DNA of 64,000 nt from a virus. Positions 1 through 64,000 of the stretch are shown here, one piece after another. The notes beneath the pieces are model-generated. The model saw only the letters and a program-made list of their open reading frames with translations. It did no database searches and was not told the origin of the DNA. The stretch covers positions 55,045 to 119,044 of the IMG/VR virus record IMGVR_UViG_3300042503_002645. One strand, 5' to 3'. The stretch's first letter is position 1, and each line of letters begins with the position of its first letter. Made by a program: the position numbers and the translations under genes.

Positions 1-1
1 C

Positions 2-1069
2 GTTTCGACCACCGAAAAGAGCATCCGGCTCAAGAGCGAGAAGGACGTCATGGTCCTCGCCGGAAACGAGGGCGGCGCGGGCGGCGTGCTCATCGAGAGC
101 CGGTCCAAGCTTCAGACCTACGACTTTGAGAAGGGCGGCGAAGAAGTACAGTTTGGCGGCGTCGTGCTGCGTTCGCCACACTCCAGCGTTGTGAACCTCG
201 CGCACCAGATCTACCTGCGCACGGGCGGCGGCGGGAGCGAGATTCAGCCCGGAAACATCACCATCGACGCGGGCAAGGGCGAAGCTGACCTGGTGACCAA
301 GAGCAGCCAGCTCTTTCATTACGTCGGCCAGAGCGGGCAGATTTGCCACTTCTTCCGCGGCAGCGCAGACGACGCCACGCAGAAGGCCAACTACTTCAGC
401 AGCAATTTCACGCTGCTCACCGGGCCGCTTGGTGTGGACGGACCGGCGATTGTTGCCGGGCCGGTGCTGGCCAACGGCAGTATCTACACGAACAGCGGCC
501 ATATCTACACACAGCAGGCGGCCTCCGGCAGCGTGTTCGTGCTCCCATGCGACGGCAACTGCGCGGGCCAGATTGAAGAAGCGATTCAGAAAGTTCGCGA
601 GTACGTCGAGCAGATCTTGCCCGACACCGGCGACAACGTGGACGCGTCCTACCTCGAAGGCCTCTGGTACGAGGCCAAGCAGGCTGGCAACGCTGATGTC
701 ATGGACAGCATGGAGTTCAGCTTCCGCACCGACGACCAGTACAACATTCCCGATTTTGTGCTGTTCGAGGACCGGTGGCAGCAGATGGCGCGGCTGGCGA
801 ACAATGTGCCGGAGCGCTGGACGGAGCGCGCGGTCACATCCAAGAAAGCGGGCGAGACGTACCCGTTCCCCGGCAAGAAGTGGCTGGCCGAGTCCGACGC
901 GTTCCTGACGCAAGATTTCAGTCTGGTGGACTTCAACGGCGACGGCCTGGTCGACAAGCCGCGCGGCAGCGACGGCGATCTCGCCAGTGAGTACGCCGAG
1001 CCCCGCTTCTCGAGCGAGCAGAGAACGAAGATTAACGGGCAGTACCCGATTGTTGGCGTTGTCAAGTAA
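2..1069 (+). CDS. Virion structural protein, C-terminal part (5' end outside the window); possibly baseplate spike/hub-associated
   Basis: Frame is open from the window edge (VSTTEKSIRLKSEKDVM...). GC3-biased codons, Gly-rich beta-type segments, and position at the head of the tail module. Confidence 0.6.
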   Translation, partial: VSTTEKSIRLKSEKDVMVLAGNEGGAGGVLIESRSKLQTYDFEKGGEEVQFGGVVLRSPHSSVVNLAHQIYLRTGGGGSEIQPGNITIDAGKGEADLVTKSSQLFHYVGQSGQICHFFRGSADDATQKANYFSSNFTLLTGPLGVDGPAIVAGPVLANGSIYTNSGHIYTQQAASGSVFVLPCDGNCAGQIEEAIQKVREYVEQILPDTGDNVDASYLEGLWYEAKQAGNADVMDSMEFSFRTDDQYNIPDFVLFEDRWQQMARLANNVPERWTERAVTSKKAGETYPFPGKKWLAESDAFLTQDFSLVDFNGDGLVDKPRGSDGDLASEYAEPRFSSEQRTKINGQYPIVGVVK

Positions 1070-1079
1070 GGAGGCACGT

Positions 1080-2066
1080 GTGGAACTGGTAGAGAACCCG
1101 TACGTTTCTGATTTCACCAAGGCGACGCTCGAGCAGTTTGGCTGGAAGGTCGGCGACGCCTTTCCAGCAACGCTCGGCGCGCTGCTGCTGCAGTTCAAGG
1201 AAACGGCGGCGCCCTCGTCGCGCACCGACGTGCTGGTGGACAGCGCGGGCCTCAGTCCGGCGCAGATTGCGGAGGTGCGCGCACTGCTGGCCGAGGCCAA
1301 ACGGGTGGCGGCCAACCGCGATAAGACGGAAGCGGTCGAAGCGGAAACGCAGAACATGTCTCCGGAAGTCGCGGCGCTCTACAAGACGCTTGAGGATGCC
1401 GGGCCGGAGATCGTCGACGACCGGGAAGCCCCGCCGCCCCCGCCGCCTGCTGCGCCCCAGACTCCCGCGCCGCCTGCCCCTGAACCCGCGCCTGCGGATG
1501 CCCCGGCAACCTCGGCGCCCATGGTGATCCTGCCGTTCTGCCCGCGCTGCGGCTGGGACATGCGGCAGAAGTTCGAGGTCGAGGTCACCGACAACGACAA
1601 GCAGGAGTTTCTGGCGTCGACCCTCGGTGGCCGCCGGTTCCAGCGCCGGTTTGATATCTTTGGCGGCAAGCTGGTGCTGGTCTTCCGGTCGATGCTGGCC
1701 GAAGAAAACCGTCTGATCATGCGGCAGCTCGTGCTCGACCAGGCCTCGCAGGACATCGTCACCGAGGACGAGTGGTTTCTTCGTCTCATGGAGTACCGCC
1801 TGGCTTGCTCGCTGGAACTCATGCTTGACGGAAACGGCAAGCCGCTGCATACCGTTCCGGAGCTGTCGCAGTTCCCGCACTCGCCGCCGCCGGACAAGCC
1901 ACTGCAAACAGCCCTGGTGGGCCTGCGCGAGTTCGTGAACAACACGATCTTGCCGCACGAGGTGACCCGGCGCATGGTTGGGCAGCAGCTGCGGTATTTC
2001 CAGCGGCTCGTTGAAGCCATTGAGGCTATGGCGCTCGAACCAAGTTTTTGGCACGGGATCGGGTAG
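1080..2066 (+). CDS. Putative tail assembly chaperone (gpG-like) with a CPRC knuckle and Pro-rich linker
   Basis: AAGGAGG SD then GTG at 1080. Lies two genes upstream of the tape measure; ends in a T-run (AGT TTT TGG). Confidence 0.55.
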   Translation: MELVENPYVSDFTKATLEQFGWKVGDAFPATLGALLLQFKETAAPSSRTDVLVDSAGLSPAQIAEVRALLAEAKRVAANRDKTEAVEAETQNMSPEVAALYKTLEDAGPEIVDDREAPPPPPPAAPQTPAPPAPEPAPADAPATSAPMVILPFCPRCGWDMRQKFEVEVTDNDKQEFLASTLGGRRFQRRFDIFGGKLVLVFRSMLAEENRLIMRQLVLDQASQDIVTEDEWFLRLMEYRLACSLELMLDGNGKPLHTVPELSQFPHSPPPDKPLQTALVGLREFVNNTILPHEVTRRMVGQQLRYFQRLVEAIEAMALEPSFWHGIG

Positions 2067-2455
2067 CAGCACTGATGGTGCGGGCTGCTGCGGCGGGAGT
2101 GGTCGACTACTCCCGCGCCGATCCCCAAGACGGTAAGTGGAGAATCAAGCACCGGCTGCTGCTGCAAGAACTCGAGCGGCAGGAGAACTACAAGCTGCTC
2201 GACGCGGTCCACCGGCAGTGGCTCAGCCATGTGTCGCACGGGCACCTTGTCGACGAGAGCTACCAGAACGTTAAAACGCACGCAAACGAAACGCTAGAGG
2301 CCCTGGAAGCCAACCTTTTCCCGTGGGCCGTGATCCCAAAACCCCAGGGTGAAAAAGATACAATAAGTCCCGACGCACAAATCGCGATCGAGAAGTACAA
2401 GCAGTATCGAGCCAGCTTGCAAAACGGCGAAGACAGCGATGCCCAACCCACTTGA
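2048..2455 (+). CDS. Putative gpT-like chaperone extension (-1 frame of the upstream gene)
   Basis: Overlaps the end of the previous ORF in the -1 frame at TTTTTG, has no clear SD, and directly precedes the tape measure. Confidence 0.55.
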   Translation: MARDRVAALMVRAAAAGVVDYSRADPQDGKWRIKHRLLLQELERQENYKLLDAVHRQWLSHVSHGHLVDESYQNVKTHANETLEALEANLFPWAVIPKPQGEKDTISPDAQIAIEKYKQYRASLQNGEDSDAQPT

Positions 2456-5400
2456 TCCATTTTCCGGGGGTATGTTTCGGGTGCCGCACTACGGCCCGGG
2501 CCAGTCTGCGTCGATGATGCAGGACCCCATGTCGACAATGATCATGTTGTTCGGCATGCCGATTCTGCAGCAGCAGCTGGGCGGGCGCGACAAGTTCTTG
2601 CCGCACCTCACGCCTAACCAGGCGTTGATGGACCAGTTCATGGCCTCGCAGTACCAGCGAGCAAACATGAACGCCACTCTTGCCGCGTCCCAGGCCGGGC
2701 AGGCGGCGGTGAGCAACCGGGTCGCCGGGCTTATGTCCATGATGACCGGGCAGCCCGTAACGCCCCTCAACCGGGAGCAGTCGGACAACATCGCCGGGGT
2801 CATTAACAACCCTGTCGTAAAGATGGTCTTGGGTCAGATGATCGGCCCGGACAACCTCGAAGCGGTCATGTTCGGCCGCCACGGCGACCCGAGCGCGCTG
2901 GCCGGTGCTGTGGGCCGGACGGGCTTCTTCCGCCAGGACCCCATGGGCGGGCAGCGGATGACGGCGAAATCCCTGGAAGAGTTCACAAAGTCGATTCACG
3001 CCAACCTGTACGGCGAGGGCGCCGACGTCGATCAGATGCGCGGCTTTATGGCCGGGCAGGCCGGGCAGATGTTCGAGAATCTGTTCCAGCGCGGCATGCT
3101 CCCCCAGAGCATCGGCGCCCTGACGCCTGCGGAGCGAGTGCGCGCCATCGGCGACGAGGCCCGGCGAGATGACGCCACGATGAACCGGCTGGCCGAGGAA
3201 ATGGCGCGCACCGAGCTGATGCAAAGCACGGAACTGTTTGACGGCCGTCGCTTCGACGAAGTCACCGAGCAAGAGCGCAAAACTATCCTCGAAGGGCGGC
3301 TGCCGACGTACCGCGGCCGCGTCGATGACACGATGCGGAAGATTGACGAATTCCGCAACAACGACCCACGCGCGTCGTCCGTCGAGGACATCGAGAAAAG
3401 CGCCGGGTTTGACTCCCTGGCGCGGAACGTTGACGGCGTGAAGGCCGCGAACAAGGTGAAAGAGTTCGCGGGCGCCGTGTCCGCCGTGCGCGAGATCTTC
3501 GGCGACAACGGCAATCCGAACGCCCCAATGCCTGCGCTGTTGGCAGCCCTGGACCAGCTCACGCAGGGCACGATGGCGCAGATGAGCACCGGCAAGGTTG
3601 AGAACACGCTGCGCCAGATGCGGCTGGCTGCTAAGGATGCCGGAATCGGCATGGAGCAGCTCATGGGCATGTCGGGCGAGATTAGCGCCTACGGCGACAC
3701 GCTTGGCATTGCGCGCCCGATCTCGCTGCAGAACACGGTGAACGCCGCGTTGATGACGCAGGCGATGCGGCAGGCCGGAAGCTTTGACAAGCCCGTCTTC
3801 GGCCGCATGGACCAGGCCACGGCGTCGCGCGAAGCGGCCATGCGTATCCAGCAGGGAGACGCGTCGGGCGTGGGCAAGACGCTGGCATCCATGGCCCGTG
3901 CCGTCGCAGAGAACCCGACGCAGTACGCGGGCACCGAGGTCGAGGCGCTTGTAAGCGCGTACAACAACGGTCAGGAAACGTACAACTTCGACGGCAAGAC
4001 CGTGAACCTGGCGCAGCTGGCGGGCGTGGGCGGCGCTCCGGCGCTGGCCGAGTTGTTCACGCGGCCTGAGAACAAGGGCAACATGGCCACGCTGGAGATG
4101 TTCTCCTACGACCAGACGACGCAGCGCTACATGAAGCCAGGGTATGCGGTGCTGGCGCAGCGTTTTCAGCTCCAGCGCGACATGGCCAATTCGAATTTGG
4201 GCGGCGCGATCATGGACCTGGTCGACGCCAAGGGTTTCGAGAACGTGGCGGCCGGACTGGGCATTCCGCTAACCGATCCGGACGCCGAGCGCTTCGGTTT
4301 CGGCAAGATGTTCGCAAGCGGCCTGGCCGACGTGATCCTCAGCGAAACGGGAAACATGAACCCGGAGGAGCGCGTCGACTACCTGATGAAGGACAACCGG
4401 GTCGGGCGCATGCTCGAGCAGCAGTTCGTCGCGGCGGGGTACACCCCAGACGAAGCCAAGCGGCGGGCAGAGGCGTCAATGCCGCTGGTGATCGGAAACA
4501 CGCCCGAGGAGCAGCGGGACCGGCTGGGGCGGTTCCTGTCGGCTGCAGACGTGGACGCCCAAGCTATTACCGGTCGTTCGCTGGCGGCCAACGCTCAAAT
4601 GCAAAGTCCAGCTGTCCAGGCGAATTACGTGCGAAACCAGCAGCGCTCAGAAGCGCGGTCGGAGCGTTACCGGGCCATGGCCATGGGCAACGAATCCAGT
4701 CTGCTCCAGCGCGTTTTCGAGGAGGTCGACAAAGTCTCCCAGGGCGAGACGTTTAGCCTGGAGCGCGTGGCCAACGTGCTCAGCGTTGCGGGCATGGAGC
4801 AAAAGTACGCCGCGGGCATTGCCGCGGGGCTCGAGTCGGCCTACGGCGAACGGGCCAAATTGTTTGTCTCTAAGCCTGAAGTGGATGACCTCAAGGCGCG
4901 CGCCGAGAAGGGCGACCAGGCGGCGATCAAGCAGCTCAAGTTCATGACCGGCGTTAAGGACGGCACCGAGGTCGTCTCGGCGGACGACATCAGCACCAAG
5001 CTCGGCCTTAAGTCGAACGAAGAAATCAACGACATCTACAAACGGCTCGTTGACGCGGGCGAAACAGACACGGCCAAGCAAATCACGGCGCTCTCCACCG
5101 CGGCGGGCATCGAGAACGTGGCGGGCGTGCTCGACCCGGACAAGGATCAGATCACGCAGGCGCAGCTTTCCAATCTGGCCGAAGGTACAGTTGGCCGGGT
5201 GTTCAAGGGGAGCACCGTCGAAGAGCAACGAGCCAGCCGAGACCGCGCCCGCGAAATCGAAACTTACACGAACGCGGTCTACAACGCGGCCGGGCTCGAG
5301 ACCGCCGCTGGCAGCCTGGCGACGGAGGCCGCGTCTGCGCGCAAGCTATCCGAGCCGCAAACAAAGGAGCTCCGCGAGCAGTACGCCAAGGCGCTGCAAG

Positions 5401-5957
5401 GGGACGCAGCGGCGTTGACCGCGCTCGAGAAAACCGAGTCCACAGATTCGATCACGCGGCTCAAGTCGCTGATCTCGGCGAAGACGGAAGCGGTCAAGGG
5501 CAACATCATGGCCGACGCGGGATTCCAGACCCGCTTCAGCACCGCCGACGACGCGCTCCAGCAACAGGAAGTCCAGAAGCGCGCCGAAGAGGTCACCAAG
5601 CAGAACAACGAGATCAAAGCGCGGGCCGCTGGCCGGGACCCCGCCGACGCAGCGCAGAAAGACACACCCGTTCCCGACGCCACGCAGCAGCTCGCCTCAG
5701 CGACACTGCAGGCCAGCACGGTGCAGCTCACGGCCCAGGCGGTCAACATGAACGCCGCCCCCGCCGTCGACGATGTCGCGTCTGGAACGCGGTCGCTCAC
5801 GCCGTTGTCCGCCGTGGGTTCAGACGGGAACCAGCTCGTTGTGAACGGCACACTGACCCTGGACAACATGCACCGAGCCGTGCTCGAGGTGGTGGGCGAC
5901 AAGCCGCTGGAGACGCCGGACGGTCCGCCGATCATGAACGCACACGTTTACGGTTGA
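2439..5957 (+). CDS. Tape measure-like protein (1172 aa)
   Basis: Long Ala/Gly/Met/Gln-rich, predicted helical, Cys-free protein between the chaperone pair and the baseplate genes. Confidence 0.65.
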   Translation: MPNPLDPFSGGMFRVPHYGPGQSASMMQDPMSTMIMLFGMPILQQQLGGRDKFLPHLTPNQALMDQFMASQYQRANMNATLAASQAGQAAVSNRVAGLMSMMTGQPVTPLNREQSDNIAGVINNPVVKMVLGQMIGPDNLEAVMFGRHGDPSALAGAVGRTGFFRQDPMGGQRMTAKSLEEFTKSIHANLYGEGADVDQMRGFMAGQAGQMFENLFQRGMLPQSIGALTPAERVRAIGDEARRDDATMNRLAEEMARTELMQSTELFDGRRFDEVTEQERKTILEGRLPTYRGRVDDTMRKIDEFRNNDPRASSVEDIEKSAGFDSLARNVDGVKAANKVKEFAGAVSAVREIFGDNGNPNAPMPALLAALDQLTQGTMAQMSTGKVENTLRQMRLAAKDAGIGMEQLMGMSGEISAYGDTLGIARPISLQNTVNAALMTQAMRQAGSFDKPVFGRMDQATASREAAMRIQQGDASGVGKTLASMARAVAENPTQYAGTEVEALVSAYNNGQETYNFDGKTVNLAQLAGVGGAPALAELFTRPENKGNMATLEMFSYDQTTQRYMKPGYAVLAQRFQLQRDMANSNLGGAIMDLVDAKGFENVAAGLGIPLTDPDAERFGFGKMFASGLADVILSETGNMNPEERVDYLMKDNRVGRMLEQQFVAAGYTPDEAKRRAEASMPLVIGNTPEEQRDRLGRFLSAADVDAQAITGRSLAANAQMQSPAVQANYVRNQQRSEARSERYRAMAMGNESSLLQRVFEEVDKVSQGETFSLERVANVLSVAGMEQKYAAGIAAGLESAYGERAKLFVSKPEVDDLKARAEKGDQAAIKQLKFMTGVKDGTEVVSADDISTKLGLKSNEEINDIYKRLVDAGETDTAKQITALSTAAGIENVAGVLDPDKDQITQAQLSNLAEGTVGRVFKGSTVEEQRASRDRAREIETYTNAVYNAAGLETAAGSLATEAASARKLSEPQTKELREQYAKALQGDAAALTALEKTESTDSITRLKSLISAKTEAVKGNIMADAGFQTRFSTADDALQQQEVQKRAEEVTKQNNEIKARAAGRDPADAAQKDTPVPDATQQLASATLQASTVQLTAQAVNMNAAPAVDDVASGTRSLTPLSAVGSDGNQLVVNGTLTLDNMHRAVLEVVGDKPLETPDGPPIMNAHVYG

Positions 5958-5974
5958 CCGGGGAGTAAATCTAC

Positions 5975-6526
5975 ATGGCTACTAGCGTATTCTCTCCGCG
6001 CACCGGCGCCGTCGTGAAGGTGAAGCCGGACGCGTCGACCACGGGGGTCTTCACGATCACCGTGAACGGCGCCCCGCTCACGCTGCCGGTTACGGGCTTC
6101 GCGCTCGACATGAACACCAACCACCAGTTCCTGCACACGCTCAACGACTTCATTTACGTTCATGTGTTCGGCGAGCGAATCGGGGAGCTGACCGTGTCGG
6201 GCATGTGCTTCATGGGCGACACCTGCAACAACCCCGAGCTGTCGGTGAAGAGCGCGCTGACGCAGTACAACCAGTACCGGCTCTCGAAGACCAAGCGCGG
6301 CTATCCGATCGCGCTCTCTGACGCGGGCACGTTTTGGGGCTTTCTGACCGGCATGCGCATCGACTCGGCTCGGCCCGACCTGATGATGGCGCAGTGGTCC
6401 ATGCGGTTCCACGTCATCCAGAACAACAGCGGACCTATTTCCAGCCTCAACATGTGGCGCCCGCCGTCTTCAAACTACATGAACACGTTCCCGGGCGGCT
6501 TCCTGGACGGCCCCGTGCTTACCTAG
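5975..6526 (+). CDS. Hypothetical tail protein (tube-fold/initiator-like)
   Basis: GGGAG SD; beta-rich 183 aa; immediately after the tape measure. Confidence 0.5.
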   Translation: MATSVFSPRTGAVVKVKPDASTTGVFTITVNGAPLTLPVTGFALDMNTNHQFLHTLNDFIYVHVFGERIGELTVSGMCFMGDTCNNPELSVKSALTQYNQYRLSKTKRGYPIALSDAGTFWGFLTGMRIDSARPDLMMAQWSMRFHVIQNNSGPISSLNMWRPPSSNYMNTFPGGFLDGPVLT

Positions 6527-6539
6527 TCGGATTGCTGCC

Positions 6540-7343
6540 ATGATCAACCACGCACGCACCCTGTTGCTGAACGTACCCGGCGCGACGAGCAGCCACGCTG
6601 CCGTCGGCGAGGAGTACATTCCGCCGACGTACGCGCCGCTCCAGGAGCCGTCCTACACCCAGGCCGTGCGCCGCACGCTGCTTGGGACGTCGCCGGACCG
6701 GTACTTCCTGAACTTCCGTGCGCGGGAGCTGATGCATAACATTCACCAGACGGAGCTGGCCGAGTACGTCTACGCGCTGGACCCACGGGTGACGTACTGG
6801 CCGGAGGTGGACACGCCTTTCCTGGGCGCCGGGTCAAAGATATCTATTGCACGCGTCGCCGGGGCAGGCAACAGCCGCTTGGTCGTCGTGGGCCAGCCAG
6901 TTGCCGACAACGGCCGCGGTCGGGCGCTGCGCGAGTACGATGTCGAGGTAGACGCGACCAACCTGACTGTCTCGGCGGTGCTCCTCCGCGGCGAGCCACG
7001 CGCGGCTGAAACCGCGCCGCTGGCCACGGTCGACGGTATGTCGGCGCCGGTGCGCGCACCGCGCAGCCAGCTTTCCGTTAAAGTGGCATTGCCCGAGACT
7101 GGCGACCGCTGGCGGTTGACTGCGCTGGCCCGGCCCGAGCCCGCGATCACCACGCTACTACCGATCCTGGAAATTCTGGGCGAATCGGTGTTTCTTGGGT
7201 TGTTCGGCGTCGGTAACGCTGAGCCGTACAACACCTTCAAAAACCTGTGGCTCGACCACCCCGATCCAGCGTACCGGTTGGGCGGTCTGACCATGGCGTT
7301 GATTTACCGCACGAACGACATCAGGAACGGTATCAATGTCTAG
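6540..7343 (+). CDS. Hypothetical virion protein
   Basis: Tightly packed ORF in the tail operon with consistent codon bias. Confidence 0.6.
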   Translation: MINHARTLLLNVPGATSSHAAVGEEYIPPTYAPLQEPSYTQAVRRTLLGTSPDRYFLNFRARELMHNIHQTELAEYVYALDPRVTYWPEVDTPFLGAGSKISIARVAGAGNSRLVVVGQPVADNGRGRALREYDVEVDATNLTVSAVLLRGEPRAAETAPLATVDGMSAPVRAPRSQLSVKVALPETGDRWRLTALARPEPAITTLLPILEILGESVFLGLFGVGNAEPYNTFKNLWLDHPDPAYRLGGLTMALIYRTNDIRNGINV

Positions 7344-9003
7344 CCCGCCGTATGTCACCAGTAGCTTCGCGATCAAGGCCGAGTTCACCACCGAAAGCGG
7401 CGTGGTTGAGTTTCGGGACATCCTCTCGTTCTCGGGCTCGTATGGCTTGAACACCGTGCCCGTCGCCACCCTGGTTGTCGCGACCGGCCGCGAGGCCAAG
7501 CAGAGCGGCAAGCTGGCCACGATTCACACGGCGCGCGACCAGCTGCGCCCGGGCGACGAGGTCAAGGTCACGCTGACGATCACCGAGCACGACGGCCAGA
7601 CTGGGCGCATGGACCAGGGCACGTACGTGATCTTCGAGGGCAAGTACGCCGGGATAGGCTACCAGCGGAGCTACAACCACGCGAACTACGTGCTGCACCT
7701 GGTTCACTGGCTCGACAACCTCAACCAGGGGTCGATGATCAACGGCAACTGGTTTCCCGGCGCGCCGTATGACATGGCTCAGAACGGCCTGTACATCGGC
7801 CTGGGACCGGTGCGCGAAGGCGCGGCGGGAGCTGAAAAGGGGCACCCGGTTCCGAAGATCGACACTGAGGGCAAGCTGATCAACCTCACAACGGTGCAGG
7901 AAGACCTGTGGGGCCAGGCTCTGCGGCCTGTGTTTGAGAAAATCGCCAAATGGCCGACGCCGCGCTATCAGGATTCCGAACGCACGCAGAACGAGGAAGA
8001 CAACAAGTATGTGCTGGCCGCGTTGAGCCGGATGCCGGGCAAGGGAGCGCAGTACTACACGCCGTTGAAGCTCGATCTGTCGGGCATCCGATCCAAGAAC
8101 ACCGTAGAGGCCATCAAGTCCGCGCTGACCAAAGACGCGCTGGACTCGTTCGCCTACACCACGTTTTGGAACAAGCTCGTCGGTGACTACGCGCCGCAGT
8201 TCTACTTTGCCATTTCACCGGCGGCCGAGTTCGCGCTCCCCGTGCCGTTCTTCGCTGGCCTTAAGACGCCCTACAAGACCATCAAGGCAAGCGAGTACAG
8301 TTACTCGAATTTTAATGCCAGCCAGGTCAGCGTGCTGGAGTCAGTGGATATCTTCTACTCCGTTAACGGTGACACAGGACTCTTCGCAGGTGCCCCGCTG
8401 CCCGGCGCCCAGCAGCCGTCGTACAAACTCGTTCCGGGCTTTTATCCGCCGCGCGATTTGCAGAAGAAGAACAAGCGCCGCGGCCTTAAGCTCATCAAAG
8501 AGCCGCCCACGTGGATGACAAACCTTTTGGCGGGCCCGGCCTTCGCCGGGCGCGCGAGCGGTGTTGGCGCGCCGGGCAAGTGCGTCTGCTCGCCAGCCGC
8601 GGGCAACACACAAATGCCCGCAGGGTTTGTCGGCGCAGGCGCGGTGCAGGTCGAAGTGCAGCAAAGCCAGGCCCTCACCCGGTTTGCCGAGCACTGGTAC
8701 AAGACCGAGGTCCTATACCAGCGCCAGGGTGAGATGTCCGGCAAGCTGCGGTTCGACATCGCGCCAGGCAGCGTCGTCGGCATCGAAACCGCCGACTACG
8801 ACCTCGGCATGTACGACACGCTTTTCGCCACCGTGACGCAGGTTTCATACGCGATCAACGCCGAGCAAGCGACAGCGGGTACGAGCTTTTCTCTGGCGCA
8901 CATCCGCTCGAGCAAAGAAAACGAAGAAGAGACGCTTGTTTCAGACCGCCCGCCCATGTATCTCAGCCCGTGGAAGGGCGCACCGCTCGCTATCAGGACG
9001 TGA
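7336..9003 (+). CDS. Baseplate hub (gp27/late-control-D-like) protein
   Basis: C-terminal 'GEMSGKLRFDIAPGSVVGI...VTQVSYAI...TSFSL' resembles hub C-termini; position and size fit. Confidence 0.55.
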   Translation: MSSPPYVTSSFAIKAEFTTESGVVEFRDILSFSGSYGLNTVPVATLVVATGREAKQSGKLATIHTARDQLRPGDEVKVTLTITEHDGQTGRMDQGTYVIFEGKYAGIGYQRSYNHANYVLHLVHWLDNLNQGSMINGNWFPGAPYDMAQNGLYIGLGPVREGAAGAEKGHPVPKIDTEGKLINLTTVQEDLWGQALRPVFEKIAKWPTPRYQDSERTQNEEDNKYVLAALSRMPGKGAQYYTPLKLDLSGIRSKNTVEAIKSALTKDALDSFAYTTFWNKLVGDYAPQFYFAISPAAEFALPVPFFAGLKTPYKTIKASEYSYSNFNASQVSVLESVDIFYSVNGDTGLFAGAPLPGAQQPSYKLVPGFYPPRDLQKKNKRRGLKLIKEPPTWMTNLLAGPAFAGRASGVGAPGKCVCSPAAGNTQMPAGFVGAGAVQVEVQQSQALTRFAEHWYKTEVLYQRQGEMSGKLRFDIAPGSVVGIETADYDLGMYDTLFATVTQVSYAINAEQATAGTSFSLAHIRSSKENEEETLVSDRPPMYLSPWKGAPLAIRT

Positions 9004-9007
9004 CGAT

Positions 9008-9820
9008 ATGCCCAATCAAAAGCAACCCGGAATGCCGTCTATTCTCGACGACACGCCTATGCCGTTTTCGGCTCCTCCGCGGCCGCAGGGCGTTGGCGAG
9101 GACTTCGACGCCACGTTCAAGCAGTGGCAGCAGGACCGCACGCCAGAGAACAACACGCGGCTGCTCAAAAGCGTGCATCCTGTGATCGAGACCGCGCTGA
9201 CGAGCTATGCCGGTGGTAACACCAGCCCGACGATGCGCAGCCGCGCCCGGCTCATGGCACTGAAGGCCATGGAGAACTACGACCCGCAGCGCGGCAACGT
9301 CCGCACGCACTTGCTGAGCCAGCTGCAAAGCTTGCGGCGGCTGTCCGCGCAGTCCCAGAACATCATCTCGATTCCTGAGCAGGTTGGCTTGGACTACCAG
9401 CGGCTGCTGGAAAGCGAAAACGAGTTGCGCGATCGGCTGGGCCGCAACCCATCGGACGACGAGCTGGCAGATCACACGATGTTGTCCCGGCGCCGGATCC
9501 GAAAGATTCGCGGTTTTCGCCCGCCGCTCGCCGAAGGCGCCACCGTCATCGAGAGCGGCGATGAGGGGAATGACGGCAGCGTTGCCAGCACAATTCCCGG
9601 CAGCACCCGGGCGGCCGACGCGTGGATGGATTTCGTCCATGATGATTTGAGCCCCATCGACAAGCTCATCATGGACATGACGCTGGGCCGTAACGGCCGG
9701 GCCCGCGCCAGCACCCAGGAAATCGCCCAGCGGCTGAACATCACGCCGGGCGCGGTCAGCCAGCGCGCCGCTAAGATCCAGGCGCTGCTCGACAAGCGGT
9801 ACACGCAGGGAGGATTCTGA
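9008..9820 (+). CDS. RNA polymerase sigma-70 family factor (FliA/WhiG/SigF-like architecture)
   Basis: Region 2 'LMALKAMENYDPQRG', region 3 'LRDRLGRNPSDDELAD', region 4 HTH 'STQEIAQRLNITPGAVSQR'. Confidence 0.85.
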   Translation: MPNQKQPGMPSILDDTPMPFSAPPRPQGVGEDFDATFKQWQQDRTPENNTRLLKSVHPVIETALTSYAGGNTSPTMRSRARLMALKAMENYDPQRGNVRTHLLSQLQSLRRLSAQSQNIISIPEQVGLDYQRLLESENELRDRLGRNPSDDELADHTMLSRRRIRKIRGFRPPLAEGATVIESGDEGNDGSVASTIPGSTRAADAWMDFVHDDLSPIDKLIMDMTLGRNGRARASTQEIAQRLNITPGAVSQRAAKIQALLDKRYTQGGF

Positions 9821-10311
9821 TGGCACACGGGCAGCCCAAGGGCGTCGTTGACGCGGCGTTCGAAGAGCGCATCAAGGACCTGGAAGCGTACGCCAGGAAC
9901 TGCGCCGAGCAGTTCAAGACGTGGGAGGACCCGCGCCCGTGGGCCGTGCCCGAGCAACTCAAGGACCGCGACCTGTTGGACGTTCCCAGCCTGCACGAGC
10001 CGTGTTGGAACCGTAACAACATCAACGAACTGTACTCTGAACAGGTGCTGAGTGATTACGGAGCAGAAAGCGGCACGGTCGGCGACCTGATCGCGATGAA
10101 GTGGCAAGCTGACTTTATGGCCGTAGAAGAGCGCGCCTTTAGATTGCGCCACGCGTCACTCCCGCGGTGCGCGGCGGTGGCGCATGGGCGCATGGACGGG
10201 CACGGGATCACTGAACACGGCATTTTCTCGAATCTTCGGCGCGCGGTGCAGGCTTACATCGACGCGGGACGCGCGAACGCGGCTCCCGGCGCTAACGACG
10301 ACTACGCATGA
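9820..10311 (+). CDS. Hypothetical protein
   Basis: TGATG coupling to the sigma gene; 163 aa. Confidence 0.6.
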   Translation: MAHGQPKGVVDAAFEERIKDLEAYARNCAEQFKTWEDPRPWAVPEQLKDRDLLDVPSLHEPCWNRNNINELYSEQVLSDYGAESGTVGDLIAMKWQADFMAVEERAFRLRHASLPRCAAVAHGRMDGHGITEHGIFSNLRRAVQAYIDAGRANAAPGANDDYA

Positions 10312-10787
10312 GGTTGACCATGGGCGTTGCCGACTACGCAGACCGCAAGTACGACTACCTGGCTTTTCGTGACGTGAAGCCGCTGGGCGACCAGCGGCTG
10401 GGGCTGGAGCTCTACAACAAGAACACGAGCGGCCAGATCGCTACGGGTATTCAAAAGCTCGCGCAGCGGTGGGCGCTCGAGTTCCTCACTGAGCGCGGCT
10501 CGATGCCGGGGCTGCCGGAGCGCGGGTCTGACTTCATGCTGGCTGTGCGGCGGGGTTATCTCCGCAGCGAATTGGACGTGATTACTACGTTCAACACGGC
10601 CAATTTGTACATGACGCGCGCGCTGCGCAACGAAGAATACGAGGGCATGCCGGATGACGAGCGCTTCGATTACGCCGAGATCCGGAGCGTGGAATTCCTA
10701 CCCGGATACATGAACCTAACTGTTATGATCAACAGCGTCGCAGGCGAGTCGCGCGCCGCAATTCTCCCCATTGAAACACTGGTGTAG
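10308..10787 (+). CDS. Baseplate wedge protein, gp25/gpW/Mu gp46-like
   Basis: 'KLAQRWALEFLTERGSMPGLPERGSDF' matches the LLTxxGS...xGS pattern; directly precedes the J-like gene. Start may be ATG 10320. Confidence 0.65.
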   Translation: MRLTMGVADYADRKYDYLAFRDVKPLGDQRLGLELYNKNTSGQIATGIQKLAQRWALEFLTERGSMPGLPERGSDFMLAVRRGYLRSELDVITTFNTANLYMTRALRNEEYEGMPDDERFDYAEIRSVEFLPGYMNLTVMINSVAGESRAAILPIETLV

Positions 10788-10795
10788 GTGCTTTT

Positions 10796-12439
10796 ATGGC
10801 CCTGGAAATCGGCAGCCTGTCGGAGCTGAATGCAGCGCAGGTCGACGCGATGTTTGCGACGTTCACGCAGCTCATGAAGGAGCGCCATCCCGAGGTCGAG
10901 TTGACCCGCGGCGTGTTCCATGACCTGGTCGTTTACTTCAATGCTGTCCTGAATGCCTCGGTCCGCGAGAACATTTCCCGGGTGCTGGCCAGCAACAGCC
11001 TGCTGGCTATCTCCAGTAACCCGGAGCTGGCCGACGATGCCTTGGTGGACAAGGTGCTCTCCAACTACAACCTGGCCCGCGACGCCGGAGCGCAGGCCGT
11101 GGGAGAGGCCACGCTGGTGTTTAACCTGAACACGCAGACTTCGATCTCGGCCGCCACGGTATTTTCCGCGGACGGCATTCAGTTTCAGCCTACGCAGACG
11201 TTCACCGCCCTGCCGACCGGTTCGATCGCCGCGGACGACAGCCAGCGGGTGATGATCCCGGCGGGCGACGGATCATACGTCATCAACATCCTAATGCGTG
11301 CCGTCTCGGTGGGGACGGCCGGTAACATCCGCCGCGGCACGAAGCTCATTCCTGACAACATCATTAACAACACCACGCAGGCGTTCGCGGCCACGGACTT
11401 CGTGAACGGCGCCGAGCCGCTCACCAATGTCGAGTACATCAGCAAGCTCTCGGCGGGCCTGGCCTCCAAGGCGATCGGCGGTCGGCAGAACTACATCGCG
11501 CAGATCCGAAACCAGGCCGCGTTCACGAACATCCCCCATCTGTCGATCATCGGCTGCGGTGACCCTGAGCAGCAGCGGGATCAGCACAGCCTGTTCCCCA
11601 TCTCCGGCGGCGGCAAGATCGACATTTACACGCAGACGCATTCCGCCGCCCAGGAACGCGAGCATCTGCGCGAGGCGGTGTACGTCGGCCCGGGCACAAA
11701 CGGCACGATCTGGCAGGTCGTGCTGGGACGTGACGCCGCGCCGGGTTTCTACGAAGTCGTGCGCGTGGCCAAGCCGCTCGCCACCGCGGACACCGGTTAC
11801 GCCGTGGTGCAGGACTCCCGCAACTTTGACCTGACGGACCTGGACTTTGTGCCAGATATCGTCAGCGTCGCGGAGGGCGCCTACACCCGTTACCAGACGG
11901 CCGTGATTCGCTTCGAGGACACGGACACGCTTCCCGGGACGCTCGTTCCCCAGGTGAGCCGCGCGTTCTACTCCGTAACGACCGCAGGCCTGCCGCTCAT
12001 CAACGAGCTACAGGATTACCTGGCTGACCGGGACGTGCGCAGCCGTGCCGCCGACGTGCTGGTCAGGGCGGCCGTTCCCTGCTTCACAAAGATATCTTTC
12101 GAAATCCGCAAGGCCGCGAACGACCCGGCCATCGACACAGCGCCCATCAAAACCGCCCTGGTGGCGGCTATCCGCGAGGTCGGCTTCACCGGCCAGCTCC
12201 ACGCGTCGACCATCTCGAGCGTCGTGCACCGGTACCTTACAGGCCGGGCGGCGCTGGGGGCGATCGACATGTTCGGCCGCATCCGGCGCCCTGACGGCAC
12301 AACGCAGTACGTCCGCGACAACACCCTGCTGCAGATTCCCGACGACCCGGCCCGCCTGGTGACGGGGCGCACGACGGCGTTCCTGGTGGGCGAAGACGAC
12401 ATCACGATTTCCTTTGTCGCCGCGGGCTTCACGAACTGA
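10796..12439 (+). CDS. Baseplate J-like protein
   Basis: 'VDKVLSNYNLARDAGAQAVGEATL', 'AVSVGTAGNI' and 'FVNGAEPLTNVEY' are J-family features. Confidence 0.8.
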   Translation: MALEIGSLSELNAAQVDAMFATFTQLMKERHPEVELTRGVFHDLVVYFNAVLNASVRENISRVLASNSLLAISSNPELADDALVDKVLSNYNLARDAGAQAVGEATLVFNLNTQTSISAATVFSADGIQFQPTQTFTALPTGSIAADDSQRVMIPAGDGSYVINILMRAVSVGTAGNIRRGTKLIPDNIINNTTQAFAATDFVNGAEPLTNVEYISKLSAGLASKAIGGRQNYIAQIRNQAAFTNIPHLSIIGCGDPEQQRDQHSLFPISGGGKIDIYTQTHSAAQEREHLREAVYVGPGTNGTIWQVVLGRDAAPGFYEVVRVAKPLATADTGYAVVQDSRNFDLTDLDFVPDIVSVAEGAYTRYQTAVIRFEDTDTLPGTLVPQVSRAFYSVTTAGLPLINELQDYLADRDVRSRAADVLVRAAVPCFTKISFEIRKAANDPAIDTAPIKTALVAAIREVGFTGQLHASTISSVVHRYLTGRAALGAIDMFGRIRRPDGTTQYVRDNTLLQIPDDPARLVTGRTTAFLVGEDDITISFVAAGFTN

Positions 12440-12449
12440 CAGGTGACTG

Positions 12450-14027
12450 ATGGCCGTATTCGTCTATCCGGGCTCCGACCTCGACCGTGCCAATGCTCTG
12501 CTGGCCGTGCTGGGCAGTTTCTGGGCGCGCACCTACGCCGCGAGCGACCAGGTGCGTTCTTACACAACCGCAACAGCGCAGTCTGTCGCGCAGTCGCACC
12601 GCAACCTGCTTGAGGTGGCGGCGGCGCTGAGCCGGTTTGAAGTGCCGCTCTATCACACCGAGAGCTGGGTGCCGATCGCGCTGCGCAAGAGCGAAATGAA
12701 CGCGGGCCTGGTGGGCGCGGCGCGCTTCAACGATGGCCTGGTCACGTTCGACGACAACAAGGCCCGCTTCGACCAGCCGATCGCGCGCGCTACATATGCT
12801 TTCCCGAAGCCAGAGAAGCTGGTCAGCGCGGCGCAGATGTTCAACAAGCTCGTCGTGCCCACGGTCGCCCTGTCCGAGAACGTCGACTTCTACATCGACG
12901 AGACCCGGTCGGCGATCGTGTTCACTGCCGACCCGTTTGAGCGGCCGGACTTTCTGCGGCGCATCATCTACGAAAACTCGCAGCCCGTTGACGAAGAGAT
13001 CACGATCTGGGCGTTCCAGGGTCAATTTGATTACGAGTATGTGTTCAACCAGTTTGCGTACGCCCTGGGGATGCGGCTAAAGACCAGCCAGGGCTTCAAG
13101 AACCTGATGAACGCCGTGATCGATGGCCTGGTCAACGGCGGCGCCACGGCGCTCGACCTGGACCTGGCGTTCTCGGCGATCTGTGGCATTCCGCTGGCCA
13201 CGGAAACCGAGACGGTCGAGGTTTTACAGCGCGACGCCCACGGGATCTTCATCGCCACCGACAAGCACGTTTACCGATTTCCGGACGACGCCGTGCCCGT
13301 GGTGGCCGCCGGAGATAGGGTCCGGGCTGGTTCGCCGTTGGTTGACGCGCTGACCGTCGTGCCGCTGACCGACGGAACTGTGCCTGTAAGCGTTTCCGCG
13401 CTGGCGCTCGACGGCGGCTATTTGGCAGCCTGCTTTTACGCGGACCTGGTGTTCGAAAACAAGGAGCTGCCGCTCGAGGTGCGCACAGACCACCCGAGCG
13501 GTTACACGTTCGTGCGGTTCCCGCTGGGCGGCTTCCCTGCGGACGCGGAACGCTTTTTTGACGAGCTGCACGCCCGAGGCGTTGCCGCCGCGCAGTTTGT
13601 GCCGGACCCATGTGACCGGAAAAACCGTAAGCTGGGGACGCTGGCGCACCTCCTTGACCGGCGGGCCCAGCCCTCCGGCGAGCCCAACGCCAGCCACCTT
13701 CCGGCTACGATCAATCCGCTCCAGTTCATCGCAAAAAACATCCTGCGCAACAATGTCTTCCTCGTCCGTATCCGGGCGGGCGCGTTGGGGCAAAATCGGC
13801 TCGGCTTGTACAATATGAGGCACCTGCGGCAGCTTTTGCCGCCGCACTCGGCCATGATCGTGATTTACGAGATCGGTGGGATCCGGGACAGCGTTAACGG
13901 CGAAGATAACGTGTCGTCCGGCGCAAGTACCTTTACCGGAGCCGAGCCGCTAACGGACGCAGTGACCGAGGAAATGGTGCGGGACGTCGGAGCAACCGCG
14001 CGAGCACTGTCTGGAACGTGCCAATAA
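12450..14027 (+). CDS. Baseplate wedge protein (gpI-like position)
   Basis: Follows J; C-terminal 'LRQLLPPHSAMIV' resembles the 'PAH' end of gpI/gp48-like proteins. Confidence 0.55.
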   Translation: MAVFVYPGSDLDRANALLAVLGSFWARTYAASDQVRSYTTATAQSVAQSHRNLLEVAAALSRFEVPLYHTESWVPIALRKSEMNAGLVGAARFNDGLVTFDDNKARFDQPIARATYAFPKPEKLVSAAQMFNKLVVPTVALSENVDFYIDETRSAIVFTADPFERPDFLRRIIYENSQPVDEEITIWAFQGQFDYEYVFNQFAYALGMRLKTSQGFKNLMNAVIDGLVNGGATALDLDLAFSAICGIPLATETETVEVLQRDAHGIFIATDKHVYRFPDDAVPVVAAGDRVRAGSPLVDALTVVPLTDGTVPVSVSALALDGGYLAACFYADLVFENKELPLEVRTDHPSGYTFVRFPLGGFPADAERFFDELHARGVAAAQFVPDPCDRKNRKLGTLAHLLDRRAQPSGEPNASHLPATINPLQFIAKNILRNNVFLVRIRAGALGQNRLGLYNMRHLRQLLPPHSAMIVIYEIGGIRDSVNGEDNVSSGASTFTGAEPLTDAVTEEMVRDVGATARALSGTCQ

Positions 14028-14036
14028 GGGAATGCC

Positions 14037-14684
14037 ATGGCCTGCGACAAGATTGGAGTTAACGGGTCCGGGGTGCGCGGGCGCGTCACGCTGTGGCGCG
14101 TCGACGAGGCGAGCGGCCTGCTGACGCCCCTGCACAGCCAGCGCAACCAGATCGTCCTGTCATGGGGCCACATCGCGGCGCGCCAGCTCGGGTTTCGGCC
14201 GGGCGCCGGTCGGCCCAGCTACCACATCTCGGCGATGTACATCGAGTACGAGAACGTGGGCGACCCGGAAGACCCGGCGACCGTGGCCGTTCTCAATTCC
14301 CGCGACTTCGACCCGGATTACTACTACGGGCAGCTGGTGAACAGCTCGACCCAGGGCTTCGTTCGCGTGCCGCTGCGAATCGAGCCGACGCTCGGTATCT
14401 CGGCGCAAACTGCCGATGATTACCCCGACTACTTCACAGACGGCGTGAACGGCAACCAGCTCACGTTCTTTGCGCAGACCTCCAACGCCGAGGTGCAGAA
14501 CGCTGTCCCTTTTGGCGCGGCTTACAACAGCAAAGTGTACGCCGCCGCCCTGGTCGCCACCCCTGCGGGCGACGACCACACCCAGGACGTTGTGTTCGCG
14601 CGGACGACTTTCGCGGAGGCCAACCAGGTCACCAAGGAAGCGTCCTCGCAGATCGGCATCTCCTGGGACGTCGCCTTCGAATAG
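14037..14684 (+). CDS. Tail-fibre attachment/collar-type protein
   Basis: 'NQIV...VFARTTF...TK...IGISWDVAF' pattern typical of small proteins ahead of fibre genes. Confidence 0.55.
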   Translation: MACDKIGVNGSGVRGRVTLWRVDEASGLLTPLHSQRNQIVLSWGHIAARQLGFRPGAGRPSYHISAMYIEYENVGDPEDPATVAVLNSRDFDPDYYYGQLVNSSTQGFVRVPLRIEPTLGISAQTADDYPDYFTDGVNGNQLTFFAQTSNAEVQNAVPFGAAYNSKVYAAALVATPAGDDHTQDVVFARTTFAEANQVTKEASSQIGISWDVAFE

Positions 14685-14726
14685 TCGCTCAATCACGCGG
14701 ACGTGTGAAAGTCTGGGAGGACAGGG

Positions 14727-16619
14727 ATGTCCAGCAGCCAATGGTTCAACAACGTTAAGCACGTCGCGCCGGGCGAGCCCGTGAACGCGGGCGTTGTCTC
14801 TCGGCCTGACCAGGCGCTCGTCAACCGCACGAACTACCTGAAGGAGCGCCTCGACGCCGCAGCGCTGGGTCAGGCCCTGTTCGACACGGACGCCACGGTT
14901 GCGCCGGACGTGCTGCCCGGACAGCCGGTGTACTGGAACGCCGCGACGCAGCGGTACGAAAAAGCCATCGCGCTGGCGGAGATCGAGCCCAACACGCAGA
15001 CGGTCGTTACGCGGCCCTCAAGCGACGTGCTCGGTCTCTGCTACCGGAAGCGGTCCGCTACCCTGGCTGACATCGTGCTGCGCGGCATTGTGCAGCTCCC
15101 GGAGCTTACCAACGCCATCGCGGGCACGATCACGCCCGGGCGTTACTACCTGTCGGCCACCGAGCCCGGCAAGCTCGTCAAACAACGACCGCCCGTTTCT
15201 GTGAACGTCTGTTTCGTGCAGGGTGTCAAGGACAGCTGCGCCGACGCCCCGTGGGTGCTCGTGATGCCGCAGGTTCGCGACTTTCTCGAGGACCACATTC
15301 ATTACCGCTTCGAGCTGACGACGCTGCCCGCGGGCGACCACGACCCGGAAGAGGCCGCGCTGAGCGGCGTGCATACCGTCACCGACGCAGACGACTCGCT
15401 GCCCGGCTGGCTCCCAGCTAACCACGCGGTGTTCGACGGCCGCGCGCCCGCAGGCGCAAAGTTTGGCTACAACCTTTCGCAGCACCAGGCGCTCTCGCTT
15501 GTCTGGCCGCCCCAGCCGCTCCAGGCGGTCGCTGTGCTCTGGGACAAAGGCATAAACCGCGTTGGCGCCACAGAAGTCCCGCTGGGCGCGGACGGGCTGT
15601 GCGTTGTCAACAAGGACGGCATCTGGTGGATGAACGATTGCTACGCCAACGTGCCCTGGCCAGCGGACCTGAGCACCTCCGAGACCTCGTCCGAGGGCAG
15701 TCTGCCGGAGTGCCCCAAGCCGGAAAGCATGCGGCTGGTGGTGGTCTTCCTGCGCATGCTTTACGGCAACGACCGCAGCGTCGTGACCAGCCTGAAGCCC
15801 GCGTCTGGCAGCCCGATCACGGTGGTCAACTGCGACGGTCTCCCCGCGAACGTCGACAACGCGCTGACGGGCGATCTGGAGCTCGGACTGAACCTGCAGC
15901 TTCTGGAAGACCCGGTAGTTGTTAACGGCGGGCAGGTCTACAAGCAGATCACCAACGAGTTCAAGTTTCGCAAGGGCTGGGTGACCGAGGGCGTCCGCAT
16001 CGGCTTCGGTCCGCTGACGATCAACAGCACCAACAGCCGCGTGTTGACAAGCTCGGAGAAGACCGCGCTGGATCTGCCGCCGACAGACACGTCCTTGCTC
16101 CATCAGGGCCTGATCACGCTCTCCTACGACGACCAGCTCGTCGAGCGCGAAATCTCGCCGCAGATCATCAGGCTTTCGGACACGGTCGAGCGACTCTACA
16201 AGGATATCCCGTATCTGGGATTTCCCGAGGGCCAGAACTCGCTGGTACGCGTGCGACTCAACGTGCCCGCCTCGAACCTGGGCCAGTTCCTCGAGATGAA
16301 GATCCGCGTGCAGCTCTTCGGCCGCACGACGGGCCTGCTGCCTGAGATGACCATGTCGTACCGGCGGCTGCCCAGGCCGTCGCCGAATCCGGTGGCGCTC
16401 ACGCCGTCCGACTTTGAGTACGACATTGACTTCACCGTGCCCACCACCTCGCTGGCGATCGACACGATGGTCGAGATTGAGAGCGAGTCGTTCTGCATCA
16501 AGGAAGGCGACACGATCCTGGTCACGCTGGCGCGCAACGGCGCGTCGGACAGCTACAACGCCGAGGTCGGGATGCTGCGCATGTCTGGAATCGTGAACGT
16601 TTCTTCTACTTGCACGTGA
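14727..16619 (+). CDS. Tail fibre/baseplate-attached protein
   Basis: N-terminal 'SRPDQALVNRTNYLKERL' resembles the common fibre anchor motif. Confidence 0.6.
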   Translation: MSSSQWFNNVKHVAPGEPVNAGVVSRPDQALVNRTNYLKERLDAAALGQALFDTDATVAPDVLPGQPVYWNAATQRYEKAIALAEIEPNTQTVVTRPSSDVLGLCYRKRSATLADIVLRGIVQLPELTNAIAGTITPGRYYLSATEPGKLVKQRPPVSVNVCFVQGVKDSCADAPWVLVMPQVRDFLEDHIHYRFELTTLPAGDHDPEEAALSGVHTVTDADDSLPGWLPANHAVFDGRAPAGAKFGYNLSQHQALSLVWPPQPLQAVAVLWDKGINRVGATEVPLGADGLCVVNKDGIWWMNDCYANVPWPADLSTSETSSEGSLPECPKPESMRLVVVFLRMLYGNDRSVVTSLKPASGSPITVVNCDGLPANVDNALTGDLELGLNLQLLEDPVVVNGGQVYKQITNEFKFRKGWVTEGVRIGFGPLTINSTNSRVLTSSEKTALDLPPTDTSLLHQGLITLSYDDQLVEREISPQIIRLSDTVERLYKDIPYLGFPEGQNSLVRVRLNVPASNLGQFLEMKIRVQLFGRTTGLLPEMTMSYRRLPRPSPNPVALTPSDFEYDIDFTVPTTSLAIDTMVEIESESFCIKEGDTILVTLARNGASDSYNAEVGMLRMSGIVNVSSTCT

Positions 16620-16625
16620 TAATCC

Positions 16626-17579
16626 ATGGCAGTCGGCAACTGGAATCTCCAATTCCTAAACCACAACTCGCAGCGGGCGTATCCGCTGACCGAGCGCGCC
16701 ACCAAAACAGACACGACCGGCACGATTCGCATTCCGGACAGTTTCATCGTCGGCATGAACCTGCCAATCCACGCCGGGCTGGAGATCGAGCCCGCGAAGT
16801 TCTACATCAAGACTCTGCTGCTGGCGCCGACCGGCTTTAACATCACGATCAGCTACGACAACGGCCAAGGCGAAAGCAACCCAGACGTGGCCGCGGCGAT
16901 CATTGCCCGCAGCGCCTTCGCGCCGAACCGGGCCTTCGCGCTGGCAGGCGTCGATGAGTTCGTCGACACGATCGGCGAGGTTGTCATTGGGCGGCTAGAC
17001 GAGATCGACGCGCTACCGCCCGGGCTGTACACGTTCGCGCCCGAGGCCGGAGCGCTCGAAACTGACCCGGTGCGCCCCATGATCCGCGGCATCCCGCGGC
17101 TCCGCGTGGCCAGCGGCGCCGAGATCAGCGAGGACATCTACGGCGACGTGACGCTTGTCGCGGGCGCCAACATGCGGATCGTCGTCGAGAACAGCCCGAC
17201 CGCTGACCCGCGCATCACCTTCAGCGCTATCAGCGGCGAGAACCTCAACAAGGACTGCGCCTGTCAGACGCCGCAGACGGGCGAGTGCATTCGCTGCATC
17301 AACGGAGTGTGCTCGGACGACGGCACGTTCACGCTTAACCCGGGCGAGTGCGTCGATATCACGGCGGCCAGTGGCGGCCTGTCGTTCGCGGACATCTGCG
17401 CCCAGCCCTGCTGCGGCTGCGCCGAGCTGGACGCGCTGGCGGAACAGGTGGACCGCTTCAGCGACGGCGTGAACACGCTGCAGAACTTCACGTCCCGGCT
17501 GAGTGCGGAAGTTACGCAGATGTCGCTGGTGGTTCTGGGCAGTCGACTGGGCGACACCGGTTGCAGTACCTGTAACTGA
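16626..17579 (+). CDS. Virion protein, paralog family member 1 (RxYP motif, Cys-rich C-terminus)
   Basis: 'NHNSQRAYPL', 'IRCINGV...GTFTL', 'PCCGC'. Confidence 0.65.
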   Translation: MAVGNWNLQFLNHNSQRAYPLTERATKTDTTGTIRIPDSFIVGMNLPIHAGLEIEPAKFYIKTLLLAPTGFNITISYDNGQGESNPDVAAAIIARSAFAPNRAFALAGVDEFVDTIGEVVIGRLDEIDALPPGLYTFAPEAGALETDPVRPMIRGIPRLRVASGAEISEDIYGDVTLVAGANMRIVVENSPTADPRITFSAISGENLNKDCACQTPQTGECIRCINGVCSDDGTFTLNPGECVDITAASGGLSFADICAQPCCGCAELDALAEQVDRFSDGVNTLQNFTSRLSAEVTQMSLVVLGSRLGDTGCSTCN

Positions 17580-17587
17580 GGGCCGCC

Positions 17588-19129
17588 ATGAGCTGCGACG
17601 ACTTCATTATTTCGCCGCGGGGCCGAGCGGGCATTGGCGTGAATCAGCCGCAGAGCGGGCTGGACTACCCGCTTGTCGCGCCCTCCGCGGACATTAGATA
17701 TCTAATCGCCGACTTCTACCTGGCGTACGACGACCCGCACTTCTACAGGGCTGCCATCCCCGAGCGCGTCCATCCGCTGCGCATCAAGTGGCTGTACGGC
17801 GTCGGCTGCGAGGCTGCCAGCGCGCCGGGCTGGGCGCCGACGCCCGTGCACGCCGCGGACATTATCGTGGTGGACGCCGAGGAGAACGTCGTCTTCGACT
17901 CGACGCAGCTCATCGCCGCCCGTGGCGATCCGGAATACTCGAGCTTTCGCCAGCGCTCCTGGGGCGACGACTACGAGATCTACGAGTGGATCGGCAGCGA
18001 GGCCGTTTGTCGCCTCGTCGTCTACAAGACCTGGCCGCCGTCTTCGAGCACTGCCATTGACGACGAATGGGCGCGGCGAAACTGGCCCGTGCATTTGGCG
18101 CCTGAGAACGCCGTCCTGGACGAGCGCGCCGTGTACAAGCTGCCGCGCCGTCTGCGGTCGCTGCGCGTCGGGGCCACGCCGACCGGGCTCGCGTTCCGGC
18201 AAACCGGCGTGGTGCTCGCCGAGGGGCACAACATGGAGATCACCGCAGCCGCGCCAGGCCGCGTCGGCGCGCGGCGCAACACGAACATCACGCTCGCCGT
18301 CATCCCGGGCACCGGGACCGGCAAGTACGAGGACTGCCCCGAGGACGAACCGACTAGCCCTATCCTGCAAATCAACGGCGTGTCACCGCGCGAGGGTGGC
18401 GATTTTCTCCTGTCCGGAGCTGACTGCATCTACATCAGGCAGCCGACCGAGCTTGTGGGCGACCGTGCCCGCCCGCTCCGCGTGGGCGGTTCGGCCGCGC
18501 TGGCGATCAATACTGACTGCCCGGCCTGCTGCGACTGCCCTGATTACGCCGCCGTTGCGCTCTACATGAATCGCGTGGCGGCGCTATACGCCGGTGTCGG
18601 CCAGCAGGCGCATCAGGCCAAGCTGCTCCACGAGGGCAACATCGACCGCTGGGTCGAGCAGCGCGATTGCCGCCTGCAGCGACCGCTTCGCGTGCTCATG
18701 ACGCCGCAGAACTGCCCGACCGTAGACGTCGTGATCATGTACTGCAACCAGTGCCAGCAGTGCGCCGAGGACGTCTCCCTGGCCGTTTCGTTCAGTGCGT
18801 TCCCGGCGCCCGAAACGGTCGAGGTCGTCTGCGGCTACACAACGCTGACCGCGCCAGGTTACCCCGGCGTGAATTACAAGCTACAAGGTACATACCCGAA
18901 CTTCACGGCGCAGTTGCCGCCGATCGACGTCGGAAACTCTGCGTACGTGAAGTTCCGGCTGCGGTTCCTACCGAAAACGGCGCCATATGCCGTCACCGCG
19001 ACGCTGACCGGAACGGACGCCGGAGACGCAGTCCGGGCGGGGTGTGAACTTACGAACCCGAGTGCGTCCGCGACGACCACGGTCACGCTAAAATGCAGCG
19101 CCACCGGTGAAACCCTGCAGAACTGTTAA
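17588..19129 (+). CDS. Virion protein, paralog family member 2
   Basis: 'LDYPL', 'ILQINGVSP..GGDFLL', 'CPACCDC'. Confidence 0.65.
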   Translation: MSCDDFIISPRGRAGIGVNQPQSGLDYPLVAPSADIRYLIADFYLAYDDPHFYRAAIPERVHPLRIKWLYGVGCEAASAPGWAPTPVHAADIIVVDAEENVVFDSTQLIAARGDPEYSSFRQRSWGDDYEIYEWIGSEAVCRLVVYKTWPPSSSTAIDDEWARRNWPVHLAPENAVLDERAVYKLPRRLRSLRVGATPTGLAFRQTGVVLAEGHNMEITAAAPGRVGARRNTNITLAVIPGTGTGKYEDCPEDEPTSPILQINGVSPREGGDFLLSGADCIYIRQPTELVGDRARPLRVGGSAALAINTDCPACCDCPDYAAVALYMNRVAALYAGVGQQAHQAKLLHEGNIDRWVEQRDCRLQRPLRVLMTPQNCPTVDVVIMYCNQCQQCAEDVSLAVSFSAFPAPETVEVVCGYTTLTAPGYPGVNYKLQGTYPNFTAQLPPIDVGNSAYVKFRLRFLPKTAPYAVTATLTGTDAGDAVRAGCELTNPSASATTTVTLKCSATGETLQNC

Positions 19130-19131
19130 AC

Positions 19132-20691
19132 ATGCCCGTCCGCAATCAAAACTGGTACGACCTTCAGGCGAACCGGCGCTACCCGCTGGACGAGCAAAGC
19201 ACCGGTCTGGACGACGAGGGCGCGTTCATTCGCGACAACATCCTCGTTGATTGCCACATCCGCTTCCCCTCAACGCTTGGCAACTATCTGTACATCCAGG
19301 GCATGACGGTCGCGCCCGCCCTGGTGTCGATTGTGTTCGGCGTGGCCGACGCGCTGTCTGACACCACCGGCACAACGATCGCGGCAATCACGTTGCCCCG
19401 TACCGCGCCGCAAAGCGTCAACCACCAGATCACTCCGCTGCAGCCCGGAGTCGCAGGCTGGGTTGTGCTGGGCCCGGGGGTAGCAGAGGAATTCGTCGGC
19501 CGGTACGCCGCGCCGCTGCAGACCATGATCTCACAGCGGTGCGCCCGCCGTTATCGCCCGCTGCCTGTTCCAACCATCGGAAAAGTGGGCCTCGGGGCCG
19601 GGCTCGAGAACATTGTGAACATGACGGCGCAGGCGCCCCTTTCTGCCCGCCACGAAAAGCTCACGATAAACGGGCAGGAGAACTGCGACGCAATCGTGTT
19701 GCGCCTCGATACAGAGCAACAGGGCGATTACAACCCGCTGCAGTACTTCCTGGGCCCGTGCGCGGAGCGGCCCGAGAGCGGCACTTGCCCCAAGACGCCC
19801 ATTGAGACCATCAACGGTGTCGTGCCGGACTGCGACGGCAACATCACCCTGGTGTTCGAAGGCTTCGAAGCCTACCCGTACGCGGACTGCGGCGGCGTCG
19901 ACGTCGTCTCCAACATCGGCCTGGCGGAAGCCTGCGCGCCGTACGGCGACCCGCGCGCCCGCACGCCAGTCGACCAGTGCAGCGAAAGCCTCTCCGATCC
20001 GTTTGCCCAGCTGCCCGACGCCGAGGAGTACTCGTCTGAGACGCTGCCCGACGGCGCGTATCTCGGGTCATGTCTCGTCACGCCGGTCTGCGTCGACTTC
20101 TCCGCGGGCTCGACTTCGAACTTCTTCGTGCAGAGCGGCCTGTTCGTTTTCGAGAACGTCTCCGGGCCGCCGCTGTGCGGGCTCAGCTCCGCGTCGCCGT
20201 TTACCGCACACTACACGTACACCGCGGCCAACATCGTGCGCCGCAACATTGCCCTGTTCAAGAACTGCCCCACGAGCTGGGCGCTGGGCAAGACGATCAG
20301 CACCGAACTCCGGCTGACCTTCGCCGGGCTGCGGCGCAACGGCGGCATCGTGCTGAACTATCTCGTCGGCGCCCAGACGACGTACTTAGTCGCCATGATC
20401 GATGGTGACACGAACCAGCTCAGGCTGTTGCGCTTTAACGGATCGAGCCTGGTTAACGAATACAGCACGAACTTCCCGACGGCGGTCGGCCAATGGTACA
20501 ACTTGTCTGCCACGCCGTTTTCGTCGGGCAGCGGGGTATCGGTTACGGTAGCCGCTTCAGTGATCGGCAGCCTGGTTCCGCCAGTGGTTTTTACCAGTGC
20601 TGTGGCGAATTACGGAAACCCGATTGGGTTGTCTGGGCTCTATACCGATCGCGCCTTCACGAACTTCAACAAGTTCATCGTCGAGGATTGA
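19132..20691 (+). CDS. Virion protein, paralog family member 3, with a C-terminal beta-sandwich (lectin-like) region
   Basis: 'QANRRYPL', 'IETINGVVPDCDGNITL'; aromatic, beta-rich C-terminus. Confidence 0.65.
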   Translation: MPVRNQNWYDLQANRRYPLDEQSTGLDDEGAFIRDNILVDCHIRFPSTLGNYLYIQGMTVAPALVSIVFGVADALSDTTGTTIAAITLPRTAPQSVNHQITPLQPGVAGWVVLGPGVAEEFVGRYAAPLQTMISQRCARRYRPLPVPTIGKVGLGAGLENIVNMTAQAPLSARHEKLTINGQENCDAIVLRLDTEQQGDYNPLQYFLGPCAERPESGTCPKTPIETINGVVPDCDGNITLVFEGFEAYPYADCGGVDVVSNIGLAEACAPYGDPRARTPVDQCSESLSDPFAQLPDAEEYSSETLPDGAYLGSCLVTPVCVDFSAGSTSNFFVQSGLFVFENVSGPPLCGLSSASPFTAHYTYTAANIVRRNIALFKNCPTSWALGKTISTELRLTFAGLRRNGGIVLNYLVGAQTTYLVAMIDGDTNQLRLLRFNGSSLVNEYSTNFPTAVGQWYNLSATPFSSGSGVSVTVAASVIGSLVPPVVFTSAVANYGNPIGLSGLYTDRAFTNFNKFIVED

Positions 20692-20694
20692 GCC

Positions 20695-21477
20695 ATGTCG
20701 GGCGCCCGCATCCTTTACCCCCAGTTTCGCGACCAGCAGGCGGACTCTCGCTATCCGTTCGCTGACCGCGCCACGCTGGTGTCTCGCGAGCGACAGCTCG
20801 AGATCGGCCGCGACACGTTCATTGACGCCGCGCTGTACGCCATCGGCGGCGGGCGGCAGGCGTACATTTCTGCGGTGGTGGTCACGCCGCAGCTGATCAC
20901 GATCCGCATCGGTGACGTCGAGACGCGCGAGCGCGCCAGCGCCAGCTTCAATCCGCTGCAGCTCCCCGAAGACGGCGTGCTGCAGGTGTTTGATATCTAT
21001 GACCGCCCGGCAGGCATGCTGCTCTCGACCCCGCTCGCCCTGGCCCGGTTCTCGGGCTGGCCCGCCGAGACGCACAGCTTTGCCCAAGCGGCGACCGAGT
21101 TTGTCGCCTCGGTGGTCATTCCGGCCCGCGAGCCGGGTGTGCGGGCCCTGGTCGCGGACGACGGCGCGCTGCTCACCGGGGACGTCTGGCTCGTCGGCGG
21201 CCGGGGCGTCGTGGTCAGGAAGGAAGACGAGCAGACGATTCGCGTGGACGTGATCGGAGAGCCGCTGTTCAATCGTTTTCTGTGCGACCCAGTGCAGCGC
21301 TTCCAGCCGAAGACGCATCTGCGAACCATCACGGTCGACCGCGTGACCTGCGGCCCGGACGTGTACGGCAACTTTAACATCACGGCAAACGGCCACGCCG
21401 CGGCAGACACGGTGCTGCGAATCTCCGCCCAAGACGGAAACGTTAGAATAGACACCATCGGCCGAAAGGTGGTATAG
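20695..21477 (+). CDS. Virion protein, paralog family member 4
   Basis: 'QADSRYPF', 'LRTI...GPDVYGNFNI'. Confidence 0.65.
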   Translation: MSGARILYPQFRDQQADSRYPFADRATLVSRERQLEIGRDTFIDAALYAIGGGRQAYISAVVVTPQLITIRIGDVETRERASASFNPLQLPEDGVLQVFDIYDRPAGMLLSTPLALARFSGWPAETHSFAQAATEFVASVVIPAREPGVRALVADDGALLTGDVWLVGGRGVVVRKEDEQTIRVDVIGEPLFNRFLCDPVQRFQPKTHLRTITVDRVTCGPDVYGNFNITANGHAAADTVLRISAQDGNVRIDTIGRKVV

Positions 21478-21478
21478 C

Positions 21479-22420
21479 GTGGCGCAGACTAGTTTCTACA
21501 ACGACAACGAATACCGCGCGTACCCTTTCGTTTACCGGTCGAGCTACCCGGGAGCAGCCCTGCCCGACGCCACCATTCTGGACGCTGGGATCATCATGGG
21601 GCTGGACAGCGAGTACGACCCGGCCGAACACAGCGTCTGGCTCGCTTCGATCGCACGCGCGGGCGGTTCGCTGCAGTTCACGTTCGCCACGGATGCGCCC
21701 GGCGCGGCAACCACGCCCCTCGTGTTCTCATGCCCGGATACCGCCGACGACTGGCGCACGGCCATGGCCGAGTCGGATCCGTCCGGTGACGTACTCGCGG
21801 CATGTGATCCGGCGCCCGTTTGGGAGGGCTTCCTGGTCACCGGCCCGCTCACTGATCTGCTCGCGCAGCTGGCGCCAAACACGTCGTTAACCTTTCAGTC
21901 GGGCGTGCGACTTCTCGAGCCTGGCCGCATCCAAAGCCTGGTGCGCGGCTATTTGCGCAGCATCAACGTCGGCAACTTCGCGCGAACGCGCGCACTACCG
22001 CCGACGGCCTGTGCGGACGGTGAAGAGCAACCCGACCCAGACGAGGTTGTTGTCAACGCCACCTGCATGAGCGGCAACATCCGCATCAAGGAAGGCTACA
22101 ACTGCCAGCTGCGCCAGGTCGCCCGCACCAACGAGCTCAACTTCTCGGCGCAACGAGGAGCAGGCGACACCGTAGGCGCCGAGCTGTGTGCGCACGGCGG
22201 AGAGCTCCCCCTGTATGACGATGAGCCGTTCGATCCGCAGACTGGTTTTTACAGCGGCGGCGCGGCTTGCAACCAGGTGATTGCCGCGGTCAACGGCGTC
22301 GGCGGTCCCAACATCTCGTTTGTCGGCGGCACTGGCGTCGTTATCACAGCGGACCCGACAACGAATTCTGTGAAGATCGCGCTGGCGCAAGATAATATCG
22401 TCGGCAACTGCGGAACGTAA
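21479..22420 (+). CDS. Virion protein, paralog family member 5
   Basis: 'NEYRAYPF', 'IAAVNGVGGPNISF'. Confidence 0.65.
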   Translation: MAQTSFYNDNEYRAYPFVYRSSYPGAALPDATILDAGIIMGLDSEYDPAEHSVWLASIARAGGSLQFTFATDAPGAATTPLVFSCPDTADDWRTAMAESDPSGDVLAACDPAPVWEGFLVTGPLTDLLAQLAPNTSLTFQSGVRLLEPGRIQSLVRGYLRSINVGNFARTRALPPTACADGEEQPDPDEVVVNATCMSGNIRIKEGYNCQLRQVARTNELNFSAQRGAGDTVGAELCAHGGELPLYDDEPFDPQTGFYSGGAACNQVIAAVNGVGGPNISFVGGTGVVITADPTTNSVKIALAQDNIVGNCGT

Positions 22421-22431
22421 GGCAAGGCAGC

Positions 22432-24582
22432 ATGACGCCTGTCGACCCCATCTTTGATCCGGACAAGTGTGGCCTGGGAGAGATTCCCAAGCCGCCGACG
22501 GACTTCGTCCAGGACTGCGAGATCAAAGAGCCGCCGCCGCCGATTTTCGATTGCGCGCCGCCGATTGTGCCGGTGGACCCGCCGCCCCCGCCGTGCCCCG
22601 AGTTTGACGCGACTGTGGTGGTGGACGTCGCGCGGGCGGGATGCAGCGGCCCGTCTGCGCCCAGCGGCGTGATCACGATTACACCGCTCGATACGGATCC
22701 GTGCCGCTTCGCGCTCGATCTCGATCTGTCGATCCCCGTGCCCGCGGTGCCGTGCCCAGACATAGGTGGCGGGGACGTGCTGGTGAACGTTGGTTACGCC
22801 GACTGTGTCTCGGGCGCCAGCGGCACGCTGACGATCACGCCCACGCCGCCGACTGACCCGTGCAGCGGCAACGAAGAAGACCAGCGCTGCCGGTTTACGG
22901 TCGACCTCGACTTGCAGGTGCCTATTCCGCGGCCGCCATGCCCGGAGATCAACGAGGGCACGGTGGCGGTGAGCGTCGGTTACGACAACTGCGTGTCGGG
23001 GCCCAGCGGCGCGTTCACGATTACCAAGACTGAAACGCCCGGCGACTGTGACACGCCCGCTGGTTGCGAGTTCACCATTGACCTCGACCTCCAAGTGCCG
23101 GTCCCCGTGCCGCCTTGCCCGACGATCAACGAAGGCACGGTAGCGGTGAACGTCGGCTACGACGATTGCGTTTCGAGCGCGGGCGGCGAGTTCACGATCA
23201 CCAAGACCGAAACGGCGGGCGACTGCGATACGCCGCCCGGCTGCGAATACACCATCGACCTCGACCTGTCGATCCCCGTGCCGCGGCCACCCTGCCCGAC
23301 GCTGTCTGCGACGGGAACCATTCAATACGGCGCGGCTCCGGCGGTCACCGTTTCGGCCACCACCAACGAGACGCCCGGCGACTGCGACACGCCCGCGGGT
23401 TGCGAGTTCGACCTGTCTATCGACATCACCGTGCCCCAGCCGCCGTGTCCTGAGATCAGCGGCACGCTCTCGGTTTACGAGGCCGCTGCGCCGACGGGCG
23501 CCTTTACCGTGACCCGCAACGAAGCGGTGTCTGGAGCCTGTGAGTTCTCGCTCGATATCTCGCTTGGAATTCCCAAACCGCCATGTCCTGAGATCAGCGG
23601 CACGCTCTCGGTTTACGAGGCTGCTGCGCCGACGGGCGCTTTTACGGTCACCCGCAACGAAGCCGTGTCCGGGGCCTGTGAATTCTCTCTCGACATCTCG
23701 CTCGGTATCCCTCAGCCGCCGTGCCCTGAGATCAGCGGCACGCTCGAGGTGTACGAGGCTGAGACGCCGACGGGGAGTTTCACGGTCACGCGTAACGAAT
23801 CAGTGACGGGTGTCTGTGAATTCTCGCTCGACATTTCGCTTGGAATTCCCAAACCGCCATGTCCTGAGATCACAGGCACTGTTTATCTCTACCAATCGAC
23901 AGAGCCGACCGGGGGCTTCACGATCACGCGCGATGAGACAGTCTCCGGCTTGTGCTCGCTGGCGATTGATCTGTCTCTCGGCATCCCCTCCCGGCCGTGC
24001 CCAGAAATCTCGGGCGCGGTCTCCGTGTATACGGCCGAAGAACCCACCGGCGTAATCACGATCACTCAAACAGAAAGTCCAAGCGGGTTGTGCAGCTTCG
24101 ATATCGATCTGGAGATCGGAGTGCCAACAGGGCGGCCGTGTCCGGTAATCACCGGCGCCATCACTGTCCACGAAACTTACGACCCAACGGGCGTGATCAC
24201 GATTACGCCCACGGAGCCGTCCGGCCCCGGCGCACCATGCCAATACAGCGTAGACGTGGAAGTTGGCTACGTTCGCGCGAAGATCGAAAAGGGCGAGGTC
24301 ACGTGCGCCTATACCACTTGCGGCGTGGATCCGACGTGCGACGTGCTCATTCACGAACCAGATGAGTACGGCGTGCAGAAACTGGATATCGCCATTTACA
24401 TCCCGCGCCCGCCGGAGTACACCGGTGGCGAGCTGGTGCTCCGCGACGCGAGCAACAACGTTTACGGCACGGGCCACATCTCAGTGGGCGCCACTGGCTG
24501 CTCTCGTGACGTCAGCGGCGCGGTTACGCTTAACGTCACCGCGTGCAGCTCGGGTGGCAGCCCCGGCGATATCCCGATTTAA
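22432..24582 (+). CDS. Cys/Pro repeat protein (putative fibre or appendage shaft)
   Basis: About 11 tandem modules, each starting 'PCP' and ending 'C(E/R)F.(L/I)D(L/I).L.IP'. Confidence 0.75.
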   Translation: MTPVDPIFDPDKCGLGEIPKPPTDFVQDCEIKEPPPPIFDCAPPIVPVDPPPPPCPEFDATVVVDVARAGCSGPSAPSGVITITPLDTDPCRFALDLDLSIPVPAVPCPDIGGGDVLVNVGYADCVSGASGTLTITPTPPTDPCSGNEEDQRCRFTVDLDLQVPIPRPPCPEINEGTVAVSVGYDNCVSGPSGAFTITKTETPGDCDTPAGCEFTIDLDLQVPVPVPPCPTINEGTVAVNVGYDDCVSSAGGEFTITKTETAGDCDTPPGCEYTIDLDLSIPVPRPPCPTLSATGTIQYGAAPAVTVSATTNETPGDCDTPAGCEFDLSIDITVPQPPCPEISGTLSVYEAAAPTGAFTVTRNEAVSGACEFSLDISLGIPKPPCPEISGTLSVYEAAAPTGAFTVTRNEAVSGACEFSLDISLGIPQPPCPEISGTLEVYEAETPTGSFTVTRNESVTGVCEFSLDISLGIPKPPCPEITGTVYLYQSTEPTGGFTITRDETVSGLCSLAIDLSLGIPSRPCPEISGAVSVYTAEEPTGVITITQTESPSGLCSFDIDLEIGVPTGRPCPVITGAITVHETYDPTGVITITPTEPSGPGAPCQYSVDVEVGYVRAKIEKGEVTCAYTTCGVDPTCDVLIHEPDEYGVQKLDIAIYIPRPPEYTGGELVLRDASNNVYGTGHISVGATGCSRDVSGAVTLNVTACSSGGSPGDIPI
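23446..24140 (+). repeat. Tandem 138-bp (46-aa) intragenic repeats
   Basis: The Cys codon of 'CPEI' recurs at 23446, 23584, 23722, 23860 and 23998 (138-bp period), then 'CPVI' at 24139. Confidence 0.9.
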
Positions 24583-24626
24583 GTTAGCCGCGTAGTGTTT
24601 GAAAATGCGAAACAGCGTGATGCCTG

Positions 24627-25487
24627 ATGGCTGTAAAGTATTTGTTTACCCACTACGGCAAGTTGCTTGTCTCCGGCGCCGCGCTGGCGATCAGCTCAGC
24701 GTGTTGTTGCTCGTCGTCATCGTCGAGCAAGTCGTCGTCTAGCTCCAGCTCCAGCTACAGCTCCAGCTCCAGCTCCAGCTCCAGCTCCAGCTCCAGCTCC
24801 AGCTCGCGTTCCAGCTCCAGTTCTAGCTCCAGCTCCAGCTTCAGCTCCAGCTTCAGCTCCAGCTCCAGCTCCAGCTTCAGCTCCAGCTTCAGCTCCAGCT
24901 CCAGCTCCAGCTTCAGTTCCAGTTCCAGCGACAGCTCTAGCTCCAGCTCCAGCTTCAGCTCCAGCTTCAGCTCCAGCTCCAGTTCAAGCTCCAGCTCTAG
25001 CAGCAGCTCCAGCTCTAGCCGCAGCTCTAGCTCTAGCTCTAGCTCTAGCTCGAGCTCCAGCCGGAGCTCCTTTAGCTCCAGTTCCAGCCCCAGCTCGAGC
25101 GACAGCAGCCTGTCCAGCTCCAGCCGCCGCGGCGGTTGGAAATGTGTGTCTTCGAGCAGCTCGTCCAGTTCCTCGAGCAGTTCGCCCAGTTCTTCGAGCC
25201 GCTCGTCGCAGTCGCAAAGCTCTAGCAGCTCGACGTACGGAAACTTCTGCCGTTGCCAGGTTGTGAATTACGTTATTGTTGACGGGTCTTGCGTTACGCT
25301 TTCTGCGGAAGAAGCCTGCGCTGCGTGCCCCGGCGCCTGCACCGGCGCCGCGTGTTTTGTCGAGGAACCGTGCGCTGGCGGCGGCTGCGGCTACGACTAC
25401 AGCCCTGGCGATTGCCCGGCGCCGCTGATGCCGATGATGATGATGCCGACTTCAAACGAAAACACGATTTACCTCTGCGACGATTGA
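24627..25487 (+). CDS. Poly-serine, Cys-rich protein
   Basis: N-terminal 'GKLLVSGAALAISSACCC', about 140 aa Ser tract, Cys-rich C-terminus; in operon order. Confidence 0.7.
   Translation: MAVKYLFTHYGKLLVSGAALAISSACCCSSSSSSKSSSSSSSSYSSSSSSSSSSSSSSSSRSSSSSSSSSSFSSSFSSSSSSSFSSSFSSSSSSSFSSSSSDSSSSSSSFSSSFSSSSSSSSSSSSSSSSSRSSSSSSSSSSSSSRSSFSSSSSPSSSDSSLSSSSRRGGWKCVSSSSSSSSSSSSPSSSSRSSQSQSSSSSTYGNFCRCQVVNYVIVDGSCVTLSAEEACAACPGACTGAACFVEEPCAGGGCGYDYSPGDCPAPLMPMMMMPTSNENTIYLCDD
24741..25125 (+). repeat. Degenerate (AGCTCC)n hexamer microsatellite encoding poly-Ser
   Basis: Directly visible AGCTCC/AGCTTC/AGCTCT array. Confidence 0.95.
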
Positions 25488-25499
25488 GCGTGAGCGATC

Positions 25500-26984
25500 A
25501 TGGGTACATGCGTCTACTTCGACGATTGTCCGGGGTGTTATGAAACCCAAGTGCTCTGCGAGTGCTTGTGTGGCAATCCGAACCCGTCAGAGGAGTGCGT
25601 GTGCGCTGCGGCGCCGGAAAGCGTCGAGTGCGTGTGCATCGGTCTGGGCCAGTGGGAAGAGTGCCCCGCTAATCACGTCCTGGTCGTCAACCAGGGAGAG
25701 GTCACTACGACCTGCACGTGCGAGTGCGCTGCTGCGTGCGCCAGCGTGACAGAGGTCCAATTCGATGATTGTTCATGTTGCGACTTAAGCACGCACGAAC
25801 GGTGTTTTGACGCGAACGGCGCCGAGCTGTGCGTTACGCTTTGCACGGAAGGCACGACGCGCTGCAACGCGCCAGGTGACGAGGAATGTCCCTTTGTCTG
25901 CTGTAATTCCGCGACGGAGTTTTGCTGCAACGGCGAGTGTTACCAGGAATGCGCGGCCAACGAAACAAAATACCTGATCACTCGGCCGTGGGAGTGCGCA
26001 TACATTTGCTGCAACTCCGAAACCGAGGTGGGCTGCGGCGAAAACTGCGTGCCAAAGTGCAATGAACCCGAAGTGTTGTCGCAGCGGACGTGTAACTGTT
26101 TTTGTCCGCCTGAGTACGAACGGGTCAACGGACAATGCGTGCAGCGGTCCTACAACTGTCTTGGCGGCGTTTGCCTTCAGGTCAGCGGCACAGGCGGCGC
26201 CTACGACACGCTCTACAACTGTCGCGCCGGATGCCAGGGCGGCTGTAGCGTCATTCCGCTCCCGCCCCCCTCCGTGCCGCTGTTCTGCGCTGACGGCACG
26301 CAGTACGGACTGATCGTCTACAGCCAGTTTGATCCGCTGACTTGTAGCTGGTCGCCCACGACGCTCATCTTCAACATTTGCCAGCCGCCGGAAAGCAGCA
26401 GCTCTGGCGGCGGCCCGGAACCGAGCAGCTCTTCCTCGTCGTCGTGCTGTGCCAAAGCACCTGGCCGAGCGTTTACGGAGCAGTGCGGTTACCTTGTGCC
26501 CACCGTTGTGCCAGATCCGAGCCCGTGCGCAAAGTGGTATATCCGCTACAACTGGTGCGAGACATGTTTAGACAACGGCGCGCCTAAACTACAGTCCGTC
26601 TGGCATTTTCACCTGAACCCCAACACCTGCGCGTTCGAGCCAAGCCCCGGCAACGGGCTTGGCGGTTTCACGTGCCCGCCTAGCTCAAGTTCAAACTCGT
26701 CGGCGAGTTCGATTTCGTCCAGCTCAAGCGACAGTAGTTCGTCAAGCAGCGAGAGCTCGAGTTCTAGTGTGAGCAGCAGCTCCAGCAGCTCCAGCAGCTC
26801 CAGCAGCTCCAGCAGCTCATCAAGCAGCAGTTCCAGCAGATCATCCAGCAGTTCATCAAGCAGCAGCTCCAGCAGCTCCAGCAGATCATCCAGCAGTTCA
26901 TCAAGCAGCAGCTCCAGCAGATCATCCAGCAGCAGCACGGCAGGCGGCGGTCCAGGCGGCGCGGGAGGCGGCGAGCCGCTGTAG
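25500..26984 (+). CDS. Very Cys-rich protein with a C-terminal poly-Ser tract
   Basis: Dozens of Cys in CC/CxC/CxxxC patterns; Ser tract in the last ~90 aa. Confidence 0.75.
   Translation: MGTCVYFDDCPGCYETQVLCECLCGNPNPSEECVCAAAPESVECVCIGLGQWEECPANHVLVVNQGEVTTTCTCECAAACASVTEVQFDDCSCCDLSTHERCFDANGAELCVTLCTEGTTRCNAPGDEECPFVCCNSATEFCCNGECYQECAANETKYLITRPWECAYICCNSETEVGCGENCVPKCNEPEVLSQRTCNCFCPPEYERVNGQCVQRSYNCLGGVCLQVSGTGGAYDTLYNCRAGCQGGCSVIPLPPPSVPLFCADGTQYGLIVYSQFDPLTCSWSPTTLIFNICQPPESSSSGGGPEPSSSSSSSCCAKAPGRAFTEQCGYLVPTVVPDPSPCAKWYIRYNWCETCLDNGAPKLQSVWHFHLNPNTCAFEPSPGNGLGGFTCPPSSSSNSSASSISSSSSDSSSSSSESSSSSVSSSSSSSSSSSSSSSSSSSSSSRSSSSSSSSSSSSSSRSSSSSSSSSSSRSSSSSTAGGGPGGAGGGEPL
26772..26937 (+). 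repeat. (AGCAGCTCC)n-type repeats plus a duplicated 'ccagcagatcatccagcagttcatcaagcagcagctccagcag' block
   Basis: Directly visible. Confidence 0.9.
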
Positions 26985-27055
26985 TGTGTCGCAAATTGTA
27001 TTTTCTAGGTCCCGCGATACACTGACGGTTCACGCGCATCAAGGAGGCGTTGACC

Positions 27056-27583
27056 ATGCGTTGTCGTTATGCAGAAGTGCCGTGCGCCAGCGGGGGCGGT
27101 TTTATTTGTTTGCGTTGCGTGAACTGCAAAAAGCAGCTGAGCGTGGCCCGCAACCTTCGCGACAAGCTTGATGCGACTACGGCTGTTTTGCCAGACTGCG
27201 CCGCCACTACGGATCTTGGCGCGGCCGCCGTTGCGGAGCTTGAAGCGGCAACTGCCGCGGAGGCCCTGCCATTCGCCGCTTTCCCGCCGTTACCGCCCGC
27301 GCGGATCGTTTGGGATCCGACCGGCGCTGGGACGCAACTCAAGTTCTTGCTGTCGAAGCTGGGCATCAAATCAACCGAGAATTGTTCGTGTAATGCCCGC
27401 GCACGCGCCATGAACGAGCGCGGTATCGAGTGGTGCGAGCAGAATGTTGGCGAAATCGTCGGCTGGCTCAAAGAAGAGGCCACACGGCGCAACTTGCCGT
27501 TCCTCGCGTATCCCACGAAGCTGCTTGTTCAGCGCGCTATCAAGATCGCCAAGCGGCAGCGAGACAAGAAAGAGCCGCAATAG
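27056..27583 (+). CDS. Cys-motif hypothetical protein ('GTQLKFLL..LGI....CSC..RA..MN..G..WC')
   Basis: AAGGAGG SD, ATG 27056; a motif type I recall near Cys-rich tail genes in uncultured phages. Confidence 0.65.
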   Translation: MRCRYAEVPCASGGGFICLRCVNCKKQLSVARNLRDKLDATTAVLPDCAATTDLGAAAVAELEAATAAEALPFAAFPPLPPARIVWDPTGAGTQLKFLLSKLGIKSTENCSCNARARAMNERGIEWCEQNVGEIVGWLKEEATRRNLPFLAYPTKLLVQRAIKIAKRQRDKKEPQ

Positions 27584-27592
27584 GAACCAGTC

Positions 27593-29485
27593 GTGACGCG
27601 GCCTCGTCGGCTGGTTCTTACCCACAAGCGGGCGCCCGGCGACACCGTTGTCATGACGGCGCTCGTCCGGGACATCGCGCTGACGTACCCCGGCGAGTTC
27701 GAGGTCGCCGTGGACACAAACGCCCCGGCGTTCTGGGAGAACAATCCCTATGTCGTGCGGCTCAAAGATATCAAAGCCCACGGCGCCGCCGTCCAGCAGG
27801 TCCGGCTGACCTACGGGCAGGGCCTGAAAGAGCAGAACACCGAAACCGTTCACTTCCTTTCCTATTTTCACAGGGACCTCGAGGCCCAGACACGAATCCG
27901 GGTGCCGCTGACCCTGCCGTACCCGGATCTCCACCTGAGCCCCGAGGAACGCTCCCAGAGGCCCGTAGAGGGCCGCTACTGGGTGTTTCTCTCCGGGGGG
28001 AAGTCAGACTTCACCGCCAAGGTCTGGGGCGTCCAGGCGTGGCGCCAGACGGCCCAGGAGCTAATCGGGCTGGGCATCCCGCTGGTTCAGCTCGGCGCGA
28101 CCATCCACGGCCACTGGCACCCCGAAATTCCGGGCGCCCTGAACCTGGTTGGCCGGACCAGCCCGCGGGACTGGGTTCGGCTGATACACCACGCCGACGG
28201 GGTCATTTGCGGCGTAACCGGCGCGATGCACCTGGCGGCCGCGCTACAGCGCCCCTGCGTCGTTCTGGCGGGCGGACGGGAGGCCTGGTGGTGGGAGGCC
28301 TATGTGCGGGAGAACGCCGGTCTGGGAGGCCTCCAGACGGCCCAGAAGCTCGAGGTGCCGCACCGCTACCTGCACACGATCGGCCTGCTGGACTGCTGCA
28401 GGCGGCACGGCTGTTGGAAAAACAAGGTGTTGCCCCTCAACGGCGACCCGTCGATCTGTAAGTATCCGGTGATCCAGCCGGGCCAGGCTGTGCCAAAATG
28501 CCTGGACCTGATTACGCCCGCCCATGTTGTGGAGGCCGTCATGAGCTATTACGAGGACCGGTCGCTGCCGCCGCTCCGGCCCCTGGAAGATGTCGTGCGC
28601 TACCGTGCCGAAGGGCCGCCCGCGGACCCGCCGGTCCTGGCGCCGGACGCCGCGCTTGGCGAACCAGTTGCGCCAACCAACCGCCTGCCGCCCGGCGCAA
28701 CGGACAAAGATATCTTTGACCACCCGGTCATCGGCGGGAAATTCACGGTCTGCGTGTTGTTCTACGGCCCGGCCGAGTTTCATGCGCTGCACATGCGCTG
28801 CCTGAACTCGATCATCGCCACCACGCCGCCCAACCGGATCGATCTGCGCGTGGGGTCCAACGAGCTTTGCGAGGAGACCTGCGCCGTGCTGGACCGGCTG
28901 GTGGAGCACGGCGTGATCACCAAACACTACAAGCACGTGGAAAACGCGCTGAAATACCCGGTGATGCGCGAAATGTTTCACGACCCCGATGCGCCCATCA
29001 CAACCAATTACCTGCTTTGGTTCGATGACGACTCCATCGCCGATCGAAATCAGCAGTGGCTGACGCTGCTTGCCAAGACGATTATTGCCAACCAAGAGGC
29101 CGGGTTGTTCGGCGCCGACATGACCATCCGACTGGCCCCGGCGCAGCAGCAACTCTACCGTTCGCGGCCCTGGTACCGCGGCCAGCCGTTCCTGATGCGC
29201 AACAAACGGCCCGCGCCCAATGGCGACCACACGCTTTTCGTGGCCGGTGGGTTTTTCGCGCTGAAGACCGAGGCGCTGCGTGCCGCAGACGTTCCAGACG
29301 CGACGCTCACGCACAACGGCGGCGACTACACGATTGGCGAACAGCTGCGCCAGGCAGGCTACGCCGTCGTGGGCTGGAACCGGCAGAAGCAGTACATTCA
29401 TACATCGAGCGTGCCGCGCCGCGGAGTGGCGCAGCCCCATTTCGGGACGACTGCCTGGCAGGCCGCAATTCGGAGAAAACCATGA
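27593..29485 (+). CDS. Two-domain glycosyltransferase: N-terminal GT9 (heptosyltransferase-like) plus C-terminal GT2-like domain
   Basis: 'APGDTVVMTALVRDI', 'TAKVW', 'LNLVGRTS', 'GVTGAMHLAAALQRPCVVL'; C-terminal 'YLLWFDDDS', 'FVAGGFFA', 'HNGGD'. Confidence 0.85.
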   Translation: MTRPRRLVLTHKRAPGDTVVMTALVRDIALTYPGEFEVAVDTNAPAFWENNPYVVRLKDIKAHGAAVQQVRLTYGQGLKEQNTETVHFLSYFHRDLEAQTRIRVPLTLPYPDLHLSPEERSQRPVEGRYWVFLSGGKSDFTAKVWGVQAWRQTAQELIGLGIPLVQLGATIHGHWHPEIPGALNLVGRTSPRDWVRLIHHADGVICGVTGAMHLAAALQRPCVVLAGGREAWWWEAYVRENAGLGGLQTAQKLEVPHRYLHTIGLLDCCRRHGCWKNKVLPLNGDPSICKYPVIQPGQAVPKCLDLITPAHVVEAVMSYYEDRSLPPLRPLEDVVRYRAEGPPADPPVLAPDAALGEPVAPTNRLPPGATDKDIFDHPVIGGKFTVCVLFYGPAEFHALHMRCLNSIIATTPPNRIDLRVGSNELCEETCAVLDRLVEHGVITKHYKHVENALKYPVMREMFHDPDAPITTNYLLWFDDDSIADRNQQWLTLLAKTIIANQEAGLFGADMTIRLAPAQQQLYRSRPWYRGQPFLMRNKRPAPNGDHTLFVAGGFFALKTEALRAADVPDATLTHNGGDYTIGEQLRQAGYAVVGWNRQKQYIHTSSVPRRGVAQPHFGTTAWQAAIRRKP

Positions 29486-29838
29486 GCTGCGCGACCTTTG
29501 CCCGCGACGACTTTTACAAGCTCATCGCGGCCGACGATTTCTTCGAGCACAACCCGGCCTTCGCGCCCGTCCAGGAAACCGTGACGCAGTGCAAGCAGGC
29601 CTACGTCGAGAGCGCAGCCAAGAAGAGCTGCGGCTGCGGCGGCTCCTCGCAGCTGATTTTCGGCTGCCTGGACGCGACGCTGGCCCTGATGGAAACATTT
29701 CGCGCCGAGAACCCAGAAGCCCTGACAACGCTGCTCGAGTACGTCCGCCGCAATCGCGGCGACCAGAGAATTACCGCGATAACGTTATACTATCGCAAGA
29801 CATCGCAGGAGCCGCTGCTAAAGGTCACGTTCCCATGA
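29482..29838 (+). CDS. Hypothetical protein (SCGC motif)
   Basis: GGAG SD; ATGA overlap with the glycosyltransferase stop. Confidence 0.6.
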   Translation: MSCATFARDDFYKLIAADDFFEHNPAFAPVQETVTQCKQAYVESAAKKSCGCGGSSQLIFGCLDATLALMETFRAENPEALTTLLEYVRRNRGDQRITAITLYYRKTSQEPLLKVTFP

Positions 29839-30140
29839 GCACGCCCGATCCGACCCGATCCAAACTGCTGTTCGGCAACAGGCACCAGGCCAAAGCCGAC
29901 GGTGTGGAGACCGTCGCGATCAAGGTGCGGTTGCGCGATTTCCGCGGACGGCCGATTGCCGGGCGGTACGTCGAGCTGATGGCTGACCGAGATGGCGTGG
30001 AGATCGAGCAGCCCGGCCCGACAGATGCGACCGGGCTGGCTATTGGGCTGGTCCGCGCTACGACCCCCGGGCCGGTCAACATTAACGGCGTCGTCCTGCC
30101 GGAAGAAGAGCTTGGGTCGTCTTCCACTGCGCTAATTTAA
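29835..30140 (+). CDS. Stand-alone bacterial Ig-like (Big_1, invasin/intimin-type) domain protein
   Basis: 'KADGVETVAIKVRLRD..GRPIAG..V...TDATGLA...ATTPG' fits the Big_1 pattern. Confidence 0.7.
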   Translation: MSTPDPTRSKLLFGNRHQAKADGVETVAIKVRLRDFRGRPIAGRYVELMADRDGVEIEQPGPTDATGLAIGLVRATTPGPVNINGVVLPEEELGSSSTALI

Positions 30141-30171
30141 CATGCCTCTGTGAAATGCCAGGGAGGGCAGC

Positions 30172-30714
30172 ATGAGTTGCGAACAGTCTTCTTCGTTTGG
30201 CGGCGCGATTGAGCTTAACGAAGCAATCGGGATCAACTTTTACGCACCGGATGCGCCGGTCGAGCCGCCCAGCACAAGCGGCCGCCGCGTCCGCCTCACC
30301 TGGAGCGTGAGTCGGTACAACTTCCACGGCACCGACGGCATCCGCGTGCGCATCGAGGCGGCGGACGCCGAGTTGATGTCGGACAAGGTGTTCGCCTACC
30401 TGCTTCTGCCGATGAAGCCCGCGGCTGGTGAACGCGAAGGCGCGTTCAGCCATGTCTGCTCGCCAACGGACCTCGCCGAGTACCCCGAGGACGAGCCGAT
30501 TCCCGGCGTCCGCCCGGAGTTCTTTCGGCTCAACTACGTCGACGTGCAGCTGCGCTCGCGCTCTGAAGCCAAGGCGTTCATTCAGGACGTCACCGATGAC
30601 GTGCAGCGACTCAAGACTACGTTGGACATCATGGACACGCTGCAGACGGGCGGCTCGGTGTGGATCGGCGACGAGCCAGAGCCGGAAGTTTCCTCCTCGG
30701 AGAGTATCGGATGA
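30172..30714 (+). CDS. Hypothetical protein
   Basis: GGGAGG SD; 180 aa. Confidence 0.65.
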   Translation: MSCEQSSSFGGAIELNEAIGINFYAPDAPVEPPSTSGRRVRLTWSVSRYNFHGTDGIRVRIEAADAELMSDKVFAYLLLPMKPAAGEREGAFSHVCSPTDLAEYPEDEPIPGVRPEFFRLNYVDVQLRSRSEAKAFIQDVTDDVQRLKTTLDIMDTLQTGGSVWIGDEPEPEVSSSESIG

Positions 30715-31013
30715 CGGAGCTGGCGATCATTGAAGACAGCACGATCCTGACGATGCTGCGCGACCCGCGCTTCACCGAGGCTATTCCATGCCTAGCGAAC
30801 AAGCTCGCGCTGTTCAAGCAGGCTGCGGGCGGCTGCGGCACCTGCGCTCAGAAGCGCAAGGAAAAGCAGCGGACCGAGATGGCCAAGATCAAGTCGTGCC
30901 TGGCGGCGCTGGCCCCCGACAAGAAAGTCGCGCTGAAGCAGCTGCTCGACGCAAAGAAAGTTCGCGTTACGTACGTTAACGCCGCAGGCACGGTGGTGCA
31001 GCTAACGTTCTGA
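30711..31013 (+). CDS. Small basic CxxC protein
   Basis: ATGA overlap; 'GGCGTC'; last gene before an AT-richer gap. Confidence 0.6.
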   Translation: MTELAIIEDSTILTMLRDPRFTEAIPCLANKLALFKQAAGGCGTCAQKRKEKQRTEMAKIKSCLAALAPDKKVALKQLLDAKKVRVTYVNAAGTVVQLTF

Positions 31014-31099
31014 CAACCAGCTAAATTTTGGCAAAAACTCCGGCATATTAGGTGTACCACCAACATTGGTTTTGGCGGTAGTCACCACGGAGGTTTGTC

Positions 31100-31471
31100 A
31101 TGGCTCTTGCCACCTGGAACGAGTTGGAGACGATCGAGGGGATCATCGGAGGGCTCGTTACGCCCGAGGCGCTGCCGTTCGCGCAGCTCTCAACCGACGA
31201 GCAGGCTGCCGTGATCAACGAGATCGATGACGTCATTGAGGACGTCGCGCCCAGCGTCACCGAGCGGTACGCCGAGTTGGACAACCCGGCACAGCGCAAC
31301 GACCGCCTCCGCGCCTATCGGGAGGAGCTGCTGCGCCGCAAAGATCCCTCGGTGCGCGACGCCTGGGCGTCGTACTTCGACGCCTTGATGGGCGTCTGCC
31401 TTCGGAACGCCTCCGCTCCCCGGAACTACTCGATCGACGAGTCCGGGGTAGTGGTGACGTTCGCCGCCTGA
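31100..31471 (+). CDS. Hypothetical protein
   Basis: GGAGG SD, ATG. Confidence 0.65.
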   Translation: MALATWNELETIEGIIGGLVTPEALPFAQLSTDEQAAVINEIDDVIEDVAPSVTERYAELDNPAQRNDRLRAYREELLRRKDPSVRDAWASYFDALMGVCLRNASAPRNYSIDESGVVVTFAA

Positions 31472-31597
31472 TAGGTGCGTCATGTTTCGGCTATGTGGCC
31501 GGACACGACTCATATCTACCCAGATATGATCGTGCTCTGGCCACATAGCCGTTGCGTATCTATCGTGTCTCCTTTTCCTTTGCTATCAGGGATTCCT

Positions 31598-32131
31598 GTG
31601 AAAAAGCACACCCTCGAAAAAAGACCGCCAACGAAGCGGCCGCCTTTTGTGATGAAGGAGCCAAACGACAATCTCGAGGCGTATGGTTTCTCTCTTCGCA
31701 CGTTGCGGGACCGTACAGAGCTCGACCTGGCCGGGCGGCCGCTGTTCCAGATTGCCATCGACATCAAGGAGATGCGCAAGTACGGGGTCGAACTCGAGTT
31801 CCTCGACCCGAATTACCTGCACTACATGCTTGAGCAGCGCCCCGAGATTAAGAAGGGGGCAGAAAAAGCCAGGGCCGCGGGTTATTCACCCGAGGCCCTG
31901 GAGAAGTTCAAGAACACCGTAGTCAAGGTCTTCGAAGAACACGTGCTGGTCGACATCGTCCAGCGGTTTTTCAAAGTCTCGTCACTCGTCGCCCAGTTCT
32001 ATGCGGCCAAGCTTGCCTATGAAGACACGTTTGGCCGCGACGACGAAGACGAGGACGCGGCGCAGGAAGCCGCGCCCAAAAAGAAAAAGCCGCCTCAAAT
32101 CGACGCCAAGACCACGAAGTCCCGGCGGTAG
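31598..32131 (+). CDS. Hypothetical protein
   Basis: Codon bias good from about 31598; start uncertain (GTG 31598 or ATG 31652). Confidence 0.55.
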   Translation: MKKHTLEKRPPTKRPPFVMKEPNDNLEAYGFSLRTLRDRTELDLAGRPLFQIAIDIKEMRKYGVELEFLDPNYLHYMLEQRPEIKKGAEKARAAGYSPEALEKFKNTVVKVFEEHVLVDIVQRFFKVSSLVAQFYAAKLAYEDTFGRDDEDEDAAQEAAPKKKKPPQIDAKTTKSRR

Positions 32132-32370
32132 CCAGCGACCGGCCCGCGCTTGCCCATAAGCAGCTCGTCATCGGTCTTCCCGTCGGCGTCGACCGGGTAA
32201 GGTCCGCTGGCATTCGAGACGCCCGGCCTGTTCAGTCCGGCCTCAGCGGCCTTCTGCAATACCATGTTCGACGTGGAGGCGGCGAGCAGGTCCTCGATGC
32301 TCTTGCTCGTGACCGTGAAGTCGGCCCGCCCGTTCGTGACCTTCGACAACTCGTTCAAAATGGAAACCAT
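32095..32370 (-). CDS. Hypothetical protein (91 aa)
   Basis: GGAGGTG SD on the minus strand just upstream of ATG 32370. Confidence 0.6.
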   Translation of the reverse strand: MVSILNELSKVTNGRADFTVTSKSIEDLLAASTSNMVLQKAAEAGLNRPGVSNASGPYPVDADGKTDDELLMGKRGPVAGYRRDFVVLASI

Positions 32371-32836
32371 GGAAAACACCTCCGAGAGTGAATTGGCCGT
32401 AACGGTGGCCAGTCTAACGCCGATTCTGAAGCTCGACAAGCTGCAGCTGCGCATGCTTACGGGCGGCTACAGTGATCTTGAGCCGCTGCCCAAATCACGT
32501 GTCGGCATACTGCTGCTGGCCGACCTGCTTGAACGCCTGGCGTTTTTGACGCCGAGTCAACGGCAGACAGTTCTTGCGCACTACAAGCCCGACCTACCGG
32601 CCACCTTCCCCGTGTGGGAAACGTTGGCGTTCGCCGACGGAAACTGGTGTACCTGGACCGGCCAAACCGGCTGGCTCGACCTCACCACGGGCGACGTCGT
32701 CGAAGCCCTCCCCGCCGCTCCGGTGGAGACCATTGGGTACAATCTGGTAACGCGCTACGTGCGAGCAATGGCGCAGCTTAGGAAAAGGACTTCCGATGGC
32801 GAAAAACATCCTGCAGGAAGCATGGACCAGCCGTGA
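32369..32836 (+). CDS. Hypothetical protein
   Basis: ORF leading into the next operon; start uncertain (ATG 32369 or GTG 32405). Confidence 0.5.
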   Translation: MENTSESELAVTVASLTPILKLDKLQLRMLTGGYSDLEPLPKSRVGILLLADLLERLAFLTPSQRQTVLAHYKPDLPATFPVWETLAFADGNWCTWTGQTGWLDLTTGDVVEALPAAPVETIGYNLVTRYVRAMAQLRKRTSDGEKHPAGSMDQP

Positions 32837-33470
32837 AACCTTCGCGTCGGTGCTGCTGACGCTATTCCTGGACCGGTTCGGCACGGAAGCGCTCGAGTGG
32901 GAAGCTTCCACGATCGCCCTGGAAATCGAGGAGGAGTTCGACGTCGATCTGTCGCGCCTGAGCTTCGACAAGCTTATGGTCGCCGTGCAGATCCTGACGA
33001 CGGATCGTTTCCACAAGAGCCTTCCAGACTTCATCGAGTTCTGTAACGTCCTGAACGGGGACATCTACGACCCCAACACGTTCGACCCGGCCGACGCCGA
33101 AGACGTGGCCTGGGGCATCACCGAGGCGCTGCTGATCGCGCCCCCGGACGACGATGACCCTGAGCCGTTCACGGCCGAAATTCGGGCCTACATCGGCGCC
33201 GTCCTCGACCAAGAGGGGATCATCAACGCGCCGGACATTTTGCGCATTGCTTTGCGCAAGGCCCGAGTCTCGCCCGCGATCGGTGATTTCTCTGACGACC
33301 CGGAAATGTTCTCGGCGATCTACGAAGTCGAGGCTGGGAAGACAGAAGAAATCAACCAGACCATCCGCACTAAGACGCAGATTCTTGCGGCCCAGCTTGC
33401 CGCACTGCACCTGACCAATGGAAACACTCAGTCTGTAGCCAAGTTGCTGGGCGATTCTGCGCAGCGCTAG
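32796..33470 (+). CDS. Hypothetical acidic protein
   Basis: AAGGA SD; strong codon bias. Confidence 0.7.
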   Translation: MAKNILQEAWTSRETFASVLLTLFLDRFGTEALEWEASTIALEIEEEFDVDLSRLSFDKLMVAVQILTTDRFHKSLPDFIEFCNVLNGDIYDPNTFDPADAEDVAWGITEALLIAPPDDDDPEPFTAEIRAYIGAVLDQEGIINAPDILRIALRKARVSPAIGDFSDDPEMFSAIYEVEAGKTEEINQTIRTKTQILAAQLAALHLTNGNTQSVAKLLGDSAQR

Positions 33471-33485
33471 GCAGAAAGGATTCCC

Positions 33486-33680
33486 GTGCTCGTTCTCTCG
33501 CGCAAGCGGAACGAAAAGATCAACATCGGCAAAAATATCAAAATCACAGTCGTCGAGATTTTGCACGACCGCGTTCGACTGGGGATCGAGGCGCCCGCGG
33601 AACTGACAATCGTCCGCGAAGAGATAGCCGACAGCTGGCGCAAGGGCAAAGAAAAGGCCAACGGCAATGGGGTGGAATGA
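33486..33680 (+). CDS. csrA: Carbon storage regulator CsrA/RsmA
   Basis: 'MLVLSRKRNEKINIG..IKITVVEI..DRVRLGIEAP....IVREEI' is the canonical CsrA sequence. Confidence 0.93.
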   Translation: MLVLSRKRNEKINIGKNIKITVVEILHDRVRLGIEAPAELTIVREEIADSWRKGKEKANGNGVE

Positions 33681-33945
33681 CCGCCTCGCCGAAGATCCCT
33701 ACGAACAATCTGATGAGCAGCGCCAGGAGTATCTCGACTGGCAGGAATTCCAGCACTATCTTGCGTCCATAGAAGACGCTGCTCTTGAGCCGCCTGCTCC
33801 GGCTCCGCCATGTCCCGACCGCCTGGCCATTGATATCTTTGGCCTGGCCGGGTTCCCTACCTCAGAAACACCATGCAACGCACCAGAGAAGAAAGAGCCA
33901 AAGTCACCCGGCAGCGGATGCTCGCAGAGGTCAGGAAAGACCTAA
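33667..33945 (+). CDS. Hypothetical protein
   Basis: Overlaps the end of csrA; 92 aa. Confidence 0.45.
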   Translation: MGWNDRLAEDPYEQSDEQRQEYLDWQEFQHYLASIEDAALEPPAPAPPCPDRLAIDIFGLAGFPTSETPCNAPEKKEPKSPGSGCSQRSGKT

Positions 33946-34166
33946 GACACATCTGTGACGAGACGTTCTCGTACAAGATGCACTATCTCAACAACGGCCA
34001 GACGGCGTTGATCCGGCGCGAGGCGTACCGCCTGCGGCTCCTCATCGAGGATTGCTGCGCGGCCGAAGCCCCGCCGCCCATCCCGTCGAAGAAGAAGCGA
34101 ACCGGCCCACTTCTCAAAAAAGTGAAGCACCGCGGCAGCAAAGCAAAAGATCAAGCGCCGCCGTAA
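33873..34166 (+). CDS. Small basic hypothetical protein
   Basis: 97 aa; ends abutting the convergent gene. Confidence 0.45.
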   Translation: MQRTREERAKVTRQRMLAEVRKDLRHICDETFSYKMHYLNNGQTALIRREAYRLRLLIEDCCAAEAPPPIPSKKKRTGPLLKKVKHRGSKAKDQAPP

Positions 34167-35342
34167 TCAGTCTTCGCGCGCCAGCTCGTAAAGCCGGTCC
34201 AGCGGAAGCAGGTTGTCAGCCGCGGCTGACTTCACGGCAGGCGCCAGCCCTTTCTCCGCAGCCAACCGATCGAGCGTGGACGCCATGCCGCGGTCCAGGG
34301 TGGGCACGATGGACGCAAGCTTGTCACGGTCGAGGTATACGCCTCCGGCCGTCACGGCATCCGCGAACTCGTCGCCCATCCAGGACCGGACGTCTTCCTC
34401 GGCAAGCTTCTCGAGATCCTCGAGGTTGTAGACGTTGCCGGTGGTGGTCTCGACGTGCGCCTTCATGAAGTCCGCGGCCACCTTTTCGGTGATCGCAAAC
34501 AGGACCTCTTCGGGACGCGTCAGGCCGCCCTCGTCATAGAGCCGCGCAAGTCCGGTCGCCCGGTCGTATTCGTCGACCGCGGCGGCCAGCTTCAGCCGCA
34601 TCGCCTCGCTGCGGGCCTCCTCGGGGTTCGCCTCGACCACACCGGCAAGCTTCGTCATCTCTGCGGCCAGTTCTTTCTGGCTGTGCGCGACGAGGCTCGC
34701 CCGGTTCCGCAGCATGTCGGCGGCAACCTTGGCCGCGCACGCGCCCCGGCCAGCAGCCAGCTCCAGGGCGTCGTCCGCTTCGCGCGTATCGACGCCGTAC
34801 GCGGCGGCCTTTTCGAGAATCTTGTTGGCGATCGTGTGGCGATCGGCGAAGGTGAACTGGTCGCGGTGCGCCTTAAAGTGCGCGGCCGCGAACTTGACCT
34901 CGGCGCCGTTGCGCAGCGGCCAATGTCGGTCCTTGTTACCGGCTTCGTCCGCCCAAACGATGGCGAACTCGCTGTCCGGAAGGTTGTCCAAATCCACGCC
35001 CTGCGCGGCTGACACCTTCTCGCGGAGTTCCTTCACGAGGCCCGTGATGCCAAAATGATAGGCGGCGCTCTCGAGCCGGGCGGTGATGTCGGCGGCCTGC
35101 TTCTCGGAAAACGAGGCGCGCTTGTCTTCAAAGAAAAGAGCGCTGAGCCACGTTGCAGCCGCGGTGTGGCACGGATAGAGTTTGTTGAACTGGTCGGCGT
35201 ACATGTGCCGCTGGAGGTTTTCACCCCCATGCAGCCGTTCCTGGCTGGCCGACTTCACGAAATCCGGCGGCGGGTATAGGGAGGTCAGCCGGTGAGTTTC
35301 CCGACCACTAACGTCCTGAGCCTGATCGAGCGGATTTGACAT
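34167..35342 (-). CDS. Hypothetical protein, possibly head-associated
   Basis: Strong codon bias; two related segments ('LYPCHT.AA.WLSALFF', 'HWPLRN.AEVKFAAAHF'); several KxA motifs. Confidence 0.65.
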   Translation of the reverse strand: MSNPLDQAQDVSGRETHRLTSLYPPPDFVKSASQERLHGGENLQRHMYADQFNKLYPCHTAAATWLSALFFEDKRASFSEKQAADITARLESAAYHFGITGLVKELREKVSAAQGVDLDNLPDSEFAIVWADEAGNKDRHWPLRNGAEVKFAAAHFKAHRDQFTFADRHTIANKILEKAAAYGVDTREADDALELAAGRGACAAKVAADMLRNRASLVAHSQKELAAEMTKLAGVVEANPEEARSEAMRLKLAAAVDEYDRATGLARLYDEGGLTRPEEVLFAITEKVAADFMKAHVETTTGNVYNLEDLEKLAEEDVRSWMGDEFADAVTAGGVYLDRDKLASIVPTLDRGMASTLDRLAAEKGLAPAVKSAAADNLLPLDRLYELARED

Positions 35343-37977
35343 GGCGTCGTTACCTGTATCTTTAGTCCGCCGACACAACCATCTCAGCGCCCTGTCGGCT
35401 CTGGGCATTCTGCCGGAAAAGCCCGCGTTTCCAGCGGTCGTCGATTGTCCGTTCTGCCAGCAACCTCAACTGTACTTGTTCGATGACGTGGTGACAGACG
35501 GTATCTGGACGCACTGCGAAGCCTGCCGTGCGCATGGAGATATCATAACCTGTGGCGCGTTAATCTGGAACAATAGCCGCGCCGAGGCGCTGACGCGGCT
35601 GGTAGACCTGGGTGCAGCCAGTCAAGGCGAAGCCGATCGGCTGTCCGGAGACTATTTCCGGGCAATAAATCGGCTGGAAGCGGCCGAGGCGTTCTGGAAT
35701 CTGGCACGCGAGCAGATCTGGAACCACCACGACGACGTTATCGCGTGCCGTCAGCGCGAGCTAGGGTTTGATAACACGATCGACGCCTGCGCCGATGTTG
35801 TTGGCGTGGCGCATCCCGATCAAGTCGCCGAGTTCTGCCGCGCCGTCGGCCGGGCCGTACCACCGCGCATGCGTGAACACGGTCCCAGCCTGGTCCTGCC
35901 GTACTACGACTTGCCCGGGCGGCTCACGGGCGTACTGCTCGTCCAGTACAACGACGATTTCATGTCGCGGCGCACGTTTATCGCGCTGCAGGGCTGCCCA
36001 AAACGCCGGGCGGACGCCGGGTACTTCATGCTCAACACGGTTCTGCTGCCCTGCAATCCGGCGCTGCGCGACTCGTACTTCGTCTCCGACGACCCGTTCT
36101 GGGTAATCCGCGCGCAGATGGCGCAGCGGAAAGCGGGCCTGACGGCGCTGCCGCTGGCGGCCAGCTATTCTGGTCCGGAGGCCGTGAGCACCGGGCTGAA
36201 CTGGCAATCGTTCGCGCCAACGCCCCGGTTCTTCCACAGCGCGCTTCTGACGCCGGATGTTATCTCGCAGGCCTGCACGGCCAAAGGTTACGTCTGCGTC
36301 CTACCCAACCAAAGCGTTGAGTCGCGGGCCACGCCGGTGCGCAACATGCAGCGCCTGGCCGCAATACGGCGGCAGGCGCAAACCTGGCAGGCGGCGCTCG
36401 AGTCGGCACTGGCGCACACCAACGAGACAGCTGCGCACTCGTTCATGTCCAAACTGACCATCGCGCTACCCCGGCTGCAGTACTTTTTCCAGAATCGCAA
36501 GCACGATCTCTCGCCCGAGTTCTGCGCGCGCCTGCTGACACAGATCGAGGCGGCACCTGGGCTGCCGACCAAGGTCTACAAGAAAGCAACCATCATCGAG
36601 CGCGACGGGTGTTGGTGGACGCATACCAACCACCAAGTCTGCAACGCTCGGCCGCGCATTTACAAGATCGTGCACTCCGACCAGGGCGAGCGGATGTACG
36701 TCGGCACGGTCGCCATTAACGGCCAGGAGCTGGATTTTGTCGACAGCGCCACGCGTATCGAACGCGTCGGCCTGCTCGCCTTTGCGGCGCAGCACGCTGC
36801 ATCGCACGGGCAACTGCTCCTGTTCGACCGGCACTGGAACGTGAAGAGCCACCTGGTTGCAATGCGGCTGCACGAGCCGGAAATCGTGCATATCTCCGGC
36901 GACGCAGGCTGGAACGAGCAGACCAGTCAATTCTGCTTCAGGAACTACGCGATCAATAACGACGGCAGCGTTACCTCCTGCCCATATCCGCAGATCCAGG
37001 CCGCGCTGCCGAACTTTCCCGAGCCGATCGAGATCGCGCCGGTGACGGTGCATCCGCTGCTGACGCCGTCCTACGAGAACGCCACCATCTGGACCAGTTT
37101 CGCTGCGATCGCCGCCGACTTGCTGGCGCCGGTCCTCAACCAGCAGGCGACGGCCACGGCTGCGACCGGCAGTACGTTCAACACGGCCTTGGAGGTCGGG
37201 TTGAGTCTCGACTGCACCCAGCACCGTTGCTCCAGCTCGCAGCGGCAGAACGCGTCCAGCAGCGTCATTACGCACCTTAAGAACGTCCGCTGGCCGCTTT
37301 TTACCGCCCACGCCTTCGACGACCTGATGCTGTGCCGCACCGTGTTGCGCGTCCCCAACGGGCCGATCTTTGCCCGCTTGGCCGACCTGACCGCGCACCT
37401 GGCGCCAGGCTACGGCTGGCAGGTTATCCGCGGTCCCGGGCTGGACGTTGTGCCCGACCTTTCGGCCCTACGGTACATCCTACCGACGTACATCCAGCGC
37501 GCGCTGACGCGGCGAATGCAGCTCGCGACGCAGAAAGAACACCTGACAACGGCCGTGCTCCAGGACCTCTCCGGGTGGCTCAAAGATATCTATGGCGCAA
37601 CGTTCAACCTGGCGTACGCGACCAACAAGCTGGTCACCCCCGCCCAGGCCCACGAGGCCTTGATGGCGGCGATCAACATCGGTATCACCGCGGGAAAGCT
37701 CGATGTACTCCCCCGGCCACGCCGGAAGGACCAGCAAGGCAACTACCTGCTCCGACAAAAAACAAACTGGTGGTTGAATCAGAAGGCCATAGATCGTTAC
37801 TGTATTTTTGCTGGCGGAGTGATTCCGAATTGGGCGGCAGTTACCGAGTTACTGGCGCAGCGCGGTTTGCTGCACGATGAACAGGTCGTGAACGGCATGC
37901 CGGGCTTGCTGGTCGACAAAGAATGGTGCGACGCTTTCTGGAGCGATTACACAACCAATGCACGCGAACTTGGATAG
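35341..37977 (+). CDS. Large protein with an N-terminal Zn-finger (primase zinc-binding-like); putative replication protein
   Basis: 'CPFC...HCEAC..HGDII' resembles a primase Zn-binding domain; no clear TOPRIM or Walker motifs seen. Confidence 0.55.
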   Translation: MASLPVSLVRRHNHLSALSALGILPEKPAFPAVVDCPFCQQPQLYLFDDVVTDGIWTHCEACRAHGDIITCGALIWNNSRAEALTRLVDLGAASQGEADRLSGDYFRAINRLEAAEAFWNLAREQIWNHHDDVIACRQRELGFDNTIDACADVVGVAHPDQVAEFCRAVGRAVPPRMREHGPSLVLPYYDLPGRLTGVLLVQYNDDFMSRRTFIALQGCPKRRADAGYFMLNTVLLPCNPALRDSYFVSDDPFWVIRAQMAQRKAGLTALPLAASYSGPEAVSTGLNWQSFAPTPRFFHSALLTPDVISQACTAKGYVCVLPNQSVESRATPVRNMQRLAAIRRQAQTWQAALESALAHTNETAAHSFMSKLTIALPRLQYFFQNRKHDLSPEFCARLLTQIEAAPGLPTKVYKKATIIERDGCWWTHTNHQVCNARPRIYKIVHSDQGERMYVGTVAINGQELDFVDSATRIERVGLLAFAAQHAASHGQLLLFDRHWNVKSHLVAMRLHEPEIVHISGDAGWNEQTSQFCFRNYAINNDGSVTSCPYPQIQAALPNFPEPIEIAPVTVHPLLTPSYENATIWTSFAAIAADLLAPVLNQQATATAATGSTFNTALEVGLSLDCTQHRCSSSQRQNASSSVITHLKNVRWPLFTAHAFDDLMLCRTVLRVPNGPIFARLADLTAHLAPGYGWQVIRGPGLDVVPDLSALRYILPTYIQRALTRRMQLATQKEHLTTAVLQDLSGWLKDIYGATFNLAYATNKLVTPAQAHEALMAAINIGITAGKLDVLPRPRRKDQQGNYLLRQKTNWWLNQKAIDRYCIFAGGVIPNWAAVTELLAQRGLLHDEQVVNGMPGLLVDKEWCDAFWSDYTTNARELG

Positions 37978-38284
37978 CAGCGCAACACTCGTGTCTTTCG
38001 AGGCCTACAACGAGCTGGCGAAGCAGTACGCCCGCTTTGACGACGGCCTCGACGACGACTTTGTCGAGGAAGAGTGGCAGTTCGTGCGCGAGGACGACGA
38101 GGACGACGACGAAGACAGCGCGCCGCCAACGCCGGGCTGGCTCTTTACTGACGACGAAGACGACGCCGAAGACGATGAAGACGACGGCGGAGATGACGAC
38201 CAGGACTGGGACGCTGGCACTGAGGACGCTGACGAAAACGAAGACGACGACAACGACTGGTTCGAAGATGACGAGGAGGAGTAA
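37958..38284 (+). CDS. Extremely acidic small protein
   Basis: D/E tracts interspersed with W/F; 108 aa. Confidence 0.55.
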   Translation: MHANLDSSATLVSFEAYNELAKQYARFDDGLDDDFVEEEWQFVREDDEDDDEDSAPPTPGWLFTDDEDDAEDDEDDGGDDDQDWDAGTEDADENEDDDNDWFEDDEEE

Positions 38285-38733
38285 TACAAACTTTTCTACC
38301 GTACGACCGCTTCAACAAGTGTGCGTACTGTTTGGACAACAGACGTTTGTTCAAACAAGCCGTTGAAAGCAAGCAGATACTTCTGGCGCTCGGCGTATCA
38401 GTCGGCGCCAACCGGCCAACGGGCAGCAAGGCCTGGCAGAATCACCCCGCCGTGCGCATGTGGCGTGGGCACGAGCTGGCGCTGGCCATCTACTCCGTGC
38501 ATATCTCGCGCGAATGCCGCCGTCGCGGCTACAAAGACAAACTGCTCGAGGAGTTCCTCGACGTTGTCCGGCGCCTGCGCAAGCCCGGCGAGCCCGCACG
38601 CTATCCGCCGTGGATCCGCGACTGGGGCATTATGTTTAGTCACCGCTCAAACCTTCTACGAAAGGACAAGGACCACTACACGCGGTTTGGCTGGCTCGTA
38701 AAACCAGACCTGCCGTACAAGTGGCCGTGTTGA
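38284..38733 (+). CDS. Pyrimidine-dimer DNA glycosylase/MSMEG_6728-family protein (apparent ATA start)
   Basis: In-frame '(I)QTFLPY....A..LDNRRL.KQ.VE..QIL...WQNHPAVRMWRGHE...SHRSNLLRKD..HY...DLPY.WP'. Confidence 0.85.
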   Translation: MQTFLPYDRFNKCAYCLDNRRLFKQAVESKQILLALGVSVGANRPTGSKAWQNHPAVRMWRGHELALAIYSVHISRECRRRGYKDKLLEEFLDVVRRLRKPGEPARYPPWIRDWGIMFSHRSNLLRKDKDHYTRFGWLVKPDLPYKWPC

Positions 38734-38738
38734 ACAAC

Positions 38739-38975
38739 ATGAACACAAAACCAGACTCAAAAGACGGCGGGCAGGCTTTCCCGGTGACAGACATGAACGG
38801 TGGCCCGGCCTCTGGCGGCATGAGTCTCCGCGACTACTTCGCGGCGGCGGCGCTGCAGGGGTTTTTGGCGCACCCAGACCCCGACCCCGACAAGCCAGCG
38901 GTCACGTTCGCGGCGTGGGCCTACGAACAAGCCGACGCGATGCTCGCCGCGCGCGAGCCGCGGGAGAGGGAGTGA
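38739..38975 (+). CDS. Conserved small phage protein (GGxAFP...GMSLRDYFAA...ADAML)
   Basis: Recognisable widespread phage motif. Confidence 0.75.
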   Translation: MNTKPDSKDGGQAFPVTDMNGGPASGGMSLRDYFAAAALQGFLAHPDPDPDKPAVTFAAWAYEQADAMLAAREPRERE

Positions 38976-39277
38976 TGCGCGATCCCGTAATCTCGTTGTT
39001 TCACCACGCAAACGGCACGCGCGTTGCCATTGTGCAAGAAGAAAGCTCGGCTGATTTTTGGGAGAAACACGACAACCATGACCGCAATAACACGGACGAA
39101 TACATCGAAGACGTTCCGCTGCCGCCGTTGTTTGCCGCGGCCACCGACTTGCTAGCGGCACTCAAGGGTATGGTTGCCATGGTTGAGGCTGAGTACGGCG
39201 GATTTGATGCGGTGCCCGAGTGGCAGGTTGCTACAGAAGCGATCAACAAAGCAGAGAGGAAGGAACGCAACCCGTGA
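38975..39277 (+). CDS. Phage hypothetical protein ('AAxDLLAAL...AINKA' motif)
   Basis: TGATG coupling; common phage C-terminal motif. Confidence 0.6.
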   Translation: MRDPVISLFHHANGTRVAIVQEESSADFWEKHDNHDRNNTDEYIEDVPLPPLFAAATDLLAALKGMVAMVEAEYGGFDAVPEWQVATEAINKAERKERNP

Positions 39278-39483
39278 GAGCATTTCTGGAGGGTATGGCC
39301 CGCTGCTTCGATCTCTTCGGCATTCTCGACGAACCGATCGATCTGCCGAAGACAGACGCAGAAGCGTTCGAAAGAGATAAACTGGCGCTACAGAAAGACT
39401 GGGAAACCATTTACGGCCAGGCTGTGTTCCTGGAACCGCCTGTAGCGCAAAGCGAGGACAAGCATGAGCTGGATCGTAGTTGA
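39274..39483 (+). CDS. Hypothetical protein
   Basis: GTGA coupling with an upstream SD. Confidence 0.5.
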   Translation: MRAFLEGMARCFDLFGILDEPIDLPKTDAEAFERDKLALQKDWETIYGQAVFLEPPVAQSEDKHELDRS

Positions 39484-39982
39484 CGTTGAAGCTGACGGCC
39501 CGGTGCCACCCACGTTCTCGATGATCTGCTTCGGCGCCGTTGTCGTTGAGGCTGGACTGAGCCGAACGTTCTACGGTGAAGTTGCACCCATCTCGGAGCA
39601 GACAAACCTGGCGGCGGCCGCAATTAGCGGCATCAGCCGGGCCAAGCACGAGACGTTTGAAGCGCCGAAGATCGTCATGGCGCGGTTTGCCGACTGGATC
39701 ACCGCGAACACCAAGGGCCGCCCGATCTTTGTGTCGGACAATCCGGCATTCGACTGGCAGTGGATCAACTATTACTTCCACTCGTTCTGCGGTGGAAACC
39801 CGTTCGGCTACTCGGCGCGCAGGATCGGCGACCTGTACTGCGGCATGGAAAAGAACGCGTACGCGCAATGGAAGCATCTGCGCAAAACACGACACGACCA
39901 CAACCCGGTAAACGACGCCAAAGGCAACGCCGAAGCGCTGCTGCGCATGCGTGAACTGGGACTGAAAGTGAACTTCGAATGA
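39464..39982 (+). CDS. DEDD 3'-5' exonuclease (Rv2179c-like)
   Basis: 'VDVEADGP', 'FDWQWI', 'HNPVNDAKGNA'. Confidence 0.85.
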   Translation: MSWIVVDVEADGPVPPTFSMICFGAVVVEAGLSRTFYGEVAPISEQTNLAAAAISGISRAKHETFEAPKIVMARFADWITANTKGRPIFVSDNPAFDWQWINYYFHSFCGGNPFGYSARRIGDLYCGMEKNAYAQWKHLRKTRHDHNPVNDAKGNAEALLRMRELGLKVNFE

Positions 39983-40287
39983 GCATCAACTTCGAGATCG
40001 AAACCATCCGGCATGTCCGCCTGGCCTATATCATCCGCCACGTCAGCCACGAGGTCCGGGACTTTGTCGACGAGGCGCTGATCAATAGCGACTTGTCTTT
40101 CGGCACCAACGAGAATACGCTCGCAAGTCGCCAGGCAATCATCGATATTCTTGAGTCCGCCTGGGCAGGATACGACGAAGATCGCGAACAAGACGAAGAG
40201 TACTGCGAGCAAAAAGACGCCCTCGCCCGTGTGATCGCCGCGATCAACGCGCTCCCCGACGACGTGCTGTTCTCACTGGGATCTTGA
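39979..40287 (+). CDS. Hypothetical protein
   Basis: ATGA coupling. Confidence 0.6.
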   Translation: MSINFEIETIRHVRLAYIIRHVSHEVRDFVDEALINSDLSFGTNENTLASRQAIIDILESAWAGYDEDREQDEEYCEQKDALARVIAAINALPDDVLFSLGS

Positions 40288-40288
40288 T

Positions 40289-40612
40289 ATGGAAACGGTC
40301 GAGTGCGACGAGTACCAGGTCTCCGCACGCGTGACGCTGCGCAAGGGCGACCTGTTCCGGGCCACCGGCGGGCCGTACTACATCGTGCGCGACGAGACCG
40401 GCAAGAAGATCAAGTCGTCCATGGCGGCCAAAGGCCCGTTCAGATTCGTTTCGTACTGCGAGCGCGGTCGGCGAAAATGGATCGTGGCTTACTCCACCAA
40501 AGAGGGCGGCTATACAACGCTGCCCCTCACGCGGTGGCGCACAGTGGACTTAGACAACTTCGTGAATCGCCCCTACAAGATTCTGGGCAAGAAGCGCCCC
40601 AAGAAGAGGTGA
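40289..40612 (+). CDS. Basic hypothetical protein
   Basis: Operon packing, codon bias. Confidence 0.6.
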   Translation: METVECDEYQVSARVTLRKGDLFRATGGPYYIVRDETGKKIKSSMAAKGPFRFVSYCERGRRKWIVAYSTKEGGYTTLPLTRWRTVDLDNFVNRPYKILGKKRPKKR

Positions 40613-40615
40613 CCC

Positions 40616-40780
40616 ATGAGTCGAACCAGAAAGCGACCCTACACCCGGTCCAAACGTTTTGACACTAGCTGCCGTTGTCATGGCGGCTGCCCGTGGTGCC
40701 GCAACAACCGGCTCCACAGCGACATCAGTCGTCGGACTGCTGCCGACACTGCCATCCGTGAGTACCGCTACGCAAGCTGA
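40616..40780 (+). CDS. Small basic Cys/His protein, 54 aa (not in the ORF track)
   Basis: Translated by hand: MSRTRKRPYTRSKRFDTSCRCHGGCPWCRNNRLH...; GAGG SD. Confidence 0.65.
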   Translation: MSRTRKRPYTRSKRFDTSCRCHGGCPWCRNNRLHSDISRRTAADTAIREYRYAS

Positions 40781-40830
40781 GGTTCGCGCAGCGCGGTTCG
40801 ATAAAATGGATGTCGCACGGAGGCGGCACC

Positions 40831-41274
40831 ATGAATTTCGAAATCAGAATCAAAGATATCAATGCGTTGTCGCCAACCGAGGTGACCACGATCTACAACC
40901 AGCTGTCGCATCCGGCATCTGGTTTGGTCGATTCAATCCGCCCAGAGCTGGAGCGTCGCTATATCAAGCCGACGCCCGGACCGCACCCGCCGATGTGGCT
41001 GGCGATGGTCTGGAAAAACGGCGCGTTCGTGGCCTGGGTCGGCACGCGCCCATGGCCTGAGACGTTCAAAAGCCAGCCGGTCACGGCGCAGACCATCGAG
41101 TGCTTCACGGCGCCCGATGCGCGCCGCCACGGGCTGGCCCGCCTGGGGCTGCAGGCGTTGATCTCCGCTGGCCTAATCAACCGCGACAGGATCGTTTCAG
41201 TCTATGCTGCGGAGGTAGTCAAGCTGGCGCAGCAGTGCGGCTGCAAGACTGTGGTTTTGTGTCGCGCCTCTTAG
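40831..41274 (+). CDS. GNAT-like acetyltransferase
   Basis: 'ECFTAPDARRHGLARLGL' matches acetyl-CoA-binding motif A; GGAGG SD. Confidence 0.6.
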   Translation: MNFEIRIKDINALSPTEVTTIYNQLSHPASGLVDSIRPELERRYIKPTPGPHPPMWLAMVWKNGAFVAWVGTRPWPETFKSQPVTAQTIECFTAPDARRHGLARLGLQALISAGLINRDRIVSVYAAEVVKLAQQCGCKTVVLCRAS

Positions 41275-41370
41275 ATGCACCTGGATTTTACGGTCGCCGC
41301 ATATCTGGCGCGACGATCGTATCGTGCGTGTGTTTGTTCTCGCGCGCGAATCGCGTACTTTACAGACAAC

Positions 41371-42408
41371 ATGTCTTCAGATAACAACCAGGATGATGAG
41401 CCGCTTTTACTTCAGTTAAGGCGCGATACACAGTATCTAAATGATCCTGATATTCCACAACGACTACTCACGGTTGACGAAGAAGCCGCCTATATCCGGC
41501 GATACATGGCGTCAATCCGCGACATTACACACTGGTCTAAGTCAGAGGCGATTACCGCTGAGATTGAATTTTGCGTGCAGAACAACCTTGTCCGGCATCT
41601 TTGCGCCATAGCCGCGCACTTCTACGCGCAACACGAATACTCGGTGCGGTGGCGCCCGGTGGGTTTCTTCAAAGGCGGCGGCAGCTATCGCGAAATCAAA
41701 TTGGAGTTCGACAAGTACGACGTCGACACCAAAACATCTCGAACCTATGAAGGTACTTTAACTCGAGAATGGGAGCGCGGTGAACGGTACACGTTATGTG
41801 TCAACGGGGGGAATGAAGAAGAGTACCGCCGGGCTAACGGAATTGTAGATATTTTGAACATCCTGGGCGTTCCGCGCGCTTACATTGACGGCTTGTTCGA
41901 TATGTTGGACTACGGTATGGAGGCAACAGACAACGAGTACGCGCACAAACGCAAAGAACTTGCGCAGATACGCGAGCGGCTAATCGACCTAGAGCACCAG
42001 GTACGTGAGCGCTCCCAGCAATTGCAGTCGTTGAAACGCCCCGACAAATGGCGACGAAAACGGTACCCGATAATTAAGCCGAGCGACGCGGCGGCAATGC
42101 CTGCTGTTCCGGCTTCAATAGAGCCGTTGTTGGAGGCTGTAACAAAGTACCAACAATGCTCTGGGATATATTTCCTCTGGGACCTTAACCGCACGTGCGC
42201 TTATGTCGGAAAATCGCGCAATGTTGGCAGTCGACTGTCCAGCCACAACAAAGCCGTAAAAGAACACGCAGTCAGCGTATTACCGCTGCCGGTTGCCGAG
42301 ATCCATTACGCGGAGTTGTACTATATTTGGTTGCTGCGCCCGTATTTGAACCGAGAAGGCGCAGAAACGGCAAAAGCAATCACCCCCAATACAGCACCTG
42401 CAACATGA
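41371..42408 (+). CDS. Protein with a C-terminal GIY-YIG nuclease domain
   Basis: 'SGIYFLW...AYVGKSRNVGSRLSSH...AELYYI..LRPYLN'; lower-GC codon use. Confidence 0.7.
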   Translation: MSSDNNQDDEPLLLQLRRDTQYLNDPDIPQRLLTVDEEAAYIRRYMASIRDITHWSKSEAITAEIEFCVQNNLVRHLCAIAAHFYAQHEYSVRWRPVGFFKGGGSYREIKLEFDKYDVDTKTSRTYEGTLTREWERGERYTLCVNGGNEEEYRRANGIVDILNILGVPRAYIDGLFDMLDYGMEATDNEYAHKRKELAQIRERLIDLEHQVRERSQQLQSLKRPDKWRRKRYPIIKPSDAAAMPAVPASIEPLLEAVTKYQQCSGIYFLWDLNRTCAYVGKSRNVGSRLSSHNKAVKEHAVSVLPLPVAEIHYAELYYIWLLRPYLNREGAETAKAITPNTAPAT

Positions 42409-42614
42409 AACGCTACCACGAAGAACAACACATCGTCGCGCGGCGGGAGCGGGAGTACAGCGCGGCATACGAGCACGCCCCGCGCACACCTGGCCGATTT
42501 CGCAAGACGCACATCGGCTGCAACCGGGCGAGCTGCCAAGTGTGCCACCCCGAAAAGTTTCCCCGTCGAACGCCCACACGCCAGGAACAACGGCCGTGGG
42601 GCGACGGGTATTGA
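42405..42614 (+). CDS. Small protein with a C-x4-C-x2-C-H motif
   Basis: ATGA coupling; 'GCNRASCQVCHPEK'. Confidence 0.55.
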   Translation: MKRYHEEQHIVARREREYSAAYEHAPRTPGRFRKTHIGCNRASCQVCHPEKFPRRTPTRQEQRPWGDGY

Positions 42615-42641
42615 TATCTATTCACACAGGAGAAAGTCGAG

Positions 42642-43397
42642 ATGGGCGCAGTTCTACACTGCGAAACGTTCGATGGAAAACTGACACCGGCTGAGCTGCG
42701 GAAGGCGTACGCCGATCGGCGAGAAAACATGCTTATCGAGCACGGAGCTGACCCGTATAACGGCACGTGGAGCACGTTGGACGGCTCGCTTGTGTTTGTA
42801 GGTGACGTCCTAAATTCGCGCGAAGACGCTGAGGGCTTTATCGATGGCCGCGCCGATAAGTGGGGCGCGGCGTTTGCTGTGCGATTTCACGACAACCGCA
42901 CGGAAACCACGAAGAAGCCGACGTTCAACAGTGAGCCAGCCGATTCTCACAAGAACATGTTCTTGCTGTTTTGGCGACCCGGCGTAACTGATGGGGACTA
43001 TCGCACGCGCGCGGTCGTGACGCAACGCGACGTTTTGCGCCCAGGCGACCCAGCCGCCCGCGTCATCGTCGCTGCCGACCAGCTTTCTGCAGCTGGAAAG
43101 ACGCAACTTGCTGCGGCGTGCCGTGCTTGCGTCGCAGCCGACAAGGACTTTAACGCCGTCAATAGAACGGTGCAGGCGCTTGTCGCTGCGTTGTCTGACC
43201 CGCGCAAAGAAGTCACAACAGCAGAGTTCGCGGAGTTCAAGAAGCAACGCAAGCAGGCTGCAAAGCTCGCCAAGATTCGAGATAAGATGGCCGTGCGCCT
43301 TTACGAATTGGACACGCGCTTTGCAAGCAAGCTCTACAGCACCGAGACTGTCAATCACGGTCAAAGCTGGCTCGTCGGCGGTCTGTGCGGTTGTTGA
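42642..43397 (+). CDS. Phage hypothetical protein
   Basis: AGGAG SD; 'HGADPYNGT...DKWG.A.AV...WLVGGLC'. Confidence 0.65.
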   Translation: MGAVLHCETFDGKLTPAELRKAYADRRENMLIEHGADPYNGTWSTLDGSLVFVGDVLNSREDAEGFIDGRADKWGAAFAVRFHDNRTETTKKPTFNSEPADSHKNMFLLFWRPGVTDGDYRTRAVVTQRDVLRPGDPAARVIVAADQLSAAGKTQLAAACRACVAADKDFNAVNRTVQALVAALSDPRKEVTTAEFAEFKKQRKQAAKLAKIRDKMAVRLYELDTRFASKLYSTETVNHGQSWLVGGLCGC

Positions 43398-43469
43398 CCG
43401 CAGCGCTCGGCGCTCTCGTGACGAGCATCATCTGGCTCGTGCAATACCTGAAGAACTGAAGGAGTAACG

Positions 43470-43763
43470 ATGGATTACAAGTACCACCTCAGCGTCCCGA
43501 ACAGCAATCCCAACAGCGCGTTCTCGCATTATCAGATTTGCTGCGTCCTGCCAATCGACACGGTTCCCGACGTGCCGGAAAGGACTGACGCCAGCTACAG
43601 CGGCGGTGAGCCCGGTCAGATGGTGTACACGCTTATTGGTATCTACAGCGGCCGAACTGGCTGGCGACCAATCGTGCCCTCCAGTCCCGATCTGGGATCA
43701 CTCAAAACTCTGCTGGTGGACATCAACGGCCCGATTCCCGAGGAAGCCGAAAACGGCGGCTGA
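43470..43763 (+). CDS. Hypothetical protein
   Basis: AAGGAG SD. Confidence 0.6.
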   Translation: MDYKYHLSVPNSNPNSAFSHYQICCVLPIDTVPDVPERTDASYSGGEPGQMVYTLIGIYSGRTGWRPIVPSSPDLGSLKTLLVDINGPIPEEAENGG

Positions 43764-43821
43764 CCCGGGCAATTGCGGCAACAGCGACGACAGTACTCAC
43801 CAACAACAAGGAACAACGAAC

Positions 43822-44139
43822 ATGGCTCAGGACTACGCACAGAACATTGTCGATCTCGGCGACAAGCTCGCCGATGCCACGAAGGCGGAGATGCAGCTGG
43901 AAGACATTCGCCACACCGTGAAGCTGGCCGCCATCGAGCGGATTATGAAGAGCGGCGACAATCCGATGACCAACAAGCCGCATTCGTTCAGCTCGGCCGA
44001 GGCCGCGGTGAGCACCGACGGCTCGTACGCCGAACACCTCGAGCAGCAGCGCGACGCCGCGGCCGCGCGAATTCGGGCGCGGGCGCGGTACGATGCTGCG
44101 GTGGCGGCCGCCCGCCTTGCGGCGGAGGTGGCTTCGTGA
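43822..44139 (+). CDS. Hypothetical protein
   Basis: AAGGA SD, ATG 43822. Confidence 0.6.
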   Translation: MAQDYAQNIVDLGDKLADATKAEMQLEDIRHTVKLAAIERIMKSGDNPMTNKPHSFSSAEAAVSTDGSYAEHLEQQRDAAAARIRARARYDAAVAAARLAAEVAS

Positions 44140-44477
44140 CCGCGGGCACCTCGACGGTCACGCTTCAAACCATCAAAAATGCGATCAAGAACTTCGAGGC
44201 CGTGCAGAACAAGTTTCGCAGCTTTGGCGCGAATGACACGGAACCGGACTCTGTCTTTCAGGGAATTCTCTGGGCCGTCATCAACGACGAAGACACCAGC
44301 ATTCCCATGAGCGGTGACGGCTGGGAGCTGTACTCCAGCAGCATGGACTGCAAAGAAGCCGCTGATGCGCTGCATCTGGCGGCGGTGGGTGCGGTGCAGC
44401 AGATCTTTGGCTGTCCGCCCGCGCTGCGCAAAGAGATGCGGAAGTACATCAAGGACTACTGCTGGAGATATAACTAG
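44136..44477 (+). CDS. Hypothetical protein
   Basis: GGAGG SD, GTGA coupling. Confidence 0.6.
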   Translation: MTAGTSTVTLQTIKNAIKNFEAVQNKFRSFGANDTEPDSVFQGILWAVINDEDTSIPMSGDGWELYSSSMDCKEAADALHLAAVGAVQQIFGCPPALRKEMRKYIKDYCWRYN

Positions 44478-44478
44478 C

Positions 44479-44964
44479 ATGCCGCGCGGACCCACGCGGG
44501 TACCCAACTGCAAAGCACAAAAGCTGGTAAAGGACCGTATCCCGTTCAACGGGAGCAACATCTTCGGGCGCAGGCTGCGACACGGCTACTGCGTGTATTC
44601 CTACAACGCGCAGTGGCCGCTCTACCTGCACTACTGCGACAACTGGTACGGCGTCATAGGTTATCGTTCGGCCACGACGCAGCGGCACAAAAGCCAGCTT
44701 TGCCCTGACGACGTGAAGGCCTATCTGCCGCGGCCGGTGCTGCAGCTGTTCGCGACCCTGGCAGACACGTATTACGGCAGCAACACGGACCTCGAGCTGA
44801 TCGTGCGGGCGCATTTTCCTGCTTGCACGCTGACCGCTGACGAGCGAAACCTCGACCGGGAGCGGTACCGTACTGCGGCAGGCGCAATCCAAGTCTCGAC
44901 GCCACTGGCCCGCGCCACCGTCGACTGGAACGCCGTGCGGCGCCGACGCGTGATGCCGGTCTGA
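44479..44964 (+). CDS. Phage hypothetical protein ('F.GSNIFG...Y.VYSY...WPL...S.TT.RH')
   Basis: Recognisable phage motif; GGAG SD. Confidence 0.6.
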   Translation: MPRGPTRVPNCKAQKLVKDRIPFNGSNIFGRRLRHGYCVYSYNAQWPLYLHYCDNWYGVIGYRSATTQRHKSQLCPDDVKAYLPRPVLQLFATLADTYYGSNTDLELIVRAHFPACTLTADERNLDRERYRTAAGAIQVSTPLARATVDWNAVRRRRVMPV

Positions 44965-45008
44965 ATAGATATCTATCAAGCGGCACACCCATCTTCAGGA
45001 GTCACCGA

Positions 45009-45410
45009 ATGTTTTTCACCTTCAATCAGAACAACAGTGGGGGCCGTTTTCGTGGGCCCGCTTACTACGTCATCATCGAGGCAGATACGCCCACCGAGGC
45101 AAACAACATCGCCGAAAACCACGGCGTCTATTTCGACGGCTGCCGTGATGGCACCGATTGCGAGTGCTGTGGCGATCGCTGGTATCCCGTGAGCGCGCAC
45201 GACGGCCATCCCGAGCCGATGATCTACGGCATGGCTGTGAATATCGCGGCGCCCTCCCGTACGCTCGAAGACGGCGCGGAGTTTTGCGAGGTCATGATCG
45301 TCTACAAGGACGGCCGCGTCGTGAAAGCAGCCGAACCGCGGCGGACTTACGACGAGAGTGGGTCAATGCCTACGCGCGTCGAGTTGTTCGGCAACGCGAG
45401 CGACAGCTAG
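45009..45410 (+). CDS. Phage conserved protein ('F.QNNSGG.F...CECCGDRW')
   Basis: AGGAG SD; known phage motif. Confidence 0.7.
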   Translation: MFFTFNQNNSGGRFRGPAYYVIIEADTPTEANNIAENHGVYFDGCRDGTDCECCGDRWYPVSAHDGHPEPMIYGMAVNIAAPSRTLEDGAEFCEVMIVYKDGRVVKAAEPRRTYDESGSMPTRVELFGNASDS

Positions 45411-47332
45411 TACCCGCCGAAGAACCTGCCGCCCATGGCGTCATCTTCCCAGTCCGTGGGGTTCTCGGCGGCAGCGGTCTGAGGACTGATGCGGCCAAGC
45501 CCGGCGATCTCGGCAAAGTTCGGGAATGCCTGGTTGATGTGCCACGCAGCGGAAACACCGAAGTTCACAGCCTGTGCGAAGTCGTCGGACAGCAGCACGT
45601 TCCTGGTGATCGTGTAGATGTCTCCAGTTGACCTCGACTCAGTTTTGTTTTCGGTGAGTGCCAGGAAATCAGAAATCAGGCCCGGGCTATCCTGGTTCGC
45701 CCAGTCAAACTGGAAGAACCGTACCTGCTTGAGCTTGATGGCCTGGCAGGTGTACAGGAGCGAGCGCGTCTTATCCAGGCTGTAATGGGCCCGGTGATTC
45801 AGTGCAGTCGGCTCCTTGTACACCATGTAATCCTGCGACGCCGAGCGCACCAGGCGAATGGCCATGATGCGATCCAGGTTGAACCCGGCTTGGACGAGCA
45901 CGGTCTCGCGCACTGTTCCGGCGCCCGTGTAGTCGTGGACCACGAAATCGCACTTAAACTGCTGCGAATACTTCATGCACTCGACAGCTTCGGCCAGGTG
46001 CTCGCCGCCGAGCATCAGGCGTTTGCCCCAAAGCACGTCGATCGCGCCGTCGGGCCGGAAGCCGAGCACCGCAAGCACGGTAAACGATACGCCCTCCTCG
46101 CCGCCGCCGCCCCAGTCAACGGCCAGAATGCGCTGTTTGTAGTCGTTGATGTTCTTCAAACACTCGGGGTCTGGCTCGCGCTTGTTTTCCCACGGAAGAA
46201 TCGACGCGTTGCGAAGATCTGTTTCGCTGACGAGCTTCTGCCCTGCGTCAACGCTCTCGCCCAGCACCTCGTTGTAGAACTGGGCCTGCGTGATGTTGAA
46301 GCCCTCACGCTTCATCAAGAGCGTGGCCCACTTGTCCTGGTCGGCGTAGTGCAGCGGCAACAAGATCTGCGGAACATGGTAACCCGCGAAGTTCCAGCGG
46401 CGATCCGGATGCCGATGGACCCAGCGACCAAACCGCGGATTGACCGGCTTGCGGCACTTCGCGCAAACAGTTCCTGGCGACTTCTCGGAAATGTCGTCAC
46501 GGTACGGCCCAATCATCGCGTCGAGATCGTGCTCGAGCGCCGGTATGTTCCAGTGGCCGCACGATACACACTTGATGAACCACTCCGCAGCGCTGCTGCG
46601 CGAGTACAAGCCCTGGAGCGGATTGTCCATGGACTTGGGCGTACCCGTGAAATGCGTCATCGCAAAACGAGAGTACGACATCGTTTCCTGGATGATCGGA
46701 ATATGGTCCGGGTCGATGTCCTGCACCTCGTCGATGCAGACGCGGTCGCTCGACACGCCACGCACGCGGTCAGCGTCAAGCAGGGCGAAGGAGAAGAGCA
46801 TCATGCTCTTGTTCTTGAAGCTGCGCTGCAGCACGTTGTTCTCAGTGTCCGTCCCCATCCACTGCGTCTTAATGGGCGACTGATCAATGAAGCTGCGCAC
46901 GTAGTTGTTGCTAAAACGCCGAATCTGCTCGAACAGCGGCGTCACAAACAGCGTCTTGAAAAACGGGACGCTGTTGGACAGCACCACCCCGTGCGACGCC
47001 AGGCTCGTGGACTTTGACACCTGCCGCCCTGTTTTCCACACTTGGTTCTTGGGCATCAGCACGCGAAAAATCGGGCTGAAGACAAAGTGGTCCTTAACGC
47101 TGTACGGACGGCCGTTCAGGTTGAGCACCAGCGGCAAGATCGGCTCGAGCGAAGGGAACCCGCGCTGCTCGGCCAGCGCTTTCAAAACGTACATCCGCTC
47201 TTGCGCGGACTGCTGATCGGTAACATCAATGCCGGTCAGCTCTGTAAGCAGCGCGCGCACTCCCGCGTTAGGGATTGCGCGTGTTGTTAATTCTGGCGGG
47301 CTCACCTCCCGCTCATCTATTAATGGTGCCAT
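45407..47332 (-). CDS. terL: Terminase large subunit (GpA-like)
   Basis: Walker A-like 'GRQVSKST', Walker B 'CIDEVQD', 'GTPKS', CxxC pairs, 'FYNEVLG', nuclease 'LAVDWGGG'. Confidence 0.88.
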   Translation of the reverse strand: MAPLIDEREVSPPELTTRAIPNAGVRALLTELTGIDVTDQQSAQERMYVLKALAEQRGFPSLEPILPLVLNLNGRPYSVKDHFVFSPIFRVLMPKNQVWKTGRQVSKSTSLASHGVVLSNSVPFFKTLFVTPLFEQIRRFSNNYVRSFIDQSPIKTQWMGTDTENNVLQRSFKNKSMMLFSFALLDADRVRGVSSDRVCIDEVQDIDPDHIPIIQETMSYSRFAMTHFTGTPKSMDNPLQGLYSRSSAAEWFIKCVSCGHWNIPALEHDLDAMIGPYRDDISEKSPGTVCAKCRKPVNPRFGRWVHRHPDRRWNFAGYHVPQILLPLHYADQDKWATLLMKREGFNITQAQFYNEVLGESVDAGQKLVSETDLRNASILPWENKREPDPECLKNINDYKQRILAVDWGGGGEEGVSFTVLAVLGFRPDGAIDVLWGKRLMLGGEHLAEAVECMKYSQQFKCDFVVHDYTGAGTVRETVLVQAGFNLDRIMAIRLVRSASQDYMVYKEPTALNHRAHYSLDKTRSLLYTCQAIKLKQVRFFQFDWANQDSPGLISDFLALTENKTESRSTGDIYTITRNVLLSDDFAQAVNFGVSAAWHINQAFPNFAEIAGLGRISPQTAAAENPTDWEDDAMGGRFFGGY

Positions 47333-47497
47333 ATGTCGAAGTATCACAATCGAGGGCGGCGGCGGCAACCGCCGCCAGGCGAACTGCAGTGGTTGGAAGA
47401 CGGTATTTGTGACCTGTTTGCGATTGCCGTCTGCGCTGTAGTTACGCTAGCGCGCGGGCTTTGGGAACTGCTCAGCGGCGAGAAGCCGCTGCGGTAG
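47333..47497 (+). CDS. Possible small protein (54 aa) with a hydrophobic segment
   Basis: Translated by hand: MSKYHNRGRRRQPPPGELQWLEDGICDLFAIAVCAVVTLARGLWELLSGEKPLR. Confidence 0.35.
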   Translation: MSKYHNRGRRRQPPPGELQWLEDGICDLFAIAVCAVVTLARGLWELLSGEKPLR

Positions 47498-47566
47498 GCT
47501 CGGCCTAACGCTTTGGCCTGAACGAGTATACTCAAGGGTGACTCACTCAGGTTCAAGGAGCACAGC

Positions 47567-47791
47567 ATGGCAACCATCGGCCGCAGCGCCAAACTTTACC
47601 AAGAGCGGCGAGAATCTGGCATCAGGTCCACCTTGCGCGGCCCCGGCCCGCAAGTTTACCTGCCGGACAACGCCGTTCACCGACTCGACATTGAAGCACC
47701 TTTGCCCTTGCCATCACTGGTCGAGGACGGCTGCCAACCTGGCGACACAAAGACACAAGTCTGGCCCCATGGAGACAAGTACGCCCCGTGA
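47567..47791 (+). CDS. Hypothetical protein
   Basis: AAGGAG SD; TATACT upstream. Confidence 0.55.
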   Translation: MATIGRSAKLYQERRESGIRSTLRGPGPQVYLPDNAVHRLDIEAPLPLPSLVEDGCQPGDTKTQVWPHGDKYAP

Positions 47792-47985
47792 GCAAACCGT
47801 ATGATTACGCCTCTCTGTTTCTGATTTTCGGTCTTGGTCCGCTTGCTGGCGCCGCGGTGGCGCTGTACTGCAACGCGATCACATGGCTTGATTTCTGTGC
47901 CGCGTTATTCGCGGCGTTCATCGTTCTGCGCATCAGCAACACAATGCAGCGCGAAGACGCGCGCTGGCATAAAGACGAGAGGTAG
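47788..47985 (+). CDS. Small two-TM membrane protein
   Basis: GTGA coupling; hydrophobic segments. Confidence 0.5.
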   Translation: MSKPYDYASLFLIFGLGPLAGAAVALYCNAITWLDFCAALFAAFIVLRISNTMQREDARWHKDER

Positions 47986-47989
47986 ACCC

Positions 47990-48340
47990 TTGCTGAATCT
48001 TTTTGACTTTGTGGCTGTTGTGCTGGCCACCGGAAGTCTGATCGAGGGCTGGCACAAAGGTTCGATCTTTGCAGACTGGCGCGCAAGAGCGCAAGCGATT
48101 CAGGACGTCACCGATCCCGACTCAGCTCGCGGACGCCTGCTGGAGTTGCTCGACTGCCCGTTCTGCAAAAGCTATCACGTGCCTTTCTGGCTGCTCGCCG
48201 CGCTCTTGCTGGGCGACTGGCTTGGCGCTACGATCGGCACCGTAGTCCGGCTGGTGGTTTACGCGCTCGCGGCAACCCGCGCGTCGAACCTGCTGGACGG
48301 ATTTCTTCCGCCACGGATGCGCTACACCCCGCCCATTTGA
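47990..48340 (+). CDS. Membrane protein, DUF1360-like
   Basis: 'SIFADWR...LLELLDCPFCKSYHV' with flanking TM helices. Confidence 0.6.
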   Translation: MLNLFDFVAVVLATGSLIEGWHKGSIFADWRARAQAIQDVTDPDSARGRLLELLDCPFCKSYHVPFWLLAALLLGDWLGATIGTVVRLVVYALAATRASNLLDGFLPPRMRYTPPI

Positions 48341-48351
48341 AGGAACCGCAC

Positions 48352-48762
48352 ATGCCCGAACAACTTGACGAGACGCCATCTGAGAGCAAAGCCGCGCGGC
48401 TGCCTTTTGACGTCGAGTTTTACACGCAAGCGGACGCGTTCTGCACGACCGCGATGCATATCATTCCGGAACTTTCCGGCGTCGTTATCATGCCGCTGTG
48501 GCACACCCCGGTGCCGGAGTCGCCACCTGGTTTGGTGCGCACGCGCGACCCACAGAACCCGCAGAACCTGCAGGCGTCAAAGCTGCAGCTGCTGTTGCGC
48601 ACGCTGCAGCAGCTCACCCTGCTTAGCGTTGACATCCACAAAGGCCTGATGGGCCAGATTCAGGTGTTCAACCTCTACGCTAGCAGGCTTGCGCAGGACA
48701 TCAAGAGCAAGCAAGAGCAGCTTGCCGACATGCCGCCGGAGGCGCCGACCCCCGATGCCTGA
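48352..48762 (+). CDS. Hypothetical protein
   Basis: AAGGA SD. Confidence 0.6.
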   Translation: MPEQLDETPSESKAARLPFDVEFYTQADAFCTTAMHIIPELSGVVIMPLWHTPVPESPPGLVRTRDPQNPQNLQASKLQLLLRTLQQLTLLSVDIHKGLMGQIQVFNLYASRLAQDIKSKQEQLADMPPEAPTPDA

Positions 48763-49057
48763 CAACGACGTGCCCACGACTGAAATCCAAATCACGGCCG
48801 ACAACGAGCTGCTGCGGCAAATGCTGCAGCGGCAGTACGGAAAGATGGCGCCCGAAGAGCTGCGAGCGGCGCTTGAAACGACGTACGTGTCCGTCTGGAA
48901 CGAAGACGAGTTCAAGGTTGCATTCACGCCCAAGGACGAACACCCGCCGTACGTCACCGTCACAAACAACGCGACGGGAGAAACCGGCACGGTGATCTAC
49001 GTCGACTCGCCCAGGTTTTACTTCCTGTTCAATCCCGAGATTCCACCCAATGAGTGA
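48755..49057 (+). CDS. Hypothetical protein
   Basis: GGAGG SD; 'PPYV.V....TG..GT......PRFYF'. Confidence 0.6.
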   Translation: MPDNDVPTTEIQITADNELLRQMLQRQYGKMAPEELRAALETTYVSVWNEDEFKVAFTPKDEHPPYVTVTNNATGETGTVIYVDSPRFYFLFNPEIPPNE

Positions 49058-49505
49058 AGACGCGCACCACTTCGAGACCGGGGCTGTTCGTTCTGCTGAC
49101 CGAGACGCTGAGCGCTGGGATTTGATATCCCCAGTTGGCTTGAAGGCTTTGGCGCGCACGTACGCCGAGGGCGCGGCCAAGCGCGGCGCATCGAACTGGG
49201 AGAACGGGATGCCTGTCACCGATTTGCTGAACCACGCAATCGGCCACATCTACGATTTCCTGTCGGGCGACCGCAACGAGGATCACCTGGCGCATGCCGC
49301 CTGGAACGTGATCGGCGCGATCCACAGCCTCGAGGTGTGGCCGGAATTGAATGCGGGCTTGCTGCGGGGGCCAGGCTGCACTTGCCCGCCCGCCGCCGCG
49401 AAGCCCGCGGCCAACGGTGAAAAGATATCTTTGGGCCCGAACGAAGTCAGGCAACGGCTGGAGCAGCTCACGAAGAAGACGCCAGCCTACGAAAGCTCGA
49501 CCTGA
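49050..49505 (+). CDS. dATP/dGTP diphosphohydrolase domain protein (DUF5664-like)
   Basis: 'FETGAVRS...RWDLI...LA..YAEGA.K.G..NWE.GMP...EDHLAHAAWN'. Confidence 0.8.
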   Translation: MSEDAHHFETGAVRSADRDAERWDLISPVGLKALARTYAEGAAKRGASNWENGMPVTDLLNHAIGHIYDFLSGDRNEDHLAHAAWNVIGAIHSLEVWPELNAGLLRGPGCTCPPAAAKPAANGEKISLGPNEVRQRLEQLTKKTPAYESST

Positions 49506-50417
49506 TCATTCGAGGTTGCCCTCCGCGTCAGCGCCGTTGAACTTCGGATCAGGCGCCAAGCGTGGAATCTTGTCGCATGGCATATCGGTCCGCACGATTC
49601 GCGGATCGATGTACTTCCGCGTCACCGAGGAGTTCGAGTGGTCGAGCAGCCGCGTCGCATCGCCCCCTGCCTGCTCGAAGTAGGTCGCGACGGTCCGCCG
49701 GATCCGGTGGAACTTGCTGCGCTGATCACGCGGCAGCCCGGCTTGCTTGAGGATGTAGTTCAGCTTGTAGTAGATGTGCGTCGACCACTGCGGCCACTCG
49801 AAGACCAGCGCGCGCTGCGGTCGCCCCGCGGTGAGCTGCTTGATCGTTGCCGTCGTGTCTGGCGCCAGCTCAAACAGCAGATCGCGCGTCTTGTTCTTGC
49901 GCAGCTCGGCGGGGATGACCAGCACGCCGCGGCTTAGATCCAGGTTGCGGATCCGCACGCCCATCAGCGCGCCGATCCGTTCGCCGGTATCCCAGATGGC
50001 CAGGATCAACCCGCGCCACCAAAGGCTGGCCGGGTAATCGCCGACCTGGTAGTTGAGCGCACTGACGGCGCTCATGATGCGTGTCATCTCTTCGATGGTC
50101 CACGCCTGCGGCACGCGCTCGGGTACCCGTATAGGCGGCAAGGTCGGAAAATCCGCTGTCTTGTGCCTTCTGGCCGCAAGATTCCACAGCGCGGCGATCT
50201 GCGCCCTATCCTTGGCTACAGTCCCCTGGCTTGCGCCCTTGGCAAGCCTTGCGCGGAGGAACTTCCCCACCGTGATGTCGGTGAGGTCGTCGAACGTGGG
50301 CGTGTGCCCCAGAAACTCGCGGAAGCGATCGAGACTCTGCCTGTACAACTCCACCGTCCGCGGCGCACAGTTGCGCAGCGGCACGTACGCATCGGTCAGC
50401 CAATCGTAAAGGTCCAT
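49506..50417 (-). CDS. Tyrosine recombinase/integrase
   Basis: Catalytic set R (TGERIGA), K, HxxR (FHRIRR), H (LLDHS), Y (TRKYID). Confidence 0.9.
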   Translation of the reverse strand: MDLYDWLTDAYVPLRNCAPRTVELYRQSLDRFREFLGHTPTFDDLTDITVGKFLRARLAKGASQGTVAKDRAQIAALWNLAARRHKTADFPTLPPIRVPERVPQAWTIEEMTRIMSAVSALNYQVGDYPASLWWRGLILAIWDTGERIGALMGVRIRNLDLSRGVLVIPAELRKNKTRDLLFELAPDTTATIKQLTAGRPQRALVFEWPQWSTHIYYKLNYILKQAGLPRDQRSKFHRIRRTVATYFEQAGGDATRLLDHSNSSVTRKYIDPRIVRTDMPCDKIPRLAPDPKFNGADAEGNLE

Positions 50418-50873
50418 GGACGTACCCCGGGCTACAGCGATGTTCTCTCACGGCATCAGCTCCTGTGCGCTGGTGGGTGCAGTGTCTGACTGCGGTCCGG
50501 GTAGGGTATCTGCCTACCCCACACATTGCACAAGTATCGGCAGCCGAAACCGTGAAGTTTCGACAGCCATCCGTGTCGGCACCCAGCCTGGGTTGTCCGG
50601 AGTAGGCCGCGTAAACAGCCGACTCACCATCATGGATACAACCGGAATGTCCGGCCAAGAAAAAAGATGATCTGCGAAGAAAGCTTCAACTTTCTCTCAA
50701 GATCAGAACTTTGTCCTCTCCGTTCGAACCGCCCATAAGGGTGGTGAACTCGGATATTCCCTTATCCGAACCACCTGTAAGTGGTGGTTTAGGGCCGTTT
50801 TCGGCCCGCGCGCTTAGGCTGCGCGCCCGTACAGAGCGCGCAATTCTAGCTCTCCTTTCGAACGGTTCAACCC

Positions 50874-51137
50874 ATGCCCCAGAAAAATTCACGCGGGCGT
50901 CGTGAAGTGATTCAAGAGGTGCAGCGGACATTCGTGTCCACCGCAAAGGCCGCTGAGATTCTGGGCTACTCAAAGTCCTCCGGCACCATCCAGCGGTTGA
51001 TTAACGACGGGTTGATCGAAGCCGAGCACGGCCCGGGGCACGGCCTGCTCGTCTACCTTGATTCGGTGCACGCCTATCTCGAGCACCATCTTCGACATCG
51101 CCACGGGCCTGGACGCCCGCGGGGCGCGCAGCTCTAA
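50874..51137 (+). CDS. Excisionase-like HTH protein
   Basis: 'VSTAKAAEILG....TIQRLI..GLI.A' plus an AT-hook-like 'GRPRG'; divergent from the integrase. Start may be 50907. Confidence 0.6.
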   Translation: MPQKNSRGRREVIQEVQRTFVSTAKAAEILGYSKSSGTIQRLINDGLIEAEHGPGHGLLVYLDSVHAYLEHHLRHRHGPGRPRGAQL

Positions 51138-51148
51138 CGCGGGTCGAT

Positions 51149-51238
51149 TTTCACAGAACGAAGTGAAACATTTCAAGCGCCCAGGTTATTTCTTGGGCGC
51201 TCTTGAATTCTCGTTTTCACAAACTATTGTGAAAACGA
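51149..51238. promoter_or_regulatory. Two TTTCAC-N8-GTGAAA inverted-repeat sites
   Basis: 51149-51168 and 51215-51234; the second extends to a perfect 12-bp inverted repeat at 51211-51238. Confidence 0.6.
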
Positions 51239-51316
51239 AACGCACGCTGCACGCTGCAGCGCGCAGTTATCTCGTTGCCAACCATGAAGGTTTTTTCTCG
51301 TAAGCGGAGTTTTTTC

Positions 51317-51682
51317 ATGCCGTTCAAGCCCTACAAGCCGACCAAGGCCGACGCCGCGCGCGCCGTAGCCGCGCAACTCAAGGCCGCGGGTCAGCCCCCA
51401 CTCCCGCAGGCCGTCCTCGCAATCCTCGAGCAGCGGGGCATCAAGATGGACCCCGGCCACTGCTCGGTGATCACGCGCGAGTTTCGCAAGAGCCTCCGCC
51501 GCGCCCGGAAGCGCCAGGCCACCAAGGTGTCGACCAGCCGCCCCACTCCGGCGCCCACCATTACCGCCGACGCCCGCCTCCTCGCGGCGGCGCAGTTCGC
51601 GAAGAGCTGCGGCGGCTTCCTGCAGGCCAAGAAAACGCTCGCCGAGCTGACGCAGATCCTTGCCCCGCTCGTCCGACCGTGA
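51317..51682 (+). CDS. Planctomycete-type small basic DNA-binding-like protein, paralog A
   Basis: 'TKADAAR...PQAV...L..RGI......SVI' and C-terminal 'LLAAAQFAKSCGG...AKKTLAEL'. Confidence 0.6.
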   Translation: MPFKPYKPTKADAARAVAAQLKAAGQPPLPQAVLAILEQRGIKMDPGHCSVITREFRKSLRRARKRQATKVSTSRPTPAPTITADARLLAAAQFAKSCGGFLQAKKTLAELTQILAPLVRP

Positions 51683-51726
51683 GATAAATCACACAAGCGT
51701 GTGAAGTTCAATCCGCAGGAACCACC

Positions 51727-52449
51727 ATGACCAACAACGAAGCTGCCGACCTGTGGAATTCGAGCGAACCGTTCGAAAACCAGTCGCGGCCAGAACCCAA
51801 GGCAAGGAAGGCCAAACCAGGCACGGAAGCCGAGATCGTCCTACCCGAAACCGACGAAGAGTTCGCGCCCGAGCCCGATACGCTCGGCGAACTGATTGAC
51901 GGCAGCGAAGACGACATCTCTTATCTTGAGGAGCAGGCTACACCTGTTCCGGTCGCGAGCGCTGTTGCTCGAGACAATCGTGCCCGAGTAGTGGCTGCTG
52001 TTGCCGCCGCTGCTCAAAAAAGGAGTACAGCCCCCATGGCTGAAACGAAGACGAAGGTCGAGTCGATTCGCGAAGAGATCGCCCGGCGGAAGAACGCAGG
52101 GGAAGAGAACATTCGCCCGCGCGACGTGATTGCGTCCCTCGCTGAGCGGGGCGTCACGGTGACCGCACCCCAGGTCAGCGTCGCCCTGCGCAACGTGACG
52201 ACCTCGATCGTCGAGCGGAACGGCAAGGCGCCCGCCAAGGCGACCAAGCCCACCACGGCCGCGGAGAAGCCTGCCAAGCGCGTCCTAGCCCGCGTGACCG
52301 CCAACGCGCCTACGCCCGCGCCCGCGGCCAACGGACCGTCCTACGCGGCTCTCGAGGCCACGGCGGCGTTCGTGCAGAACAACGGCGGCCTGGAGACGGC
52401 CCGTACCCTGCTCGACGCCTACGCCCGCCTGTTCAATCCGGCGGGCTGA
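51727..52449 (+). CDS. Paralog B with an acidic N-terminal extension (internal start at 52036 possible)
   Basis: 'TKVESIR...PRDVIASLAERGV......VSVAL' and 'LEATAAFVQNNGGLETARTLL'. Confidence 0.6.
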   Translation: MTNNEAADLWNSSEPFENQSRPEPKARKAKPGTEAEIVLPETDEEFAPEPDTLGELIDGSEDDISYLEEQATPVPVASAVARDNRARVVAAVAAAAQKRSTAPMAETKTKVESIREEIARRKNAGEENIRPRDVIASLAERGVTVTAPQVSVALRNVTTSIVERNGKAPAKATKPTTAAEKPAKRVLARVTANAPTPAPAANGPSYAALEATAAFVQNNGGLETARTLLDAYARLFNPAG

Positions 52450-52596
52450 TCAAGCCTTCCTGTCGCCTGCGGCGTCCGGGGTTCCCGGACGTGTCACCAC
52501 ACGCCTGCCCCATCGGGGCCCCGGCGCCGCGGGTCCGATTCCTGGGCACTCTGCCCGCTCGCGCGGCCTATCTGCCGCGCGCACTAAGGAGGTTCT

Positions 52597-52875
52597 ATGC
52601 CAACGGCCTGTCCGTCGCCGCCGCGCGACCCTACCGCGCTGGTTATGCCCGCGGGGACCATCAAACGTATCCACGTGAATCAGCACATCATCCGCGCCAA
52701 CGTCAAAGCCAAGACCGACAACCCCGGGGTTACGGTCCAGTGGCGCGGCAAGAGCTATGTCGCTCGCGCCGTCGTCATTCGCGGCACAAGTACCGTAATG
52801 CAGCGAATGAACAAGCCGCTGAGCTGCGGCGCCCGCATCTGGATTCAAACTCGCGCCGAGGTGGAGATCTTATGA
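52597..52875 (+). CDS. Conserved phage protein ('RIHVNQH.IRAN...PLSCGARIWI.T')
   Basis: AAGGAGG SD; recognisable phage motif. Confidence 0.75.
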   Translation: MPTACPSPPRDPTALVMPAGTIKRIHVNQHIIRANVKAKTDNPGVTVQWRGKSYVARAVVIRGTSTVMQRMNKPLSCGARIWIQTRAEVEIL

Positions 52876-53183
52876 GCCAGTATCACGAAACACAACGCGA
52901 CGAAGATCGAGCCGCGCTGAGCAACGCGCTGCAGTACATCGACAACTTGCGCGCTACTTTTGGCGACGTAATCGCTATCCCTGAAGTCGTGACGATTGAA
53001 GATGTTTGTGGCCTCGCTCTGGACACCACTAAGGGGCCACAGCAGGTCGGAGATGTTTGTAGCCGCGAGGAAATCGTCGCCATTCTTAAAGCGATCGAGA
53101 ACAACCCCTGCGGCGATATCGCCCTGATTGCGCAGCTTGCATTGAACGAGTATCGAGAAACCAACCTCACCAACAAGGAGTGA
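52872..53183 (+). CDS. Hypothetical protein
   Basis: GGAG SD; ATGA coupling. Confidence 0.55.
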   Translation: MSQYHETQRDEDRAALSNALQYIDNLRATFGDVIAIPEVVTIEDVCGLALDTTKGPQQVGDVCSREEIVAILKAIENNPCGDIALIAQLALNEYRETNLTNKE

Positions 53184-53186
53184 CCC

Positions 53187-53549
53187 ATGAGTCACATCGT
53201 GCAGATCAAGACGGAAGTGAAGGACGAGATGGCGGTCCGGGCGGCGTGTCTCCGCCTCAAGTGGGAGCAGCCCACCTTTGGCGATTTCCGCGTCTACGCC
53301 GTCACCCGTACCGGCTTGGGCGTGAAGCTCCCGGGCTGGTCGTTCCCGGTCGTCTGCAACCTGCAGACCGGCGCCGTGGATTACGACAACTTCAACGGCA
53401 GCTGGGGCGCGCAGAAGACGCTCGACCAGTTCATGCAGGCCTATACGATCGAGAAGGCGAAGCTGGAAGCCGCCAAGATGGGCTACAGCGTCTATGAGGA
53501 GTCGCTCGTCGACGGCTCCGTGAAGCTCACCGTCAACGTGGAAGGTTGA
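53187..53549 (+). CDS. DUF1257 (Ycf35-like) protein
   Basis: 'MSHIVQIKTEVKD..A...AC..L...YDNFNG.WG.......Q.Y..E...G.V.L'. Confidence 0.8.
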   Translation: MSHIVQIKTEVKDEMAVRAACLRLKWEQPTFGDFRVYAVTRTGLGVKLPGWSFPVVCNLQTGAVDYDNFNGSWGAQKTLDQFMQAYTIEKAKLEAAKMGYSVYEESLVDGSVKLTVNVEG

Positions 53550-53555
53550 AGAAAC

Positions 53556-53744
53556 ATGAAGACCATCGAAATCGTCGTGTCGCCCAAGGGCGAGAGCAAG
53601 ATCGAGACCAAGGGTTTCTCCGGAGCGGGCTGCCAGGAGGCCACCCGCGCGATGGAGCAGGCGCTCGGCGCCAAGACGAGCGAGACGCTCACCGGTGAGT
53701 ACTACACCGAGGTCAACACCAATCACATCGAAGCCCAGAACTGA
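53556..53744 (+). CDS. DUF2997 protein
   Basis: 'IEIVVSPKGE.KIET.GF.G..C..AT..MEQALG....E.LT.EYY'. Confidence 0.85.
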   Translation: MKTIEIVVSPKGESKIETKGFSGAGCQEATRAMEQALGAKTSETLTGEYYTEVNTNHIEAQN

Positions 53745-53764
53745 CCCTCAACCAAGGAAACACG

Positions 53765-55258
53765 ATGAGCCTGCCGCAGCAGATCAAGGAGCTCGTTTGC
53801 GCCGGTTTTTCCGGCATCTGGGTCGACACCCAGGAATCTGATGATGCCATCGCTTCGGTCAAGAAGCTCTGCGAGGAGCGCGACTGGGGTTTCGAAGTCT
53901 GGGACTTGGATCGCCAGCTGTACAACCACAACGCCACCGCCGCCCCCGGCCCGGTGCAGGCGCTGCGCTGGCTCGATACGCCCGACGCGCGGACCAAGAG
54001 CACCCAGCTGCTCGTCCTGAAGAACTTCCACAAGTACCTGCCCAACCCAGAGGTGATGCAGGTCCTGCAAAACCGGATCGTCACGGGCAAGGCCATCGGC
54101 CAGCACGTCGTGGTGCTCTCGCCGGTGCTCCAGCTCCAGCCCGAGATCGAAAAGCTGTTCACCGTGGTGCATCACGAGTTGCCCACCCGCGAGCAGCTCA
54201 CGACGATCGCCAACGATCTGTTCACCGGCGAGGGGAACACGTTCGAGCGGCCAACCGACGAGGTGATCGCCAACGTCGTCGATGCCGCCTCGGGCATGAC
54301 GCGGCTCGAGGCCGAGAACGCGTTCGCGCTCTCGATGGTCCGGCACAACACGCTCAACCCGGACGTGATCTGGAACCTCAAGGCCCAGACGCTCGAGAAG
54401 GCGGGCACGCTCAGCCTCTACCGTGGCGACGCGACGTTCGACGCCCTCGGCGGCCTGGACAACCTCAAGCAGTTCTGCATCCGCGCCATGAAGCGCCAGG
54501 GCGAGGCGGACCCAGAGAAGCGGCCGCGGGGCGTGCTGCTCCTGTCGCCGCCGGGCTGCGGCAAGTCGCAGTTCGCCAAGGCGCTGGGCAACGAGGTCGG
54601 GCGGCCCACGGTCGTCCTGGACTTCGGCTCGCTCATGGGCAAGTTCGTCGGCGAGTCGGAGGGCAACATTCGCCGGGCGCTGGCCCTGGTGGACGCCATG
54701 GCGCCCTGCATCCTGTTTTGCGACGAGATCGAGAAAGGCCTCTCGGGCGTCGGCTCGAGCGGCCAGACCGACTCCGGCGTGACGGCGCGCCTGTTTGGCA
54801 CGTTCCTCACGTGGCTCAATGACCACAAGAGCGACGTGTTCTTCATCGGCACCTGCAACGACGCCAGCAAGCTGCCGCCGGAGTTCACCCGCGCGGAGCG
54901 TTTCGACGGCGTGTTCTTCGTGGACCTGCCCGGCGCGGCAGCGCGGAGCTACATCTGGGAGCTCTACCTCAACAAGTTCGGCATCGACAAGACCCAGCCC
55001 AAGCCGGACGACAGCAACTGGACGGGCGCCGAGATCAAGTCGTGCTGCCGCCTGGCCGCGCTTCTGGACGTCTCGCTCGTCGAGGCCGCGCAGAACGTGG
55101 TCCCAGTGGCCGTGACCAACGCTGATTCCATCGCCAACCTGCGGACCTGGGCCGACGGCCGCTGCATCTCGGCCGATGCCAGGGGTTACTTCAAGAAGGC
55201 GGCCAAGGCAATCACCGAGCCCGCCACCCGGCGCCGCGTTGCGCCCAGCTCGAATTGA
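53765..55258 (+). CDS. AAA+ ATPase, Ycf46-like
   Basis: Walker A 'PPGCGKS', Walker B 'LFCDEIEK', SRH 'LPPEFTRAERFD..FFVDLP'. Confidence 0.9.
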   Translation: MSLPQQIKELVCAGFSGIWVDTQESDDAIASVKKLCEERDWGFEVWDLDRQLYNHNATAAPGPVQALRWLDTPDARTKSTQLLVLKNFHKYLPNPEVMQVLQNRIVTGKAIGQHVVVLSPVLQLQPEIEKLFTVVHHELPTREQLTTIANDLFTGEGNTFERPTDEVIANVVDAASGMTRLEAENAFALSMVRHNTLNPDVIWNLKAQTLEKAGTLSLYRGDATFDALGGLDNLKQFCIRAMKRQGEADPEKRPRGVLLLSPPGCGKSQFAKALGNEVGRPTVVLDFGSLMGKFVGESEGNIRRALALVDAMAPCILFCDEIEKGLSGVGSSGQTDSGVTARLFGTFLTWLNDHKSDVFFIGTCNDASKLPPEFTRAERFDGVFFVDLPGAAARSYIWELYLNKFGIDKTQPKPDDSNWTGAEIKSCCRLAALLDVSLVEAAQNVVPVAVTNADSIANLRTWADGRCISADARGYFKKAAKAITEPATRRRVAPSSN

Positions 55259-55269
55259 AAGATATCTTT

Positions 55270-55303
55270 GCGCCCGGCGGTGGCTGTGTAGCTGCCGCCG
55301 GGC
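55270..55303 (+). terminator. GC-rich hairpin after the AAA gene
   Basis: gcccggcgg...ccgccgggc stem; no U-tract on the + strand. Confidence 0.45.
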
Positions 55304-55342
55304 CGGGAAAGAAACAGCCATGACCAACTGGAGCCAGGAACG

Positions 55343-55795
55343 ATGAACGAGCCGATCATGAAGCGCTGGGTTACGGCCCTGCGCAGCGGCGATTACCAGC
55401 AGAGCCGTGGCGCGCTGCGTAGCACAACCGCGGACGACAAGGAGTTGGGCAATAACTTTTGCTGCCTGGGCGTGCTCTGTGATCTTTACGCCAAAGAACA
55501 CCCGAACGCGGCCTGGGTCCGCGGCGACGACGACTCCACCTGTTGGTTTGACGCCAACACGGGCCCCGCCCCAGCCGCCGACGATGAAACGCTGCCGGAG
55601 GCCGTGCGACAATGGGCTGACATGAACGACGGACTTGGTCGCTTAAAGACCGAAGAAACTGTCGCCAAACTGCAAGCGTTGCTCCCGGACCACAAGAAAA
55701 AATCTTGGATGACCAGCCTCGCGGACATCAACGACGACGGCGTGCCGTTTCCACAGATCGCCGATTTCATCGAACAGAACTGGCAAGACCTTTGA
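55343..55795 (+). CDS. Phage protein, tandem paralog 1 ('WV.ALRSG.Y.Q..G.L...FCCLGVLCDL...ND.G..F.QIADFIE')
   Basis: Motif shared with the next gene. Confidence 0.75.
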   Translation: MNEPIMKRWVTALRSGDYQQSRGALRSTTADDKELGNNFCCLGVLCDLYAKEHPNAAWVRGDDDSTCWFDANTGPAPAADDETLPEAVRQWADMNDGLGRLKTEETVAKLQALLPDHKKKSWMTSLADINDDGVPFPQIADFIEQNWQDL

Positions 55796-55802
55796 GGCCA
55801 AC

Positions 55803-56264
55803 ATGAAACAGGAAGTAGCAGAGAAGTGGGTCGCAGCACTGCGCAGCGGTGAGTACCAGCAGGGCCACGGCCGCCTGCGAGACACAAATACGGAGGAAGT
55901 CGGCGGCGATAAGCAAATTACACCCGGAGCGCGTTTCTGCTGTTTGGGTGTGCTCTGCGATCTGTACGCCAAGGAACACCCAAACGCGCAATGGATTCCC
56001 GAAACGGATCCAGGCGAGGACGAGTGCCTGTTTGCGCCGGATATCACGTCAGCTCACGTTGCCGCGGACGGCGACAAATTCGTCTTGCCGTCGATGGTGC
56101 GTGACTGGTCAGGAGTGCGTGAAACCGACGGCACGCCCAGCACGTTGGCCGCCGCCGACGAGCTAAGGAAATTCAACAGCAGCGCGCTTACAGAAGCCAA
56201 CGATAGAAACGTCACGTTCAAACAAATCGCAGATTTCATCGAGCAAAACTGGCAAGCCCTGTAA
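55803..56264 (+). CDS. Phage protein, tandem paralog 2
   Basis: Same motifs as 55343..55795. Confidence 0.75.
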   Translation: MKQEVAEKWVAALRSGEYQQGHGRLRDTNTEEVGGDKQITPGARFCCLGVLCDLYAKEHPNAQWIPETDPGEDECLFAPDITSAHVAADGDKFVLPSMVRDWSGVRETDGTPSTLAAADELRKFNSSALTEANDRNVTFKQIADFIEQNWQAL

Positions 56265-56282
56265 ACACCCTAGGAGGTACGT

Positions 56283-57242
56283 GTGAGCACGACTCTCGAA
56301 GCCCCGCCGGAAGCCCCGGCGGGCGACGGCGCCCCGATCGCTGACGCAGCGCAGGAGATGCGCGCCAGCATGGGCGCGGTCGAACTGTCGTTCACTTGGC
56401 TCGGCACCCAGCGCAAGCTGGAAGACCGGCAGACCAAGCAGGCCGCCGATACGTTTCACGCCGACGCCAAGAGCGTGCGCGCCAGCAAGGTGCTCATCGA
56501 CTCGAAGCACCCGGCGTACAAGGCGGCCACTATCATTCGCAGCCAGGCCCGGAGTTTCCTCCGCGGCATCAGCCTGCCCTATCCGCAAGAAGGCGTTCGC
56601 CTGATCAAGCTCTCTGATATTGATCGCTTCGAGGCGCAGATGCGCGAGTTCCGCCAGCGGCTGGACGACGCCGTGGCGACGCTCACCGAGCACTACGACG
56701 CGATCAAGGCCAACGCCCGCGAGCGCCTCGGGGACCTCTACAACCCGACCGACTACCCCAACAACCTCGACGGGGTGTTCAGCCTCACGTGGGAGTATCC
56801 GTCGATCGAGCCGCCGGAATACCTGCTCCACTACAACCCGCAGCTCTACCAGCAGAAGCAGGCCGAGGTGCGCGACCGGTTTGAGCAAGCGGTGATCCTG
56901 GCTGAGAACGCGTTCGGCGAACGACTCCAGGAGCTGATCGATCACCTGCTCGAGCGCCTCCGCGGCGTCGAGACAGGCGATACAAAGCGATTCTCGAACG
57001 CGACCGTGGAGAACTTCACCGAGTTTGCGGCCGAGTTCCGGAAGATGAACATCCGCGGCAACACGCAGCTCGAGGCGCTGGTGGACCGCGCCCAGGCCGT
57101 CGTGGCGGGCGTTGATTCCAAGGCGGTCAAGGCCAACGGCGACCTCCGGCAGACGCTCTCGACCCAGATGGGCGAAGTGCGCGACGCGTTGGACACTCTT
57201 CTGGCCAACCAGCCTCGTCGCCGCGTCATGCGGATGGACTGA
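56283..57242 (+). CDS. Helical hypothetical protein (DUF3150-like, typical neighbour of the AAA cluster)
   Basis: AGGAGG SD; 'ARERLGDLYNPTDYP'. Confidence 0.65.
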   Translation: MSTTLEAPPEAPAGDGAPIADAAQEMRASMGAVELSFTWLGTQRKLEDRQTKQAADTFHADAKSVRASKVLIDSKHPAYKAATIIRSQARSFLRGISLPYPQEGVRLIKLSDIDRFEAQMREFRQRLDDAVATLTEHYDAIKANARERLGDLYNPTDYPNNLDGVFSLTWEYPSIEPPEYLLHYNPQLYQQKQAEVRDRFEQAVILAENAFGERLQELIDHLLERLRGVETGDTKRFSNATVENFTEFAAEFRKMNIRGNTQLEALVDRAQAVVAGVDSKAVKANGDLRQTLSTQMGEVRDALDTLLANQPRRRVMRMD

Positions 57243-58243
57243 TGGACGAGGTCGCCAAGCTCAAAGATTCATTGACGCCTGATTTCTCAAATCCGCCGTC
57301 GATCCGAAAGAAACGTGCGCCCAAGCACGATTTCAAGGACGGCAACGGGCGGGTGTTCGCGCACCGCCACGATCACGGCGGCGGCTGGGTGGCGGACACG
57401 GCCTGGGTAGCGCCCACTGCAAAGGTCACCCGCAACGCACAGGTCTACGGTTTTGCACGCGTCGCGGACCAGTGCGAAATCACTGGCGCGTCGCGCGTCT
57501 ACGGTCGCGCGCGGCTGTTTGATCGTGTGCAGTTGCATCAGTGCGCCGAGGTTTCCGGTTGCGCCAAGGTGATGGATCGCAGCACCTTGTACGATGACGC
57601 GCAGGTCACCGACAACGCGCTGGTTTGCGGCAGCAGCTCGTTCACCCAGCGTGTGTACGTTGCCAACGACGCCTTGGTACACAACACGCGGATCGCCGGG
57701 CCGCCTAAGAACGGCCGTGCGATGATCCTCGACTCGGCGCGCGTATTGAACTGCGTAATTGAGGGCCACACGCGGGTTGAAAACGCATCGCTGTGCGAAA
57801 ACACGGGGCTGCGCAACGCGCGCGTGCACCTGACGGCGCGGCTCGTCCATAGTAATTTGCACGGCAACCTTTCTGCGCGCTATTACCTGTACGCGCATGG
57901 TAGCCTGGAGTTAAACCCCGGCGAGCCAACGCTCGAGTCGCAGGTCGTATCGTTTAGCGGCGCGGCATATCGAAGCGCGTATTTTGGCCACCCCGCCGTC
58001 ATTGGTCCAAACGTCCATCTGTTCCATTCCACTTTTCGGCTCGATGGCGAAGAGGTGAATGACTACTTCGCTGCGCTGAACTACAGGTTTGTGGACGTCA
58101 ACGCGTATAACCTGGACGCAATCCGCAGGCTTGTCGAGGGGCCACAGCCGCAGCTGGTCGCTGTTCCGGTACCGCCGTCGCGTCCCGCCAGTTTCGATTC
58201 TGTGGGTCAACGCCGCATCATGCGGATGGAGGAAACCTCGTGA
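57242..58243 (+). CDS. Left-handed beta-helix (hexapeptide repeat) protein
   Basis: 'GGWVADTAWVAPTAKVTRNAQVYGFARV...ARLFD..AQVTDNALV'. Confidence 0.7.
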   Translation: MDEVAKLKDSLTPDFSNPPSIRKKRAPKHDFKDGNGRVFAHRHDHGGGWVADTAWVAPTAKVTRNAQVYGFARVADQCEITGASRVYGRARLFDRVQLHQCAEVSGCAKVMDRSTLYDDAQVTDNALVCGSSSFTQRVYVANDALVHNTRIAGPPKNGRAMILDSARVLNCVIEGHTRVENASLCENTGLRNARVHLTARLVHSNLHGNLSARYYLYAHGSLELNPGEPTLESQVVSFSGAAYRSAYFGHPAVIGPNVHLFHSTFRLDGEEVNDYFAALNYRFVDVNAYNLDAIRRLVEGPQPQLVAVPVPPSRPASFDSVGQRRIMRMEETS

Positions 58244-58512
58244 ACATCTACGTGCGCCCCGACGGCAATGCTCAGTGCATCTACGACGAGGCTATCGATC
58301 TAGACCAGGTGGGCGCCGTGGCCATTCGCCGCGCGTCCCACGTCGAGCCCGCGGCCAACGGACCGGGTTGGACAGCTGACCTGTCGCCCGTGGGTGGGCC
58401 GGTGCTGGGTCCGTTTCCCAAGCGCAACGAGGCTCTCGCCGCCGAGATCGCGTGGCTGGAAGTGAACCTGGCCAACGGACCGGTTACGGTGCGTGAGGGT
58501 CCAAGTGAGTAG
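58240..58512 (+). CDS. Small conserved protein ('RRASHVEP...W.ADLSPVGGPVLGPF..R.EAL.AE..WL')
   Basis: GGAGG SD; a motif I recall next to DUF1257/DUF2997/AAA clusters. Confidence 0.7.
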   Translation: MNIYVRPDGNAQCIYDEAIDLDQVGAVAIRRASHVEPAANGPGWTADLSPVGGPVLGPFPKRNEALAAEIAWLEVNLANGPVTVREGPSE

Positions 58513-58813
58513 CTGCGTGCCGTGGACAATCGAAGACATCGATGGGGACAACCCTCGCGGCGCGCCGGGCACGTTCGACTTCAACGTTTGGTACGAGTTG
58601 AATGCGCCGGAGTACGGCGCGCCGCAGATCGAGATTATCGGAGTCACCTGCACACGCGCAGAATTCAATGCAGCGCAAGACGAGCTAGTTGCCGCGCAAG
58701 ACAGAGAACAGCTGGCCGAGTGGTTTGATATCTATCTCAACACTCACCCTGATGAACTTGCGGCCATACAAGATCAAGCTCGCATCTTCTGCCATATCGA
58801 TCTTGTGAATTGA
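58505..58813 (+). CDS. Hypothetical acidic protein
   Basis: Overlapping GTG start; 102 aa. Confidence 0.5.
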   Translation: MSSCVPWTIEDIDGDNPRGAPGTFDFNVWYELNAPEYGAPQIEIIGVTCTRAEFNAAQDELVAAQDREQLAEWFDIYLNTHPDELAAIQDQARIFCHIDLVN

Positions 58814-59027
58814 GAGAAGCCTGGCAAGGCGCGTAAGTTAGTATCCAGCAACAGCGCGAGGTGGTTTGACGAAACACACCACTTGCGCTTATGCTTTCGA
58901 CCCGCGCAACACGTTTGCCCGGCAGTTTGATTTCTGGCACGCGATGGAAAGCGTGACCAGCGTTTGAGTGGCCGACGAACTACAGTACGTTCCGGCCAGG
59001 TTTTTGCGTTTCGCAAAGGAGTTTCTC

Positions 59028-59435
59028 ATGAAGTCGTTTTTCTTCGCCCTCGCCCTCTGCGCCCTCGTCTGCGGTTCGGCCTTCGCCGGTGAAACGGTGA
59101 GCGTCGTCAACCACGGCGCAGCCGAGAAGGCCGCACCAGTCGTGGCGGCACCTGCTCCGGCTCCGGCCGTAGTCGTGGCCCAGGCACCGGTCCAGGAGAT
59201 CGTGGTCGTCGACGCCCGCCAGCCGCGGCCGATCGTGATCGTCGACAACGGACCGCGGCGTTGCCTGAACGGCCGCTGCAGCACGACCACGCGGGCCAGC
59301 AGCACCTGCACCGGCCCGAACTGCCAGCAGTACAAGGTGCAGGAGACCGACACCGAAACCGCCCGTCGTCGCTGGCTCGGCGGCGGCTACGTGATCCGGA
59401 ACAACAACCGGACGGTCGTTAAGCCGACCCGTTGA
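59028..59435 (+). CDS. Secreted protein with a signal peptide
   Basis: AAGGAG SD; 'MKSFFFALALCALVCGSAFA|G', Ala/Pro/Val linker, two C-x4-C motifs. Confidence 0.7.
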   Translation: MKSFFFALALCALVCGSAFAGETVSVVNHGAAEKAAPVVAAPAPAPAVVVAQAPVQEIVVVDARQPRPIVIVDNGPRRCLNGRCSTTTRASSTCTGPNCQQYKVQETDTETARRRWLGGGYVIRNNNRTVVKPTR

Positions 59436-59462
59436 TCGTTACGGGTCTGACAAACTCTTCAC

Positions 59463-59502
59463 GGGGGCGCACGGGTATGTACCTGTGCGCCCCTTCTCTT
59501 TT
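59463..59502 (+). terminator. Intrinsic terminator
   Basis: ggggcgcacgggta-tg-tacctgtgcgcccc stem followed by a T-rich tract. Confidence 0.65.
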
Positions 59503-59528
59503 CCCCTCCCCGTTACACAAAGGACCTC

Positions 59529-61046
59529 ATGGCTCGACTGACCGCGCGACAGAAGAAAACCATCGTCAATGTCGTGAGCCGCTGGGCGCACACTATCAAC
59601 GGCACCGTTCCGGAAACAGTCGAACGAGTGCAGCAGATTCTTGCTCCTGTCTATCGCGGAACCGTGCACACCAGGTTTCGAAGGAGAAAGCGTTCCAGGC
59701 GCTTCGGTTCGTCGTGGGTGCGACAAAATTACAAACTCAAGCCCCCAAAGATCCATGTCGTGCATTCGCCGGTGGCTTTTCGAATCGCCGCAGGGGTGCT
59801 GCGTGGTCGAATCTCCAAAGCCGTAGCAACAGAGCTGTGCGCCGCGTTCAATATCGATCCGTCCTTCGTCGCGGGACTGCGGCGCGACGCGATGCTCGGC
59901 ACGCGGCAAGATACGCAAAACTGGTATCGCCAGGCCTCCACGCTCACGGAGATGTGGGACCACACCGTGCGAATGCCGATCCGCGGAGCGCTGGCCGCGT
60001 TGTTCGAGCCAAAAGAAGAGACAGCGGTGTCGCAGTCTGCGGCGCTCGCCGAGCGCGCACGGCGTTCTCGCCGCGGCAACGGTCAAAGCCGCGCAGATCG
60101 GGAGGCGGGCAAGTACCGCGAAATGTTTGAGGCGGAGTTTGCCGCCAAGGCCGTGCCCGCGTCGCGCGACGCGGACATTCGCAATCTGGCAAACAACCAC
60201 ATCTGGAACGTGACCAGATCACTCACGGTCGGCACAATCGGCGCCTTCTGGCAGGCCCCGGACACAGCAAACCTTGTTGCCCATCTGGTCAATGTGCCGA
60301 ACAGCAGTAGCGAAGTTCGAGCGTCGCACATCCGGATGGACGCCGCGGCGCTTGGCAGCAGCTGGGGAGTGAACTCCATCGACGGCGAAGTTCTTTCCGC
60401 GGCCATGAGCTTCGACAAGAAGCTGACCTGGCGCACTGAACTTCTGCACGCGGCCAGCGCCTGTATGACGTTCAAAACTCAAGCCCTTGTGCTGCTCGGG
60501 CGGCCGACGCTCGTCCAAAACAACAACGGCGAGTTGCACAACGACGAAGGCCCGGCCGTGGTTTATCTCGACGGCGCCAAGCAGTACTGGCTGGACGGGC
60601 ACGCGCTCGGCGCGCTGGGCCAAAAGATCGTCGAGGCGCCCGAGACGCTCACGATTGATGACATTTCCGGCGAACGCAACGAAGAGGTCAAGCGTCTCGC
60701 AATTGAGGCCTTCGGCTGGAGCCGATATCTGGACGCCGTTCAAGCCACCGTGCTCGACCGCCGCCAGAACGACGTGGACAACACGATCGAAGCGCTCGTT
60801 CGGATCCCCGAGCAGATTGAGCGCTGGGAATGGGACCACGCCGAACGCAAGAACGTGTCCCGCAAGACAACGATCTACACGCACAAGCTGGTATTGGCTT
60901 GTCGCAGCACAGCCCGGCAGTATTTCCTGAACGTGCCGGACGACATCGCCACCTGCGAAGCAGGCCAGAAATGGCTGCACGAAGGCGCGAACGACAACTC
61001 AATTGACGTGATGAACTATCCCGTGCGCCTGCTTGGCGCGTCCTGA
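59529..61046 (+). CDS. DUF6745-like domain protein
   Basis: 'GELHNDEGPAVVY.DG...YWLDG', 'I..ERNEEVKR..IE.FGW.RY', 'CRSTARQYFL.VP'. Confidence 0.7.
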   Translation: MARLTARQKKTIVNVVSRWAHTINGTVPETVERVQQILAPVYRGTVHTRFRRRKRSRRFGSSWVRQNYKLKPPKIHVVHSPVAFRIAAGVLRGRISKAVATELCAAFNIDPSFVAGLRRDAMLGTRQDTQNWYRQASTLTEMWDHTVRMPIRGALAALFEPKEETAVSQSAALAERARRSRRGNGQSRADREAGKYREMFEAEFAAKAVPASRDADIRNLANNHIWNVTRSLTVGTIGAFWQAPDTANLVAHLVNVPNSSSEVRASHIRMDAAALGSSWGVNSIDGEVLSAAMSFDKKLTWRTELLHAASACMTFKTQALVLLGRPTLVQNNNGELHNDEGPAVVYLDGAKQYWLDGHALGALGQKIVEAPETLTIDDISGERNEEVKRLAIEAFGWSRYLDAVQATVLDRRQNDVDNTIEALVRIPEQIERWEWDHAERKNVSRKTTIYTHKLVLACRSTARQYFLNVPDDIATCEAGQKWLHEGANDNSIDVMNYPVRLLGAS

Positions 61047-61070
61047 ACACCCAACCCAAGGAACACTTTC

Positions 61071-61628
61071 ATGCGCACCGCCACCCTCAAGGTTTCCGAG
61101 ACTCTCGCTCAGATTTCCGCGGCCGTCGAGGCCGTCAAGAACGACCAATTGCAGCACTTCAGCGCCGCCGCTGCTCCGGGCGACTCCCTGCGCCAGGGCG
61201 ACGTGGTCCTGCAGTTCCTCGGCGACGGCGCCGTCAACGTCCCGCCCCACATCTATCAAAAGCTCGACGAGCCCGTCCTCCAGCTCGCTCCGGGCAATTC
61301 GAAGGGCAGCCGCCACATCCTCGCCAGCGCCGACGGCGTCGAGATGTGGGCCCCTGTGCCCACGGACGAAGCCGTGCTCAAGTGCGTCTATGCCAAGCAC
61401 GGCAAGAAGGTCCCCAAGAACGTCCGCTCTTGGGAGCTGGACTTCACCGACGAACGTTCGGCTCTCGAGCGGGCCATGCTGATGGCCGGGCCGATCTTCA
61501 CGCTCCACAAGGAGAACGTCCTGACGCACCCGGAGCACGGTGACTGGGCGCTGCCCTGCGGGACGTATCGCGTCATCTTTCAGCGGACGCTCAACCAGCA
61601 GCAGCACATCGCGCGCGTCCTCGACTGA
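61071..61628 (+). CDS. Conserved partner of the DUF6745-like protein ('RQGDV...G...GSRH...HPEH..W.L..G.Y.V..QR')
   Basis: Recognisable motif; AAGGA SD. Confidence 0.7.
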   Translation: MRTATLKVSETLAQISAAVEAVKNDQLQHFSAAAAPGDSLRQGDVVLQFLGDGAVNVPPHIYQKLDEPVLQLAPGNSKGSRHILASADGVEMWAPVPTDEAVLKCVYAKHGKKVPKNVRSWELDFTDERSALERAMLMAGPIFTLHKENVLTHPEHGDWALPCGTYRVIFQRTLNQQQHIARVLD

Positions 61629-61646
61629 TCGATAGATATCTTTGGC

Positions 61647-61680
61647 GGAGCCGGGGCCCCGGTTTGCGGGCCCCGGCTCC
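61647..61680 (+). terminator. Strong GC hairpin
   Basis: ggagccggggccc...gggccccggctcc, 13-bp stem. Confidence 0.5.
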
Positions 61681-61721
61681 TCGGCCAGCCACCACACTAA
61701 CACACCACACTGGAGCCAACC

Positions 61722-62066
61722 ATGTCTCTCATGGATCTGCACGTCTACGTCAAATCCGCCAACGGGCAGACGCAGTTCACCATTCACAACTTCGAGCCGA
61801 CCGTGCGCGTGTCGGACGAAACACAGCATCCGGGCCCGGAATACAACTACATCACGCTGACGCATGGAAAGTATGCCGACCCGGTCACGACGACCGTGTT
61901 CATGAACTGCGCGGACGTGATCGCGATGTACGACAAGCTGACGCCCGTCGTCGCGCGATTTCGTGAACTCATGGCGGCAAAGCACTCTGCACCCGCCCCT
62001 GCCCTTGTCGCCCAGGAGACAACTGAATGCCCGACCGATTGCCCGACGTCACCCGCGTCCGTGTGA
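61722..62066 (+). CDS. Hypothetical protein
   Basis: GGAG SD. Confidence 0.6.
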   Translation: MSLMDLHVYVKSANGQTQFTIHNFEPTVRVSDETQHPGPEYNYITLTHGKYADPVTTTVFMNCADVIAMYDKLTPVVARFRELMAAKHSAPAPALVAQETTECPTDCPTSPASV

Positions 62067-62359
62067 GCGCTGACGACCTCAAAGATATCAATCCCGAGTC
62101 GGAACTCTACAAGCGCGCCAAGAGCGATCTTGACGAGTTTCCAGCGGGCGCCGCCTATCGGGAGTACGCGCGCGAGCGGCTCCAAGACGACGGCGAACTC
62201 GAGTTCGACTACGACGCTGTAGTCAGCCTCAGCGGCGAGCCCGGGGCGTACGTCATGGCTTGGGTCTGGATTGACGAGGAAGAGCTGCGCGAGGAAGGCT
62301 ACCTACCTGCCAACGACGCAGCCGAAAACGCGGAGGGCGCAGATGGCAGCGCGAGTTGA
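62027..62359 (+). CDS. Phage hypothetical protein ('GELEFD..AVVS.....GAYVMAWVW')
   Basis: AGGAG SD; phage motif. Confidence 0.65.
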   Translation: MPDRLPDVTRVRVSADDLKDINPESELYKRAKSDLDEFPAGAAYREYARERLQDDGELEFDYDAVVSLSGEPGAYVMAWVWIDEEELREEGYLPANDAAENAEGADGSAS

Positions 62360-62522
62360 CCGCGTGCAGGAATGGCTGAATCAGTTTCCGCCTAACTGGG
62401 AAATCGGCATTGATGATGGCGGGCTTGAGCTCGTTGTCACGGCGCCCGCGCGACAAATAACGGCCACTTACGAGCTGGGCGGCATGCCAGAAGAAAACCA
62501 AGAGGACACCGATGGCACGTAG
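62343..62522 (+). CDS. Small hypothetical protein
   Basis: GGAGG SD before ATG 62343. Confidence 0.5.
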   Translation: MAARVDRVQEWLNQFPPNWEIGIDDGGLELVVTAPARQITATYELGGMPEENQEDTDGT

Positions 62523-62889
62523 TGGCAACCGCAGCATCGAGGCTTACCGGTTTCCGACCAGTGAGCCGGACAAATTCATCGAAGTCAAAGTCGCCTATTC
62601 CGAAGGCGGCATCAACTGGCTCGGCGGCACCAATGACCGGGCCTACTACATGCACGTGACGCCGATCGAGATCGAGCAGTACCAAGGCGCGGAGATCAAG
62701 AAATTCATGATGTTTCGCGGCTGCAAATACCAGATGGAAGAGGCCAAGCGCTACAACGAGAAACGGATTCTCAATCTGGTCGAGCAGGTCCGGCAAGACT
62801 GCGAGGCACGAATGCCGCACATTATGCGGCTGGTCAATCACGTGCTGACAGAAGAAAACCTGACACTTCAGGAGGCGGTGGCGACATGA
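62512..62889 (+). CDS. Hypothetical protein
   Basis: GAGG SD; codon bias. Confidence 0.65.
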   Translation: MARSGNRSIEAYRFPTSEPDKFIEVKVAYSEGGINWLGGTNDRAYYMHVTPIEIEQYQGAEIKKFMMFRGCKYQMEEAKRYNEKRILNLVEQVRQDCEARMPHIMRLVNHVLTEENLTLQEAVAT

Positions 62890-63098
62890 ACGGCAGCGAG
62901 TTTCGCGTCGTGTGGCAGCAGTGCCCGCACGTCCAATATCCGCGTAACGTGATTTTTATCGAGGCGACGGACAAAGACGCCGCCGAGCGGATCGCGCGCG
63001 ACTACATCGAGCGCACGCACCGGATCACCTGGTTTTCAATCCACAGCTGCGAACTGTACGAGCGGCCCACCGGCGGCCGAGTCTTGGAGGCGCAATGA
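62886..63098 (+). CDS. Hypothetical protein
   Basis: ATGA coupling. Confidence 0.55.
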   Translation: MNGSEFRVVWQQCPHVQYPRNVIFIEATDKDAAERIARDYIERTHRITWFSIHSCELYERPTGGRVLEAQ

Positions 63099-63292
63099 CG
63101 CAATCTGTGCGCGAGTTTTGCAAAAAGTACGCAAGCCTGGCGGTCATGTATACGCCGACTGTGCTTTGCGCAACACAGTTGATTTCAGACCGGGAACTCT
63201 GGCTCATGCTCGGCGGCTCCATACTCGGTTGGATGTCAGCGCTGCTGCATGAGTGGTATCTAGCTTCAACGGAGACGTCGAATGACGGCTAA
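63095..63292 (+). CDS. Small membrane protein
   Basis: GGAGG SD; hydrophobic. Confidence 0.45.
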   Translation: MTQSVREFCKKYASLAVMYTPTVLCATQLISDRELWLMLGGSILGWMSALLHEWYLASTETSNDG

Positions 63293-63746
63293 GCTTGCCT
63301 ACATGATGCGCCACGGCGCCGAATTCGATCCCGCGCACATGCGCGAGATCATCTATGACCTGTTCGCGGGGTCGTTCGAAAACGACTGCGGCGCGGTTGA
63401 TCTGATCACGGACGCGCTCTCGACGGCTATCTTCCGGTACCGCTGCGCGACGGAAGACGAGCTAGACGTTTCCAAGGATTTCATCTCTGACTCGAAGCAG
63501 TCAGAGTCGTACTTCTGCGACTGCATGCGCAAAATCTTGCTCAAGCACGGGTTTTGCGAAGACATGCTGGAAGATTACGCCGTTTGGCCAGACTGTCTGT
63601 CAGTCGAGACGCGGTGGGAGAAGGAAGTGCTACGCGAGCTGGCGCTGATCCAAGCCGGACACGACCTGGTCGTACGAGACCAGCTCAAGCGCCTGTGGGC
63701 AGAAGAACAAGCCAAGGAGGCCGCGGAAAAAGCGGCGCAAGCATGA
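63282..63746 (+). CDS. Hypothetical protein
   Basis: GGAG SD; 154 aa. Confidence 0.6.
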   Translation: MTAKLAYMMRHGAEFDPAHMREIIYDLFAGSFENDCGAVDLITDALSTAIFRYRCATEDELDVSKDFISDSKQSESYFCDCMRKILLKHGFCEDMLEDYAVWPDCLSVETRWEKEVLRELALIQAGHDLVVRDQLKRLWAEEQAKEAAEKAAQA

Positions 63747-64000
63747 CAGCAGACGAGCAGGCACAACTGAGGACAGAACGCGTGACGCTTGAGATCACAA
63801 ACGAGCGTGGCTTCTTCCCGCAAGACATCGCTTTGCAGCTCGCGCTGGATGGCCTCCACGCGAAGGGATTGCACGTCCGCGTCGTCAGCGACGAAGAGCG
63901 GGAGGCGGAGTTGGCGAGTCTGCGGGACGCCAACGACAAACTGTGGAGAGACAAGTGCAGCCTGATCGAGAAACTGCGTCCGTTGAACGAGGCGATTCCG
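63743..64000 (+). CDS. Hypothetical protein, runs off the window end
   Basis: ATGA coupling; frame open to 64000. Confidence 0.5.
   Translation, partial: MTADEQAQLRTERVTLEITNERGFFPQDIALQLALDGLHAKGLHVRVVSDEEREAELASLRDANDKLWRDKCSLIEKLRPLNEAIP

Follow-up and report, generated by a model that had tools for sequence, protein, structure and literature searches.

A short AT-rich palindrome, WWWGATATCWWW, recurs about once per 4 kb along the chromosome of an uncultured lake phage, and the phage rewrites its own proteins to keep this sequence at such intervals. We read the sites as a genome-wide lattice of solitary docking sites for a homodimeric, sequence-specific phage protein that would act chromosome-wide, and give this reading a probability of about 0.6. 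The source contig (119,044 bp, 58% complete; G000 in the comparisons) holds 30 copies, of which 17 lie in the window, the whole stretch of 64,000 nucleotides analysed here; the enrichment noticed in the window thus continues in the rest of the contig. In 100 dinucleotide-preserving shuffles of the window 0.01 copies were expected, with a largest value of 1. The window has 30 GATATC cores where 4.94 ± 2.30 were expected, and 30 of the 78 AT-rich islands of the contig are this motif. In the ~200-kb genomes of the clade the lattice comprises 40-50 evenly spaced sites, mostly inside genes.

A recount of the preliminary description found all 17 coordinates and spellings exact. Its first three gaps (5186, 5252 and 5606 bp) were also correct, and no gap exceeds the 6.8 kb it gave, the largest in the window being 6775 bp. 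The other GATATC sites number 13 rather than about 12, and the GC content taken as 64% measured 57-65.5% per 2-kb bin and 62.3% over the contig. ORFs and gene placement were taken from crude GC3-based gene calls, by which 12 of the 17 window copies lie fully in ORFs, one overlaps a stop codon and four are intergenic; the preliminary description had placed 13 inside genes. Its use of all three frames was borne out. The lattice sites of the window, none assigned to a strand, are as follows.

1650..1661, TTTGATATCTTT, inside an ORF, F-D-I-F on + ORF 987-2066 (strand call uncertain because the gene caller picked the overlapping - ORF 1062-2072); retained in G006 and G007; Y-P/E-M/L/I-F/M/A, with 3-4 amino-acid differences, in G001-G005.
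6836..6847, AAAGATATCTAT, ORF 6540-7343, frame 2 (K-I-S); retained in G006 and G007.
12088..12099, AAAGATATCTTT, ORF 10796-12439, frame 2 (K-I-S, with the rare ATA codon); retained in G006 and G007; K-I-N in G001, and K-I-S through other codons in G002, G003 and G005.
17694..17705, TTAGATATCTAA, ORF 17588-19129, frame 1 (R-Y-L); retained in G006, G007 and G001.
20989..21000, TTTGATATCTAT, ORF 20695-21477, frame 0 (F-D-I-Y); retained in G006 only; Y-D-E-Y in G007, S-D-A-F in G001, L-D-S-Y in G002.
27764..27775, AAAGATATCAAA, ORF 27593-29485, frame 0 (K-D-I-K); absent from the aligned relatives, which have R-D-M-K, K-E-L-R and K-D-M-K.
28706..28717, AAAGATATCTTT, the second site in ORF 27593-29485, frame 0 (K-D-I-F); retained in G007, G001 and G002.
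33829..33840, ATTGATATCTTT, intergenic, with the start of ORF 33873-34166 32 nt on.
37582..37593, AAAGATATCTAT, ORF 35341-37977, frame 0 (K-D-I-Y); retained in G007 and G001; D-E-T-Y in G002.
40852..40863, AAAGATATCAAT, ORF 40810-41274, frame 0 (K-D-I-N); retained in G007, G001 and G002.
42610..42621, ATTGATATCTAT, intergenic, with ORF 42642-43397 20 nt on.
44965..44976, ATAGATATCTAT, intergenic, directly after the stop of ORF 44314-44964 and ending 32 nt before ORF 45009-45410.
49421..49432, AAAGATATCTTT, ORF 49050-49505 (dATP/dGTP diphosphohydrolase N-terminal domain), frame 2 (K-I-S); retained in G007 and G001.
55258..55269, AAAGATATCTTT, overlapping the last base of ORF 53765-55258 and ending 73 nt before ORF 55343-55795.
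58724..58735, TTTGATATCTAT, ORF 58493-58813, frame 0 (F-D-I-Y).
61632..61643, ATAGATATCTTT, intergenic, 4 nt past ORF 61071-61628 and 78 nt before ORF 61722-62066; retained in G007.
62081..62092, AAAGATATCAAT, ORF 62027-62359, frame 0 (K-D-I-N); the same place in G007 reads AAAGATATCAAA.

Selection acts on the DNA, as had been proposed, and the protein sequence has been changed to fit the motif. Within the ORFs of the contig there are 22 copies (16, 2 and 4 in frames 0, 1 and 2), and this enrichment survives 1000 shuffles of synonymous codons within genes, which gave 0.70 ± 0.77 copies and at most 4. The tetrapeptide X-D-I-Z is spelled as the motif in 16 of 25 cases against 0.19 expected from codon usage, and the codons used for this make up 1-29% of their families. 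At 9 of the 13 comparable in-ORF sites every relative that lacks the motif has different amino acids; the RNA polymerase site, for example, reads L-D-I-K here, E-D-I-K in four of five relatives and A-D-I-K in the fifth. Neither target duplications nor insertions were found at in-ORF sites, where the alignments are gap-free.

The site extends over 14-18 bp and is two-fold symmetric, with an invariant GATATC core, three A/T positions on each side and usually C/G outside, and the sequence logos are symmetric regardless of gene direction. Fully self-complementary flanks were found at 12 of 30 sites in G000, 20 of 49 in G001 and 14 of 40 in G002, against 10.0, 17.6 and 12.2 expected from shuffled halves (P = 0.22-0.30 in all three genomes). 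Base pairing is not the constraint, because the two arms vary independently. The half-site is spelled A-W-A-GAT in G000 and G001 and C-T-C-A-T-T-GAT on both arms in G002, that is, one sister lineage respells both arms symmetrically; site 4759 of G000 is found at the same place in G002, spelled TTTGATATCAAA.

The sites are retained in related phages 4 to 8 times above other 12-mers: 15 of 17 aligned sites in G006, 19 of 23 in G007, 14 of 22 in G001 and 4 of 15 in G002, against 16%, 11.5%, 8.2% and 7.3% of all aligned 12-mers under the identical rule. Compared with uniform placement, spacing was more even than chance in G000, G001 and G002, with coefficients of variation of the gaps of 0.59, 0.60 and 0.67 (P = 0.0016, 0.00005 and 0.004) and smallest gaps of 449, 561 and 700 bp (P = 0.032, 0.0007 and 0.0022). 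Site positions turn over between relatives, with gene order retained, and lost sites tend to be replaced nearby. In 8 of 8 genome pairs, which are not independent, lineage-only sites lay nearer to those of the partner than under a uniform null (P 0.0014 to 0.10), and between G000 and G001 6 of 13 lay within 1 kb against 1.6 expected. This result hinges on the definition of 'same place' (P = 0.054 in the median test under a 60-bp rule), and hot spots for site gain could mimic compensation.

The preliminary description had seen a cis-acting site for a dimeric protein covering the genome. That reading is the best supported, by symmetry, independent arms, respelling and even, solitary sites, although the binders then proposed are unsupported. 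The sites arose in place by point mutation and are maintained by selection on the DNA, and the reader is most likely a homodimeric, sequence-specific phage DNA-binding protein that has evolved together with the outer bases of its site. Position is free within a neighbourhood while density and evenness are kept; therefore, we infer that the protein acts on the whole chromosome. When bound, it may mark or organise the DNA, anchor loops, or load a factor that reaches over a few kb. That the lattice sites control single genes is unlikely.

The best candidate for the reader, still unproven, is a conserved protein of ~300 aa with a predicted ParB/Noc-type DNA-binding domain and no recognisable ParB CTPase domain; its gene falls in the portion of the genome missing from this contig. 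It is conserved in all five complete genomes (50-83% identity) and was found at 38 IMG/VR loci; a tblastn search of phage Arash, which is without the lattice, gave no match. The protein has a weak HTH_ParB match (E 0.0245, 12.4 bits) below the Pfam cut-off, and its profile matched no PDB sequence. With its AF2 model (pLDDT 66), all of the top 12 VIA-align rows were ParB/Spo0J/Noc DNA-binding domains (rmsd 2.7-3.9 Å over 100-126 residues) at Z 7.5-9.5, the next row having 5.8, where values under about 13 may reflect an arrangement common for helical models; Foldseek E-values were 0.18-1.7. The predicted homodimer scored 0.83 against 0.06 for the best control, with at least 70% of contacts shared between runs and pLDDT of at least 71. 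The mark it passed is reached by 20 of 30 solved one-chain pairs and 1 of 23 solved single chains, and the pass may stem from likeness to solved ParB dimers. The gene, with a well-conserved DNA-binding region, also occurs in members of the clade in which the lattice of the 20-kb locus is blurred or A/T-flanked GATATC is absent from it altogether; therefore its presence does not track the sharpness of the lattice. As to the binders suggested earlier, the Xis-like one is an HTH_17 protein that, among five genomes searched, was found only in G000, and the two paralogues at 51275-52449 of the window are poorly conserved (one with 40% identity in G001 only, the other with 58% and 36% in G001 and G002) and gave no Pfam match.

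Alternatively, the sites would be substrates of a symmetric enzyme, either a restriction-like endonuclease or nickase, whose breaks would serve recombination-dependent replication or packaging, or a site-specific DNA methyltransferase; we regard this as unlikely. In its favour, GATATC belongs to the classical recognition sequences of type II enzymes, these genomes are rich in proteins of unknown family, and among the gene products of the relatives are RecA, a Rad50/SMC-like ATPase and a RuvC-like protein (recognised by eye only). Site-specific nicks do exist in T5, phiKMV-like phages and tf, but as described there they are asymmetric, one-stranded and uneven (PMC3517423). With palindromic sites such as these, cleavage of both arms would break the genome into ~4-kb pieces. 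Neither a D12 nor an N6_N4 methyltransferase was found in the five genomes searched, GIY-YIG was found in G000 only and PDDEXK_5 in G000 and G001 only. Moreover, a requirement of 12-18 bp is long for a methyltransferase, and an enzyme offers no obvious reason for even spacing.

It is unlikely that the sites are transcription signals (promoter, terminator or pause) for the multisubunit RNA polymerase of the phage or for that of the host. The phage does encode a bacterial-type RNA polymerase, and a search of four lake-phage genomes detected no Sigma70_r2 factor, of which the cultured relative Arash has two; promoter recognition thus needs another explanation. The motif forms an AT island within GC-rich DNA, and 8 of the 30 contig sites fall outside ORFs where non-coding sequence makes up 9%, with three sites exactly 32 nt before a start codon. 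However, the other 22 sites lie in ORFs, their relative positions range from 0.01 to 0.85 and the following start codon may be as far as 2.4 kb off, and distances to start codons are scattered in G001 and G002. Site and flanks are without asymmetry although 122 of the 137 called genes of the contig share the + direction, no second conserved element was found within 20 bp of the site, and positions turn over while gene order stays.

No likelier is a reader supplied by the host and exploited by the phage, for instance a nucleoid-associated protein or a segregation factor, with the differences in spelling reflecting different hosts. The phage-encoded reader is a candidate only, and the lineages avoid different restriction sites, so their hosts probably differ. 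On the other hand, G000, G001 and G002 all avoid GCCGGC completely (0 copies where 175-280 were expected). This points to similar hosts, although the spelling in G002 differs. Two bacterial bins that contain capsid genes of the relatives, and that may or may not represent hosts, have the motif at a density lower than that of the phage by a factor of at least about 90: none in the 6.0 Mb of one bin, and 15 copies, on small contigs, in the 5.3 Mb of the other. No support was found for the Planctomycetota host suggested initially.

Action of the palindrome through base pairing, as an RNA hairpin or DNA cruciform, is highly improbable. The 18-nt palindrome of G002 could form a 7-bp stem, and one conserved non-coding element has its site within a longer self-complementary stretch, but complementarity between the arms does not exceed that of shuffled halves in any of the three genomes, many sites, e.g. 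AAAGATATCAAA, are unable to pair in their flanks, and a cruciform needs more than twelve bases. That the array has no function and stems from biased mutation, an artefact of codon use or the traces of a small mobile element is scarcely credible, since nothing favours it beyond K-D-I-F/Y/K being an easy frame-0 reading, and it is contradicted by the synonymous shuffles, the retention and even spacing of the sites, the amino acids replaced to fit them and the lack of target duplications or insertions in ORFs.

The proposed docking lattice may be compared with several known systems. The localized single-strand interruptions of T5, phiKMV-like phages and tf also occur at a specific short sequence that recurs along the phage genome, and site and enzyme specificity may co-evolve (PMC3517423). 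These interruption sites are asymmetric, confined to one strand and uneven (one half of the tf genome carries 11 of 14), in contrast to the palindromic and evenly spaced lattice sites. The stoperators of Cluster A mycobacteriophages are likewise many copies of one site, bound by the repressor, that are spread over the genome of the phage and exert their effect at places other than promoters (PMC9283540, PMC6550527). They are, however, asymmetric, oriented with transcription and bound by the monomeric immunity repressor of temperate phages, whereas the lattice sites are palindromic and unoriented, and an integrase was found only in G000 among the five genomes searched.

Noc and its NBS sites combine dispersed palindromes with a dimeric reader that has a ParB-family DNA-binding domain. 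KorB and its OB sites on the IncP plasmid RK2 comprise short palindromes dispersed across the entire replicon and a dimeric ParB-family reader with kilobase-range sliding (PMC11790492). The candidate reader matches the ParB/Noc DNA-binding domains in predicted fold, but the sliding clamp of KorB and Noc is made by their N-terminal ParB CTPase domain, and this ParB_N domain was absent from all five genomes searched. The OB sites on RK2 are few and lie in regulatory regions, in contrast to the 40-50 even and mostly intragenic sites per ~200 kb here, whose reader is a candidate only.

The motif had been thought undescribed in phages, and no published description of it was found in the literature searched. 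An analogous array is already published: Corndog and its relatives, the Cluster O mycobacteriophages, have 17-bp dyad-symmetric repeats in more than 30 copies genome-wide, about a third of them in coding regions and most not at promoters (PMC4351075, PMC6439249). Those repeats differ in being of unrelated sequence (7-3-7), in genomes of about 70 kb that have no homology with this clade, and in being denser towards one genome end where the lattice is even; the Cluster O passages mention no rewriting of amino acids, lineage respelling or local turnover as seen here. In both systems many dyad-symmetric copies run through a GC-rich phage genome, unoriented with respect to transcription, and for the Cluster O repeats a dimeric protein and a process other than transcription initiation were predicted (PMC4351075, PMC6439249).

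Shuffling analysis of the window revealed 17 copies of WWWGATATCWWW, a GATATC core with three A/T bases on each side, against 0.01 expected (100 dinucleotide-preserving shuffles), and the coordinates of all 17 copies claimed in the preliminary description were found to be exact. GATATC itself occurs 30 times in the window (4.94 ± 2.30 expected). An IMG/VR phage contig of 119,044 bp (G000; 62.3% G + C, classed as linear, 58% complete by CheckV) has the window as its right-hand 64 kb, and the array was found to run over the whole contig: of its 48 GATATC sites, 30 are copies of the motif. Of 78 AT-rich islands on the contig (A/T at 10 or more of 12 bases), 30 are accounted for by the motif. A/T counts over the six flanking bases are bimodal: six at 30 sites, five at none, and four or fewer at 18; therefore the motif forms a discrete class of site. 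The consensus extends one base outward on each side, mostly C and G, giving a 14-bp palindrome. In all six lake-phage genomes GATATC was the top over-represented palindromic hexamer, and motif-derived 8-mers were the most over-represented 8-mers. The lattice of sites first noticed in the window is confirmed and extended here.

Genes were called crudely from GC3 periodicity, giving 137 ORFs, 122 of them on the plus strand. Twenty-two of the 30 motif copies on the contig lie fully within ORFs (16 in frame 0, two in frame 1 and four in frame 2), and when synonymous codons were shuffled within each ORF, 0.70 ± 0.77 copies were obtained (maximum 4 in 1000 shuffles), so that the enrichment stands against a codon-preserving control. 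The motif could be written into 25 X-D-I-Z tetrapeptides and is in fact written into 16 of them, where codon usage predicts 0.19; the codons involved are minor in their families (AAA 22%, GAT 25%, TTT 29%, TAT 19%, ATA 3% and TTA 1%). Thirteen in-ORF sites could be compared gap-free with motif-less relatives, and at nine of these the amino acid sequence differs in every such relative. At window site 1650, F-D-I-F is found here and Y-(P/E)-(M/L/I)-(F/M/A) in five relatives; the alignment has D/N-Y...G conserved in the plus frame, and the gene caller probably chose the wrong strand. The minus-strand calls at window 1062-2072 and 8993-9826 (pI > 11), both picks of the GC3 caller, are probably shadows of plus-strand genes at 987-2066 and 8936-9820. 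At a site in the RNA polymerase gene (contig position 29327, outside the window), L-D-I-K, with Leu specified by its rarest codon, is found in place of E-D-I-K in four relatives and A-D-I-K in one. Synonymous shuffles, rare codons and changed residues all support the earlier view that selection acts on the DNA rather than the protein. By the gap-free comparisons together with the amino acid changes, the lattice sites arose in place by point mutation and not by insertion. Intergenic sites are over-represented (8 of 30, for 9% of the sequence), as expected if non-coding DNA takes up a site at lower cost.

A bacterial-type RNA polymerase is encoded on the contig as a 1459-aa fusion of beta to the N-terminal portion of beta', as confirmed by Pfam domains, and the fusion was found in 28 IMG/VR loci at 72-89% identity. 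The nearest cultured phages are Salmonella phage Arash and three Vibrio phages (D69, D181 and D148), with only 33% identity in the polymerase. No Sigma70_r2 domain was detected in any of the four lake-phage genomes G000-G003, all of which encode the bacterial-type RNA polymerase. Arash has two sigma factors, and the available part of its description reports polymerase, sigma factor and helicase in purified virions. The Arash genome (OQ632216, 181 kb) has 89 GATATC sites against 46 expected and no copy of the motif, and its best palindrome, CTTATATAAG, has only 5 copies (0.04 expected), so there is no lattice to study in this phage; CTTATATAAG may be a regulatory site of Arash.

A host lookup with a 375-aa ORF (L002:2251-3375) against genome contigs found no relative. 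A capsid search found related genes (68%; 94-97% identity) on contigs of two bacterial bins, L109 (G010) and L110-L111 (G011), one of them titled uncultured Nannocystaceae bacterium; these could be a hint of the host or a binning artefact. GCCGGC is absent from G000, G001 and G002 (175-280 copies expected), CTCGAG, ATGCAT and AGGCCT are absent from G003-G005, and CAGCTG, AGATCT and AAGCTT are also absent from G005, a pattern that reads as strong restriction-site avoidance differing between subclades. An ORF with a dATP/dGTP diphosphohydrolase N-terminal domain (window 49050-49505), a dCMP deaminase elsewhere on the contig, and thymidylate and thymidine kinases in relatives point to remodelling of the nucleotide pool. 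No tRNA gene was found by ARAGORN, and the whole contig was without an Rfam match. A non-coding element of about 170 nt (contig L001:4720-4890, outside the window) is 88%, 80%, 79% and 78% identical in G001-G004, with a T-run at its end and no Rfam match. It contains a hairpin in which changes are compensatory across the five genomes; a lattice site lies in an insertion of about 31 nt in this element in G000-G002, and G003 and G004 lack this insertion.

The contig was compared with five complete relatives, G001-G005 (197-205 kb; terminal repeats in three of them), and with G006 and G007, both large fragments. A sharp lattice was found throughout the high-GC subclade, with 49 copies in 204 kb of G001 and 40 in 197 kb of G002; G006 and G007 have 40 copies each in 127 kb and 154 kb, and two further relatives, G008 and G009, have 14 in 38 kb and 19 in 87 kb. 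Strict copies are few in G003, G004 and G005 (8, 13 and 21), where the flanks are blurred, with many sites having four or five of six A/T bases, and the spacing is irregular. In alignments at 73-79% nucleotide identity, aligned G000 sites were kept at 15 of 17 places in G006, 19 of 23 in G007, 14 of 22 in G001 and 4 of 15 in G002, against 16%, 11.5%, 8.2% and 7.3%, respectively, of all aligned 12-mers kept by the same rule; retention is thus above background in all four relatives. The spelling differs between sister lineages: the half-site is A-W-A-G-A-T in G000 and G001, and C-T-C-A-T-T-G-A-T in both arms in G002, which gives an 18-bp palindrome, the core-adjacent base changing from A (80-92%) to T (86%). 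Contig site 4759 is found at the same place in G002 in the other spelling.

Gaps between sites were more regular than under uniform placement in G000, G001 and G002, with coefficients of variation of 0.59, 0.60 and 0.67 (P = 0.0016, 0.00005 and 0.004) and smallest gaps of 449, 561 and 700 bp (P = 0.032, 0.0007 and 0.0022). The sites are solitary, unlike operator clusters or iterons. Sites private to either member of a genome pair tend to lie near each other, the direction being the same in 8 of 8 pairs (P 0.0014-0.10, the pairs not being independent). Between G000 and G001, a private site of the other genome was found no more than 1 kb away for 6 of 13 private sites, where 1.6 were expected. 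This turnover signal gives moderate support to selection for one site per neighbourhood, and hot spots of site gain could mimic such compensating turnover.

The site and its flanks are symmetric despite nine in ten genes pointing one way, and no second conserved element was found within 20 bp of the sites. An RNA hairpin or cruciform would make the two arms pair. Fully self-complementary flanks were found at 12 of 30, 20 of 49 and 14 of 40 sites, and shuffled halves gave 10.0, 17.6 and 12.2; the two arms vary independently. What is constrained is thus the presence of A/T in each arm rather than pairing between them, and this counts against both structures. A promoter, whether of sigma-70 type or of a single element, would be oriented and placed at a set distance before genes; 22 of 30 sites lie in ORFs, at relative gene positions of 0.01-0.85, the next start codon follows at widely varying distances and asymmetry is lacking, all of which counts against promoters. 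An EcoRV-type restriction-modification target would be accompanied by a cognate adenine methyltransferase or else be avoided; D12 and N6_N4 methyltransferases were each found in none of five genomes, and GATATC is enriched, not avoided. The most economical reader would be a two-fold symmetric protein contacting each arm separately. The genome-wide cis-acting site for a dimeric protein proposed in the preliminary description is partly supported; the mechanism is one that we infer. From the sequence patterns, the array would be a chromosome-wide lattice on which a homodimeric reader docks.

The reader was sought among the encoded proteins. Pfam scans of 134 G000 ORFs, and of 108 ORFs of G001 lying beyond the G000 region, found no conserved classical regulator, and single scans at lenient E-value of 30 small, basic or site-adjacent ORFs gave nothing useful. 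Of 10 large structural proteins none had a PHROGs family, and among 44 ORFs a single 'transcriptional regulator' family was matched; screening all G001 ORFs for presence or absence gave too much noise, as shadow frames also gave matches. The ParB_N CTPase domain (PF02195) was found in none of five genomes at E ≤ 0.01 by a search that recovered it in 11 of 14 known genomes. The Xis-like protein, earlier named as a candidate binder, was rejected together with the integrase, HTH_17 being above cut-off in G000 only.

Integrase and Xis-like genes of the window, each found in G000 only of five genomes searched
49506-50417, minus strand, tyrosine integrase
50874-51137, plus strand, Xis-like HTH_17 protein

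The pair is a lineage-specific integration module, adjoining lattice site 49421. Recognisable nucleases were also rejected as readers, GIY-YIG being found in G000 only and PDDEXK_5 in G000 and G001 only among the five genomes searched. The GIY-YIG ORF (window 41275-42408; GC3 low, at 0.57) has no homologue in the relatives and resembles a homing endonuclease gene of recent insertion; it lies between lattice sites 40852 and 42610. A 107-aa basic protein (window 40289-40609) was found in sharp-lattice genomes only. Its AF2 model was all-beta (pLDDT 67); Foldseek gave nothing at E ≤ 0.001, the top row being an SH3b domain with E 0.13, and the ESM Atlas had no named look-alike (best score 0.87). 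The protein was dropped. A 213-aa basic protein (G001 39781-40422, minus strand) is conserved in four relatives at 74-82% identity; its start motif, judged by eye, is one that we take to resemble RuvC-type resolvases.

An HTH_ParB profile search gave a single sub-threshold match, in G003 (E 0.0245, 12.4 bits, below the cut-off). The candidate reader, a protein of about 300 aa with a predicted ParB/Noc-type fold (G001 44865-45818, minus strand; G002 73811-74737), has orthologues in each of the five complete genomes (50-83% identity) and was found in 38 IMG/VR loci of the clade. The G000, G006 and G007 contigs do not extend over the part of the genome that holds its gene, and in Arash tblastn gave no match. 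DUF1016_N matches all five orthologues (best E 8.2e-10), and a profile of the orthologues gave no match to PDB sequences. The AF2 model was all-helical (pLDDT 66, pTM 0.44). Foldseek matches were weak (E 0.18-1.7), with Noc, ParB and Spo0J making up most of the top rows. In VIA-align, the top 12 of 12 rows were ParB/Spo0J/Noc DNA-binding domains with Z of 7.5-9.5 (next row 5.8), values that helical models can reach by chance; rmsd was 2.7-3.9 Å over 100-126 residues, and one row covers all 116 residues of a Noc DNA-binding domain chain. A model of two copies scored 0.83 against 0.06 for the best control, a mark reached by 20 of 30 proteins solved as same-chain pairs and 1 of 23 solved as single chains. 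Agreement between runs was 70% of contacts or higher, with pLDDT of 71 or more; this pass may also reflect likeness to solved ParB dimers.

The predicted DNA-binding region of this protein is well conserved where clade loci have a blurred lattice or no A/T-flanked GATATC, which counts against it as the reader, and no residue could be linked to the A/T respelling. Candidate-bearing loci without A/T-flanked GATATC were searched for another lattice palindrome and none was found, the best, GTTGTACAAC, having 6 copies in 162 kb and forming no lattice. In three of five genomes the candidate gene has a lattice-type site 571-628 bp upstream, which may be mere positional conservation. On these models and comparisons, we put the chance that the ParB/Noc-type protein reads the lattice at roughly one in four, and regard it as a testable lead.

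An improbable but wider proposal is that the lattice and a CTPase-less ParB/Noc-type reader form a viral chromosome-marking system with co-evolving spelling, general in large phages. A homodimer would dock about every 4 kb and label the phage chromosome of about 200 kb as self; the docked dimer could, for example, bring in the RNA polymerase of the phage, which has no detected sigma factor, or could protect or condense the phage DNA during an attack on host DNA. Cross-reaction between sister phages would be prevented by co-evolution of spelling and reader. If true, sequence-encoded viral chromatin would be a general feature of large phages, as yet undescribed.

Phage genomes are commonly interpreted one gene at a time, and here the chromosome is the object under selection: a regular grid of a protein-sized site overrides codon preference and alters conserved RNA polymerase residues. 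If the array is a docking lattice, large phages would organise or label their DNA by sequence-encoded landmarks, for which no phage mechanism has been described. The symmetric respelling between sister lineages is a natural specificity-swap experiment, and the ParB/Noc-type candidate provides a concrete protein to test even though the phage is uncultured.

A literature search found no paper on the motif, in agreement with the preliminary description, nor on an evenly spaced palindrome in a jumbo phage. Cluster A stoperators (PMC9283540 and PMC6550527) are asymmetric and oriented with transcription, unlike the palindromic, symmetric lattice. They belong to temperate phages with an integration or immunity module; here Phage_integrase was found in one of five genomes (G000) and HTH_17 above cut-off again in that one only. 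Phage nick sites, in the portion available of PMC3517423, are asymmetric and on one strand, unlike a palindrome that is the same on both. In assembled contigs of four public DNA runs, no point at which molecules start or stop was listed, a result that weighs neither for nor against any reading.

By analogy, the nearest paradigm for the working mode may be a ParB-family reader on dispersed palindromes. Noc is such a reader, acting on NBS. These systems have a palindrome of 13-16 bp read by a dimer, and the lattice likewise has two-fold sites of 14-18 bp and a presumed dimer. KorB on the OB sites of RK2 is another ParB-family reader of dispersed palindromes, in the available text of PMC11790492. 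Unlike KorB and Noc, none of the five genomes has the PF02195 CTPase domain of the sliding clamp, and the lattice is therefore not assigned to the ParB/KorB/Noc family.

Among published systems, the lattice comes nearest to the 17-bp dyad repeat of Cluster O mycobacteriophages, unexplained since 2015. The available parts of PMC4351075 and PMC6439249 describe more than 30 copies, about one third in genes and not tied to promoters, with predicted dimer binding and a function unknown there. The lattice is similar in number, with 30 copies on the 58%-complete contig and 40-49 in complete relatives, and in lying partly in genes. Unlike the Cluster O repeats, as far as those accounts describe them, the GATATC lattice is evenly spaced, is written into genes at amino acid cost, is respelled between sister lineages and has sites that turn over locally.
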